In this document: piece after piece, positions 1 through 35,071 of the stretch | How positions within the stretch are numbered: the first letter of the stretch is position 1 | Layout of the letters: each line of letters starts with the position of its first letter | DNA from: an uncultured virus (IMG/VR IMGVR_UViG_3300034120_000663) | Lineage: Duplodnaviria > Heunggongvirae > Uroviricota > Caudoviricetes | IMG/VR virus record: IMGVR_UViG_3300034120_000663 | Length of the DNA stretch: 35,071 nucleotides | Direction: 5' to 3' (one strand) | Notes under the pieces: model-generated | What the model saw: only the letters and a program-made list of their open reading frames with translations | Database searches by the model: none | What the model was told of the DNA's origin: nothing | Program-made: the position numbers and the translations under genes

Positions 1-357
1 GCGGCCAAGGAAAAGTTCCGCAACGACCCAGGAACCCGTCTCTTCTTATCGTCAGACGCAGGCGGATACGGCGTAGACCTACCTATGGCCAACGTGCTTA
101 TATCGTACGACCTACCGTGGTCGTCTGGAAAACTAGAGCAGCGAGAAGCGCGCATCATCCGTTTGTCGTCTGAGTTCCCCCACGTCACCATTGCTACGTT
201 CGTCATGCGTGGTTCGATTGAGGAGCGGCAGTACGAGATGCTCCAGCACAAGCGCATGGTCAATGAGGCGTTCGTGGACGGCAAGCACCATGAGCAGGGT
301 GTTCTTGAGGTAGACGTGTCCACTCTGACAAACTTTCTAAAATCTACCGAACTGTAG
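1..357 (+). CDS. SNF2-family helicase, C-terminal part (5' truncated)
   Basis: Frame open from base 1: KFRNDPGTRLFLSSDAGGYGVDLPMANVLISYDLPWSSGKLEQREARIIR matches helicase motifs V/VI of SNF2 proteins. Confidence 0.85.
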   Translation, partial: AAKEKFRNDPGTRLFLSSDAGGYGVDLPMANVLISYDLPWSSGKLEQREARIIRLSSEFPHVTIATFVMRGSIEERQYEMLQHKRMVNEAFVDGKHHEQGVLEVDVSTLTNFLKSTEL

Positions 358-409
358 TTGCTACCGTACTTCGCCACGCTATGCTGGTGCTCCTAGCACA
401 AGGAGGAGC

Positions 410-874
410 ATGAAGATCGTACGAGAAACCCGGCCAGACGGTCAGTATCTGGCCCGACTAGCAGATGAGTACGCCAATGCTAAAGCATTCGCAGAGAAGG
501 CCACTGCTCGCGCTGATGAACTCAAGTCAGAACTCGCCCGAGTGACCGACGAGTTGGGCCAGCAGGACAACAAGGGCAACATCTGGCTGCAAGCAGGCAA
601 GTACGACCTCAAGCGTGAGCGTCGACTGTCGCGCAGTCTGGATCTGTCTCATGCTGAGACATGGGCACGGGACAACGGAGTGTGGGGAGAAGTTTCCGAA
701 ATCAAGGCAGTCCTGAGCGAAGACCTGCTTCTTGGGTGGGCGTGGGATCACCCAGATAAGACGGATGAAGTCCAGGCTCTTTACAAAGAGAAAGAGGTCT
801 GGGCCTTCAAACTCTCTGAGGCCAAGGTGCCTCTTACGGAGACCAGCGCCACAGATGTGGGAGGACAGCCATGA
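410..874 (+). CDS. hypothetical phage protein, N-terminal coiled coil
   Basis: Strong SD (AAGGAGGAG) before ATG; ATGA overlap with next gene. Confidence 0.8.
   Translation: MKIVRETRPDGQYLARLADEYANAKAFAEKATARADELKSELARVTDELGQQDNKGNIWLQAGKYDLKRERRLSRSLDLSHAETWARDNGVWGEVSEIKAVLSEDLLLGWAWDHPDKTDEVQALYKEKEVWAFKLSEAKVPLTETSATDVGGQP
645..661. repeat. GTCTCA-N3-TGAGAC palindrome copy 1 (intragenic)
   Basis: TGTCTCA-TGC-TGAGACA. Confidence 0.85.
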
Positions 875-1107
875 GCGGTAAGCAGAGTCTCTTGGAGTGG
901 TTGCGCTGGATGGCCCTAATGGGCGTTGATAATGAAGTGGTCATGCTTCAGGGTGGAGCACTAGAGCGATGCGCTGAAGCAGCCGTTGAGATCGAACGGT
1001 TGCGGGCCGCTGGCGATGTGCTGTGTCGCTACGTCATCGAGAGTGGCCCTGGGTTGCATGACGACGAATCCGTTGTCGCCTACTGGCTGGAGGCCCGCCG
1101 TGAGTGA
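871..1107 (+). CDS. small hypothetical, 'EIERLRA' mosaic family
   Basis: GGAGG SD, ATGA overlap; contains AAVEIERLRA, ends EARRE. Confidence 0.7.
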   Translation: MSGKQSLLEWLRWMALMGVDNEVVMLQGGALERCAEAAVEIERLRAAGDVLCRYVIESGPGLHDDESVVAYWLEARRE

Positions 1108-1387
1108 GCGAGACATCGTGGAACGGCTGCGTGACGCGCACCAGACCGTACCGATCCCAGCCATTGCATCGCTCTACAGCAATGCTGCCGACGAGATCAA
1201 ACGGCTGCGTGCCGAGGTCAGGGGCTTTCAGGCTGAAAGCGGCTGCTGGCAGCGGTGGCACGACGCCGAGCGTGCCCTGGCCGACCAGTTGGCCGATGCG
1301 TTGCGAGATGAAGCCCGCAATCGCACACTGCGAGGGAGCGCTGCCCGAGCACTGGACGCCCACGAAGAGGCCCGCCGTGAGCGGTGA
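1100..1387 (+). CDS. small hypothetical, 'DIVERLRD/AADEIKRLRAE' mosaic family
   Basis: GTG at 1100 after GGAGG gives MSERDIVERLRD; similar to 23422-23700 and 20894-21160. Confidence 0.75.
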   Translation: MSERDIVERLRDAHQTVPIPAIASLYSNAADEIKRLRAEVRGFQAESGCWQRWHDAERALADQLADALRDEARNRTLRGSAARALDAHEEARRER

Positions 1388-1574
1388 GTGTGTTGCGTTC
1401 CAGTGGATCGGCCAGCCGATCACGTCATGCGATGGTTGCGGGAAGCCAGCATGGGAGCACGACTACTACCGAGGCTCTCCGTGGCAGGATTACCTCATCG
1501 CCACTTGGCTGGCGGATGGATTCATCAGCCGACAGCGAGCCGCAGCCCTACTCGTAGTGGAGGAGCGGTCATGA
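1377..1574 (+). CDS. small hypothetical with CxxC...H motif
   Basis: GTG in the junction linker gives MSGECVAFQWIGQ...CDGCGKPAWEH. Confidence 0.65.
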   Translation: MSGECVAFQWIGQPITSCDGCGKPAWEHDYYRGSPWQDYLIATWLADGFISRQRAAALLVVEERS

Positions 1575-1750
1575 GAAGTGGGCGGCACGACTTCGTCTGC
1601 GGCCAAGTCGCCTGGTTCGTGCGCCGCTGCTGGTGGGCGCTCAATCCATCACGAGCCGTGTGGTGCGACGACCTGGCGTGCAAGTGTAGGACATGCACCG
1701 TGGACGGGTGCTGGTGCCGGGAGGCCCGCTATGAGCAGCGCAATGACTGA
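1571..1750 (+). CDS. small Cys-rich hypothetical
   Basis: GGAGGAG SD and ATGA overlap; MRSGRHDFVC...CKCRTC...CWC. Confidence 0.55.
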   Translation: MRSGRHDFVCGQVAWFVRRCWWALNPSRAVWCDDLACKCRTCTVDGCWCREARYEQRND

Positions 1751-1844
1751 GGTGACGACCTTCTTGGCTGTCTGGCTGGTGTTCTCGGTCGTCGTCGGGC
1801 TTGTCGTCGGCCGCATCATCAAGGAGGAGGCCCGACGTGAGTAG
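1731..1844 (+). CDS. small single-TM membrane protein
   Basis: GGAGG then ATG at 1731; hydrophobic FLAVWLVFSVVVGLVVG; ends EEARRE. Confidence 0.6.
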   Translation: MSSAMTEVTTFLAVWLVFSVVVGLVVGRIIKEEARRE

Positions 1845-2019
1845 GTACTACTACGTATGCGCCACGTGTGGAAACAAGTGCGACACCATCGCCCCATCAG
1901 TTGTCATATGCACTCATAGACCCCTGAACAAACAGGGGTCGTCTCACACGGCAAAGAAACCAACACAATCCGTCGAAGTATCGAAGGAAGTATATGAGCA
2001 AGGGAAAGTACGTAATTAA
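1837..2019 (+). CDS. small zinc-ribbon-like hypothetical
   Basis: GTG in linker; YVCATCGNKC...ICTH. Confidence 0.6.
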   Translation: MSRYYYVCATCGNKCDTIAPSVVICTHRPLNKQGSSHTAKKPTQSVEVSKEVYEQGKVRN

Positions 2020-2272
2020 AAGCGGAGAACTGGCTGGCATGGCTTTGAGGTTTGCCAAGTTCAACAAGGGAACGATTGACTACCCGTTTCTGCGTTACAT
2101 GAACCCACGGTTCTCTAACGCCCCGAACACATACCGCATGCTCAGCACGTTGGTCAGGTACCAACTCCTACGAGAAGGAGAGAACTGCTACGTACTCACC
2201 TCCCTCGGAGAGGAAGCAGTGCGTCTGCTTGCCGAGCGTGACAGCAAAGTAACGGTAGGGATGACGACGTGA
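1994..2272 (+). CDS. putative winged-helix DNA-binding protein
   Basis: YRMLSTLVRYQLL...YVLTSLGEE resembles a wHTH recognition helix and wing. Confidence 0.55.
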   Translation: MSKGKYVIKSGELAGMALRFAKFNKGTIDYPFLRYMNPRFSNAPNTYRMLSTLVRYQLLREGENCYVLTSLGEEAVRLLAERDSKVTVGMTT

Positions 2273-2691
2273 GCGATATTGGATCAGGATGGCCTGACTA
2301 CCCAGGAAAGCGCCCGCCCAAGAACAGGGGCGCTGCTAAACCAACGACTCCGATCAGTGATCGACCCGACCTAAAGGGGAAGGTCTACAGAATCAAAGGA
2401 GTAGATGTTGAGTTGTTCACAATTGGCGAACTGGCTGGCGCAGTGCAGAGGAAGCCTGTTACACTGAGGATGTGGGAGTCAAGTGGGTGGATACCCAAGT
2501 CAAACTGGAGATCACCAACCCCACAAGGAACGCAGATTCCCGGCAAGACGACCCGTGGCCGAAGGCTGTACAGCAGGTCACAGGTAGAGTTGGTGGTCTC
2601 AGCAGTTGAGATGTTCAACATCAACGACCAGCGTCGTGCCGATTGGGCAGCGTTCAGAGAGCACATCAAAAAGCACTGGCTAGACCAGTAA
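2269..2691 (+). CDS. MerR-like HTH DNA-binding protein
   Basis: FTIGELAGAVQRKPVTLRMWESSGWIP...GRRLYSRSQV. Confidence 0.8.
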   Translation: MSDIGSGWPDYPGKRPPKNRGAAKPTTPISDRPDLKGKVYRIKGVDVELFTIGELAGAVQRKPVTLRMWESSGWIPKSNWRSPTPQGTQIPGKTTRGRRLYSRSQVELVVSAVEMFNINDQRRADWAAFREHIKKHWLDQ

Positions 2692-2726
2692 CTCCGCTAG
2701 ACGGAAACACACAAAGGAGATACGCC

Positions 2727-3452
2727 ATGATTAGGCGTCCAGCAAACACAAACAACACTCGCAACGACGAACGCGATGATGACGACGACGAGCAAGAGTT
2801 CAAGAAGCGCGACCGCAAGGTTGACGATGATGAAGAGGACGAGGAAGAGAGCAAGCCTCGCCCGTCAGCAGCCGGTAAGGTGATCAAGCGTGGCTGGGCA
2901 GCCGCCGACTCCCTTCAGTCGAAGAACTCGCCTTACGCCCAGTCGCTCAAGTTGAGCGAGAAAGCCATCATCGTCAAGTTCATCGAAGATGAGCCGTACG
3001 CGTCGTTCCGTCAGCACTGGGTGGAGCGCAAGGGACAGAAGTCCTTCGTCTGCATCGATGGGATTGACCCCAAGGGTTGTCCGCTCTGCGATGCCAGCAA
3101 CCGCCCCACCGACCGCTATTCGTTCAACGTAGTGCTGCTGTCGGCAGGCGGCGATGACCCCGTCATCAAGTCGTACGATGTGGGTGGCCGTGTCATCGAT
3201 CAGTTGCGTAACTTCCATCTGGACGACAAGCAGGGTCCGCTCAGCAAGCACTACTGGGCGATCAGTCGCAGCGGTACCGGTCCTCGCGCCTCTACGAACC
3301 ACCAGATGATTCGTGAGCGTGACTTGTCTGACTACGACCTTGAGGCACTGTCGGATTCGGACATCCGTGCCCTTCGCAAGGATGCGTACGATGAGTCCAT
3401 CGTGAACATCCCAAGCCGTAAGGAACTCTTGGAGATTGTCGACGAACTGTGA
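2727..3452 (+). CDS. ssDNA-binding protein (gp32-like)
   Basis: AAGGAG SD; KF...F.QHWV...FVC...CPLCD pattern; lies directly upstream of the DNA polymerase. Confidence 0.7.
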   Translation: MIRRPANTNNTRNDERDDDDDEQEFKKRDRKVDDDEEDEEESKPRPSAAGKVIKRGWAAADSLQSKNSPYAQSLKLSEKAIIVKFIEDEPYASFRQHWVERKGQKSFVCIDGIDPKGCPLCDASNRPTDRYSFNVVLLSAGGDDPVIKSYDVGGRVIDQLRNFHLDDKQGPLSKHYWAISRSGTGPRASTNHQMIRERDLSDYDLEALSDSDIRALRKDAYDESIVNIPSRKELLEIVDEL

Positions 3453-5536
3453 TCGGTAACGACTCACTGAGCAGCGGGAGGGTAACACCTCCCGCTGTTT
3501 CGTCTCTAGACGAAGTCCATTACATCGTTGAGAAGATCCGTGAGCACGGTGAGTTTGTGTTCGACGTAGAAACCCGTGGCAACGTGAGTAGGCACCCCGA
3601 GGTATCGTCACGCATGGAGGCGGAGTGGAGCAAGCACTTAGCCTCTTTGCGCACGGAGTCTCCATCAGTCATTGCCAGGTCTCGCTCTGCCTTTGAAGAG
3701 GAGTACAAGTCAGAGGTTGCTCTTGACCAACTCCTGAACGAGGTGTTCTGGATCGGCATTGCTCTGCCAGGAGAATCCTGGGCTATCCCGATGGGCCACA
3801 AGAACGGTGAAGTACTCGTTCCAGAAGAAGCCGGTGACGGAACAACTGTTCCACCTCCCGGCTATAGGAAGGTGCTTCAAAGCGGTAAAGAGTCTATGGC
3901 TAAGGCTAAGTACCGCATACCAGCACAGTTCAGCCCACCACCTGAGCAGTTAACCCGCTCAGACGTGTTCGACGTTCTTCGTCCCGTGTTCTTGGACGAT
4001 TCGATCACGAAGATCGGCCACAACATCAAGTTCGATGCACGGTCTGTGGCTAAGTACATTGGGCAGATCCCTAATGGGCCGTTTGTCGACACCATGATCA
4101 TGCAGTTCGTGCTTGACGAGAACCTGATGACGTACAAGTTGGAAGCCTTGATTGCTAACAACTTCGATGGGCATGATGCGTACCGTGGTGAGAAGTTGGG
4201 TTCACGAATCGACACAGTCTCATTCTCAAGTGCCTGTAATTACGTACACCTAGATGTCAGGTGGACGTGGATGCTCTACAAGAGGATGCTTCCGAAGATC
4301 ACATCAAGTGAGTCGCTCAGTACAGCGTTTTCCTTGGACATGGATGTCATCGAAGCACTCATGCACATGGAGCACACTGGTATTGAGGTTGACGCTGACA
4401 GGATGCGTGCTCTTGGGGTTGAACTTGACCACAGGAAGCAATCTGTGCTGATTGATATCGGAAAGTACGCATACAAGGGGTTCAACCCTGACTCCAACAA
4501 GGACAAGCAGGCGCTGCTCTTCACTCCAAAGGATGACGGTGGTCTTGGGCTAAAGCCAGTGAGGGTATCTGAGAAGACAAATGCCCCGTCTGTAGACGAG
4601 CAGTCACTGTCAGCACTTAAGCAGAAGCACCCGATTGTTCCGCTTTTGATGGAGTGGCAGGAAATCACAAAGTTGAAGGGCACGTACGTAGACGGACTAC
4701 TTCCCCGTCTCAGGTCTGGTCGCTTGCATCCTGACTTCAACCTGCACAGGGCCAAGACCTCTCGCCTGTCTGCCAGTAACCCGAACCTTCAGAACATCCC
4801 CAGAGAATCCTCACTACGAGAGTTGTTCGTAGCGAGTGAAGGCGAAGTGTTTATCGACGCTGACTACGACCAGATCGAACTGCGCGTCTTCTGCATGTAC
4901 TCAAAAGACCCAGTGATGAGCAGGTACTTCATCGATGGGATTGACATCCATAAGGGTGCCGCAGCGGCGGTCTTCAACAAGTCCGTTGAAGACGTGACCA
5001 AGGACGAGCGACAGATCGGAAAGATGGTCAACTTCTTGACCGGGTTCGATGGTGGCGCACAGAAACTGGCCGACAGCGCAGGCGTGTCTATCTCTGATGC
5101 TAGAAAGTTCATCGACCAGTACTACCGAAAGTTCCATGTTCTAGCAGCGTGGAAAGAGGACGTGCGGGCATCAGCCAGGAAAAAGGGATACGTTGAGACA
5201 CTGGCAGGACACCGAAGGCGGCTTCCAGATATCATGTCATCAAACGCCGAGTTGCGATCCAGAGCAGAGCGTCAAGCGGTAAACTCAAAGATTCAAGGTT
5301 CCGCAGCAGATATCTGCAAGGAGGCGATGGTCGCTGTGCACAAAGCATTCTCTGGTACAGACGCCAGGCTTCTTGTTCAGGTGCACGACGAACTTATCTG
5401 CGCTGTACCAAAGGACAGCGCCCATGAGTACATGGAAGTGCTCAAGACGGCGATGGGTCATGGTGTAGAGATCAACGGCATCCCACTTGTGGTCAGTGCT
5501 GCAATCGGTCCATCATGGGCAGAGGCAAAGGAGTAA
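3449..5536 (+). CDS. polA: DNA polymerase family A with 3'-5' exonuclease
   Basis: ExoI FDVET, ExoII GHNIKFD, SRLSASNPNLQNIP, motif A DYDQIELR, AERQAVNSKIQGSAAD, motif C VHDEL. Confidence 0.97.
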   Translation: MIGNDSLSSGRVTPPAVSSLDEVHYIVEKIREHGEFVFDVETRGNVSRHPEVSSRMEAEWSKHLASLRTESPSVIARSRSAFEEEYKSEVALDQLLNEVFWIGIALPGESWAIPMGHKNGEVLVPEEAGDGTTVPPPGYRKVLQSGKESMAKAKYRIPAQFSPPPEQLTRSDVFDVLRPVFLDDSITKIGHNIKFDARSVAKYIGQIPNGPFVDTMIMQFVLDENLMTYKLEALIANNFDGHDAYRGEKLGSRIDTVSFSSACNYVHLDVRWTWMLYKRMLPKITSSESLSTAFSLDMDVIEALMHMEHTGIEVDADRMRALGVELDHRKQSVLIDIGKYAYKGFNPDSNKDKQALLFTPKDDGGLGLKPVRVSEKTNAPSVDEQSLSALKQKHPIVPLLMEWQEITKLKGTYVDGLLPRLRSGRLHPDFNLHRAKTSRLSASNPNLQNIPRESSLRELFVASEGEVFIDADYDQIELRVFCMYSKDPVMSRYFIDGIDIHKGAAAAVFNKSVEDVTKDERQIGKMVNFLTGFDGGAQKLADSAGVSISDARKFIDQYYRKFHVLAAWKEDVRASARKKGYVETLAGHRRRLPDIMSSNAELRSRAERQAVNSKIQGSAADICKEAMVAVHKAFSGTDARLLVQVHDELICAVPKDSAHEYMEVLKTAMGHGVEINGIPLVVSAAIGPSWAEAKE

Positions 5537-5538
5537 CC

Positions 5539-5925
5539 GTGGACGAAGATGACGACATCTCATTTGCCCACCGCAAACGGTCGTTTCTGCTCAATCTATC
5601 CGTGCAGGACGGCAGGTCATTCACCGAGTTTGCAGGAATGCAGCCAACTTCTCCTGATGTTGCATTGAAGGAGATGGAAGACGTGATGCGGTACTGGGCG
5701 ACGTTGCGCATTGCCGGTGTCACTGATTCCATTGAAGAATCAGCGCAGTGGTTTGCTGACACGATGCAGGCAGCGAACGGCATGGGCGATACAGACACGG
5801 TTGTTGCGTACGCTCTAGTGGCATCGTTTGCCATGTCGGCAGTGATCAAACTTCTAGATGAGAAGTTGGTGTCACTAACCCACCCAGTGGATGTAAAAGT
5901 GCTCTATCTAGGAGATCAGAAGTGA
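5539..5925 (+). CDS. hypothetical protein
   Basis: AAGGAG SD then GTG at 5539; fills the gap in the operon. Confidence 0.7.
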   Translation: MDEDDDISFAHRKRSFLLNLSVQDGRSFTEFAGMQPTSPDVALKEMEDVMRYWATLRIAGVTDSIEESAQWFADTMQAANGMGDTDTVVAYALVASFAMSAVIKLLDEKLVSLTHPVDVKVLYLGDQK

Positions 5926-5928
5926 TGA

Positions 5929-6306
5929 ATGGGGGTCAACATGTCATCTGATTGGTGGGCTTCAAAACTTAGGTCAGATCAGCCGACTCAGCGTGCGCAG
6001 CAGCCAACGTACCCTGCGAGCAGCAGTAGGCCGCTTATCAACACCAACGCTCAGCGTATGGCGCACGATGAGCAGCCAGCAAGACCAACGTACACTGACG
6101 GGAAGATTCCCGTTATGGATGCGATCAAGCAATGGAAGGGAACGAAGGCCGCTCAGGCCATCGATTCGTGCCCGTCCTGCGGTGGCCCTCATGTGTTTGC
6201 CATTAGAGAAGGCGGCATCAACGGGGCAAGCCCAGCACCCAGGTGTTACGAGTGCGGGTGGAATGGCGGCAAGTTCATCCAAGGCGATCAGTCGTCGTGG
6301 ATCTAA
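5929..6306 (+). CDS. hypothetical with C-terminal zinc ribbon
   Basis: CPSC...RCYECG; start at 5929 or 5941. Confidence 0.75.
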   Translation: MGVNMSSDWWASKLRSDQPTQRAQQPTYPASSSRPLINTNAQRMAHDEQPARPTYTDGKIPVMDAIKQWKGTKAAQAIDSCPSCGGPHVFAIREGGINGASPAPRCYECGWNGGKFIQGDQSSWI

Positions 6307-6315
6307 GGGAGACAT

Positions 6316-7323
6316 ATGTTGCAGGAAATTGACAGCATTATTGCTGACGTAAATAAGAAGTATGGAGATGACACCGTAGTAAAGGGTAGTCGTATCCATA
6401 AAGAACTGCCGCGTATTACGACTGGTGTTCTGTCCTTCGACCTAATGCTGGGAGGAGGGTGGCCCGTAAACCAGTGGTCAGAGATCATTGGTAATGAGTC
6501 ATCGGGCAAGACTGCCCTTGCGTACAAGACCATCGCAGCCAACCAGGCACTAGACCCAGAGTGGACAGCGATGTGGGTAGCGGCAGAGGAGTACGTCCCA
6601 GCCTATGCTGAAGCAATCGGTGTCGATCTAGACCGCTTGTGGGTCGTTGAGACCAACGTGATGGAGTACGTGTACGACATCTCTCTACGTGTGCTTGACA
6701 AGCGTGCAGTGGACTGCATTGTCATCGACTCGTTGCCTGCGCTCGTACCCTCAGTTGAGGACGAGAAGGAGATGATGGAGATGACGATGGGCCTTGGTGC
6801 CCGCATCACCGGAAAGTTCCTCCGCAAGTCAGGACGTGCACAGCGCAGGTCGTTGGTAGAGACCGAGCGTGGGTGCACTGGTTTGATCATCAATCAGTGG
6901 AGAGACAAGATCGGTGTCATGTACGGCGATCCGCGCACCACTCCTGGTGGTAAGGCCAAGAACTTCCATTACTTTGCCCGTGTAGAAGTAGCACGTGATG
7001 AGTGGATCACCGAGAAGGATGAGAAGGTCGGCCAGTCGATCCGTGCAAAGACCTTGAAGAACAAGACCTACCGTCCCTATCAGGATGCGGTCGTGGACTT
7101 CTTCTTTACTGACACGAAGGGGTTCTCCCTTGGGTCATTCGATGTCATCAAGGACATGGTCAACACTGCCATGTCGCTGGGCATCATCAACCGGCGAGGT
7201 GCCTACTACTCGTTTGCTGAGCAGCAGTGGCAGGGCAAAGACGCCACATACCAGGCATTCAGGGAAGACCTGGATATCCAGAACGCACTAAAAGAAGCAG
7301 TAATCGGAGCAGTACTGAAATGA
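6316..7323 (+). CDS. recA: RecA/UvsX recombinase
   Basis: TG.LSFDLMLGGG, Walker A GNESSGKT, VIDSLPALVP, INQWRDKIGVMYGDPRTTPGG. Confidence 0.96.
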   Translation: MLQEIDSIIADVNKKYGDDTVVKGSRIHKELPRITTGVLSFDLMLGGGWPVNQWSEIIGNESSGKTALAYKTIAANQALDPEWTAMWVAAEEYVPAYAEAIGVDLDRLWVVETNVMEYVYDISLRVLDKRAVDCIVIDSLPALVPSVEDEKEMMEMTMGLGARITGKFLRKSGRAQRRSLVETERGCTGLIINQWRDKIGVMYGDPRTTPGGKAKNFHYFARVEVARDEWITEKDEKVGQSIRAKTLKNKTYRPYQDAVVDFFFTDTKGFSLGSFDVIKDMVNTAMSLGIINRRGAYYSFAEQQWQGKDATYQAFREDLDIQNALKEAVIGAVLK

Positions 7324-7859
7324 GCAAGAGTACGTATGACTGGGTTGGTGCGATCATTACCGCATCAGGTAACTCGTTTGACCTGAGTGAACCCAAGGCA
7401 GAGCAGGTGTCGCTAGAGGATGTGGCCCAGGCACTGTCTCTCACATGTCGATACAACGGACACATTCCGTTCTTCTACTCAGTAGCAGAGCACTCGTTCC
7501 GAGTAGCGCACTGGCTAGAGAACTCTGGTGAGTATCCAGAGGTGGTGCTTACCGGACTTCTCCACGACGCAGCAGAAGCGTATGTAGGGGACATGGTTCG
7601 CCCACTGAAGCGAACTGAGCCGCTGGGCACTCTCTTCCAAGAAGCAGAGCATCGTGCAGCGGTAGCAGTGCATGAGAAGTTAGGCGGCATGTACCCATAC
7701 CCACGTGAGGTGCACGCAGCAGACAAGCACGTGTATGAGTGGGAAGTAGAGAACATCCGCACAGGTAGGGTTCCTGGCTGGCCACCTGAGCATGCGCGCA
7801 ACCTCTTCATTGAGCGATATCACCAGTTGGTCAATCAGATTAGCGAGGAGTCAAAGTGA
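7320..7859 (+). CDS. HD-domain phosphohydrolase (YfbR/YfdR-like nucleotidase)
   Basis: CRYNGH..FYSVAEHS...LLHDAAEAYVGDM; ATGA overlap with recA. Confidence 0.85.
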   Translation: MSKSTYDWVGAIITASGNSFDLSEPKAEQVSLEDVAQALSLTCRYNGHIPFFYSVAEHSFRVAHWLENSGEYPEVVLTGLLHDAAEAYVGDMVRPLKRTEPLGTLFQEAEHRAAVAVHEKLGGMYPYPREVHAADKHVYEWEVENIRTGRVPGWPPEHARNLFIERYHQLVNQISEESK

Positions 7860-8182
7860 ACAACAAGGGACAAGCAACAGCGTCTCATCTTGAGACAGAG
7901 CGAGAAGCCCTTCTTCTTGAAGCGGCCAGGATCATTACGGGCGACAGGAACACCAGTTACGATGAGCCTTTCGTTAACTTTCAAATAATCGCTCGTCTGT
8001 GGTCGGAGTACCTTGGGGCTAACATCAGTGTGCACGATGTTGCCGTGTTGAACATCCTTCAGAAGGTGTCTCGCATTATGGCATCTCCCGATAAGCGCGA
8101 CCATTGGGTTGACATCGCCGGATACGCAGCGTGCGGGTACGAGGCGCTTAGCATCGCTGAGTCCATCACACCGTTGTGGTAG
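7856..8182 (+). CDS. DUF6378 domain protein
   Basis: A..IITGDR..SY..P..NF..IA.LWS.YLG...K.SR....DHWVDIAGYAAC. Confidence 0.8.
   Translation: MNNKGQATASHLETEREALLLEAARIITGDRNTSYDEPFVNFQIIARLWSEYLGANISVHDVAVLNILQKVSRIMASPDKRDHWVDIAGYAACGYEALSIAESITPLW
7882..7896. repeat. GTCTCA-N3-TGAGAC palindrome copy 2 (intragenic, near 5' end)
   Basis: GTCTCA-TCT-TGAGAC. Confidence 0.85.
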
Positions 8183-8499
8183 ACAAGGACATCCTCAAGG
8201 CTTCTCGTAAGCAGGAGGAACGTACCGCTAAGACGTACCGAGGTAGCCGTAACGCAGGGTCTGGGTCTGGTTGGATTCGTAAGAACGACGTTCGGTCAGA
8301 GAAGTTCTTGATTGAGAACAAACTGACTACCAACGCCAAGTCGTACACGGTAAAGTATCTAGACCTAAGAGACCTAGAGAAGAGAGCGATTCTGGACAAC
8401 AGAGTGCCCGTTCTTCAGTTTGATCTTGGCGGTAAGCAATTCGTCATCCTTACTGAGGATGATTTCTTAGAGATGTCTATGCATGAAGAACAAACCTGA
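8176..8499 (+). CDS. PD-(D/E)XK nuclease, Holliday junction resolvase-like
   Basis: S.KQE...A....G.RNAGSG...KNDV....LIENK. Confidence 0.7.
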   Translation: MVDKDILKASRKQEERTAKTYRGSRNAGSGSGWIRKNDVRSEKFLIENKLTTNAKSYTVKYLDLRDLEKRAILDNRVPVLQFDLGGKQFVILTEDDFLEMSMHEEQT

Positions 8500-9511
8500 C
8501 TGGACAACCTTTAAGAAGAGCATCACCTCTCACGGTCGTGTTCTTCCGCTTATTGAGCGTATTGCCATGCGTGAAAACGCAGACAATCAAAGTAAGCGAG
8601 ACACTACCTACCTGCATCCGTCAGAGATCTGCAAAGATAACTGGTGCCCACGGTCGTCCTTCTATCGACTCACTGGGGAGGAAGAGAAAGAAGAGGTACT
8701 GGCCTTCTCACTGTTGAACGTGTTTGCTGAGGGCAACATGATCCACGATAAGTATCAGCGCTGGCTAGGTGACGCTGGGGTTCTTATTGGTATGTGGGTG
8801 TGTACCGTATGCAAGGCCAAGCACGAAGGAAAGCGCCCCACCATCTGTGGTGTAGGTGGATGCACAGTCTCAGATCCCCGCCTCTTTCGGTACAGAGAAG
8901 TGCCCATCTTCAATGAAGATCACCACGTAATCGGCCATAGCGATGGTCTCATTGAGGACAGTAAGGGCAGGGCGCTGATTGAGATCAAGTCAGTAGGAGT
9001 AGGTACACTGCGCTTTGAAGCGCCCTCCATCTCTACTGCGTTGGGCAAGGGAGAGATGACGCTGGAGCAGGCGTGGTCTGCTATTCGTTATCCGTTCCCT
9101 ACCCATATTCGCCAGGGCCAGTTGTACATGTACTTCACTGGTGTTCACACCATCATCTACGTGTACGAGTGTAAGTGGAACCAACAGGTGAAGGAGTTCA
9201 CCGTCCACTTAGACGTATCAAAGATTGAGAACATCCTCCAAGGGTGCCTAGCGGTGAAGAGCGCCCTCAGTAGAGGTAAGCAGCCACCACGACCAATATG
9301 GGCGCAGGAAGACAACGCAGTTTGCAAGAAGTGCCCGTTCTACGAAAAGTGCTGGAGCAATGAAGATCATCAGACAAGCAGCGGAAGATCAAGCGGTAGT
9401 GAACTTCAAGAAGAAGTTCTCGTTGCCGACGAAGCCCTCGGAAGAGGTACCGGAACTACCAAGGCGATTAGACGAACTGTCCGACCAAGACCTGATGGAG
9501 TTGTACTCTGA
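8483..9511 (+). CDS. Cas4-like PD-(D/E)XK exonuclease
   Basis: HPSEIC...CPR, GHSDG..LIEIKS, QGQLYM, C-terminal CKKCPFYEKCW. Confidence 0.85.
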   Translation: MKNKPDWTTFKKSITSHGRVLPLIERIAMRENADNQSKRDTTYLHPSEICKDNWCPRSSFYRLTGEEEKEEVLAFSLLNVFAEGNMIHDKYQRWLGDAGVLIGMWVCTVCKAKHEGKRPTICGVGGCTVSDPRLFRYREVPIFNEDHHVIGHSDGLIEDSKGRALIEIKSVGVGTLRFEAPSISTALGKGEMTLEQAWSAIRYPFPTHIRQGQLYMYFTGVHTIIYVYECKWNQQVKEFTVHLDVSKIENILQGCLAVKSALSRGKQPPRPIWAQEDNAVCKKCPFYEKCWSNEDHQTSSGRSSGSELQEEVLVADEALGRGTGTTKAIRRTVRPRPDGVVL

Positions 9512-9854
9512 GTACGTCTCCTGGGTGTCTTACACAAAGGCTCAGTTGGTTCTCGCAGAGATCGACGAGGAGAGAGAACTGTCTGCGCTGGAGGGCATGT
9601 CAGCGGTCAAGTTGCTTGACCAGTATGACCCCTCGGTTAAGGGAGAACTGGCGACGGTGATGAAGGCTCGTAGGGACTCAGACCCCGAAATCCTCAGCCA
9701 AAAAGACAAGCACAGAGAGTTCCGTATGTACCGTAAGTTGGTTGAAACGGTCTTCGATAAGTGCGAACGAAACGCAAACCTTCTGAGCAGGGAACTGAGT
9801 AGAAGGATTGGAATGTCCAACACTACTAGCAAACACAACAGGTACATGCCATGA
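9360..9854 (+). CDS. helical hypothetical (possibly UvsY-like recombination mediator)
   Basis: GGAG SD; coiled-coil character; position in the recombination cluster. Function is a guess. Confidence 0.65.
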   Translation: MKIIRQAAEDQAVVNFKKKFSLPTKPSEEVPELPRRLDELSDQDLMELYSEYVSWVSYTKAQLVLAEIDEERELSALEGMSAVKLLDQYDPSVKGELATVMKARRDSDPEILSQKDKHREFRMYRKLVETVFDKCERNANLLSRELSRRIGMSNTTSKHNRYMP

Positions 9855-10048
9855 CAAAGAACGTTGAAGAACGCCCTCGCCGTGCCCACGTATTCATCGA
9901 ACTCAACGCATACGGTAGCGAAACGCATCTTGAGAACACAGTAAAGAAACTGTTCAAGGAACTTGAGTTGCAACGATTTGAGATTACCATGAAGCGGTGG
10001 TACGACATGGATGACCCCTTTACCCCCATCATCGATTACGATGAGTAA
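9851..10048 (+). CDS. hypothetical protein
   Basis: ATGA overlap upstream, short overlap downstream. Confidence 0.6.
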   Translation: MTKNVEERPRRAHVFIELNAYGSETHLENTVKKLFKELELQRFEITMKRWYDMDDPFTPIIDYDE

Positions 10049-10400
10049 GTCAGGAAGAAAAGGCACCAAGGGAGAGACTGATCGCGTCAACTACTTCAAG
10101 TCTCGTGGATGGAAGTACGCAACACGCATCCCAAAAGCCGGTGCCAAGGACAAGGGAGACCTGATTCTTGATCAGGCTGTTCCTGTAATGATCGAATCGA
10201 AAGAAACGAAAGCGTTCACTCCTTCGACGTTCATTGCAGAGATGGAAGCGCAGATCATCAACTCTGATGCGAAGTTTGGGTTCGTGGTGGTCAAGAAGAA
10301 GGGCACGACTGACGTGGGCAAGTACTACGCCATCACCACAGTTGACCACATGATGAACCTGATCGAACAGGTATTCGACAAACCATCTCCAAACGAGTGA
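10041..10400 (+). CDS. Holliday junction resolvase (Hjc-like)
   Basis: KGTKGE....YF..RG.....R...AG.KDKGDL....IESK. Confidence 0.8.
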   Translation: MSKSGRKGTKGETDRVNYFKSRGWKYATRIPKAGAKDKGDLILDQAVPVMIESKETKAFTPSTFIAEMEAQIINSDAKFGFVVVKKKGTTDVGKYYAITTVDHMMNLIEQVFDKPSPNE

Positions 10401-10411
10401 CGTTCGTCACA
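10397..10411 (+). promoter_or_regulatory. palindrome GTGACGTTCGTCACA (CRP-box-like), copy 1
   Basis: AGTGA-N6-TCACA overlapping the stop codon; the same 15-mer recurs on the - strand at 33011-33025. Confidence 0.5.
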
Positions 10412-10436
10412 CAGTAGAGATCAACTCTCGGTTAGT

Positions 10437-10463
10437 AAACAGCCACCACATTGGTGGCTGTTT
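10437..10463 (+). terminator. intrinsic terminator-like hairpin
   Basis: AAACAGCCACCA-CAT-TGGTGGCTGTTT at the end of the replication operon. Confidence 0.7.
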
Positions 10464-10489
10464 GCGTATCGACGCACGTATTTATCTGG

Positions 10490-10498
10490 TGGTATGCT
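10490..10498 (+). promoter_or_regulatory. extended -10 promoter element
   Basis: TGGTATGCT (TGn-TAnnnT), intergenic, after the terminator. Confidence 0.5.
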
Positions 10499-10533
10499 AT
10501 CGATACGAAGTCATAACCATCTGAGGAGAAACC

Positions 10534-10812
10534 GTGGAAGACAACGTAATCGATGACGTAATCAAAGTAGGTGGTGATTCATCACCACAGAGCGTTGGTT
10601 CGGTAATCGCCCGTTCTGTATTCGGTGGTGCACAGCCCACCATTCGGGCCATTGGTGCTAGTTCGGTCAACCAGGCTGTCAAAGCGTGCGCTATTGCGCG
10701 AGGCTTCGTGGCACCACGTGGTATCGACCTGAAGTTCATCATTGGGTTCACAGACATCGAAGGCGAGAACGGCAAGACCATTTCAGCAGTGATCTTCAAG
10801 CCAGTGTGGTGA
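10534..10812 (+). CDS. spoVS: SpoVS-family protein
   Basis: IKVG..SSPQSV...AIGASSVNQAVKACAIARGFVAPRGIDL...FTDI closely matches the SpoVS consensus AIGAGA.NQAVKA.AIARGFVAPSG.DL...FTDI. Confidence 0.9.
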   Translation: MEDNVIDDVIKVGGDSSPQSVGSVIARSVFGGAQPTIRAIGASSVNQAVKACAIARGFVAPRGIDLKFIIGFTDIEGENGKTISAVIFKPVW

Positions 10813-10818
10813 GAACTC

Positions 10819-11013
10819 ATGGGTAAACTTGACGACTGGTTCAGCAGGCCAAGAGAAGAAGTAGTCAAGAGCACCATGCGTGCTGCCAAGGGGTATATGG
10901 CAGAGAAGACACAGGTGCTATCCGGTGGTCAGTTCGCCCATCCTGAGTATATGGAACATGCCGAACTGCTAGCAGAGCAGATCAAAGAAGGCAAGAAAGA
11001 AGAGGACGAATAG
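10819..11013 (+). CDS. hypothetical protein
   Basis: Tight operon packing. Confidence 0.6.
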   Translation: MGKLDDWFSRPREEVVKSTMRAAKGYMAEKTQVLSGGQFAHPEYMEHAELLAEQIKEGKKEEDE

Positions 11014-11483
11014 TGCCGTCTTTCACTTCCGCTGATCTCATCACGACTCCGCAACCCAACCCAGGGCAGTCACTCCCTACGGGCATGGCTCCTGTCTTCC
11101 GTAATGCGAAAGACGCACGGCTGGCTTCCTACGGCGAGAGTACAGACGTTAACTACCCTGACGGGTATCTGGGGACACTTCACGGTAGGCGTGAAGACAA
11201 GACGTTTACCTCTATGCGCACCAACTCGCGCTCGTACTCACGGGGAGTACACAAGGGTGAGCGGGTGAACCCAGGAGACTACGTCTGGCCCGAAGAGTTC
11301 AACCCCATGACGGGGCTGATCCTAGAGTCGCAGGGAAAGAAGTTTGCCCCTCCAGGCGCTCAGGTTGTGCAGTTGACCGCAGGTGGCAAACCAGTGCCAC
11401 GTGGTGTCTCACGCGCACAGTACGAGATGATCGACCTACAGCGAAGAAGTGCTCTCAAGACCCTAGCCCCTACTTGGCGATAA
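11013..11483 (+). CDS. hypothetical phage protein
   Basis: GAGG SD, 1-nt overlap, 156 aa. Confidence 0.75.
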   Translation: MPSFTSADLITTPQPNPGQSLPTGMAPVFRNAKDARLASYGESTDVNYPDGYLGTLHGRREDKTFTSMRTNSRSYSRGVHKGERVNPGDYVWPEEFNPMTGLILESQGKKFAPPGAQVVQLTAGGKPVPRGVSRAQYEMIDLQRRSALKTLAPTWR

Positions 11484-11523
11484 CAGTAAAGTATCCATAT
11501 CGCCCAATAAATAAGGAGTTACG

Positions 11524-11724
11524 ATGACTATCGGGCCACGACATCGCCGTGAAGGACACCCTAACCGCAAAGTAGGCCGTGAGCGCTTTACCGGCTACAT
11601 GCCACCATTTGAGAGCGAAGACATTCGTGACTCAGGTGCCCTGAGTTCCGCAGTGCGTTGGGACGAAGACCCAGAAGGAAACGAGTCGTGGAGAGGCAAG
11701 AAGTGGCTTGACTCCGACGACTGA
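11524..11724 (+). CDS. hypothetical protein
   Basis: TAAGGAG SD. Confidence 0.65.
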   Translation: MTIGPRHRREGHPNRKVGRERFTGYMPPFESEDIRDSGALSSAVRWDEDPEGNESWRGKKWLDSDD

Positions 11725-11733
11725 CCAACGTCC

Positions 11734-11961
11734 ATGATCACGCACGTCAGACAATATGGGTCGTATAACGTGCCTCAGCCGCAGGTAAAGGCGGGAGGCG
11801 CAGGTAAACCGCCTAAACCCCCTACCACACAGAAGATTGGTGGGTACGAGTCAGACGACTCTAGTTCTGACTACTACAGCCAGCGTACGTATACGTTCGG
11901 TAAGCAGTACGCCAACACACGACCAAACATGGATCAAGCCAGTTTGTGGAAGGATAAGTAA
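11734..11961 (+). CDS. low-complexity hypothetical protein
   Basis: TAATG coupling to the next gene. Confidence 0.55.
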   Translation: MITHVRQYGSYNVPQPQVKAGGAGKPPKPPTTQKIGGYESDDSSSDYYSQRTYTFGKQYANTRPNMDQASLWKDK

Positions 11962-12251
11962 TGCCCAAACCGTGGCAGTCACGCCAAGAGATGCTTGTAG
12001 ACCTGGCCTTGGAGTCCGCTCTTCAGCCAGTAGACAAGATCAAAGAGATCAGGCCACCATTCCCGGTGGCTCTGTTCCCTCAAACGCGTGGCGAGGCGCA
12101 CATGGTTCCAGGGATCAATGACGTACTGAACATCGATAGGTACGTACAGACGAACAGGTCTTGGCTCAGTGGTCTACCTGTTATGCAGCAACAGTTGTCA
12201 GAGGGAGAGTTCTCCGCTGGAGGACGATACGCTATGAATAGCATCGTATGA
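11961..12251 (+). CDS. hypothetical protein
   Basis: AAGGA SD, coupled on both sides. Confidence 0.7.
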   Translation: MPKPWQSRQEMLVDLALESALQPVDKIKEIRPPFPVALFPQTRGEAHMVPGINDVLNIDRYVQTNRSWLSGLPVMQQQLSEGEFSAGGRYAMNSIV

Positions 12252-12790
12252 GCAACACAGACGTAATGCGACAACTGGCACGTGCTATGCGTAGGTCTGG
12301 CACTATTGCTGAGTTCGACCTCAGTGCCCCACCTACTGCTTCATACGGAGAACTGCCTTTTCCTAAGGCATCCCCAGTGCGGTTTGGGTCTACTCGTGCA
12401 GGTGTTCGCCCTAACTACGGAATTAGTGGGGCGAAGATTACAACGTTTGGAAACATTACGTCGGGGGTCAAGACCGGCCTAGCAGGGAAGGGTGTCGGTA
12501 CTCAACTAGCCCTTTCAGCAGGTAAGGGCGTAGCGAGCGCTGGATCTAAGGTGGTCTCTGCCGGATCTAACTATCTGGCAAAGACACGATACGGAGCGCA
12601 GCCTGGTCAGAGCGGCCCTCCTCCTCTAGAGGTTCCCGAATGGGGTGAACTTGACGAGCCTCCTGCTCCGGCGTTCCCACCATCTTGGGATGCACCGTCT
12701 GGCATGTCTGGCGCTAAGAAGACGAGCATCGCCAGACCGAAGAAGTCAAAGACTTCTGTTGAAGGTGAGCAACTAGACCTACCCTTCTAG
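12248..12790 (+). CDS. Gly/Ser/Pro-rich hypothetical protein
   Basis: ATGA overlap; 180 aa; ends in EQLDLPF. Confidence 0.7.
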   Translation: MSNTDVMRQLARAMRRSGTIAEFDLSAPPTASYGELPFPKASPVRFGSTRAGVRPNYGISGAKITTFGNITSGVKTGLAGKGVGTQLALSAGKGVASAGSKVVSAGSNYLAKTRYGAQPGQSGPPPLEVPEWGELDEPPAPAFPPSWDAPSGMSGAKKTSIARPKKSKTSVEGEQLDLPF

Positions 12791-12799
12791 TGGTATAGT
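12791..12799 (+). promoter_or_regulatory. extended -10 promoter element
   Basis: TGGTATAGT, intergenic. Confidence 0.5.
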
Positions 12800-12830
12800 G
12801 TTGTCTATCCCGACGAGTAGGTAGGTACCT

Positions 12831-13028
12831 ATGTCTGCAAACTTTTCACGAAGCATGAACGCTGACCTCTACCTGGGGTCGCAGGTAGATGGTCGCAAGA
12901 AGACGATTTACCCCAACCGTGGCGGCACAGTAGAACAAGAGCGCCTCATTGAGCGAGCCAAAGATCTACAAGAGCAGTACGGAGTAGCGCACATGAACTA
13001 CTCGTACGCTGAGTCCTGCGGTCACTGA
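12831..13028 (+). CDS. hypothetical protein
   Basis: AGGTAGGT SD-like sequence; fills the gap. Confidence 0.6.
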   Translation: MSANFSRSMNADLYLGSQVDGRKKTIYPNRGGTVEQERLIERAKDLQEQYGVAHMNYSYAESCGH

Positions 13029-13053
13029 CAACCACTGCTAACTGGAGCACAAT

Positions 13054-13374
13054 ATGAATCAGACAATTTACATCAACAATGAAGTTGACGACGACGGAAA
13101 CCCGGCAGGCGGAACAATCCAGGGTACTGGTCTGGATATCCGCTGGCAGAGTGGCCCCCTTGGTCAAGGCGACGAGCAGCAGGAGCCGAACGGGGCTATG
13201 CTTGAATCGGTCATTACCGCTGCGATCTCTCGTTTGCTGTTCTTTCAGAACTCCAAGTTCTCCTGCCGCGAGAACGCTCATGCTCTTGCCAAACTAGAGG
13301 AGGCGTTGCACTGGCTGAACGCACGGACAGCACGCCGCATTGTTGAAGGCAAGGAAGGGACGAACGAGGTCTGA
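13054..13374 (+). CDS. tad1: Tad1-like (Acb2/Tad1 family) anti-defence nucleotide sponge
   Basis: IRWQSGP...NG...RL..FQ...FSCRENAHAL.KLEEAL.WLN.R...R...GT matches the Tad1 pattern FQ.G...HG...RL..FQ.G.F.SRENA.AL..EEALMW.N.R...R....GT. Confidence 0.8.
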   Translation: MNQTIYINNEVDDDGNPAGGTIQGTGLDIRWQSGPLGQGDEQQEPNGAMLESVITAAISRLLFFQNSKFSCRENAHALAKLEEALHWLNARTARRIVEGKEGTNEV

Positions 13375-13829
13375 TGGCTCGTCTACTTGCGTGCAAGTCC
13401 TGTGGTGTCATGTACAAGTTGCCCGACTATGACGGGCCACCTGAATATGATATGTCGCTTATCGACATCATTGACCGCCACCTAGCAAAGGCTACAGACC
13501 CTCGTCCTGAGAGTCACATCTCCCTCATCTTCCGCTGTGATGATGAGACTGCATCTAAACTGGACGTTGAGACCGCTCTTAAGAGTGAACTAGCGAAGTA
13601 CAACGTTGAAGTGCATGAGTTGCGGGATGACCTCAAGGTAGAAGCATTGCGTTGCTTTGACCGGCACAGCCGACCAAAGCAAGGGTGTATCGACTACGAG
13701 GACGACTCAAAGACCATTGGTCGCAAGGCGGGCATCCCTAAGGATAAGCGCATGTACCTGTGCCACTTCTGCCCAGCACAGGACTTCGTTACCCACGGTC
13801 TTCGTGTAAAGAAGGGCATGTACGACTAA
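13374..13829 (+). CDS. Cys/His-rich hypothetical protein
   Basis: CKSC...H...C..H...C...CHFCP; TGATG coupling. Confidence 0.75.
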   Translation: MARLLACKSCGVMYKLPDYDGPPEYDMSLIDIIDRHLAKATDPRPESHISLIFRCDDETASKLDVETALKSELAKYNVEVHELRDDLKVEALRCFDRHSRPKQGCIDYEDDSKTIGRKAGIPKDKRMYLCHFCPAQDFVTHGLRVKKGMYD

Positions 13830-14311
13830 TGCTCGTGATGCACCTGGACGTTCTAGCGTTACCAGGGGATAGCGTCGCAGCCCGCCAACCTTCACTAGAA
13901 GGAAGGCGTTTGTGGAACATCCTATTCCCAGCATTCTCTGGGCGCATTGTGCTGCTAGCAGACAGCGGCACTAACGACGAACTTCTTCTCTCTTGGCTAA
14001 AGAGCGAAGGGTACAAACCGTCTATGGTGCATACCGCTAAAGAGATGCACACCGTAGGCTCTAACTCCAGAGCGGATGCCGTGTGGGATCTTTCTGCGGT
14101 GATTGGGAAGGTCACGTGGTACGTGGACGTAGACCCAGAGACGTGTGCCTACGTAATTGCTAAAGGCGTACCCACACTTCTAGTGGCGGTTCCCACCATC
14201 TCCCGGCCAGAATGGCGAGAGCCAAAGGCTGTTCGTGGGTGGGACAAGATCACCCAAGAGATCGATCAGCAGCAGCGTGCTCGCGCCGAACGAGAGTGGG
14301 TAGAGGAATGA
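13829..14311 (+). CDS. degenerate HAD-fold-like protein
   Basis: MLVMHLDVL start strand and WYVDVDP...GVPTLLV end resemble HAD motifs I and IV; the first catalytic Asp is missing. Confidence 0.55.
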   Translation: MLVMHLDVLALPGDSVAARQPSLEGRRLWNILFPAFSGRIVLLADSGTNDELLLSWLKSEGYKPSMVHTAKEMHTVGSNSRADAVWDLSAVIGKVTWYVDVDPETCAYVIAKGVPTLLVAVPTISRPEWREPKAVRGWDKITQEIDQQQRARAEREWVEE

Positions 14312-15735
14312 AACTCTGGCTTGGCGGAGGCGAGAAAAGCGCCCATCGATCTATGCTGCTCGCATCAGGAGTGAAGCGGGTAGCGGTAAACCTTACTCAT
14401 CTACCTGTTCCAAAGAAGAAAGAGTTCGTCATCTCCTCTGTGTTTCCGAACGCAGAGGTTCTTCTTTACACGTCAGAGAACGACGAGCAACTGGATAAGT
14501 ACGACGAGTTCGTACGTACGCACGCAGATCATCTCAGTGTCGTTATCGGTCGTCCCGACTACAATGGAGACTGGCTAGGGAGCAAGTACGTTCCTATTTG
14601 GAACGATGACCAGGACGTAGAGCGTCTTGCCTTCCTGTGCCAGAAGCACAGCCGTGTAGCGGTGTCAGACAAGGCAATCACGCCTAAGACCATGCCGAGG
14701 ATCAAGCAGTTGTCTTCACGGTGGAGCACTGAGTTGGTGGGCATCACCAGCAAGACAGACTTCATCGAACAGATTGAGTGGGCTGACGTAGTAGTCAATT
14801 CGTGGACAAGTTCTGTCCGCTACGGAGAGACGCAAGTGTTTGACGGGCACGGGATGCGTCGGTACCCAGCACAGAGCAAAGAGACTGCTAGGCGAGCGCA
14901 TAGATCTGACATCGCACGTCTTGGTGTTGACGTGGAAGCAGTGCTATCGGATGACGCTCACTCGCTAGGAGAACTTGCCATCAAGTCGTGGCTTGCCTGG
15001 GAGGCAAACAAATTGGCCTATGACCCCTCCAACACTGAAGACGAAGATGAGTTCCGTGCACCATCTCTTGAGGGATTAGCAACTATTCCTGAAAAACCCC
15101 ATACCCCCCATTCAGGGGATTCTGGTAGGTCAAGTATTGCTATCGCGAGGGTAAATAAGCGGCACGAAAGCGAGAAGGAATTGCTACCCGTAATGGGTAT
15201 CGAAACCATCACTTCGCTGGGGTCGCAGACCTATACAAATGAAGGGGAAGAACTAGAAATCGACCCCGAAACGGTTCCGATCATTCGGTCTTCTTCCGAG
15301 TCAGTTCGGCAATGCAATAGTTGCTATCTCGCCTCAAAGTGCCCTGGTTTCAGAGAAGATGCAGACTGCGCATACCGCATGCCAGTTGAGATCAGGACTA
15401 AGGATCAACTCCAGGCTGCACTTCGCAGCATTCTTGAGATGCAAGTTGGGCGAATCATGTTTGCTCGCTTTGCAGAAGAACTAGAAGGACAGGGTGTCGA
15501 CGTACAACTCTCCAAAGAAATGGAGAGGTTCTTCAAGATGGTTGAGCAGTTCAAAGACATATCCGATACCCGAGAGTTCGTTCGCATGGAGATTGAGACC
15601 AGATCTAGTTCCGGTGTTCTTTCACGACTGTTCGGATCTAAGGTAGGAGAGTCTGCTAGGGAACTCCCGCAGCACATTGGCACGTTTGAAATCGACTCAG
15701 TAGCATCATCCATTCTGGATCAAGATGATGTTTGA
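14308..15735 (+). CDS. large hypothetical: possible degenerate TGT-like barrel plus Cys-cluster domain
   Basis: GAGG SD, ATGA overlap; SW.S..RYGE..VFDG; CNSC-x4-C-x8-C. Confidence 0.7.
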   Translation: MKLWLGGGEKSAHRSMLLASGVKRVAVNLTHLPVPKKKEFVISSVFPNAEVLLYTSENDEQLDKYDEFVRTHADHLSVVIGRPDYNGDWLGSKYVPIWNDDQDVERLAFLCQKHSRVAVSDKAITPKTMPRIKQLSSRWSTELVGITSKTDFIEQIEWADVVVNSWTSSVRYGETQVFDGHGMRRYPAQSKETARRAHRSDIARLGVDVEAVLSDDAHSLGELAIKSWLAWEANKLAYDPSNTEDEDEFRAPSLEGLATIPEKPHTPHSGDSGRSSIAIARVNKRHESEKELLPVMGIETITSLGSQTYTNEGEELEIDPETVPIIRSSSESVRQCNSCYLASKCPGFREDADCAYRMPVEIRTKDQLQAALRSILEMQVGRIMFARFAEELEGQGVDVQLSKEMERFFKMVEQFKDISDTREFVRMEIETRSSSGVLSRLFGSKVGESARELPQHIGTFEIDSVASSILDQDDV

Positions 15736-16159
15736 CGATGGCCTTGATCCAGAAACGTGGCGGTCAGACGCTGCCTTGTGTAATGGGTACCACAACGCAC
15801 TATGGTATCCACCTGTTGATCCATCTGTCCCAGCACACACTGACGTTGGGAAGTTGGTCTGCGAAAGGTGCACAGCGTGGAAGAGGTGCCTCCATGAGGG
15901 CATGGATGAGCGATGGGGCATCTGGGGAGGGCTTTCCCCCAGCGAACGAGAAGCGATAGGTACCCATCGTAGCCACAACGACATTGGTGCCCGTCACGGC
16001 ACCATCGTGCGGTACCGCCAAGGGTGTAGGTGCGCTATGTGTGTCGATAAAGAAGACGAAAAGCGGCCATTCATCAATATGTCAGTGTTGCCGAAGGTCA
16101 ATGACGACCTACCTGCTCCAGCAGTACTAAAGGTACTTGTGCGTAAATCATCGAACTAA
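15725..16159 (+). CDS. whiB: WhiB-family regulator with C-terminal HGT...CRCxxC extension
   Basis: W...A.C...CERC.....C...GIWGGLS..ER, then HGTIVRYRQGCRCAMC. Confidence 0.85.
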   Translation: MMFDDGLDPETWRSDAALCNGYHNALWYPPVDPSVPAHTDVGKLVCERCTAWKRCLHEGMDERWGIWGGLSPSEREAIGTHRSHNDIGARHGTIVRYRQGCRCAMCVDKEDEKRPFINMSVLPKVNDDLPAPAVLKVLVRKSSN

Positions 16160-16160
16160 C

Positions 16161-16190
16161 GTGACAGTTGTGTTACGTGGATGGTAGAGT
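16161..16190 (+). promoter_or_regulatory. sigma70-type promoter
   Basis: GTGACA-18 nt-TAGAGT with a TGn extension. Confidence 0.5.
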
Positions 16191-16194
16191 AGTC

Positions 16195-16310
16195 CCCGTC
16201 ATCAACAACTCCTGGCTACGAGGCGTGGCAGCCCGACCAGGATTCATCGCTCTTACCGACACTTCGCATTGTCGGTAATAGAAGCATTGTGTTGTAGTTG
16301 GTAAGGGCAT
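16195..16310 (+). ncRNA. candidate structured 5' leader RNA
   Basis: Stems TCCTGG/CCAGGA, GCTACG/CGTGGC, TTACCGACA/TGTCGGTAA and ATCAAC/GTTGGT. Confidence 0.35.
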
Positions 16311-16326
16311 TACGGAGGTATATCTC

Positions 16327-16896
16327 ATGTTCAAGCAACTCATGTTTAGCGCTGCGCTAGTCACTACGCCGATTCAGTGCGGCAACCTTGTCCCAGAAGT
16401 GTCGGGTAGTGCAGTAGATACAGTCAACTCTCTCCCGTACTCGTGGGGTTCGGAAGAACCGGCCGTTCAGGCGTATCGAATCGTTGCAGCGGAGCGAGGG
16501 TGGACAAAGAATGCCATTGATGCATGGGAGCCAATGGTCTCTGACATCATGCGTGGAGAGACTGGCTATTGCTGGAATGTCCGTAGAGGCGCACGACTCG
16601 GCAACCACGGCCAGGACTGTCTCATCGTGAGACAGGGTCGGGGAAGCGACTCAGGATTCGGCCAGGTGATCAGGAAGTACCATTACGGCCCTGGTAAGTA
16701 CCTTTGCGTGAAAGAGGGTCTCTGCTCAGCAGACGCAATCGTCAGTTCCCCGTGGAACTCAATGGTCTCTTTAGTTTCTGCCATTGAGCATCATGGAAAG
16801 CAGCCGTGGTGCTACTCAGCAAGCGCCCGCAAACTCCATAAAACGTGCAAGTTTGCTCCGAAACTAAACCCCCTAGACCCTGCCTGGGCAGTATAA
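16327..16896 (+). CDS. secreted lytic transglycosylase/lysozyme-like protein
   Basis: Signal-like N-terminus; IMRGETG (catalytic Glu), DSGFGQV (GLxQ-like), G.QPW; GGAGG SD. Confidence 0.7.
   Translation: MFKQLMFSAALVTTPIQCGNLVPEVSGSAVDTVNSLPYSWGSEEPAVQAYRIVAAERGWTKNAIDAWEPMVSDIMRGETGYCWNVRRGARLGNHGQDCLIVRQGRGSDSGFGQVIRKYHYGPGKYLCVKEGLCSADAIVSSPWNSMVSLVSAIEHHGKQPWCYSASARKLHKTCKFAPKLNPLDPAWAV
16617..16635. repeat. GTCTCA-N3-TGAGAC palindrome copy 3 (intragenic)
   Basis: CTGTCTCA-TCG-TGAGACAG. Confidence 0.85.
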
Positions 16897-16926
16897 TTAA
16901 GTATCCATTCACACAAGGAGAACAAC

Positions 16927-17304
16927 ATGAACCCCGAACAACTCACCCTGTTTGATCCCGATCTGTATCTGGTGCCACTGAGCACCGATCCAAACCATGT
17001 GCGCAATAAGGAGCAGTACTGGAGCACCCCTACGGTAACTACGGTAACTACTGTTGACCGTAGGTACAGCCTGGATGATCTCGGTGGAGTAACTGAGGTG
17101 GCAGAAGTACTTGCTTGCGCTAAGCAGCAGATCGCTGCGCTTCGTAAGCGAGCCGACTTCCCCAAGCCTGTGCTTACGCTTGCTGCTACACCAGTGTGGT
17201 CAATTGCTGACATCAACGCCTTCAAGGCCACGTGGAATCGTCGTGGCCCCCGTAAGCCTGCTGTGAAGCCCGTCCCTACGGAAGCAGTAGTGTCAGAAGA
17301 CTGA
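16927..17304 (+). CDS. AlpA/excisionase-like HTH DNA-binding protein
   Basis: LGGVTEVAEVL....QQI...RKRADFPKPV..L...PVW...DI; CAAGGAG SD; TATAAT at 16892. Confidence 0.75.
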   Translation: MNPEQLTLFDPDLYLVPLSTDPNHVRNKEQYWSTPTVTTVTTVDRRYSLDDLGGVTEVAEVLACAKQQIAALRKRADFPKPVLTLAATPVWSIADINAFKATWNRRGPRKPAVKPVPTEAVVSED

Positions 17305-17305
17305 C

Positions 17306-18385
17306 ATGGCACGCATTGGAGTAGCCAGTAGCGACTGGTTTGCGCCCGATCCCAGCCGGGGTCTCTCTGAAGAAGTTTGGGGAGGCTCCGGTTGGGCGCG
17401 TGTTGGGCAGTATCTTCCCTATCTACGGGAACAGCATGAAGTGATTGTTGGTGTTCTTGTGTGGGACAAAGATCACTTTGTCATTCGGCACGAAGACGAA
17501 ACGTCAGATGTAGACGTAGTCCTCATGCACCGCCTTATGCATAAGGGACTAACCGAAACAGTTGCGCTCGGAAGAGCAGCAGGTCAGAAGATCGTCAACG
17601 ACTTAGACGATTGGTATTGGGGACTTGACACTTCTAACGCTGCATTCAAAGCGTCACACCCCAAGTACAACGATCAAGAGGATCGGTACTCGTACAAGGG
17701 AATCCTGAGCAAGAGTGACCTTCTCATTGTCAGTACCCCTTACCTAGCAGACCGTGTTGCTGAGTGGGTCAAGGCTGATATCGTCGTACAACGTAATACT
17801 GTCGACGTGGATAGATTCTCAGTTAGAGAAGCCTCTGATACTACGTGCCCTGTTGTTGGCTGGGTTGGCTCCACTGCTCACAGGTCGAACGACCTAGAGA
17901 CAATGCGTGGCATTCTTGGGCCGATGAAGGCTGCCGACAAGATCAGGTTGATGCACGGTGGTCACCACCTACAGTACCCGTCGTACGCAGCAGGTATCGG
18001 AGTAGAGGAGGACGATGTCCTGTTCAAACTCCCGCTGAGCAGTCACTCAAACTATCCATCTCTGATGAAGATGGACGTTGGCATTGTTCCGCTTCGCGTC
18101 ACGCCCTTCAATCAAGCAAAGTCGTATATCAAGGGTCTTGAGTACGCCGCAGCGGGTATCCCGTTTGTCGCTCAAAGCATTGATGCATACGACGAACTAC
18201 GGAATGTGTATGACATTGGATTGACAGCGAAGTCTCCCAAAGACTGGGTCAGGCTCCTCAATCGTCTTCGTGATCCACACTTCCGTAAGGAAATGGCTGA
18301 GACGAACCTAGAAATGGTAAAGGCCCACGATGTTTCCATCGGGGCCAAACCATTCGTTGCTGCTATCAATAGCGTTATTCGGTGA
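17306..18385 (+). CDS. GT-B (GT4-like) glycosyltransferase
   Basis: DLDDW, VGWVGS..H..DL, DVGIVPL...FN.AKS.IKGLEYAAAGIP. Confidence 0.88.
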   Translation: MARIGVASSDWFAPDPSRGLSEEVWGGSGWARVGQYLPYLREQHEVIVGVLVWDKDHFVIRHEDETSDVDVVLMHRLMHKGLTETVALGRAAGQKIVNDLDDWYWGLDTSNAAFKASHPKYNDQEDRYSYKGILSKSDLLIVSTPYLADRVAEWVKADIVVQRNTVDVDRFSVREASDTTCPVVGWVGSTAHRSNDLETMRGILGPMKAADKIRLMHGGHHLQYPSYAAGIGVEEDDVLFKLPLSSHSNYPSLMKMDVGIVPLRVTPFNQAKSYIKGLEYAAAGIPFVAQSIDAYDELRNVYDIGLTAKSPKDWVRLLNRLRDPHFRKEMAETNLEMVKAHDVSIGAKPFVAAINSVIR

Positions 18386-18488
18386 CCTTGTCCTGAATGT
18401 ACACGATAGTAGCGTACCCATTCATCAGGTTTGGGTGCCAGTATGTACGCATGTACTCAAACCAGTCTTGACGCTGATTTTCGTCCAT
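18375..18488 (-). CDS. 37-aa hypothetical protein
   Basis: GGAAGGA SD then ATG: MDENQRQDWFEYMRTYWHP...; below the ORF-track cutoff. Confidence 0.4.
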   Translation of the reverse strand: MDENQRQDWFEYMRTYWHPNLMNGYATIVYIQDKVTE

Positions 18489-18544
18489 GTCCTTCCACAC
18501 ACCGAAGGACTCACCGATCTCAGGTGCTGATCCGATAGCCATTG

Positions 18545-18775
18545 TTATCGTCCGATGATGTTGTCGAAGCGCATCTGATATCGACTAACGGTGCATGTGC
18601 ACTCATCGATTTTGCTGTTCTTGTGCCAAGAGCACCATGAGGCATGGGCAAGAACGCCATTCTGTTGAATATCATCCCACCACTGAACAATGGCAAGCAG
18701 TTGCGAGCGCATCTCGGAGTTTTCATTCGCAAGCCACCCACGCTCGTTCTCGCCGTCCCGGTACGTCAGCATCAT
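18545..18775 (-). CDS. hypothetical protein
   Basis: ATGA overlap; H..WC...CTC. Confidence 0.6.
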   Translation of the reverse strand: MMLTYRDGENERGWLANENSEMRSQLLAIVQWWDDIQQNGVLAHASWCSWHKNSKIDECTCTVSRYQMRFDNIIGR

Positions 18776-18987
18776 GACAACTCTTCTTTCTCGTCCTCTA
18801 CCATGACTTCAACCTCTGTAAACGACGCATTACTACCCCATCCAAATCGGAAGTAGTCAAATCCGCCATCTACAAAGATGAAGTTCTCCCTGTCCTCGCA
18901 GTTGCACGTGACAAAGTTGTGTCGCCATTTAGATACGATAGTCGTATCACAGTGGTTGCAATGTAACCCTTTTGCTACCTTACTCAC
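18772..18987 (-). CDS. small zinc-binding phage protein
   Basis: AAGGAG SD then GTG; C..C...I.S..RH.F..C.C.....VDGG..Y.R motif common in phages. Confidence 0.75.
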   Translation of the reverse strand: MSKVAKGLHCNHCDTTIVSKWRHNFVTCNCEDRENFIFVDGGFDYFRFGWGSNASFTEVEVMVEDEKEELS

Positions 18988-19228
18988 GTGGTGCTCCTTC
19001 TTTTCCGATCTTGTTTGGGTACTTATGGGAGTTGAAGTAGTCAATCAACTCATGTAAGTCGCTTTGTGACATGGGCTGAACCTCATCAACTACAAGGGTA
19101 CGTCGTTGCTGGTTGAGCCTGTACAGCACAGATTCTTGCCAAGGCAGCAACTCCATTTCAAAGGTGTCACGTATGAACTGGACTTGCTCTGCGGTAGTGG
19201 GGTGAGGCAAGGGGATGTCACTGTTCAT
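18980..19228 (-). CDS. hypothetical protein
   Basis: ATGA overlap at 19225-19228. Confidence 0.6.
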   Translation of the reverse strand: MNSDIPLPHPTTAEQVQFIRDTFEMELLPWQESVLYRLNQQRRTLVVDEVQPMSQSDLHELIDYFNSHKYPNKIGKEGAPRE

Positions 19229-19575
19229 GCGACTTCCGTCCAGTACTCCCAACATGTTTCTCCTTCACATTCGCCTTTGGCATTACGCCGAAAGCGCGCC
19301 CATTGCTGTCGGTACTTCGTGCGGTATCGCTTGACGTGCTCGTACTTCAACACCTTGAAGAGCGTCACTTCGGTTGCCACCGAATATGAGCCAGCCTCTT
19401 CTTCACTTACGATCTCCTCTGGGCCGCAGACCCATTCCGACCAGTCAGACCAGGGGTACTCAATCTCAAACTGGGCAATGGTCGGCAACATACTTTCTTC
19501 CTTTCCATGCCATACAGAAGGCTCACCAACCATTCGTGCAATGGGCTTTGGGATGGTTGGGTAGTTACCGCTCAT
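19225..19575 (-). CDS. hypothetical protein
   Basis: GAGGT SD, ATGA overlap. Confidence 0.65.
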   Translation of the reverse strand: MSGNYPTIPKPIARMVGEPSVWHGKEESMLPTIAQFEIEYPWSDWSEWVCGPEEIVSEEEAGSYSVATEVTLFKVLKYEHVKRYRTKYRQQWARFRRNAKGECEGETCWEYWTEVA

Positions 19576-19796
19576 AGTTCAACCTCAAGTCTTTCTTGGT
19601 TGGCTCTCCACTTTTCTTGACGGACATGTCTACGGAGTTCACGCTTGTACTTGCGAATTGCTCCGCTACGGGTGATTCCGTGTGCCCGGTACATCCAGAT
19701 GTACGTGTAAAGAGTTTCCTTGGTATAGCGTGTTACCGCTTCCCAGCGGAACCGGCCTACTCGTACAACGGTAATGTCGTACTTAGTGTCGCTCAT
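19572..19796 (-). CDS. basic hypothetical protein
   Basis: ATGA overlaps on both sides. Confidence 0.65.
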   Translation of the reverse strand: MSDTKYDITVVRVGRFRWEAVTRYTKETLYTYIWMYRAHGITRSGAIRKYKRELRRHVRQEKWRANQERLEVEL

Positions 19797-20083
19797 GGCC
19801 GACCCGCGTTCCAGAGCGCTGCCGCCATCGCGCCCTCGGCATCGTGCCGGGGCGACTCCATCCAGCAGTCACACACGTGTTCGTTGCTGTACGCCTGCTT
19901 CTTGGGGCACCAATAGCCACGAAGCCTGCAGCCGCGATCGTGCTTGTCGGCGTGGTGCCCGCAATAGGTGCAGCGGCCATCCTCGTCGTACATCATCCGA
20001 CCGATGCGGTTGTAGTACGGGAACTTCCCGACAATCATCCACTCCCGGCGGTCGACGCTGTAGGTGTAGGTAGGTGCCCTCAC
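19793..20083 (-). CDS. Cys/His-rich hypothetical protein
   Basis: GTGA overlap; CTYCGHH..H...C...CDC. Confidence 0.65.
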   Translation of the reverse strand: MRAPTYTYSVDRREWMIVGKFPYYNRIGRMMYDEDGRCTYCGHHADKHDRGCRLRGYWCPKKQAYSNEHVCDCWMESPRHDAEGAMAAALWNAGRP

Positions 20084-20448
20084 GACGCACCACCAGTCGT
20101 CGGGTGCAGCGTGACGGTGCCATCAGCGGCGAGGTGGATGACGGCGATACGCCGAGAACCGGCATTCTGGTCTGCTAAATCCCTAGATAAACAAGATACA
20201 ACCAGATCACGCCCGACCGGGAGCCATGGGTAGACGTTGATCCACCGCTCAGGGTACGTCGGCGGCGGTTCGACCTTGACCCAGTTACCGTTGATGCGGA
20301 ATGAAGCCTCCCACTCTACGCCGTCGGGGAAGTTACCGATTGCGAGAAGGCACTCTTTGCCGACTGCTGTCACGGTGATCATCTTGCCCTCCGACCAGTT
20401 CGGTCGGCGCACTTGGTCACCGACCTGCGGAATGTATTCGTTGTTCAT
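20080..20448 (-). CDS. hypothetical with SH3/KOW-like N-terminus
   Basis: GAGGGAG SD; PQVGDQVR...ITVTAVG. Confidence 0.7.
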   Translation of the reverse strand: MNNEYIPQVGDQVRRPNWSEGKMITVTAVGKECLLAIGNFPDGVEWEASFRINGNWVKVEPPPTYPERWINVYPWLPVGRDLVVSCLSRDLADQNAGSRRIAVIHLAADGTVTLHPTTGGAS

Positions 20449-20458
20449 TTGTTCTCCC

Positions 20459-20641
20459 TCATTGTCTGCTTTGGTGTTCGACTACCAACTGTAGTCCTGT
20501 TACTTGATAACGACGGTGATTCCACGCACGTACTGTGTACATGTCGCGGTAAAGATGAGTAACCCAGTCACGTACATCTGCCTCCGTAATACCGGAGCAT
20601 GCTGCCAGGAGTGATGCCATGTCATTCACGACTATTCCCAC
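20459..20641 (-). CDS. hypothetical protein
   Basis: Fills the gap; start uncertain. Confidence 0.45.
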   Translation of the reverse strand: MGIVVNDMASLLAACSGITEADVRDWVTHLYRDMYTVRAWNHRRYQVTGLQLVVEHQSRQ

Positions 20642-20901
20642 TCAGGGTGGAGTAGGCGGTGCGTCTGGCAGGGCCAGAAGCGGCGGCAGGCAGTGCACTG
20701 CGGGTCATGTTCGGGTGCAGCGTCGGGCTGGTGCAGGGCGTCGATGGCGTCACGTTCAGCCCGTAGCCGTTCGATCTCGTCCAGCAGTTCACGGCGACGC
20801 GGGTCGATGTGGAACATGCCGCGAGTGCCTCTCGGCGTCATCATCCACTCGCCACTGATACGGCGATACTTGACATTGCCAATCACGATGTCGTCAGCCA
20901 C
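20632..20901 (-). CDS. mosaic-family protein (DEIERLRAERDAIDALHQP...CxxC..WPC)
   Basis: Starts at the linker GTG; paralogous to 23422-23700. Confidence 0.75.
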   Translation of the reverse strand: MADDIVIGNVKYRRISGEWMMTPRGTRGMFHIDPRRRELLDEIERLRAERDAIDALHQPDAAPEHDPQCTACRRFWPCQTHRLLHPEWE

Positions 20902-21160
20902 GACGGGCCTCCTCGTAGGCGGCTAGTGCATCGCAAACGGCAGACCACACCTTGTCTGTGTGTGCTGTCGGGCGGTCGGCTTTCACCGCCGCCAACGCCA
21001 TTGCCATCTGGTCTGCCAGGGCACGTTCTTTATCGATGATCTCAATCTTATTGATAAGCACGTTGATGGCCTTTGCTATGTCGCCCCTCAACTGGTTGAT
21101 CTTGTTCTCCGCCTTATCCAGGGCGGCTACGACCTCATCCATTGATTCCATATTGGTCAT
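20894..21160 (-). CDS. mosaic-family coiled-coil protein (ERALADQ...EEARRG)
   Basis: C-terminal half matches 1100-1387; start at 21160 or 21151. Confidence 0.7.
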   Translation of the reverse strand: MTNMESMDEVVAALDKAENKINQLRGDIAKAINVLINKIEIIDKERALADQMAMALAAVKADRPTAHTDKVWSAVCDALAAYEEARRG

Positions 21161-21323
21161 CCTCCATTCGTTGGAGAGCATCGGCAATATCCTCTGCCCA
21201 GTCAGGACTACACGTACACACTTCACCCCAGTAATAATCATCAGTACTGGTGATTACTGTTGCCCTCGGCTCCTCTTCGTCTGACCATCGGTCATGTCGA
21301 AGTACTGCGTAGGTTCTCTTCAC
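21135..21323 (-). CDS. acidic hypothetical protein
   Basis: GGAG SD, GTGA overlap. Confidence 0.55.
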   Translation of the reverse strand: MKRTYAVLRHDRWSDEEEPRATVITSTDDYYWGEVCTCSPDWAEDIADALQRMEDDQYGING

Positions 21324-21745
21324 TTTTGGTCTCCAGTCGGCCATACATAGGGAAGGTTGTCAGGAACGGTCGGCCAAACCAATCCATAGATATCGGGGCG
21401 CTTTCGCACAAGGTTTGAGCGATGCGAAAGCATGATGTCTTCACGGCTAAGCCACGCAGGCCAGGACGAGTCCATCGTTGGGGCCATCGGGTAGAACCGC
21501 TCCAGCATTGTGTCGTTGAATCCTCGCTTAATCCATTCACGGCACATTGCAATACCGTACTGAGCGAGTGCTTCTACGTGACCATCCCACATCTTGACAG
21601 CAGGGTGGTTCTTCCACCCATACGTAGGGGTGGTAAGAGACAGAACGATCTGCCACGCTTCTACACGCTGCTTGGAGAGTCTCTGCTGATCAAGCACACG
21701 GGCGTTAGCGGCAAAGTCTGCTCCATATGGTACGAACGTTTGCAT
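21320..21745 (-). CDS. MSMEG_6728-family / pyrimidine-dimer DNA glycosylase-like protein
   Basis: MQTF.PY.DF...A.VLD..RL.KQRVEA.QI...GW.NHPAV.MW...EW..RG..D...SHRSNL.RK.P..Y. Confidence 0.85.
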   Translation of the reverse strand: MQTFVPYGADFAANARVLDQQRLSKQRVEAWQIVLSLTTPTYGWKNHPAVKMWDGHVEALAQYGIAMCREWIKRGFNDTMLERFYPMAPTMDSSWPAWLSREDIMLSHRSNLVRKRPDIYGLVWPTVPDNLPYVWPTGDQK

Positions 21746-21746
21746 A

Positions 21747-22013
21747 TCAACCAGCCTTTGCTTCTTCAAGTAGACGAATCGTCAGTTGCTCGTACAGGGG
21801 CTTCACGTCCATCATCCGTCTCCGCTTAGCGGACGTTGCTGCCCAGATGCCCTCAGAGTCTGTCTCAATCGCTTCGATGAGGCACTCCAGGTTTACCGGG
21901 CACGATGCACACAACTTCTTAATCTTGTTGGGCATCGGCCCTTTGTCGTTGTCAAAGAACATAGGAAACGACATGTCTTTGCATGCCGCTCGCTGCATCC
22001 AGTCTTTGTTCAT
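21747..22013 (-). CDS. whiB: WhiB-family regulator
   Basis: WMQRAACK....FF....CASCPV...CL..A.....GIWAATS...R. Confidence 0.88.
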   Translation of the reverse strand: MNKDWMQRAACKDMSFPMFFDNDKGPMPNKIKKLCASCPVNLECLIEAIETDSEGIWAATSAKRRRMMDVKPLYEQLTIRLLEEAKAG

Positions 22014-22026
22014 GTGGTTCTCCTTG

Positions 22027-22902
22027 TTACTTGTTGCTCTTGACGGCAGCGGCCAATGAAGTCGGCTTGCCACTCTTATTGATAAGAGACGGCTTGGTGA
22101 ACCCTGCTGTATTGATCGGCATTTCGCCACCGAAGATGAGATACGAATCGCACCCTACTTTACGATGGTCGTTCATGTGCCTCCGTATCGAAGAGGCTGT
22201 GGGCACGAACGAACCATGTGGCAAAGCGTTGATCGCACACATGAGGTTTGCTGTCTTGCCCTGGAACTCACTTGCTAGAGCAAGCGACGCAACCATTCGC
22301 CCATTTACCTCTGGGTACGCATCGAACGAAAGCAGTTGCTCTGAGCCAGGCAGGTCGGCAAGAGCAGCGGAGAGCACACCGGAACTCCCGAGGTGGTTGG
22401 TGAACGGCTGCACTCCAGTAACAGGTGCAACGTATGTGCGAACAGTTTCCCAACGGTATACGAGCGTTCCCCAGTCGGACGTGCCGGGGTCGAACTCATC
22501 GCCCATGTCCCATGCGGCCATCCAGGAAACGTGAGGGAGCCAGAAGTCGATTGCTTCCTGACGAACCGCGGGGTCATCGCTCCAGATACGAGCGTCGTAC
22601 ACGACGGTTTTCATACCAGCGTTGGCATTGATCACCGTGAGTGCCAGGTACTGATCAGGCGGCAGGTAGCGAGACCCAGGGTTGGCAGCCGTGTAGTCGG
22701 ACGGGGGAGGCAAACAAGGCCCGAACGTGACGTTGATGCCAGCGTCCTTAGCGAGGGAATTGGCCTTGCGTTGAGCAAGAGGATCGGTAGGGTTCACTCC
22801 GCAGAACGCCCATGCCTGGGCTACTGGTCTTGCTGGTGATCCTTGGCATCCGCCGATCATGGTTAGGGCGGAGATAATCGCCGCCACAATACGCTTAGTC
22901 AT
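22027..22902 (-). CDS. lipoprotein, putative glycoside hydrolase-like barrel
   Basis: MTKR-hydrophobic-IGGC lipobox-like; AWDMGDE and SFDAYP resemble clan GH-A motifs. Confidence 0.65.
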   Translation of the reverse strand: MTKRIVAAIISALTMIGGCQGSPARPVAQAWAFCGVNPTDPLAQRKANSLAKDAGINVTFGPCLPPPSDYTAANPGSRYLPPDQYLALTVINANAGMKTVVYDARIWSDDPAVRQEAIDFWLPHVSWMAAWDMGDEFDPGTSDWGTLVYRWETVRTYVAPVTGVQPFTNHLGSSGVLSAALADLPGSEQLLSFDAYPEVNGRMVASLALASEFQGKTANLMCAINALPHGSFVPTASSIRRHMNDHRKVGCDSYLIFGGEMPINTAGFTKPSLINKSGKPTSLAAAVKSNK

Positions 22903-22931
22903 GTGGTTCTCCTTTTCGTAGTTACATCTTA

Positions 22932-22958
22932 CACGCTGTCTCACCATGAGACAACGTG
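22932..22958. repeat. palindrome copy 4 (extended hairpin)
   Basis: CACGC-TGTCTCA-CCA-TGAGACA-ACGTG. Confidence 0.9.
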
Positions 22959-23150
22959 GGTGATGAAGTTATCATCCTTGTTGAGATCACGACGGGCCTC
23001 CCAGTAGGCGACGGTCATAGCCATGCACGACCAACATCCACCGCACGGAGGCCACGACCAGCAGTCATGCTTGTGGTCGGCTTCGGTGTGGTGCGAGTCC
23101 GGCTCACCGCCCATGTGCGCCTTGCAGCGACAGAGCGGCTCACCGCTCAC
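22941..23150 (-). CDS. Cys/His-rich hypothetical protein
   Basis: Starts at the linker GTG (MSGEP). Confidence 0.6.
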   Translation of the reverse strand: MSGEPLCRCKAHMGGEPDSHHTEADHKHDCWSWPPCGGCWSCMAMTVAYWEARRDLNKDDNFITHVVSW

Positions 23151-23425
23151 GACGTGCCTCCTGGTTGGTGTCCTTCACGTAGCCACTGACTTTCGGCCCA
23201 CTTGCGAACCCACAACCGTTCGGTTGTCCATCGGCGGCGAGCAATCATGGACACAGGTTCCTCGGTGCGAACCAAACCGCCAACGGGCAAAGTGCCGGTG
23301 ATTTCGTACTCGTCTTCAAGTTTGACAACTCGTGATTGGTCGGTGCGATACCAGCCAGCAGAGGGTGGTGGTGGAACGTGTCCGCAATGCGGGCACTTGT
23401 CATCAGTCATCGGCTCACCGCTCAC
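23147..23425 (-). CDS. hypothetical with CPHCG motif
   Basis: Starts at the linker GTG (MSGEPMTDDKCPHCG). Confidence 0.65.
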   Translation of the reverse strand: MSGEPMTDDKCPHCGHVPPPPSAGWYRTDQSRVVKLEDEYEITGTLPVGGLVRTEEPVSMIARRRWTTERLWVRKWAESQWLREGHQPGGTS

Positions 23426-23700
23426 GACGGGCCTTCCTCGGGGTGGAGCAGGACGTGCGTCTTGCAGGGCCAGGGTTCGGTGAAGCAGACGCAGCACCAT
23501 TCACGATCGAACTGCGCTTCGGGCTGATGCAGTGCGTCGATGGCGTCACGCTCGGCCAGCAGCCGTTCGATCTCGTCGGCGGCTTCGCATCGCACGCACC
23601 CGACGCCGAACAACTCAGCGAGACCTGTCGACAGGCGGATTTCACCAGTCGGGGTCATGTGTAGGTGATCACGCAGTCGCTCCACAATGTCACCGCTCAC
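23422..23700 (-). CDS. mosaic-family protein (DIVERLRD...AADEIERL...WPC)
   Basis: Linkers at both ends; paralogy within the window. Confidence 0.75.
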   Translation of the reverse strand: MSGDIVERLRDHLHMTPTGEIRLSTGLAELFGVGCVRCEAADEIERLLAERDAIDALHQPEAQFDREWCCVCFTEPWPCKTHVLLHPEEGPS

Positions 23701-23879
23701 GACGGGCCTCCTGCCATGCGCTTGACGATGGCGTCACACAGCGCCTCGGCCAGTTCGTGGATGCGCAACTGGATGTCGTCGCCGGACGTGTCGATCCACG
23801 CGCTACCGGCGTTCATGAACGAGTGATCTCGCTCGTGCAGCACCTCGTCGATGATGGGGTACAACTCATCCTTGGTCAT
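23697..23879 (-). CDS. hypothetical protein
   Basis: GAGGAG SD then ATG (MTKDELYPII). Confidence 0.65.
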   Translation of the reverse strand: MTKDELYPIIDEVLHERDHSFMNAGSAWIDTSGDDIQLRIHELAEALCDAIVKRMAGGPS

Positions 23880-24159
23880 GGGGCATCTCCTCGGGGTGAA
23901 GTATCTGTTCGGTCGGGCAGTCGTGGAGGCCACACAAGCAGGCACTGAAGCCGATGGGCCGGTGTATGGCGTTGATGGCCTCGCGTTCGGCACGCAGACG
24001 AACGTTCTCTTCCCGCAGCAGTACTGCTTCCATGTATGACTGGTGCCACTTAGTGAACCAGTACGTCACTTCTTCCGATGCTCTGCCGAACATGTCTTGC
24101 ATGCGATTGATCTCTTGGAAGTTGGCGTAGTCGTCTTCTGCATGAAGGTTGTTCTTCAC
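23866..24159 (-). CDS. mosaic-family protein (RLRAEREAINAIHRP...CPT..LHPEE)
   Basis: CAAGGAG SD; C-terminal module shared with 20632-20901 and 23422-23700. Confidence 0.7.
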   Translation of the reverse strand: MKNNLHAEDDYANFQEINRMQDMFGRASEEVTYWFTKWHQSYMEAVLLREENVRLRAEREAINAIHRPIGFSACLCGLHDCPTEQILHPEEMPHDQG

Positions 24160-24186
24160 GATGTGTTTCTCCTTGTTGATAGTGAA

Positions 24187-24348
24187 TTACTTGTCGTTGG
24201 ACTTCTTGGGGACAACAACCCGGTGGCCTTCAGGCAAGTCAGGCGGTGCTTGTCCTGGTGTGTGCTTCTTGATCGGCCCCCAGGTCAACGGACGATCACG
24301 GGTTGCCATGATCCGGTCGTACTCTTCCTTGGTGAGTGCTTCTTGCAT
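24187..24348 (-). CDS. 53-aa hypothetical protein
   Basis: GGAGGT SD, TAATG coupling: MQEALTKEEYDRIM... Confidence 0.55.
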   Translation of the reverse strand: MQEALTKEEYDRIMATRDRPLTWGPIKKHTPGQAPPDLPEGHRVVVPKKSNDK

Positions 24349-24614
24349 TAGATTACCTCCCGCGCTCTTTGCGCCTCGTCCAGCATGATTTCTTCGATGT
24401 CTTCCAGTAGTTCACAGCAGAACTTAATCTGGTCTGCGTCTCCAGACCCTAGAGCCTCTGATACTTCCAGGCCAGCATGGTACCACTGGAGAAGTAGTGA
24501 ACGAAGGTACTGAACTTCTTCGACAGCATCCAGCAGCATCATTCCCACTTCTACGTTGCGCTGCTTCTTAGCCACATCGATCATTTCCTTACAGCGCATT
24601 GTCGTCCTTTCCAT
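24348..24614 (-). CDS. helical hypothetical protein
   Basis: Operon packing; start at 24614 or 24599. Confidence 0.65.
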   Translation of the reverse strand: MERTTMRCKEMIDVAKKQRNVEVGMMLLDAVEEVQYLRSLLLQWYHAGLEVSEALGSGDADQIKFCCELLEDIEEIMLDEAQRAREVI

Positions 24615-24690
24615 TGCGCTTATCGACTACCAGAACAACCACTGCCCATACCAGCATCGATATGAGAATGGCGTTGAATACGATGCTCAC
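24589..24690 (-). CDS. 33-aa single-TM protein
   Basis: GGAGG SD, GTGA overlap: MSIVFNAILISMLVWAVVVLVVDKR... Confidence 0.5.
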   Translation of the reverse strand: MSIVFNAILISMLVWAVVVLVVDKRNGKDDNAL

Positions 24691-24935
24691 GACTCATTCC
24701 TCCCGTGTCCGGCCTGCTTCATCCAGTAATCCGCCTGCTTCTGGTATTCAGCGGCCAGTCTCCTGTATGAGTCGGCTAGGTCGTCAGACAGGTTGACATC
24801 CTCCCACAAAGTCCGGTTCATCTTACGAAGTGTTCGTATACGTCGTTCTCTGGATACAGACCAGAACAGCACCACACCTGCTAACAGCCAGTCGACGGCC
24901 AGTTCCCAACCTGAGAGGTCACTAAAAATGCTCAT
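24687..24935 (-). CDS. TM plus coiled-coil hypothetical protein
   Basis: ATGA overlap; LAVDWLLAGVVLFW. Confidence 0.6.
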   Translation of the reverse strand: MSIFSDLSGWELAVDWLLAGVVLFWSVSRERRIRTLRKMNRTLWEDVNLSDDLADSYRRLAAEYQKQADYWMKQAGHGRNES

Positions 24936-25561
24936 TCCCAGCACCCCACGGGGAGGTTTCGGGACTCAGCACTTGCGATGAGGCTGAGGAACTGGTCATG
25001 CGACAGAGACACATGCCAAGAGTTGACCGACCGATTCGCATCGCTTTCAGAGAGTCCATGACGTTGCAGGACACGCTTGACGTTGCCGATCCTCTCGTTC
25101 AGAGCGTTGCGCTCACGCTCAGCACGGGCGTTTGCCTCTGCCGTGCTGATGAGCCGCTGCTTGACTACGTCAGGGTAGCCACCACCGGCAGTGAGGAACG
25201 ATACGTGATACCAAGTGCTATCCGAACCGGACTCCTTACCATTCCACACCGTCCAGCCTGCTTCGATAAGGCCAGCGATGAAGTGCTGCACCTTCTCCTG
25301 TACCTCAGACCTCGTCTGATGAAGGGGGCCGCAGGTGATGTACACACGGGTGACCTCCATGTAGACAGTCGTAGCCGTGGCCTCGTCCTTTTCGACGGAC
25401 GAGGTGGTGTCCGCTTCGACGTAGATGATGTCTCTATGCTTGGTCATGTACTCGTTCTTCGGGATGTACTTCCAGCCGGATACGCGCTTTGCCAGTGCTG
25501 CGATGGACAGGTTCTGAGCACTGTCCTTGTACTTTGGTGCGGTGGGGAAATCGTATGCCAT
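24932..25561 (-). CDS. hypothetical protein
   Basis: CAAGGAGAACCAC SD; 209 aa. Confidence 0.8.
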   Translation of the reverse strand: MAYDFPTAPKYKDSAQNLSIAALAKRVSGWKYIPKNEYMTKHRDIIYVEADTTSSVEKDEATATTVYMEVTRVYITCGPLHQTRSEVQEKVQHFIAGLIEAGWTVWNGKESGSDSTWYHVSFLTAGGGYPDVVKQRLISTAEANARAERERNALNERIGNVKRVLQRHGLSESDANRSVNSWHVSLSHDQFLSLIASAESRNLPVGCWE

Positions 25562-25588
25562 GAGGTGGTTCTCCTTGTTGTTGGTTGT

Positions 25589-25603
25589 GTCTCATCATGA
25601 GAC
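25589..25603. repeat. palindrome copy 5
   Basis: GTCTCA-TCA-TGAGAC, intergenic. Confidence 0.9.
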
Positions 25604-25610
25604 GGGGGAA

Positions 25611-25641
25611 GGGAGGGGCTACTCCTGTAGCAGCCCCTCCC
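25611..25641 (-). terminator. GC-rich hairpin after the AAA gene
   Basis: GGGAGGGGCT...AGCCCCTCCC 10-bp stem; weak U tail. Confidence 0.5.
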
Positions 25642-25650
25642 AGGTGTCAA

Positions 25651-26841
25651 TCAGAACGGGTCGTCTTCGACAAGCGTCTTTGAGGTGGAACTGAACTCCG
25701 CTTCGATCAGAGCCTTGATCGAACGGTCGACCAAGATACCGTCGACCTTGGTGCGCTCCGCTTCGGTGAACATGCCCGTGAAGATCCACAGGGCCGTGTC
25801 GACTCCGAACGCCATGATGTCCTCACGAAGACGCTGGATGGCCTTGGTGCCCACAGGGGTACTGATGTGACGGAACCGACGAGCCTCTCGCAGAGCCTCA
25901 CCCATCAGCATGAGGGAATCGCTCTTGATCAGAGCCTTCTCCACATCGGTGTCATATCCCCACGGGATATGGCGGAAGCGGTTGGCAAACGCCTCGTTGT
26001 GCTGCCCAGCACCACGGTAACCGGCGTTGTAGGTGCCGAAGACCCAGGCATCCTGGTGCACCTTGGTCTGCTCTGCCAGGAACGCACCGCCCTTGTACGA
26101 AGCCTTCGCACGGTTCACGAACGTGTGACGGTCGTCACAGTACGAGTGCAGCGACGAGGTGACTCGCTCCATCATCATGTTCGTCTCATCGAAGTACACG
26201 ATGCAGGGAACCCAGGTGCCCATCTCCAGCACGCCGGGGAGCCAGACGACACGCTCAGTGCCATCGTCGTCCATCCAGACAGTGGGCTGACCGAACAGGT
26301 CGAAGTCGGTCACGCCTGCACTGCCCGACAGGGTGAACACCGGCAGGGGCTTGTGGTAGCCCATCTTCTTGGCGACGAGGCACGCCATGACTCGCACCAG
26401 CATGGTCTTACCAGACTGAGTGTCGCCCACCAGCATGATGTTGGGCGAGTACCCAGCGTTGTCTCGCATGTCACGCATCTTCATCAGCATGTCGATATCG
26501 GCCATGTTGCCGATCTTGCGGCTGATGTACTCATTGACCAGCGTCTGGCTGGGCCGGTACATGTCCAGCCGCTCGTCCATCGGGTCAGTGATGGGGCTGA
26601 TGTCTACGATCTTCGACAACGGGTTGTTGTGCGGGACAGCAGTGCTGACCGACTTGCCATCGTCGATCAGACGAGGGAGCAGGTACTGGAGCGCACCGTC
26701 GATGCTGACGGGGATCGTGCGCTGATGAGGCGCACCGTCAGGGATGACGATGTTGCTTTCGACCACAGCGTCCTTGCCCTTGTGGGGGCCGCTGATGATC
26801 TTGTACTCGTGACCGACGATGAGGTTGCTTGCCTTTGCCAT
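25651..26841 (-). CDS. MoxR/CbbQ/CobS-like AAA+ ATPase
   Basis: GDTQSGKT, YFDETN, TYNAGYRG, NEAFANRF; KOW-like N-terminus (IISGPHKG). Confidence 0.9.
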   Translation of the reverse strand: MAKASNLIVGHEYKIISGPHKGKDAVVESNIVIPDGAPHQRTIPVSIDGALQYLLPRLIDDGKSVSTAVPHNNPLSKIVDISPITDPMDERLDMYRPSQTLVNEYISRKIGNMADIDMLMKMRDMRDNAGYSPNIMLVGDTQSGKTMLVRVMACLVAKKMGYHKPLPVFTLSGSAGVTDFDLFGQPTVWMDDDGTERVVWLPGVLEMGTWVPCIVYFDETNMMMERVTSSLHSYCDDRHTFVNRAKASYKGGAFLAEQTKVHQDAWVFGTYNAGYRGAGQHNEAFANRFRHIPWGYDTDVEKALIKSDSLMLMGEALREARRFRHISTPVGTKAIQRLREDIMAFGVDTALWIFTGMFTEAERTKVDGILVDRSIKALIEAEFSSTSKTLVEDDPF

Positions 26842-26923
26842 GATGTGGTTCTCCTTGTGTGGCTGTCTTTGACGATTGTAACTGATGGGTACGGGTAATA
26901 ACAACTCAGTATGAGTTATTTGT

Positions 26924-28891
26924 TCACTTGCCGATGAAGTCGGTGATGAGGCTGCTCACGATGGTGGGCATACGGCTGAGATCGTCCAGTGCGAGCGCCT
27001 CTGTGCATGCCTTGCTGAACTGGTCGATGTTGACTCCTTCACCAAACCCGAACAGGAAGATGTGGCGATTCTCCTCTTCCAGCGCCGTCAAGAGGGCGAT
27101 GTCGGTGTATGACCACTGTCCATCGGTCAGTACGAACACCAAGTGATGCCTCTTGTCGTTGCCCTGGTACTGGGCAGCAACTAGTGCATCCTTCGGGCTG
27201 GTTCCTCCGTAAGAGGTCAGTAGGACTGGAGTTGCTTCGTCGTCCTTGCCCCACAGGAGGGTGGCACCGTCGCTCCACAGCACTGTGTTGCACGGGACGT
27301 TGACTTCCCTACAGCCCTTGTGGATGGCATACGCTGCCACCGACAAGTTCGGCATGTGGGAATGCATGCTGCCACTGATATCAAGCAGCACACTCACGGA
27401 GAGGGACGTTGCTTCGTTGCCGTGATCGTCCATGCTGCGGAAGAACTCCCTGCTTCCCGGTTGACGGGTTCGGTACTGGAATGGGTTCACCACTCCTCTC
27501 GTTGACCGCTCAACCCACACCGGGTCTTCATCCGCTGTGACCGTACGGAAGGTCTCGCTGAACGCTGCTGCGAGGATTTCGCTCCGACAATCATCAAGTG
27601 GCAGCAACTTGTCCGTGTTGGCACGGAGGGTGCCGAACGAATCTCGCACCGAACTTGAGAGTTCGATCAGTTCAGACACGAACACGTTGTTGTCGAAGAG
27701 TTCCTTCGATGCGTGGTCATCGGCCTTGGATACCTCAGCGTCCAACTGGCTGTATGCGGAACTGAGGTCTTCCTCGTCGGAGTCATTTCCTGGCGAGTAT
27801 CCGCCACCTTGCTGACCGCTCTGCTCCTGGCTGTCACCGTCGCTGTCACCGTCGCTGTCACCGTCAGCGTCGCTGTCACTATCGTCACCTGCGTCTGCAA
27901 CAACAGAGCGAGCAACAGCCTCGTCCACAGCCTCATCGACACTCTTGCCGCTCTCATGGTTTGAAGTATTCATCTCATAGTGCTGCGGTTTGACGTCTCC
28001 GCCCATCAGATTCATGTGCCCTCCTGTCACCCGGCACATGTGCTCCAAGAGATCGATGGCTGCATCGACCATTTCCTGGGAGGTCTTCGCCCGAATGTAT
28101 GCGTCGATGATGCCCTTGACTTCCTTGGCAGCGTCTTCTCCATACGTCTTCACATACACTTTGCGAGCGGCCTTACGGAGTGACAGCGGAAGATAACGCC
28201 GACCAGCGACGAGGACGTACGACGCTGCTGACATTCCGCAGATGTACTTGGTGACCAGCCTGGTCAGGTACGCACCGATGATGGGTGAATCCTGTACCAG
28301 ACGCATCTCTTGCCGCTGATCCTCAAGAACATTCAAGGGCAGCAGAACATCTGCCCATGTAGGACTGAAGTACCTGTCGTTCTTACTGGCCTCAACTGAG
28401 CGACGACTGAGTTCGCTCTGAATATAGGCCCAGTGCTTGTCGTACAACAGCGTGGGTGGAGTGCTGTACATCACATGACCGACTTCGTGGTACACCGCCG
28501 CCTTGATCATTTCAAGGCAGTTGCGCAGTCCACGCATATCAGTATCGGCACTCACCACAGCCCTATGCAGGTCGTGAACGGGCCAAGACACTTTGATCGA
28601 CTTGAAGTCCGTCATTGCAGACATCGTTTCGGCCGTCGACGGGTCGATGTAGATGGGAACAGTGATACCCCACGAAGCAGCAACTGCCTTCGTGATCGAA
28701 CGCACGCCATGAAGCAGGGCGTACTCCTTGTTGGAGGTACGAGCGGAGTTGGAATCCACCAATTGCTGCATCTCACGCAGACCGTCGCTCTTCTGCTCCA
28801 AGAACGTTTCGGACTCGTCTTTCATGGCTTGGAGTGCTCGCTCCAAGATTCGCTTACGCACTGCTGCTACTGGATCGGCTTTCTTTGGCAT
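26924..28891 (-). CDS. CobT-like HExxH metallopeptidase plus VWA protein
   Basis: HEVGH, NVLEDQRQE, acidic linker, MIDAS DISGSM, GGT, LTDG. Confidence 0.9.
   Translation of the reverse strand: MPKKADPVAAVRKRILERALQAMKDESETFLEQKSDGLREMQQLVDSNSARTSNKEYALLHGVRSITKAVAASWGITVPIYIDPSTAETMSAMTDFKSIKVSWPVHDLHRAVVSADTDMRGLRNCLEMIKAAVYHEVGHVMYSTPPTLLYDKHWAYIQSELSRRSVEASKNDRYFSPTWADVLLPLNVLEDQRQEMRLVQDSPIIGAYLTRLVTKYICGMSAASYVLVAGRRYLPLSLRKAARKVYVKTYGEDAAKEVKGIIDAYIRAKTSQEMVDAAIDLLEHMCRVTGGHMNLMGGDVKPQHYEMNTSNHESGKSVDEAVDEAVARSVVADAGDDSDSDADGDSDGDSDGDSQEQSGQQGGGYSPGNDSDEEDLSSAYSQLDAEVSKADDHASKELFDNNVFVSELIELSSSVRDSFGTLRANTDKLLPLDDCRSEILAAAFSETFRTVTADEDPVWVERSTRGVVNPFQYRTRQPGSREFFRSMDDHGNEATSLSVSVLLDISGSMHSHMPNLSVAAYAIHKGCREVNVPCNTVLWSDGATLLWGKDDEATPVLLTSYGGTSPKDALVAAQYQGNDKRHHLVFVLTDGQWSYTDIALLTALEEENRHIFLFGFGEGVNIDQFSKACTEALALDDLSRMPTIVSSLITDFIGK
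27830..27880. repeat. 12-bp tandem repeat (GCTGTCACCGTC) encoding a DSDG linker
   Basis: About four imperfect units. Confidence 0.7.
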
Positions 28892-28907
28892 GGTTCTCCT
28901 CATTGTC

Positions 28908-28924
28908 TGTCTCATTCTGAGACA
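28908..28924. repeat. palindrome copy 6
   Basis: TGTCTCA-TTC-TGAGACA just upstream of the SD. Confidence 0.9.
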
Positions 28925-28935
28925 CGGGCGATCTG

Positions 28936-29029
28936 ACGACCGATCTCCCCACTGGCGTTCCCAACGCAAGGCCAGTGGGGAGGATGCCACCAAGAGAGAA
29001 AGGTCTCTGGTTCGGTCGTATGGCATCCT
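28936..29029 (-). ncRNA. candidate pseudoknotted RNA element
   Basis: Four complementary pairs in 94 nt, two of them crossing; strand assumed from the flanking genes. Confidence 0.5.
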
Positions 29030-29034
29030 TACGC

Positions 29035-29268
29035 TTAGAGGTAGATGACCTCTTCGATATCACTGATCTTCATCAACGGGCCACGATGGTTGAAGTCGAT
29101 TCCGTCGAAGAAGCGCATACGAACGGTGTCGTGGAGTACGTCGACATCATCGATCACACCTTCGTGCTGCACACCATTCTCGTAGACGAAGCGCACTGCG
29201 TACCCTTTCAGATATTGCAGCACGGCAGCAGGGCCAAGGGCGGAATCCTTGGAGAAGGACAGGATCAT
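29035..29268 (-). CDS. small beta-barrel-like hypothetical protein
   Basis: GGAGGT SD, ATGA overlap. Confidence 0.65.
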   Translation of the reverse strand: MILSFSKDSALGPAAVLQYLKGYAVRFVYENGVQHEGVIDDVDVLHDTVRMRFFDGIDFNHRGPLMKISDIEEVIYL

Positions 29269-29684
29269 GACGCCACCTCCGCATCGTCGTGGTGCATCAG
29301 GTACTCGCTGCGGATGAGTTGCGCGATCTCCGTGAACGTCAACTCACACCCGTCGTTCAGGGTGGTGAGTTCGGTACGACCGCCGTCGTACTCCACAGAC
29401 GGGATAGCAGATGCGATGCCCAGCCATTCGACCACCTCATATGGCAACACGGAGGAAAGTTTAGGGCTGCCGTACCTAACGGCCCACTTCGGTGAAGCCC
29501 ACGGATCAACCTCGTTGACTTCGTGCTTCGTCACGGCACCGTCCTTGTACGCCAGATCACATGCCACACCGAGACAACAGAACAGGTTGTTGTCGCTGTT
29601 ATGCAGGTAGCCGACGCCCTGCTGATATTCGCCGGATTCAAGTGCTTCCACCCAGCGGAGGATGTTGTCCTTGTTGACGCTCAC
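29265..29684 (-). CDS. conserved phage hypothetical protein
   Basis: WVEAL.SGEY.QG...L...FCCLGVAC...LND...F.EIA motif common in phages. Confidence 0.8.
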   Translation of the reverse strand: MSVNKDNILRWVEALESGEYQQGVGYLHNSDNNLFCCLGVACDLAYKDGAVTKHEVNEVDPWASPKWAVRYGSPKLSSVLPYEVVEWLGIASAIPSVEYDGGRTELTTLNDGCELTFTEIAQLIRSEYLMHHDDAEVAS

Positions 29685-30001
29685 GATGCCACCTTCGCCA
29701 TCCGACGCAGACGACGGATCTCTGCGCCCATGTCGGCCACTGCCTTGAACTTCTGGCGGAACTCCGCCTTCTCGTAGAAGGGAAGGTTGGCGAGTGCATC
29801 ACTGCGGCTCTCAGGCCAGCCGATGTACTCCAGCAGGGCATCGTACGACTTGGAGGGCAGGGTCTCAGCGAAGTCGCTGTGCATGACTGTGACACAGCGG
29901 CCTTCGTGGATGTCCACGATGTGATCCAACTCGTTCGCCGCCAGGATGGCACGGCTGAGACGGTCAGCGTCTCGCGGGTCGATGGGCTTGGTGCGCTTCA
30001 T
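29681..30001 (-). CDS. hypothetical protein
   Basis: AAGGAGAACC SD; ends AEIRRLRR. Confidence 0.7.
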   Translation of the reverse strand: MKRTKPIDPRDADRLSRAILAANELDHIVDIHEGRCVTVMHSDFAETLPSKSYDALLEYIGWPESRSDALANLPFYEKAEFRQKFKAVADMGAEIRRLRRMAKVAS

Positions 30002-30077
30002 TGGTTCTCCTTTTCCAGGTGTATGAATGTAGTCGGTATGGATAGTTGATTGCAATTCAGATGGCAGATATTTCTGC

Positions 30078-30566
30078 CTACTTGCAGGCTTCCTTGAAGA
30101 GGCGGTCGCCCAGCCCCATGTCGCCACGCTCGTACGCCTTGGCGCACGCCTCCCACAGCGTCTGTGTCCTACGCAGTTCGTCCTTCTCAGCGAGAACCGA
30201 AGCGTACACATCAGCGTGCGCACCGAACTCTCCCCACTTGTTGATGATTTCATACATCAGGCTGTTCTCATCGGACACCGTGGTCTCAACAGTCGAAGGC
30301 TGGGCGTGATCAGGGGTGAAGGCGTTCTCCGCAAGGATGGCCTCCCAGTGCGAATACGTATAGTTGAAGCGGTACGCATCATCTTCGTAAACGACTGTGT
30401 ATCCAGCAGCCAGCATACGATCGCGCAGTGCCTCAGCGGAGGTGTCTGCTCCGACCACCACATCGGCGTTGTGATCCAACGCCACGACCACCTCAACGTC
30501 TGTCCAGCCGAACTGGTCGATGATGTCGTTGCTGGCCAGCAAGTCATGGATGATTACGGTCTTCAT
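30078..30566 (-). CDS. acidic hypothetical protein
   Basis: CAAGGAGAAC SD. Confidence 0.75.
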   Translation of the reverse strand: MKTVIIHDLLASNDIIDQFGWTDVEVVVALDHNADVVVGADTSAEALRDRMLAAGYTVVYEDDAYRFNYTYSHWEAILAENAFTPDHAQPSTVETTVSDENSLMYEIINKWGEFGAHADVYASVLAEKDELRRTQTLWEACAKAYERGDMGLGDRLFKEACK

Positions 30567-30583
30567 GTTGTTCTCCTTGTGTG

Positions 30584-30895
30584 TCATTGTTCGATTGCAT
30601 TGTTCAGGGCAGTCTGCATCAGCCTCCAGCCACGCTCGGTCAGGATCTCGGGGATGTCTTTGCGCCACTCCCACGAATCAGCCACCAAGTCCCACACTTC
30701 GTCGGGCATCTCGCCGGGTTCTTCGCCAGGAGAAAGAGGCATGGACTCTTGCCATTCCTTCTCCACATCGGCTCGGGTGAACACGGTGCCCGACCAGCCG
30801 AACTGGTAGTGCAACTCCCAGAACACGGTGATAGCCTCGTCCTCGGTCAGACTGCCGATGCACTCCTTGATGGTGTCGAAAGCAATTTCGCTCAT
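30584..30895 (-). CDS. acidic hypothetical protein
   Basis: CAAGGAGAAC SD. Confidence 0.75.
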   Translation of the reverse strand: MSEIAFDTIKECIGSLTEDEAITVFWELHYQFGWSGTVFTRADVEKEWQESMPLSPGEEPGEMPDEVWDLVADSWEWRKDIPEILTERGWRLMQTALNNAIEQ

Positions 30896-30922
30896 GGTTT
30901 GTTCTCCTTGTTGTTGATTCGG

Positions 30923-31303
30923 TCAGCCGTAGACGATCTCTCCGAAGAGACCCAACTGCACGATGCAGTCGGCATCGGAGGCATCGAAGTCCCAGTCGTC
31001 CTCGTTACGAACGACCATCGGGGGCTTCTCACCGCTCCAGCCGATAGCGTTTGCGTTCTTCACCGCCAGCCGATACCCACGGCTGATGGTTTGAGAGTCG
31101 ATACGGTACTTTCCCCCGTCCACCTCGTCTTCGATGACGGCGTAGAAGGTCTCGTAGTCCTCTTTACCGTAACCGTCCGACCAGCGATATATCTCGCAGG
31201 TCGACCAGTAGCCGATGCCGCCCTCCAGAGCGGTGACGAAGATGGAGTGGTACATCTTCCGGTGCTCACTGATCTTCTTCTCGGTGTTGATTTCTCCGGT
31301 CAT
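30923..31303 (-). CDS. conserved phage hypothetical protein
   Basis: TALEGGIGYW...DA.DAD.IVQ.GLFGEIVYG motif; GAGAGGA SD. Confidence 0.8.
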   Translation of the reverse strand: MTGEINTEKKISEHRKMYHSIFVTALEGGIGYWSTCEIYRWSDGYGKEDYETFYAVIEDEVDGGKYRIDSQTISRGYRLAVKNANAIGWSGEKPPMVVRNEDDWDFDASDADCIVQLGLFGEIVYG

Positions 31304-31345
31304 GGTTCCTGTCCTCTCGTTGTCGTTGCGATTCACTATCGACAA

Positions 31346-31382
31346 ACGGTGGCGATGTCTCACCATGAGACACCGCCACCGT
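31346..31382. repeat. palindrome copy 7 (17-bp extended hairpin)
   Basis: ACGGTGGCG-A-TGTCTCA-CCA-TGAGACA-C-CGCCACCGT. Confidence 0.92.
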
Positions 31383-31386
31383 CCTG

Positions 31387-32943
31387 TCACTTGTAGGTGG
31401 CCAGCAGGGCATCCATGATGCTCTTGGCACCCAGGTCGGCATCCTTGCCGTCGATGATGTTGTTGACCACCAACGCCTTCTCATTGAGCAGGTTCCAGAG
31501 GCGGTCGTCGACCGACGACTTGCCGTCGATGCCATCGGCCAGCACGATGGTCGACATGACATCGTTCACCTGGCCGATGCGGTGCAGGCGGTCTTCGACC
31601 TGCTGCAACTGCCCAGGAGTCCAGGGCAGTTCGACCACGATGATGTTGCTGGCAGCGGTGAGCGTGAAGCCCACACCAGCAGCGTCGATGTTGCCGACCA
31701 TCACACGGGCCTTGCCCGACTGGAACGCATCGACAGCGGCCTGCTTCTGCGTAGCGTTCATCGAACCGTCGATGACGACCGGCTGGTGCTTGATCAGCCC
31801 GGTCACCAGCCCGTCGATGACGGCCTTGTGATGACCGACCACGAACACCTGCTCGCCCTCGTCCAGCAGGTCGTTCGCCATGTCGACTGCCGACTTGACC
31901 TTGCCCTTGCCGGTCACCTGACGGAGGACGTTCAGGAGGACGATGGCCTGCGCCACATCCGACAGGTTGTAGTTGTCGTTGCCGGTGCGCTCACGCATGA
32001 ACTGCTCCAGGTTCTTCTCCGCAGCACGAATGGCGATGCGAGCCTCCTGATCAAGGTTCACGGCCACGGTCATGCGGCCCTTGTTCGGGAGGGTCAGCAC
32101 ATCGGCACGAAGACGGCGAATCATCACCCGGCTGGTGAGCATCTTGTGCAGTTCCTTCACGTTGCTGGCACCACGGTAGGTGACACCGAAGCCATTGCTC
32201 TGCGGATCGCAGTAGCGGTGCATGTACTCAGCACGGGTGCGAGCGATGCGGTCGGTGACACGGGCGATGGCGAGCGACCCCCACAGTTCGGAGGGACGGT
32301 TGAGGATGGGCGTGCCGGTGAGAGCGAGGCTCACGGCATCGTCGGCCAGTGCCCGTGCGATGATCTCGCAGGCCCGTGCACGCTGCGCCGGGTGCTGATC
32401 GGCCAAGCCCTTCATGCGGTGGGCCTCGTCCACCACGAACCCCTTCCAGGGGTGCTGGGCGAGGTCTGCGCCGACGTTGCGGCCCGACTTCTCGTCCTTA
32501 CGCATGGCCCAGTAGGCGATGATGCTGTCGGGGACGACCAGCACATCGACGTTGGGCACAGCGGTCACCTTGCGGCCCGTCAAGGTGCCCACGGTGCGGT
32601 GCGGAACCGCACGCTGCACCTCTCGCACCCAGTTGAGCGTGAGCGACGGAGGGCACACGATCAGTGCCGGGTAGGCATCGACTGCCTCCAGGGAACCAAT
32701 GGCGGCGAGGGTCTTGCCGACACCAGGCTCGTCGGCCACGACCAGTCGACGGTGACCGTCCTTGACGGCCTGGATGACGACGTTCTGGTGGGCCATCGGA
32801 GCCAGGCCCAGGCCCAGCCCCTCCACCGGCTCAGCGGTGGGCTTGCTGCTGATGGCGGAGATATCGGGCCAGTCGTTGCCCTTGGTCTCCTTGGCCTTGA
32901 TCTGTTCGGCCTGTGCCTTGACGGCTGCGAAGATGTCGATCAC
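31387..32943 (-). CDS. SNF2-family helicase (SMARCAL1/HARP-like)
   Basis: ADEPGVGKT, VVDEAH, LTGTPILNRP.EL, AAGVGFTLTAA, QVEDRLHRIGQ. Confidence 0.93.
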   Translation of the reverse strand: MIDIFAAVKAQAEQIKAKETKGNDWPDISAISSKPTAEPVEGLGLGLAPMAHQNVVIQAVKDGHRRLVVADEPGVGKTLAAIGSLEAVDAYPALIVCPPSLTLNWVREVQRAVPHRTVGTLTGRKVTAVPNVDVLVVPDSIIAYWAMRKDEKSGRNVGADLAQHPWKGFVVDEAHRMKGLADQHPAQRARACEIIARALADDAVSLALTGTPILNRPSELWGSLAIARVTDRIARTRAEYMHRYCDPQSNGFGVTYRGASNVKELHKMLTSRVMIRRLRADVLTLPNKGRMTVAVNLDQEARIAIRAAEKNLEQFMRERTGNDNYNLSDVAQAIVLLNVLRQVTGKGKVKSAVDMANDLLDEGEQVFVVGHHKAVIDGLVTGLIKHQPVVIDGSMNATQKQAAVDAFQSGKARVMVGNIDAAGVGFTLTAASNIIVVELPWTPGQLQQVEDRLHRIGQVNDVMSTIVLADGIDGKSSVDDRLWNLLNEKALVVNNIIDGKDADLGAKSIMDALLATYK

Positions 32944-32987
32944 GGTAGTGGTTCTCCTGTTGATTCGTGGATTGATGAATGTACACG

Positions 32988-33006
32988 GTGTCTCATCGTG
33001 AGACAC
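32988..33006. repeat. palindrome copy 8
   Basis: GTGTCTCA-TCG-TGAGACAC. Confidence 0.9.
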
Positions 33007-33010
33007 ACAA

Positions 33011-33026
33011 TGTGACGAACGTCACA
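33011..33026 (-). promoter_or_regulatory. palindrome TGTGACGTTCGTCACA (CRP-box-like), copy 2
   Basis: Perfect TGTGA-N6-TCACA overlapping the stop codon. Confidence 0.5.
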
Positions 33027-33942
33027 CCTTGCTGGCGCAATCCGGCCCGATGCCAGCCGCACGGCTGTCCTCGTCGGTCAGGTGGCGACCGCAGCGGCAG
33101 CAGTAGCCCAGTTCCTGGCCGTATCGATATGCGGCGGTGCGGATATCGCTGTCGGTCAGTCGCTTGAGCACTTCGACCGCCTGCTCCAGGCCGACGCCGT
33201 AGTCGGGGTGACCGCCGATGACACGGCAAACACGCACACCGTTCGCCACCCCACGGTGCGAAGTGATGCTCACCGTGAAGAAGTCCAGGTCGTTGTTGCC
33301 GGTGACACTGGGCAGGGCGAACCGCAGCACCGGGTGCTGGTGGTGGCTCATGCCCAGGGCATCGAACGCCTGCCGTGCCAGGCCCACGGCCACGCCGGTC
33401 AGCAGCCGAAGCCGCTCTTCCTCTGCCTTGGCGGCAGCGGCCTGTGCGGCCTCTTCGGCCTGACGCTGCGCCGGGTCGCTGGTGGCGCAGGGCATGCACC
33501 AGGCAGACCACACACCATGAACCTGCACGGCGAGGTCGACACCGGCCACCGTGGGCTTGCTGCACTGGCGGCACTTGCCGCCGAACCGGGTGGTCATCAC
33601 CCGGTCGTGCTGGGGCAGGCCGGGGTACGGCGAGACCACCGGGCCGGTGGGCACCAGCACCTTGCTGGCCATCAGCAGGCCGTTGATCACGACCGATGCG
33701 GCCTGCTTGCTGACTTCAGCCCACGCTTCGCTCAGCACCTTCGGCAGGTCGGTCAGCGTGCCGATGACAGCCTGCGCAGCGGCGAACGACTCAGGGGTCG
33801 ACTGCGCCGCCTTCTCAGTGATATCGGCCACCAATTGCAGGGCGAAGCCGTGCTGCCTGTCAGTGCAGGTGTACTGCACCGGAGCGGCGACGGTCTGCAT
33901 GTTGTAGCGGCCGTAGCGGCCACGGTTGCGGTTGTAGGTCAT
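33022..33942 (-). CDS. DUF6011 zinc-ribbon protein
   Basis: YG...G.C.RCGR.LTD..S...GIGP.C; second Cys motif FGGKCRQC...CMPC. Confidence 0.85.
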   Translation of the reverse strand: MTYNRNRGRYGRYNMQTVAAPVQYTCTDRQHGFALQLVADITEKAAQSTPESFAAAQAVIGTLTDLPKVLSEAWAEVSKQAASVVINGLLMASKVLVPTGPVVSPYPGLPQHDRVMTTRFGGKCRQCSKPTVAGVDLAVQVHGVWSAWCMPCATSDPAQRQAEEAAQAAAAKAEEERLRLLTGVAVGLARQAFDALGMSHHQHPVLRFALPSVTGNNDLDFFTVSITSHRGVANGVRVCRVIGGHPDYGVGLEQAVEVLKRLTDSDIRTAAYRYGQELGYCCRCGRHLTDEDSRAAGIGPDCASKV

Positions 33943-33978
33943 GGTGTGGTTCTCCTTGTCGGTTGCGGATTCACTATC

Positions 33979-33993
33979 GTCTCACAATGAGAC
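33979..33993. repeat. palindrome copy 9
   Basis: GTCTCA-CAA-TGAGAC. Confidence 0.9.
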
Positions 33994-33996
33994 AGG

Positions 33997-34113
33997 TCAG
34001 TCGTCCAGGTCGGCGTTGGCTTGGGCCTGCAAGCGGCGGCATTCGCCGCAAGCACACTCCCAAAGGGACGGCAGGTCTTTGCCGGGGGTGACGATGCATT
34101 CGGTGACGGACAT
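33997..34113 (-). CDS. 38-aa Cys-rich protein
   Basis: CAAGGAG SD; MSVTEC...CACGEC. Confidence 0.6.
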   Translation of the reverse strand: MSVTECIVTPGKDLPSLWECACGECRRLQAQANADLDD

Positions 34114-34133
34114 GGTGATTCTCCTTGTGTTGA

Positions 34134-34352
34134 TCAGGCGGTGAGCGAGAAGGCAGCGGCCTTCTCCAGCAGGATGGTCAGGGCGGCGACCTGCTCCAGG
34201 GACAGGTCGATGCGGATGTGCTCGTCGCCCTCCCAGAGGCGAACGATGACACCAGGCGTGATCACCTTGCCGGTGATCTCCAGCGAGATGTCGCCCTGGT
34301 TCAGCAGGTACGAGCCGGGGACGATGGTCTCTGCGATGGTGGTGCGATCCAT
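34134..34352 (-). CDS. hypothetical protein
   Basis: GGAGG SD then ATG (MDRTTIAE). Confidence 0.7.
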   Translation of the reverse strand: MDRTTIAETIVPGSYLLNQGDISLEITGKVITPGVIVRLWEGDEHIRIDLSLEQVAALTILLEKAAAFSLTA

Positions 34353-34401
34353 GATGGGGTTCCTCCGTAGGTGTCGGTGGACTGAGCAGTCCCGGCCACG
34401 C

Positions 34402-34430
34402 CCCGACCGTCTCATGGTGAGACAGCCGGG
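34402..34430. repeat. palindrome copy 10 (extended hairpin)
   Basis: CCCGACC-GTCTCA-TGG-TGAGAC-AGCCGGG. Confidence 0.9.
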
Positions 34431-34459
34431 ACGATCTGGCACGGCTCAACCCGTGGGGG

Positions 34460-35071
34460 TCAGGCAGGCAGCAGGGCGATGCTGCCCGACGCCACGGCAG
34501 CCTCCGCCAGGGCAGCGATGGCGAGACGAGCGGCATCCAGTGCCGCCTGGTCGTCGGCGTACCAGCCCTTCTCGCTCTCAGCGACCTTGACGGCGTTGGT
34601 GAAGGCCACGACCGCAGCGGCCAGGGCACGGTTGGCATCGGCCAGCAGGGCCGTGGTCTCGGGGGTCGGCACCTCGTCGATCTCGTCGATCGAACCACCC
34701 TCGCTCTCGCCGTCGCTCTCGCCGTCGCTCATCGACGGGGCAGCGGCCTTCGCCTTCGCCTGGGGCTGGGCCAGGGCAGCGATGGCGGCGATGGGGTCGG
34801 CCTCAGCACCAGCCGTGCGAATGTCGGCCAGACCGACACCGTTGTTCACGGCCTGGTTGATCAGGCGGCGCAGGTGATGGGCGACACTGATCTCGCCCTC
34901 AGCAGCGACGAGATCGGGCTGGGCCACGATGATCGACCCGACGACACCCAGGCGGCTCACCGTGTCCTTCGACACGACGATGCCCTGGTTCTTCGCCTCG
35001 TCAGCGATGGAGCGGAGCGAGACCTTGCTGCCCAGGGCAGCGTGGGTGGTGATGGCGGCGTTGGTCAGTGC
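34460..35071 (-). CDS. Ala-rich protein with putative HTH (5' truncated)
   Basis: Frame open to the window end: VSLRSIADEAKNQGIVVSKDTVSRL is HTH-like. Confidence 0.7.
   Translation of the reverse strand, partial: ALTNAAITTHAALGSKVSLRSIADEAKNQGIVVSKDTVSRLGVVGSIIVAQPDLVAAEGEISVAHHLRRLINQAVNNGVGLADIRTAGAEADPIAAIAALAQPQAKAKAAAPSMSDGESDGESEGGSIDEIDEVPTPETTALLADANRALAAAVVAFTNAVKVAESEKGWYADDQAALDAARLAIAALAEAAVASGSIALLPA

What the first reader, a model, noticed from the sequence alone, without database searches (positions are those of the whole stretch)
645..34430. Ten exact copies of the palindrome GTCTCA-N3-TGAGAC across both arms
Seen: 15-bp cores start at 646, 7882, 16619, 22938, 25589, 28909, 31357, 32990, 33979 and 34409. 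The 12 arm bases are invariant and the 3-nt spacer varies. Chance expectation at uniform composition is about 35071/4^12 = 0.002 copies. Seven copies lie between a gene end and the next SD in the - arm; three are inside + arm coding sequence. Inference: constant arms with a free spacer suggest a dimeric protein site acting genome-wide, either a stoperator-like roadblock or a DNA organisation/partition site. It resembles parS (TGTTTCA-CG-TGAAACA) with one extra spacer base and a T>C change per arm. I do not recognise it as a described motif.
Basis: partly seen in the sequence, partly recalled or inferred. Interest (0 to 1): 0.82.

Follow-up and report, generated by a model that had tools for sequence, protein, structure and literature searches.

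The report
Repeated 17-bp operator-like palindrome in phage
A lake-water phage of actinobacteria carries at least eleven exact copies of one short DNA palindrome, mostly just in front of genes in its leftward early arm; they look like docking sites for a paired DNA-binding protein, and similar repeats in other phages still have no known job.

Summary
There are 10 exact GTCTCA-N3-TGAGAC sites (0.02 expected) and no 1-2 mismatch variants. An 11th site lies just beyond the window in a 99.9% identical record.

- **Position:** Six sites are fully intergenic and a seventh overlaps only the last 12 nt of an ORF. All seven lie 17-56 nt before start codons that head gene blocks in the leftward arm.
- **Geometry:** Six of 10 extend to TGTCTCA-N3-TGAGACA. 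This 7-3-7 layout, with half-sites 10 bp apart, matches the NtrC consensus and the unexplained 17-bp repeats of Cluster O mycobacteriophages.
- **Elsewhere:** The same dyad sits beside GAF-AAA+-HTH_8 regulator genes in 7 of 12 actinobacterial loci. It is multi-copy in Bdellovibrionales and in at least three unrelated viral contigs.
- **Absent from:** two syntenic relatives and typical actinobacterial genomes.
- **Not parS:** no ParB or HTH_8 gene was found in about 62 of 68 kb of the phage.
- **RNA layer:** At three sites the stem extends 6-13 pairs through G·U pairs on the sense strand only.

Best reading (about 45%): operators for a dimeric, probably phage-encoded protein at transcription-unit junctions. 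This is a new variant of a known but unexplained kind of repeat.

The parts
646..660 (.). Dyad site 1 (t-GTCTCA-TGC-TGAGAC-a). It lies inside + arm ORF 410-874, which is conserved in relatives that lack the site.
   Evidence: The ORF has a 42-43% identical tblastx match in G020/L528 and G019.
7882..7896 (.). Dyad site 2, 26 nt inside the DUF6378 gene 7856-8182. It falls before the Pfam domain, which starts at residue 19.
   Evidence: The block 7320-8182 has no counterpart at the syntenic place in G020/L528; G019 has a DUF6378-like stretch elsewhere.
16619..16633 (.). Dyad site 3, inside + arm ORF 16327-16896 (no family hit).
22932..22958 (-). Dyad site 4 (15-mer at 22938-22952) with 6 further pairs on the sense (-) strand. 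It lies 35 nt before the ATG of 22027-22902.
   Evidence: RNA fold -18.2 kcal/mol, z = -4.8.
25589..25603 (.). Dyad site 5, 27 nt before the ATG of 24932-25561.
25604..25650 (-). G+C-rich inverted repeat (terminator-like hairpin) between the end of the AAA_5 gene 25651-26841 and site 5.
   Evidence: Read from the sequence. Not folded separately, and not flagged by the U-tract terminator scan.
28909..28923 (.). Dyad site 6, 17 nt before the ATG of the CobT-like gene 26924-28891 and 7 nt before its Shine-Dalgarno sequence.
31344..31384 (-). Dyad site 7 (15-mer at 31357-31371) at the apex of a helix with 13 further pairs on the sense strand. It lies between the helicase gene end (31387) and gene 30923-31303.
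   Evidence: RNA fold -32.4 kcal/mol, z = -8.1.
32990..33004 (.). Dyad site 8, 46 nt before the start of the SNF2 helicase gene 31387-32943.
33012..33025 (.). Second palindrome GTGACG-N2-CGTCAC, just upstream (sense direction) of site 8. Other copies are at 10397 and 26125.
33979..33993 (.). Dyad site 9, 36 nt before the ATG of 33022-33942. One natural strain carries C>G at 33983 in the arm.
34399..34433 (-). Dyad site 10 (15-mer at 34409-34423) with 10 further pairs on the sense strand, 56 nt before the ATG of 34134-34352. The spacer varies between strains (TGG or TGA).
   Evidence: RNA fold -28.9 kcal/mol on the sense strand against -16.3 on the antisense strand.
1994..2272 (+). Candidate binder (a lead only): a 92-aa winged-helix protein in a block of small genes (871-2380) that has no match at the corresponding position in the two syntenic relatives, which also lack the motif.
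   Evidence: Pfam HTH_45 E = 0.0085, below cut-off. ESM Atlas features 0.91 with wHTH clusters and structure TM about 0.7. No tblastx match in G019 or G020. Only one relative found, at 71% identity.
2269..2691 (+). Second candidate: a 140-aa protein with a MerR-type HTH. It is conserved in relatives that lack the motif, so it is less likely to be the binder.
   Evidence: Pfam MerR_1 E = 3.6e-5. Match of 39% in G019.

Best explanation
The sites are operators, that is, binding sites on double-stranded DNA for a sequence-specific protein dimer with one helix-turn-helix per half-site. They are placed at the junctions between successive transcription units of the leftward non-structural arm, with a few more inside the rightward arm. 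Bound protein would set how much transcription starts at, or reads through, each junction. It could repress, block as a roadblock, or activate (class II-type).

The protein is most likely phage-encoded. The lineage-specific 92-aa winged-helix protein 1994-2272 is the only concrete candidate.

Shown:
- exact repetition of the site;
- its position in front of genes;
- its geometry;
- the same dyad next to HTH_8 regulator genes in bacteria.

Inferred:
- that a protein binds the phage sites;
- which protein it is;
- the sign of the effect.

At three junctions the dyad has also become the tip of a long sense-strand RNA hairpin. I read this as a terminator or RNA-end stabiliser built around the pre-existing palindrome.
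For: 1. **Repetition.** 10 exact sites against 0.02 expected, with no degenerate copies. An 11th lies in the 99.9% identical record G001, and there are none in its further 26 kb of structural genes. None occur in the 6.5 kb to the left of the window.
2. **Position.** 6 of 10 sites are fully intergenic where 6.6% of the DNA is intergenic (P = 1.3e-5). The seven - arm sites lie 17-56 nt before the start codon of the first gene of a block. Site 5 follows a terminator-like inverted repeat and site 8 follows another palindrome.
3. **Geometry.** The site is a 7-3-7 palindrome of 17 bp with invariant arms. This matches the NtrC consensus TGCACCAnnnTGGTGCA (PMC8743547 passage).
4. **The same dyad is a protein site in cells.** In 7 of 12 actinobacterial loci it lies in the divergent region beside a gene with GAF (6 of 7), AAA+ lid and HTH_8 domains.
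5. **Bdellovibrionales.** The order carries 167 copies in 31 genomes, against 4 copies of the reversed control pattern.
6. **Described counterpart in phages.** Cluster O phages have over 30 copies of TGTTCGG-N3-CCGAACA with invariant arms. They are denser in the leftward operon, and the authors predict a dimeric DNA-binding protein (PMC4351075, sections read).
7. **Lineage specificity.** Syntenic relatives G019 and G020 (DNA polymerase 54-57% identical) lack the motif and show no match to the gene block holding the wHTH candidate.
8. **Not a common host factor.** Typical actinobacterial genomes do not carry the motif: 6 of 150 genomes against 5 of 150 for the control pattern.
Against: - No binding protein is identified. 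No HTH_8 was found at E<=5 in five records, and a profile of the six motif-linked bacterial HTH_8 domains scores at best E = 3.1 on all phage frames.
- The wHTH candidate is an orphan (2 proteins). It has no relative in the other motif-bearing phages (phmmer at E<=1).
- No sigma-70-like promoter accompanies the sites. The distance from the dyad to -10-like hexamers read by eye is not constant, so the promoter relation is unproven.
- Three sites have helix extensions that work only with G·U pairs on the sense strand. A DNA-binding function does not need these.
- The spacer is orientation-biased (pyrimidine first on the + strand in 11 of 11 sites), which is unexpected for a symmetric dimer.
- One natural strain has an arm mutation at site 9, so single sites are dispensable.
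- Spacers of the bacterial sites are A/T-rich, whereas the phage spacers are not.
Confidence: 0.45

Rival explanations
1. The working form is RNA. GUCUCA-NNN-UGAGAC is the apical stem-loop of intercistronic hairpins in the sense transcripts. It would serve as terminator, 3'-end stabiliser, processing site or docking site for an RNA-binding protein, and the DNA palindrome is only its template.
For: - At 3 of 8 - arm sites the helix continues for 6, 13 and 10 pairs on the sense strand when G·U is allowed, but for only 1, 1 and 0 pairs on the other strand or with Watson-Crick pairs alone. The chance of 6 or more extra pairs is 0.0036 per site.
- These three fold at -18.2, -32.4 and -28.9 kcal/mol, with z-scores of -4.8 to -8.1. 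All three are weaker on the antisense strand.
- One G002 site, after the major capsid gene, has 9-10 further pairs.
- The sites lie between a gene end and the next ribosome-binding site.
Against: - The bare core is a weak hairpin (-6.8 to -8.1 kcal/mol; z not significant at 28909, 646 and 7882).
- Over all 11 sites the sense strand folds better in only 6.
- Invariant stem bases with a variable loop, and no covariation or G·U inside the core, are the opposite of what RNA hairpins usually show.
- There is no U-tract and no Rfam family.
- The identical dyad is associated with HTH_8 DNA-binding regulators in bacteria.
Confidence: 0.2
2. The sites are read by a host protein, a GAF-AAA+-Fis-type-HTH (NtrC-family-like) regulator. 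The phage would then couple its early genes to, or titrate, a host metabolic regulator, as phi29 does with Spo0A and Spo0J sites (recalled).
For: - The same 17-mer lies beside such regulator genes in 7 of 12 actinobacterial loci from 10 genomes.
- No phage-encoded HTH_8 was found.
- Unrelated phages share the dyad but share no detectable regulator.
- Syntenic relatives of different G+C content (about 47-49%), which may have other hosts (an inference), lack it.
Against: - Only 6 of 150 sampled genomes of that phylum have any copy, the same as the control pattern (5 of 150). Few hosts would therefore own the regulator.
- Bacterial sites have A/T-rich spacers, whereas the phage sites do not.
- These are specialised catabolic regulators, partnered with soluble di-iron monooxygenase or amidohydrolase operons. 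That is an odd choice for global phage control.
- The host is unknown.
Confidence: 0.1
3. The sites are centromere-like or genome-organisation sites for a ParB/KorB-type protein.
For: - The half-site TGTCTCA differs from the recalled parS half-site TGTTTCA at one base.
- Cluster O phages with the analogous repeat encode a ParB-like protein, gp90 (annotation; PMC4351075).
- About 29 kb of the 97-kb genome were not seen.
Against: - No ParB_N domain at E<=1 in G001, G031, G032, G002 or G007.
- No ParB-like Pfam hit in the ORFs scanned.
- The spacer is 3 bases, not 2.
- The sites sit in front of genes rather than in a cluster.
- No sign of lysogeny or plasmid maintenance genes in the parts seen.
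Confidence: 0.05
4. The palindrome is a hairpin-type promoter for a phage RNA polymerase (N4-like), or has another single-strand DNA role such as a priming signal.
For: - A 6-7 bp stem with a 3-nt loop matches the recalled geometry of N4 early promoters.
- The sites lie immediately upstream of ribosome-binding sites (7 nt at 28909). The same holds in G007, where no other promoter room is left.
- The spacer is biased to one genome strand.
Against: - The loop is not conserved.
- No RNA polymerase gene was seen in 68 kb.
- A perfect palindrome gives no direction.
- The sites also occur inside genes.
Confidence: 0.04
5. The repeats are selfish or recombinational, acting as short module-boundary sequences with no regulatory role.
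For: - Sites 2 and 3 lie in lineage-specific genes, and site 1 lies 225 nt from an insertion boundary.
- The Cluster O paper reports some indels flanked by its repeats.
Against: - Strain-level rearrangement joints in four runs lie at about 20.3-21.0 kb and 23.56-23.70 kb, not at a dyad.
- The flanks are not conserved and show no target duplications.
- The strong bias to positions in front of genes is unexplained on this view.
Confidence: 0.04

Closest known systems
17-bp repeats of Cluster O mycobacteriophages (Corndog; TGTTCGG-N3-CCGAACA), PMC4351075
   Same: - Two 7-bp inverted arms separated by 3 bp, invariant arms and variable centre.
- The site begins TGT and ends ACA.
- Dispersed copies, denser and mostly intergenic in the leftward non-structural operon, with about a third inside genes.
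- Not present in the host genome.
- Function unknown; a dimeric DNA-binding protein is predicted. I found 29 copies in the 44.8 kb of Corndog that I fetched.
   Different: - Different arm sequence.
- 34 copies in 70 kb there, against 11 in about 68 kb here.
- A/T-rich spacers there.
- No shared proteins with this phage beyond chance-level hits.
- No sense-strand hairpin extension is reported there.
- That motif is reported as private to the cluster, whereas this one recurs in unrelated phages and bacteria.
NtrC-family (Fis-type HTH_8) enhancer or operator sites, e.g. NtrC TGCACCAnnnTGGTGCA (PMC8743547)
   Same: - 17-bp 7-3-7 palindrome with TG at the outer and CA/TG at the inner edges.
- The exact dyad of this phage lies beside GAF-AAA+-HTH_8 regulator genes in 7 of 12 actinobacterial loci.
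   Different: - No HTH_8 protein is detectable in the phage.
- No sigma-54-type promoters are enriched (23 found, 20.6 expected).
- Eleven copies sit close to start codons rather than one or two upstream enhancers.
Stoperators of Cluster A mycobacteriophages; other multi-site phage repressor systems (P1 C1 operators and phiC31 conserved inverted repeats are recalled, not checked)
   Same: Many copies of one short site spread over a phage genome, largely in short intergenic gaps, and bound by one regulator.
   Different: - Stoperators are asymmetric and oriented with transcription (PMC4351075 discussion).
- They belong to temperate phages with an identified repressor. No repressor, integrase or lysogeny module was seen here.
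parS/ParB, and dispersed KorB or Spo0J sites on plasmids and phages (recalled)
   Same: A palindromic site of similar length whose half-site differs at one base from parS, with dispersed copies.
   Different: - The spacer is one base longer.
- No ParB_N domain was found.
- The sites are tied to gene starts.

Membership tests
Cluster O-type dispersed 17-bp dyad repeats | Two 7-bp inverted arms separated by exactly 3 bp | tested here: met
   10 of 10 sites have 6-bp arms with a 3-bp spacer, and 6 of 10 have the full 7-bp arms.
Cluster O-type dispersed 17-bp dyad repeats | Arms invariant, centre variable, few or no degenerate copies | tested here: met
   There are no sites with 1-2 mismatches and eight different spacers among the 10 sites.
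Cluster O-type dispersed 17-bp dyad repeats | Many copies through the genome, denser and intergenic in the leftward non-structural operon | tested here: met
   8 of 11 sites lie within 12.2 kb of the leftward arm, 3 lie in about 25 kb of the rightward arm, and none lie in 26 kb of structural genes. The copy number is lower than in Corndog.
Cluster O-type dispersed 17-bp dyad repeats | The sequence TGTTCGG-N3-CCGAACA and kinship with Cluster O phages | tested here: not met
   The arms are different, and tblastn of this phage's ORFs against 44.8 kb of Corndog gave only chance-level hits.
NtrC/Fis-type HTH_8 operator | 17-bp 7-3-7 palindrome | tested here: met
NtrC/Fis-type HTH_8 operator | A cognate HTH_8 protein encoded by the element | tested here: not met
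   PF02954 gave no match at E<=5 in G001, G031, G032, G002 or G007. A custom profile scored at best E = 3.1. Window 15-20.9 kb was covered only by ORF scans at E<=0.01. About 29 kb of the genome were not seen.
NtrC/Fis-type HTH_8 operator | Sigma-54 promoter downstream | tested here: not met
   23 loose matches against 20.6 expected, and none consistently beside the sites.
parS/ParB partition site | 16-bp palindrome of the parS type (consensus recalled) | tested here: not met
   There is one base change per arm and a 3-base rather than 2-base centre.
parS/ParB partition site | ParB (ParB_N) gene in the same element | tested here: not met
   No match at E<=1 in five records and none in the ORF scans. 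The unseen part of the genome leaves this open.
Cluster A stoperator | Asymmetric site oriented with transcription | tested here: not met
   The arms are perfectly symmetric. Only the spacer is biased, and the bias follows the genome strand rather than the transcription direction.
Cluster A stoperator | Immunity repressor and temperate life style | tested here: inconclusive
   No repressor or integrase family appeared among the ORFs scanned. The genome is incomplete.
Intrinsic terminator or structured RNA element | Stable hairpin on the transcribed strand | tested here: inconclusive
   Strong sense-strand-specific stems occur at 3 of 8 - arm sites. The other sites have only the weak 6-7 bp core.
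Intrinsic terminator or structured RNA element | U-tract after the stem, or a known RNA family | tested here: not met
   None of the 13 terminator-like hits is at a dyad. There was no Rfam match at E<=1 apart from two chance microRNA hits.
N4-type hairpin promoter | Short stem with a 3-nt loop, conserved loop bases and a virion RNA polymerase (features recalled) | tested here: inconclusive
   The stem and loop sizes fit. The loop bases are not conserved. No RNA polymerase family was seen in the parts available.

The most novel reading that the evidence does not exclude
A lytic freshwater actinophage has planted eleven or more copies of the operator of a host enhancer-binding-type regulator (GAF sensor, AAA+ domain, Fis-type HTH) at the heads of its early transcription units. 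A host small-molecule-sensing regulator would then gate, or be titrated by, the infecting genome. The same trick would have arisen independently in unrelated phages that carry the identical dyad.
Probability: 0.1. Interest if true: 0.8.

Novelty: new variant of a known kind. Interest (0 to 1): 0.55.

Why it matters
Genome-wide dyad repeats have been known in Cluster O mycobacteriophages since 2015 and are still unexplained. This phage is a second, unrelated example, and it adds three handles that the first lacks:
- The dyad has the geometry of NtrC-type sites and is found next to HTH_8 regulator genes in bacteria, which points to the type of protein that reads it.
- The dyad recurs in unrelated phages and is multi-copy across Bdellovibrionales, so its reader can be sought by comparison.
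- Three copies carry a strand-specific RNA signature, so DNA-level and RNA-level roles can be separated by experiment.

If the sites mark transcription-unit junctions, they give a ready map of the early regulatory architecture of an uncultured lake phage.

Tried and rejected
- **Near relatives in GenBank phages:** none by megablast. The best protein matches are about 33% identical.
- **Own assembly:** not held.
- **Closer relatives.** Helicase homologues of 50-85% identity exist, but their contigs could not be fetched. The viral scan returned at best 44%. Of 79 helicase loci, only the 2 near-identical ones carry the motif.
- **Shared regulator among motif-bearing phages:** none by tblastx, blastp or phmmer.
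- **HTH_17 link.** G007 has four HTH_17 genes, but G001, G002, G008 and G016 have none above the cut-off.
- **Pairs of sites in G004, G005 and G006.** These turned out to be coding repeats, a 40-bp direct repeat and origin-type iterons inside a replication gene, not the same phenomenon.
- **REP/RAYT idea for Bdellovibrio.** One site lies 215 nt from an IS200-like gene, but there is no second copy around it.
- **Relative L276.** It has three copies of a 45-bp promoter-like module with GACTCA-N5-TGAGTC, which is a local repeat and not a genome-wide one.
- **Relative L528/L530.** It has a tandem cluster of GTGTCAC-N2-GTGACAC, which looks like an origin or iteron array. No such cluster lies left of the window.
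- **Sigma-54 promoters:** not enriched.
- **Sigma-70-type promoters:** 5 found against 5.9 expected, and none on the sense strand at a dyad.
- **RNA runs:** no RNA holder listed.
- **Population data.** Four DNA runs were laid. There was too little variation for a conservation test. Two of the 11 substitutions in one strain's 4.7-kb contig fall in dyads, one in an arm and one in a spacer.
- **phiC31 literature search:** gave nothing usable.
- **MimR binding-site search:** gave nothing usable.

Full report
**1. The observation**

The window holds exactly ten copies of GTCTCA-N3-TGAGAC at the stated coordinates. Dinucleotide-preserving shuffles give 0.02 on average, and none of 100 reaches ten. 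Relaxing the search to two mismatches adds nothing, although 2.66 near-matches are expected by chance. The motif is therefore all-or-nothing.

It is slightly wider than reported. T precedes it in 7 of 10 sites and A follows in 9 of 10, so 6 of 10 are the 17-mer TGTCTCA-N3-TGAGACA. Isolated half-sites are not enriched.

The spacer is not quite free. Its first base on the + strand is a pyrimidine in all ten sites, and in an eleventh site outside the window. I cannot explain this bias.

**2. What the genome is**

- The window is part of a large phage genome. The identical helicase protein lies on a contig of 97 kb.
- The rightward arm (1-18.4 kb) encodes DNA polymerase I, a RecA/UvsX-like recombinase, a Cas4-type exonuclease, two junction resolvases (one RusA-like), a SpoVS-like protein, a DpdA/TGT-like enzyme, a WhiB-like protein and a glycosyltransferase.
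- The leftward arm (18.5-35 kb) encodes many small proteins, a second WhiB, a CobS/CobT-like pair and an SNF2 helicase.
- The two WhiB genes, together with best matches to Streptomyces and Gordonia phages, point to an actinobacterial host.
- All 24 listed public runs that hold the stretch are labelled lake water metagenomes.
- No GenBank phage is close.
- Record G001 is 99.9% identical over window 23545-35071 and continues 26.7 kb further. It adds one more site just past the window end. There are none in the following 26 kb, which hold tail-fibre and terminase genes.
- Record L523 extends the window 6.5 kb to the left and adds no site.
- In about 68 kb of this phage there are thus 11 sites. 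Eight lie within 12.2 kb of the leftward arm.

**3. Where the sites lie**

On a gene model checked by GC3, 6.6% of the window is intergenic. Even so, six of ten sites are fully intergenic (P = 1.3e-5), and a seventh overlaps only the last 12 nt of a putative ORF.

Each of these seven lies 17, 27, 35, 36, 46, 53 or 56 nt upstream of the start codon of the first gene of a block. That gene usually has a strong AAGGAGAACC-type ribosome-binding site.

Site 25589 follows a G+C-rich inverted repeat that comes straight after the preceding gene. Site 32990 follows a different palindrome, GTGACG-N2-CGTCAC.

The arrangement therefore reads: gene end, hairpin, dyad, ribosome-binding site, next gene.

The three rightward-arm sites are inside ORFs.
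- One ORF (410-874) is conserved in relatives, so it is a real gene.
- A second site lies 26 nt into a DUF6378 gene, ahead of the conserved domain.

**4. Evidence for reading as double-stranded DNA**

The arms are invariant, the centre varies, and the half-site centres are 10 bp apart. This is the classic footprint of a helix-turn-helix dimer. The 7-3-7 layout equals the NtrC consensus TGCACCAnnnTGGTGCA (passage in PMC8743547).

I then asked where else the 17-mer occurs. In the species-representative genomes the scan stopped at 125 loci, of which 80 were shown. Among the shown rows, Bdellovibrionota (12), Acidobacteriota (10) and Actinomycetota (12) stood out (44 of the 80 rows were inspected).

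I followed ten actinobacterial genomes, which hold 19 sites in all. I fetched 12 loci and left five sites out.
- In 7 of the 12 loci the dyad lies in the divergent region next to a regulator gene with an AAA+ lid and an HTH_8 (Fis-type) domain. Six of the seven also have a GAF domain.
- The partner operon is a soluble di-iron monooxygenase, an amidohydrolase or, in one locus, an FAD-dependent oxidoreductase operon.
- The other five loci showed no such gene in the 3 kb (2.3 kb for one short contig) examined.

My result extends it to another phylum. The dyad is therefore very probably a protein site in cells, read by a Fis-type HTH.

**5. The closest described case**

Cluster O mycobacteriophages carry more than 30 copies of TGTTCGG-N3-CCGAACA.
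- It has 7-bp inverted arms with a 3-bp centre, and the arms are invariant.
- In Corndog, 14 of 34 copies are intergenic, 10 lie near 5' ends of genes and 10 are internal.
- The intergenic copies are concentrated in the leftward operon.
- The site is absent from the host genome.
- The function is unknown, and the authors predict a dimeric DNA-binding protein (PMC4351075; passages and section 8 read).
- Later papers that quote the repeat are genome announcements by their listing.

The present motif has the same architecture and the same TGT...ACA ends, but it sits in an unrelated phage. No paper in the searchable library holds the present sequence. The only near hit is the NadQ consensus with the core CTCA-N3-TGAG.

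**6. Phage-encoded or host-encoded reader?**

For a phage protein:
- Two syntenic relatives (DNA polymerase 54-57% identical; G019 of 60 kb and G020) lack the motif. They have one site with 1 mismatch and one with 2 mismatches respectively, which is chance level.
- They show no match to a block of five small genes (871-2380). This block contains a 92-aa protein that the ESM Atlas places among winged-helix regulators (score 0.91; 9 of the 10 best family hits in one clan; TM about 0.7) and that Pfam weakly calls HTH_45.
- Typical genomes of the phylum do not carry the dyad: 6 of 150 genomes have it, against 5 of 150 for the reversed control pattern.

Against a phage protein:
- The winged-helix protein is an orphan.
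- No HTH_8 or ParB_N domain is detectable in the phage records.
- The dyad is multi-copy in viral contigs that share no regulator with this phage: G002 has 7 sites in 30.8 kb, G007 has 9 in 53 kb, G008 has 3, and a Ruminococcaceae-binned contig has 6 (comparisons).

That recurrence is not a search artefact.
- The reversed palindrome of the same composition gives 68 loci on 68 contigs in the whole viral collection, none multi-copy.

I therefore keep a host-regulator reading as a live minority view.

**7. The RNA layer**

Folding 39-nt windows shows that the bare core is a weak hairpin of about -7 kcal/mol. Three leftward-arm sites, however, form long helices of -18.2, -32.4 and -28.9 kcal/mol.

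Counting uninterrupted pairs outward from the 15-mer gives the following:

| Site | Further pairs, sense strand with G·U | Further pairs, other strand or Watson-Crick only |
|---|---|---|
| 22938 | 6 | 1 |
| 31357 | 13 | 1 |
| 34409 | 10 | 0 |

The chance of six or more further pairs is 0.0036 per site. The antisense folds of these three are weaker by 2.7, 4.7 and 12.6 kcal/mol.

Because G·U pairs exist on one strand only, this is evidence for selection on the sense transcript at these three junctions. Across all 11 sites, however, the sense strand is the better folder in only six. The core itself shows no covariation. There is no U-tract and no Rfam family.

My reading is that a hairpin was needed at these gene ends and was built around the palindrome already present. 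The reverse reading, in which the RNA hairpin is the primary function, is the main rival.

**8. What does not fit**

- No sigma-70-like promoter accompanies the dyads. The distance to -10-like hexamers that I read by eye varies from 0 to 16 nt, so I cannot say whether the protein would repress, activate or block.
- The spacer bias follows the genome strand in both arms, which a symmetric dimer does not explain.
- One strain carries C>G in an arm of site 33979 and G>A in the spacer of site 34409, so individual sites can be lost.

**9. Verdict**

- The finding is real and far beyond chance.
- It is best described as an operator-like dyad array marking transcription-unit junctions of the early arm.
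- It is not parS.
- It belongs to the same unexplained kind as the Cluster O repeats.
- It adds a likely reader class (the Fis/NtrC-type geometry), recurrence across unrelated phages and an RNA-level overlay.
- The mechanism remains inferred.

Noticed in passing
G013 and 30 further genomes of its order (handles G183-G212): GTCTCA-N3-TGAGAC is a multi-copy chromosomal motif across Bdellovibrionales. 23 of 31 genomes carry it, 167 sites in all and up to 35 per genome, against 4 sites of the reversed control. In one B. bacteriovorus genome most of the 20 sites are intergenic, two lie before subtilase genes, and one lies 8 nt before a GG-N10-GC sigma-54-type promoter. The reader protein is unknown.
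   Followed up: partly
L537-L554 (actinobacterial genomes G021-G030): In 7 of 12 loci the 17-mer lies between a divergently transcribed AAA+-HTH_8 regulator gene (GAF domain in 6 of 7) and a soluble di-iron monooxygenase, amidohydrolase or FAD-dependent oxidoreductase operon. It is probably the operator of these sigma-54-independent NtrC-like regulators. I found no paper giving their binding site.
   Followed up: partly
window 10397-10410, 26125-26138, 33012-33025: There is a second exact palindrome, GTGACG-N2-CGTCAC, in three copies, and five copies in the 17.5-kb locus L275 of G001. One copy lies directly upstream of dyad site 32990.
   Followed up: no
window 14212-15735: A 507-aa DpdA/queuine tRNA-ribosyltransferase-like gene (PHROG E = 8e-32) suggests 7-deazaguanine modification of the phage DNA.
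   Followed up: no
window 20.3-23.7 kb: Lake strains differ by deletions or replacements of 2.5-3.4 kb, with joints at about 20.3-21.0 kb and 23.56-23.70 kb. These remove a WhiB gene, gene 22027-22902 and dyad site 22938. A repeat of about 130 bp (20899-21028 against G001 2358-2487, 85% identical) may mediate this.
   Followed up: no
L276 1741-1757, 3340-3356, 3878-3894: A relative (helicase 44% identical) has three copies of a 45-bp module. The module runs GACTCA-N5-TGAGTC, 12 nt, TAGACT, then an ATG 6-7 nt later. These look like leaderless promoters with an operator whose half-site differs from the present one at one base.
   Followed up: partly
L528 2793-2886 and L530 3045-3130: Syntenic relatives carry a tight cluster of four GTGTCAC-N2-GTGACAC palindromes (L530 has two, plus half-sites), about 5 kb upstream of the region matching the window start. 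This is probably an origin or iteron array. No counterpart lies in the 6.5 kb left of the window.
   Followed up: partly
G007 26.7-32.5 kb; G011 contig C54; G014 contig C49: In a 53-kb viral contig and in Oscillospiraceae/Ruminococcaceae-binned contigs the dyad is longer (AAACTGTCTCA-N3-TGAGACAGTTT or ATGTGTCTCAC-G-GTGAGACACAT). It sits 5-10 nt before ribosome-binding sites of successive genes, twice as tandem pairs. G007 also has four adjacent HTH_17 genes.
   Followed up: partly
all 11 sites of this phage: The spacer's first base is a pyrimidine on the + strand in 11 of 11 sites, and the middle base is C in 7 of 11, in both arms. The sites therefore share one orientation relative to the genome rather than to transcription.
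   Followed up: no

Follow-up and report, generated by a model that had tools for sequence, protein, structure and literature searches.

The window, by which we mean the whole 35,071-nucleotide stretch of DNA analysed here, derived from an uncultured virus of the Caudoviricetes, contains arrays of small overlapping genes on both strands, with recurring copies of one short sequence at their boundaries. The cassettes are arranged as follows.

871..2019, + strand: array of 871..1107, 1100..1387, 1377..1574, 1571..1750, 1731..1844 and 1837..2019
22941..23993, − strand: first array segment, with 23697..23993, 23422..23700, 23147..23425 and 22941..23150
20632..21241, − strand: second array segment, with 20894..21241 and 20632..20901, both coiled-coil mosaics of family A

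No cassette of the + strand array matches Pfam or a named PHROG family, and family matches are likewise absent for the cassettes of 22941..23993. The + strand array has 63.1% G+C against about 53–56% around it, and the first − strand segment 62.5%; the window backbone lies mostly at 52–57%, and the last 4 kb at 64.5%.

The junction motif has the consensus (A/G)GGAGGCCCGTCGTGAGCGGTGAC, a word of 23 nt with sharp edges, which combines a Shine-Dalgarno GGAGG, a 6-nt spacer, a GTG start followed by codons for Ser-Gly-Asp/Glu, and a TGA stop in each of the other two frames. An earlier note, made from the sequence by eye, had placed nine copies in the window, eight of them at gene boundaries, and had described their three-frame reading. 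All nine are read directly from the sequence at those places, the one exception to a boundary position being the copy at 23001–22980 inside gene 22941..23150, and the frames resolve as described: upstream proteins end in one frame as EARRE (1107, 1844), EARRER (1387) or EARRG (20894) and in the other as GGPS (23697), EGPS (23422) or GGTS (23147), and downstream proteins begin with MSG(D/E), MSER, MSS or MADD. One or two more degenerate copies accompany the nine, and close the following list.

23690..23711, − strand: exact 22-mer; stop of 23697..23993 (GGPS-stop, GTGA overlap) and GTG start of cassette 23422..23700 (MSGDIVERLRD...)
23415..23436, − strand: one mismatch; stop of 23422..23700 (EGPS-stop) and start of cassette C, 23147..23425 (MSGEPMTDDKCPHCG...)
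23140..23161, − strand: one mismatch; stop of cassette C (GGTS-stop) and start of cassette F, 22941..23150 (MSGEPLCRCKAH...)
22980..23001, − strand: copy inside cassette F (AYWEARRD..., ...AYWEARRDLNKDDNFITHVVSW-stop), neither start nor stop, at the end of the array segment
20891..20912, − strand: allele GGAGGCCCGTCGTGGCTGACGA; stop of 20894..21241 (EARRG-stop) and start of cassette 20632..20901 (MADDIVIGN...)
1089..1110, + strand: allele ...GTGAGTGAGCGA; stop of 871..1107 (EARRE-stop) and start of cassette 1100..1387 (MSERDIVERLRD...); a 98% block common to the window and contigs L028 and L029 begins exactly here
1366..1387, + strand: two mismatches; stop of 1100..1387 (EARRER-stop) and start of cassette 1377..1574 (MSGECVAFQ...)
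1720..1741, + strand: diverged motif with ATG start, GGAGGCCCGCTATGAGCAGCGC; starts 1731..1844, a 37-aa membrane mini-protein, with the upstream gene 1571..1750 terminating 20 nt beyond that start; a 96% block common to the window and contig L017 covers 1720–1840
1826..1847, + strand: GGAGGCCCGACGTGAGTAGGTA; stop of 1731..1844 (EARRE-stop) and candidate GTG start of ORF 1837..2019
860..881, + strand: degenerate copy, GGGAGGACAGCCATGAGCGGT / GGGAGGACAGCCATGAGCGGTAAG, the tenth match at ≤6 mismatches; ATGA stop of ORF 410..874 and start of 871..1107 (MSGKQ...), preceded by a 'long linker' tail, ...TDVGGQP-stop
20094, − strand: weaker degenerate copy; starts ORF 19793..20083

Only four window copies lie within three mismatches of the 22-mer, against 0.00 expected from 100 shuffles, and the remaining five are 5–6 positions off. 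Compared with dinucleotide shuffles (100 per pattern), the 22-mer is observed 7 times at ≤5 mismatches (shuffle mean 0.05, maximum 1) and 10 times at ≤6 (mean 0.57, maximum 3), and the 14-mer GGAGGCCCGTCGTG 7 times at ≤1 mismatch (mean 0.01, maximum 1). A second stereotyped start motif, CAAGGAGAACCAC+ATG, is also present in the window, 13 times against 1.14 expected, an excess indicating that fixed initiation regions are indeed employed by this phage.

Within IMG/VR, 17 viral contigs contain the exact 22-mer, 27 times in total, in arrays of up to nine copies that always lie on the coding strand. It has no match in 50,697 GenBank phage records, and among the genomes of 185,579 prokaryote species it matched only one 1-kb MAG contig. 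The carriers form a group of uncultured actinophages from lake water, in which the motif is located in the non-structural (replication/early) regions. In a wider set of 82 instances from 16 sequences (≤3 mismatches to a 16-mer), the instances of any one sequence all lie on the same strand, the window being the exception, with its two arrays following the two local gene directions; the fixed start position holds GTG in 76 of the 82 and ATG in six. Across 71 instances the conserved span runs from −1 to +22, positions 16–22, which had no part in selecting these instances, carrying 0.7–1.25 bits and the flanks on both sides dropping to about 0.1 bit. The spacer CCCGTC and codons 2–4 are more conserved than the Shine-Dalgarno, start and stops demand, and the two stops are conserved no more strongly than other motif positions, which gives no indication of selection on frame-independence itself. 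We found no symmetry or hairpin in the motif, no promoter, terminator or hairpin at the junctions, and no RNA structure at the motif in five folds (z-scores −0.55 to +0.75).

The 78 motif-led genes belong to 37 families, which include WhiB-like proteins and a 314-aa protein with primase-like PHROG matches encoded in genome G004; the largest, family A, accounts for 28 of the 78 proteins. Consecutive motif-led pairs number 61, of which 12 have intervening genes. At the 49 directly chained junctions the upstream stop is either the TGA overlapping the start as GTGA (18/49, an overlap of 4 nt) or a TGA in the second frame, typically 8 nt further on (31/49; +16/+19/+22/+28), with overlaps of 8–20 nt, mostly 11. 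The motif thus ends an incoming reading frame in either of the other two frames, as had been proposed, and the unused stop is kept at 25 of the 31 second-frame and 17 of the 18 GTGA junctions. Values of dN/dS between 0.00 and 0.41 indicate that the cassette bodies are real genes; their dS reaches 0.6–3.4, and the motif meanwhile stays nearly invariant.

Could the motif be what remains of one small gene duplicated serially in tandem, whose N-terminus (MSGD) and C-terminus (EARRER) came to overlap at the junctions? Family A proteins do often combine an N-terminal MSGDIVERLR with a C-terminal ...EARRER. The similarity nevertheless cannot be reduced to one duplicated C-terminus, since it spans 37 families, 78 genes and two upstream frames: the bodies are unrelated across families, the GGPS-type frame serves 18 of the 49 chained junctions, conservation stops sharply at +22 and −1 with no decay into the genes, and in G004 the motif also ends and starts genes whose PHROG matches are helicase-like and primase-like. 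Contradicted already by frame usage and family count, such an origin is exceedingly improbable.

Cassette order varies between genomes, and the genes around the motif do not keep a conserved order: cassette family C appears as A-C-F in the window, as B-C-A in G004 and as A-C-J in L030. A test set beforehand asked whether synteny breakpoints fall on the motif, and pairwise alignments do lose homology inside it: in three of them homology begins inside the left motif and stops inside the right one, and between the cassettes F of the window and of G005 it stops after GGGAGGCCCG. Over 11.5 kb the window and G001 share 99.9% identity, with the array as the only difference. One breakpoint between them is crisp and lies at copy 23001, where homology with the F of G005 also breaks; downstream of copy 20912 the two carry unrelated genes, although similarity decays about 30 nt upstream of that copy, so this junction was not formed by one clean crossover. 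There are 320 BLAST block ends no more than 300 nt from a motif, and 104 of them fall in the 34-nt interval −5..+28, for which a uniform spread would predict 5.7%. Among the loose contig ends listed, 9 of 22 coincide with motif edges.

The other 216 block ends lie outside this interval, many at a second shared intragenic word, GAGATCGA(A/G)CGGCTGCG, encoding EIERLR, or in diverging genes. Its copies in the window are the following.

23558..23574, − strand: in-frame word GAGATCGAACGGCTGC(T)G (EIERL), a second mosaic joint and the left breakpoint against G001
988–1004, + strand: further copy of the EIERL word
1193–1209, + strand: further copy
20762–20778, − strand: further copy

The proposal that the motif supplies microhomology for shuffling is supported insofar as homology blocks start and stop inside it, but not as an exclusive role, because the EIERLR word bears breakpoints too; exchange has the look of ordinary recombination driven by homology, at whatever words are shared, rather than of a linker-specific process. 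Gene-boundary breakpoints are the rule in phage mosaicism under any mechanism, and 23 nt lies towards the lower limit of the lengths that recombinases require. As every array boundary has the motif and phage breakpoints favour gene boundaries, their coincidence does not prove cause.

Promoterless genes in one orientation, arrays bounded by one repeat and a rapid turnover of content might suggest a dedicated site-specific system, whether of integron type or another, acting at the motif to cut and join cassettes; in G004 a tyrosine integrase lies about 4 kb downstream of the array. We regard such a system as very unlikely, given that the motif is devoid of symmetry and hairpin, crossover points differ in position within it, no recombinase is consistently adjacent to the arrays (none lies within those of the window), and breakpoints at the unrelated EIERLR word are expected of general homology-driven exchange.

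All genomes compared are metagenome contigs, which raises the question of whether short-read assemblers merely jumped between phage genomes at the repeat. Logan contigs fragment in the array, and the G001 contig ends inside an array cassette. Different samples, however, give identical arrangements: G004 agrees with a second contig from another sample at 99.98% over 10,957 nt, and L028 and L029 have the same eight motif copies in mirror order. The window's own arrangement is held in 24 runs (0.78–1.00 of sampled words), contigs of other lake runs bridge copies 23436 and 23711 without differences, and the k-mers with which assemblers usually finish are longer than a repeat of 23 nt. An assembly artefact is accordingly hard to credit.

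The motif also crosses lineages. G004, a complete 46-kb genome, matches the window at E ≤ 1e-8 only in the array region 21747–23700, its array (63.5% G+C) resembling its own genome (62%); in a relative of G004 with 79% helicase identity the motif is absent and different genes occupy that slot. Over the replication genes G006 and the window are collinear (53% amino acid identity in PolA, 75% in the RecA-like protein), and G006 has its array in the same slot with other cassettes.

What could be the role of such a sequence? It might primarily be a start-associated regulatory sequence, bound on mRNA or DNA by a phage or host factor (protein or RNA) that co-regulates early genes, with the breakpoints incidental. 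The fixed register to the start codon, the restriction to the coding strand and to non-structural regions, the constancy of the motif while synonymous sites saturate and the second start motif of the window all accord with this, as does conservation exceeding the Shine-Dalgarno and start codon, also described in the available excerpts on the start-associated sequences (SAS) of mycobacteriophages (PMC3203893). A bound factor would account equally well for the conserved spacer and codons 2–4. We found no candidate factor, the five folds lack RNA structure, and regulation leaves unexplained the motif cassettes common to phages with unrelated core genes, the array G+C foreign to the window backbone and the breakpoint at the non-start copy 23001. 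We consider a primarily regulatory role possible, though the less probable reading; it and the one we prefer are not mutually exclusive.

We favour, as the probable explanation, a start-associated translation joint whose short, conserved sequence also marks the boundaries at which accessory genes undergo homologous exchange. At the mRNA level, the motif acts as the translation-initiation region of the downstream gene and supplies the stop of the upstream gene in whichever other frame that gene arrives; the stop and start overlap by 4 or 11 nt and leave no gap, a layout that probably lets ribosomes move on to the next gene by termination-reinitiation. At the DNA level, the identical 23 nt at each boundary would serve as a short conserved boundary sequence, at which homologous exchange, within one genome or between co-infecting phages, could insert, delete, replace or reorder whole genes, leaving the reading frame and expression of both neighbours undisturbed. 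A cassette would then travel as the start half of one motif, a gene body and the stop half of the next, and the motif would persist because every exchanged cassette carries it and expression needs it. The RecA/UvsX-like, Cas4-like exonuclease, RuvC-like and RusA genes encoded in the window may provide the enzymes of this exchange. The motif may also have been selected for being plug-and-play. The linker reading of the earlier note is supported, and related phages appear, from sequence comparison, to have swapped genes at the motif, a natural instance of the long-standing "linker" idea of mosaicism. What is new is a 23-base stop, ribosome-binding and start joint that recurs nearly unchanged between unrelated genes, at swap points.

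By analogy, the motif seems to belong with two known kinds of sequence, the SAS of cluster K mycobacteriophages and the promoter-early stem-loop (PeSL) of T4-type phages. The excerpted accounts of the SAS and of its counterpart, a similar motif in Microbacterium cluster EF phages, describe short, asymmetric sequences holding a Shine-Dalgarno core, which occur in many copies per genome in one orientation, at the ribosome-binding sites of genes from different families and only in non-structural regions, are conserved beyond 16S pairing with no known function given there, and sometimes contain the upstream stop (PMC3203893, PMC7302621). In contrast, the SAS is 13 bp (GGGATAGGAGCCC or GGGAAAGGACCCC) and is placed 3–7 bp before a start codon that is mostly ATG; an upstream inverted-repeat extension (ESAS) accompanies about half of its copies, and the Microbacterium EF copies adjoin non-coding intergenic gaps (PMC3203893, PMC7302621). 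The present motif is another sequence of 23 nt, includes the GTG start and three further codons, has stops in both other frames without an intergenic gap, and marks mosaic breakpoints, a role that these excerpts do not mention for the SAS (PMC3203893, PMC7302621).

PeSLs, as the available excerpts present them, are likewise conserved expression signals between small, mostly ORFan genes of hyperplastic regions, bounding insertions, deletions and replacements between close relatives, with homologous recombination between copies proposed (PMC2839356, PMC4122927). They are, however, intergenic boundaries of transcription units, with a sigma-70-type promoter and a terminator hairpin, whereas the present signal is translational, lies inside overlapping coding sequence without promoter, terminator or hairpin, and has less than half the length; mini-circles have been demonstrated physically for PeSLs, and the present motif is known from sequence comparison alone (PMC2839356, PMC4122927). 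The 4-nt GTGA overlaps at 18 of 49 junctions, with the Shine-Dalgarno inside the preceding gene, resemble the overlapping stop-start pairs (ATGA/GTGA) that couple translation by termination-reinitiation (PMC6728339); generic overlaps have neither a 23-nt invariant word nor a second stop for the other frame, and they differ from the 8–20-nt overlaps (mostly 11) at the other 31 junctions. Another parallel is offered by the boundary (linker) sequences proposed for lambdoid phages in the modular theory, short shared sequences at module boundaries at which general recombination exchanges modules between otherwise unrelated genomes, described in the excerpted source as an accepted, seldom seen route to mosaicism (PMC3029335). 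Unlike these, a single sequence here stands at most boundaries of whole arrays and doubles as their stop/start signal.

The nine copies of the motif that the earlier note had claimed are all present in the window, and eight of them are gene junctions:

1089, plus strand, gene junction
1366, plus strand, gene junction
1720, plus strand, gene junction
1826, plus strand, gene junction
23711, minus strand, gene junction
23436, minus strand, gene junction
23161, minus strand, gene junction
23001, minus strand, internal to gene 22941..23150
20912, minus strand, gene junction

A tenth match is a degenerate copy at 860, and a weaker copy at 20094 likewise stands at a gene start. Four window copies are found at up to 3 mismatches to the 22-mer, with none expected, the remaining five being more diverged; at up to 6 mismatches there are 10 matches (0.57 expected), and the 14-mer core GGAGGCCCGTCGTG gives 7 matches at up to one mismatch (0.01 expected). 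The motif is a short asymmetric repeat; the window has 10 copies of it and relatives have as many as 9 in an array, on the coding strand throughout. Both upstream stop frames are in use, as had been proposed, with proteins ending in EARRE, EARRER or EARRG in one and in GGPS, EGPS or GGTS in the other, while the genes downstream of the window copies start with MSG(D/E), MSER, MSS or MADD.

A profile of 71 instances yields (A/G)GGAGGCCCGTCGTGAGCGGTGAC, with information dropping to about 0.1 bit immediately beyond either edge; positions 16-22 carry 0.7-1.25 bits, though they were unused in picking the instances. The start codon lies 6 nt after GGAGG, a position fixed in 82 of 82 instances, and is GTG in 76 and ATG in 6 of them. 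It opens a reading frame of at least 25 codons in 78 of the 82, the four exceptions being the internal copies of the window and of its nearest record, G001, and two weak matches in the related record G006. Among 61 consecutive motif-led pairs, 18 stop at the TGA of GTGA, 31 at a second-frame stop (at +16, +19, +22 or +28) and 12 have intervening genes. As the sequence directly shows, the motif combines the ribosome-binding site and start codon of a gene with the stop of its upstream neighbour in either frame. The unused stop is retained at 25 of the 31 and 17 of the 18 junctions, no better than the other motif positions are kept; since these are kept about equally, the data show the word to be conserved as a unit, and we make no claim of selection on the stops or on frame-independence. 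Judging from what is generally known of overlapping stop-start pairs (PMC6728339, in its available parts), the stop-start overlap would couple translation of the neighbouring genes.

No RNA hairpin or other structure was found at the motif (folding z-scores from -0.55 to +0.75). A scan of the array regions placed no terminator-like sites on motifs, and no promoter-like sites either, the sigma-70 consensus giving 0 and 2 sites in two array regions, which is the level of shuffled sequence. Conservation of the spacer and of codons 2-4 exceeds what the Shine-Dalgarno sequence, the start and the stops require, which leaves room for a bound regulator at the motif, as is proposed for the start-associated sequence (SAS) of cluster K mycobacteriophages in the available text of PMC3203893. 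The existence of a second fixed start motif in the window, CAAGGAGAACCAC followed by ATG within a few bases, points the same way. A regulator of this kind and the reading of the motif as a site of translational coupling and exchange are compatible. The second motif has 13 copies at up to 2 mismatches, with 1.14 expected, and occurs at genes after intergenic gaps in the lower-G+C backbone. Its copies include the following, among others:

16914-16926, plus strand, CAAGGAGAACCAC copy
22014-22026, minus strand, CAAGGAGAACCAC copy
22903-22915, minus strand, CAAGGAGAACCAC copy
24163-24175, minus strand, CAAGGAGAACCAC copy
25565-25577, minus strand, CAAGGAGAACCAC copy
26845-26857, minus strand, CAAGGAGAACCAC copy
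30567-30579, minus strand, CAAGGAGAACCAC copy
33946-33958, minus strand, CAAGGAGAACCAC copy

It suggests better starts for a WhiB gene (at about 22013) and a lipoprotein-like reading frame (at about 22902).

The search of assemblies that the earlier note had recommended recovered the exact 22-mer 27 times in 17 IMG/VR contigs, and allowing 2-3 mismatches to the 16-mer revealed arrays in which as many as 9 copies lie within 2-3 kb, always on a single strand. A metagenome contig collection contained the 22-mer at only 3 loci. Among the genomes of 185,579 prokaryote species there was one match, which lies on a 1-kb contig of a metagenome-assembled genome and so gives no clue to a prophage or host. 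A 32-nt query around the motif found no match at E<=10 in 50,697 GenBank phage records (INPHARED), nor did either array region match any of these phages at the DNA level, in near or distant mode. The array region is present in 24 lake-water metagenome runs, and a search through the 306-aa gene adjoining the array led to no related locus other than G001. The comparisons below use 16 sequences, namely the window, G001, parts or all of the related records G002-G006 and nine loci from metagenomic contigs; L023/L024 and L028 were excluded as duplicates of G004 and G006.

The similarity at the junctions is not that of one duplicated protein C-terminus, an explanation that the earlier note had itself raised: with motif-encoded ends masked, 78 motif-led proteins fall into 37 families. 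The largest, family A, has 28 members that are loosely pieced together from coiled-coil segments in mosaic fashion (DIVERLR, EIERLR, ERALADQ, ...EARRER), and others comprise WhiB-like proteins, small Cys-rich proteins and a 37-aa membrane peptide. No window cassette matched a Pfam family or a named PHROG, the nearest to annotation being one sub-threshold DUF4795 match and one unnamed PHROG. Homologous cassettes display dN/dS of 0.00-0.41, which shows the frames opened at the motif start to be genuine. At synonymous sites these cassettes have diverged by as much as 0.6-0.9, with one pair saturated, whereas between their motif copies there are differences at 1-4 of 23-24 positions. The G004 genome, which is complete at 46 kb and has terminal repeats, carries its array between two genes of replication: one with matches to DnaB-like helicase PHROGs, which ends in the first motif, and one with primase-like PHROG matches, which begins in the last. 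We also observe a longer joint, ...(T/N)NGSASATDVGG(Q/P)(P/S) followed by a stop, which is appended to unrelated proteins directly before a motif copy and looks like a half-motif, an insert of about 30 nt and a full motif. Besides copies in G005, G002 and L020, it is found at:

about 836-874, plus strand, longer joint in the window
4479-4507 of L012, a related metagenomic locus, longer joint

Gene order around the motif is not conserved in relatives, in line with the cassette shuffling that had been proposed, and the neighbours of a given cassette differ between genomes:

family C: A-C-F (window), B-C-A (G004), A-C-J (metagenomic locus L030)
family F: C-F-end (window), A-F-D (G005)
family J: A-J-B (metagenomic locus L027), C-J-A (L030)

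When the C and F cassettes are aligned with 100-120 nt of flank, the sequences are unrelated up to the left motif, share 82-96% identity in the body and lose it within or just past the right motif. Junctions at which both partners carry the motif, with one side related and the other unrelated, occur between the window and G001 at 23001, in cassette C against G004 and L030, and in cassette F against G005, where divergence begins after GGGAGGCCCG. From 23545 to 23010 the window has three genes and G001 one fused gene; outside this segment the two are 99.9% and 95% identical, the 99.9% applying to 23545-35071. The right breakpoint is crisply at the motif copy at 23001, and the left one is at the word GAGATCGAACGGCTGC, which encodes EIERL. 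Downstream of the 20912 copy the genes of the two are unrelated, although upstream similarity already fades about 30 nt before the motif. When the 16 sequences are compared pairwise in every combination, 320 BLAST block ends lie at most 300 nt from a motif; 104 of these are located at -5 to +28, where a uniform distribution would place 5.7%, and the other 216 lie elsewhere. Such gene swaps would come about through homologous exchange from one motif copy to another.

Breakpoints also fall on a second word inside genes, the 17-nt in-frame GAGATCGA(A/G)CGGCTGCG encoding EIERLR, which has 33 copies at up to 2 mismatches in the 16 sequences, those of the window being:

988-1004, plus strand, EIERLR word
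1193-1209, plus strand, EIERLR word
23558-23574, minus strand, EIERLR word
20762-20778, minus strand, EIERLR word

The word joins differing N- and C-terminal halves of family A proteins, provides a breakpoint against G001 and is a place where loose contig ends cluster. It has the look of a joint within genes at which domains are shuffled, though conservation at the protein level with preferred codons could account for it as well. That breakpoints fall on this word too argues for general homology-driven recombination rather than a dedicated site-specific system.

How far can these arrangements be trusted? G004 agrees with a contig of another sample at 99.98% across 10,957 nt, the loci L028 and L029 from different samples have the same eight copies, and the window copies at 23436 and 23711 are bridged without differences by contigs of other lake runs. 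Among 22 loose contig ends listed, with 30 more existing, at least 9 are at motif edges, at least 10 flank the EIERLR word and at least 3 lie elsewhere. Summed word depth, which also sums other organisms, is about 100 and 84 in the bin 23642-23758 in two runs versus about 5-8 elsewhere, and a joint from 20914 to 23011 (10 other letters between, side 31), which skips a 2.1-kb block, occurs in two lake runs at 90% likeness with a short side; both fit motif-flanking sequence common to many genomes, and we take neither as evidence. The skipped block, which is flanked by two motif copies and of lower G+C, may be an insertion into the array:

20912-22990, minus strand, 2.1 kb of 54% G+C with a lipoprotein-like reading frame, a WhiB-like gene and a pyrimidine-dimer DNA glycosylase (Pfam Pyr_excise, 8.5e-24)

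Logan contigs of four lake runs are fragmented across the array, and position 1 of G001, corresponding to about 20640 in the window, is a contig end inside an array cassette. Shared joints of this kind probably break short-read assemblies of these phages.

The window covers part of the genome of an uncultured actinobacterial phage, with genes running rightward up to about 18.4 kb and leftward beyond. It encodes two WhiB-like proteins, a family A DNA polymerase, a UvsX/RecA-like recombinase, a Cas4-like exonuclease, RuvC-like and RusA resolvases, a queuine tRNA-ribosyltransferase-like protein and a glycosyltransferase. Its polymerase is only about 33% identical to those of Streptomyces phages, so no cultured relative is usable. 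The queuine tRNA-ribosyltransferase-like gene hints at 7-deazaguanine modification of phage DNA:

14212-15735, plus strand, DpdA-like gene (PHROG 887, 7.8e-32)

Arrays extend across distinct backbones. Matches between G004 and the window at E<=1e-8 are confined to the array region 21747-23700. G006 is collinear with the window across the replication genes (polymerase 53%, RecA-like protein 75%) and carries an array with different cassettes in the same slot. The G004 helicase as query returned G004 itself, its twin contig and a single more distant relative. The latter, with 79% identity in the helicase, lacks the motif and has other genes between helicase and primase; at 76% nucleotide identity the breakpoints between the two cannot be placed. 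In this relative (L042) a long open reading region downstream of the primase, at 3095-4447, consists of tandem PGLRQR/ARVYGN-type repeats that can be read in several frames. The window arrays have 62.5-63.1% G+C and the backbone mostly 52-57% (64.5% in the last 4 kb); in G004 the array has the G+C of its genome. Sharing across lineages and base composition together fit a pool of cassettes of about 63% G+C moving between phages.

It is an old question whether phage mosaicism stems from illegitimate recombination followed by selection or from homologous exchange at short shared linkers. In at least 17 viral contigs, whole arrays carry one 23-nt word at almost all of their gene boundaries, and it is there that swaps of genes between relatives break, which makes the linker-exchange model testable in a defined system. 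The motif also predicts true starts of dozens of ORFan genes, flags hyperplastic accessory regions and probably accounts for assembly breaks in these abundant lake phages. A bolder reading, which we consider rather unlikely, is that freshwater actinophages of unrelated backbones draw on one common stock of small accessory genes, fitted with a universal 23-nt adaptor and with the EIERLR word as an in-frame mid-gene adaptor, both kept by selection on exchangeability itself and not on translation alone. If so, any cassette or half-protein could be inserted into any array and expressed immediately whatever the frame context, and the community would possess a recombinase-independent 'standard connector' for the combinatorial evolution of host-takeover and anti-defence genes.

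How does the motif relate to known systems? A full-text search found no literature containing the 16-mer, and searching linker and boundary-sequence literature by concept returned nothing closer than the papers cited here. Unlike the imperfect inverted-repeat hairpin of attC-type integron sites, the motif is asymmetric and has no significant fold; no integrase was detected among the 63 window ORFs scanned, and the integrase of G004, which is of phage type, lies at a distance of about 4 kb from the array. The motif resembles the promoter-early stem-loop (PeSL) of T4-type phages, as described in the available parts of PMC2839356 and PMC4122927, in being an expression signal that recurs among small ORFan genes and delimits the indels and replacements by which relatives differ. 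It differs in having neither the stem-loop terminator nor, by a scan for the sigma-70 consensus, the sigma-70-type early promoter described there; for PeSL, circular excision products have also been demonstrated. It matches the concept, which is not a sequence family, of a conserved boundary sequence for modular exchange; such sequences are said, in the available text of PMC3029335, to be unidentifiable at most mosaic junctions. The motif is also like SAS, of consensus GGGATAGGAGCCC in cluster K and GGGAAAGGACCCC in the EF type, which according to the accessible portions of PMC3203893 and PMC7302621 lies 3-7 bp upstream of the start and, in about half of its copies (PMC3203893), has an upstream ESAS inverted repeat. 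Both are start-associated, contain the Shine-Dalgarno sequence, are asymmetric and occur in many copies of one orientation in non-structural regions, at genes of different families. Compared with SAS as there described, the motif has another sequence, contains the start codon and abuts upstream coding sequence without a gap; it is SAS-like in its working while not being a member of SAS.
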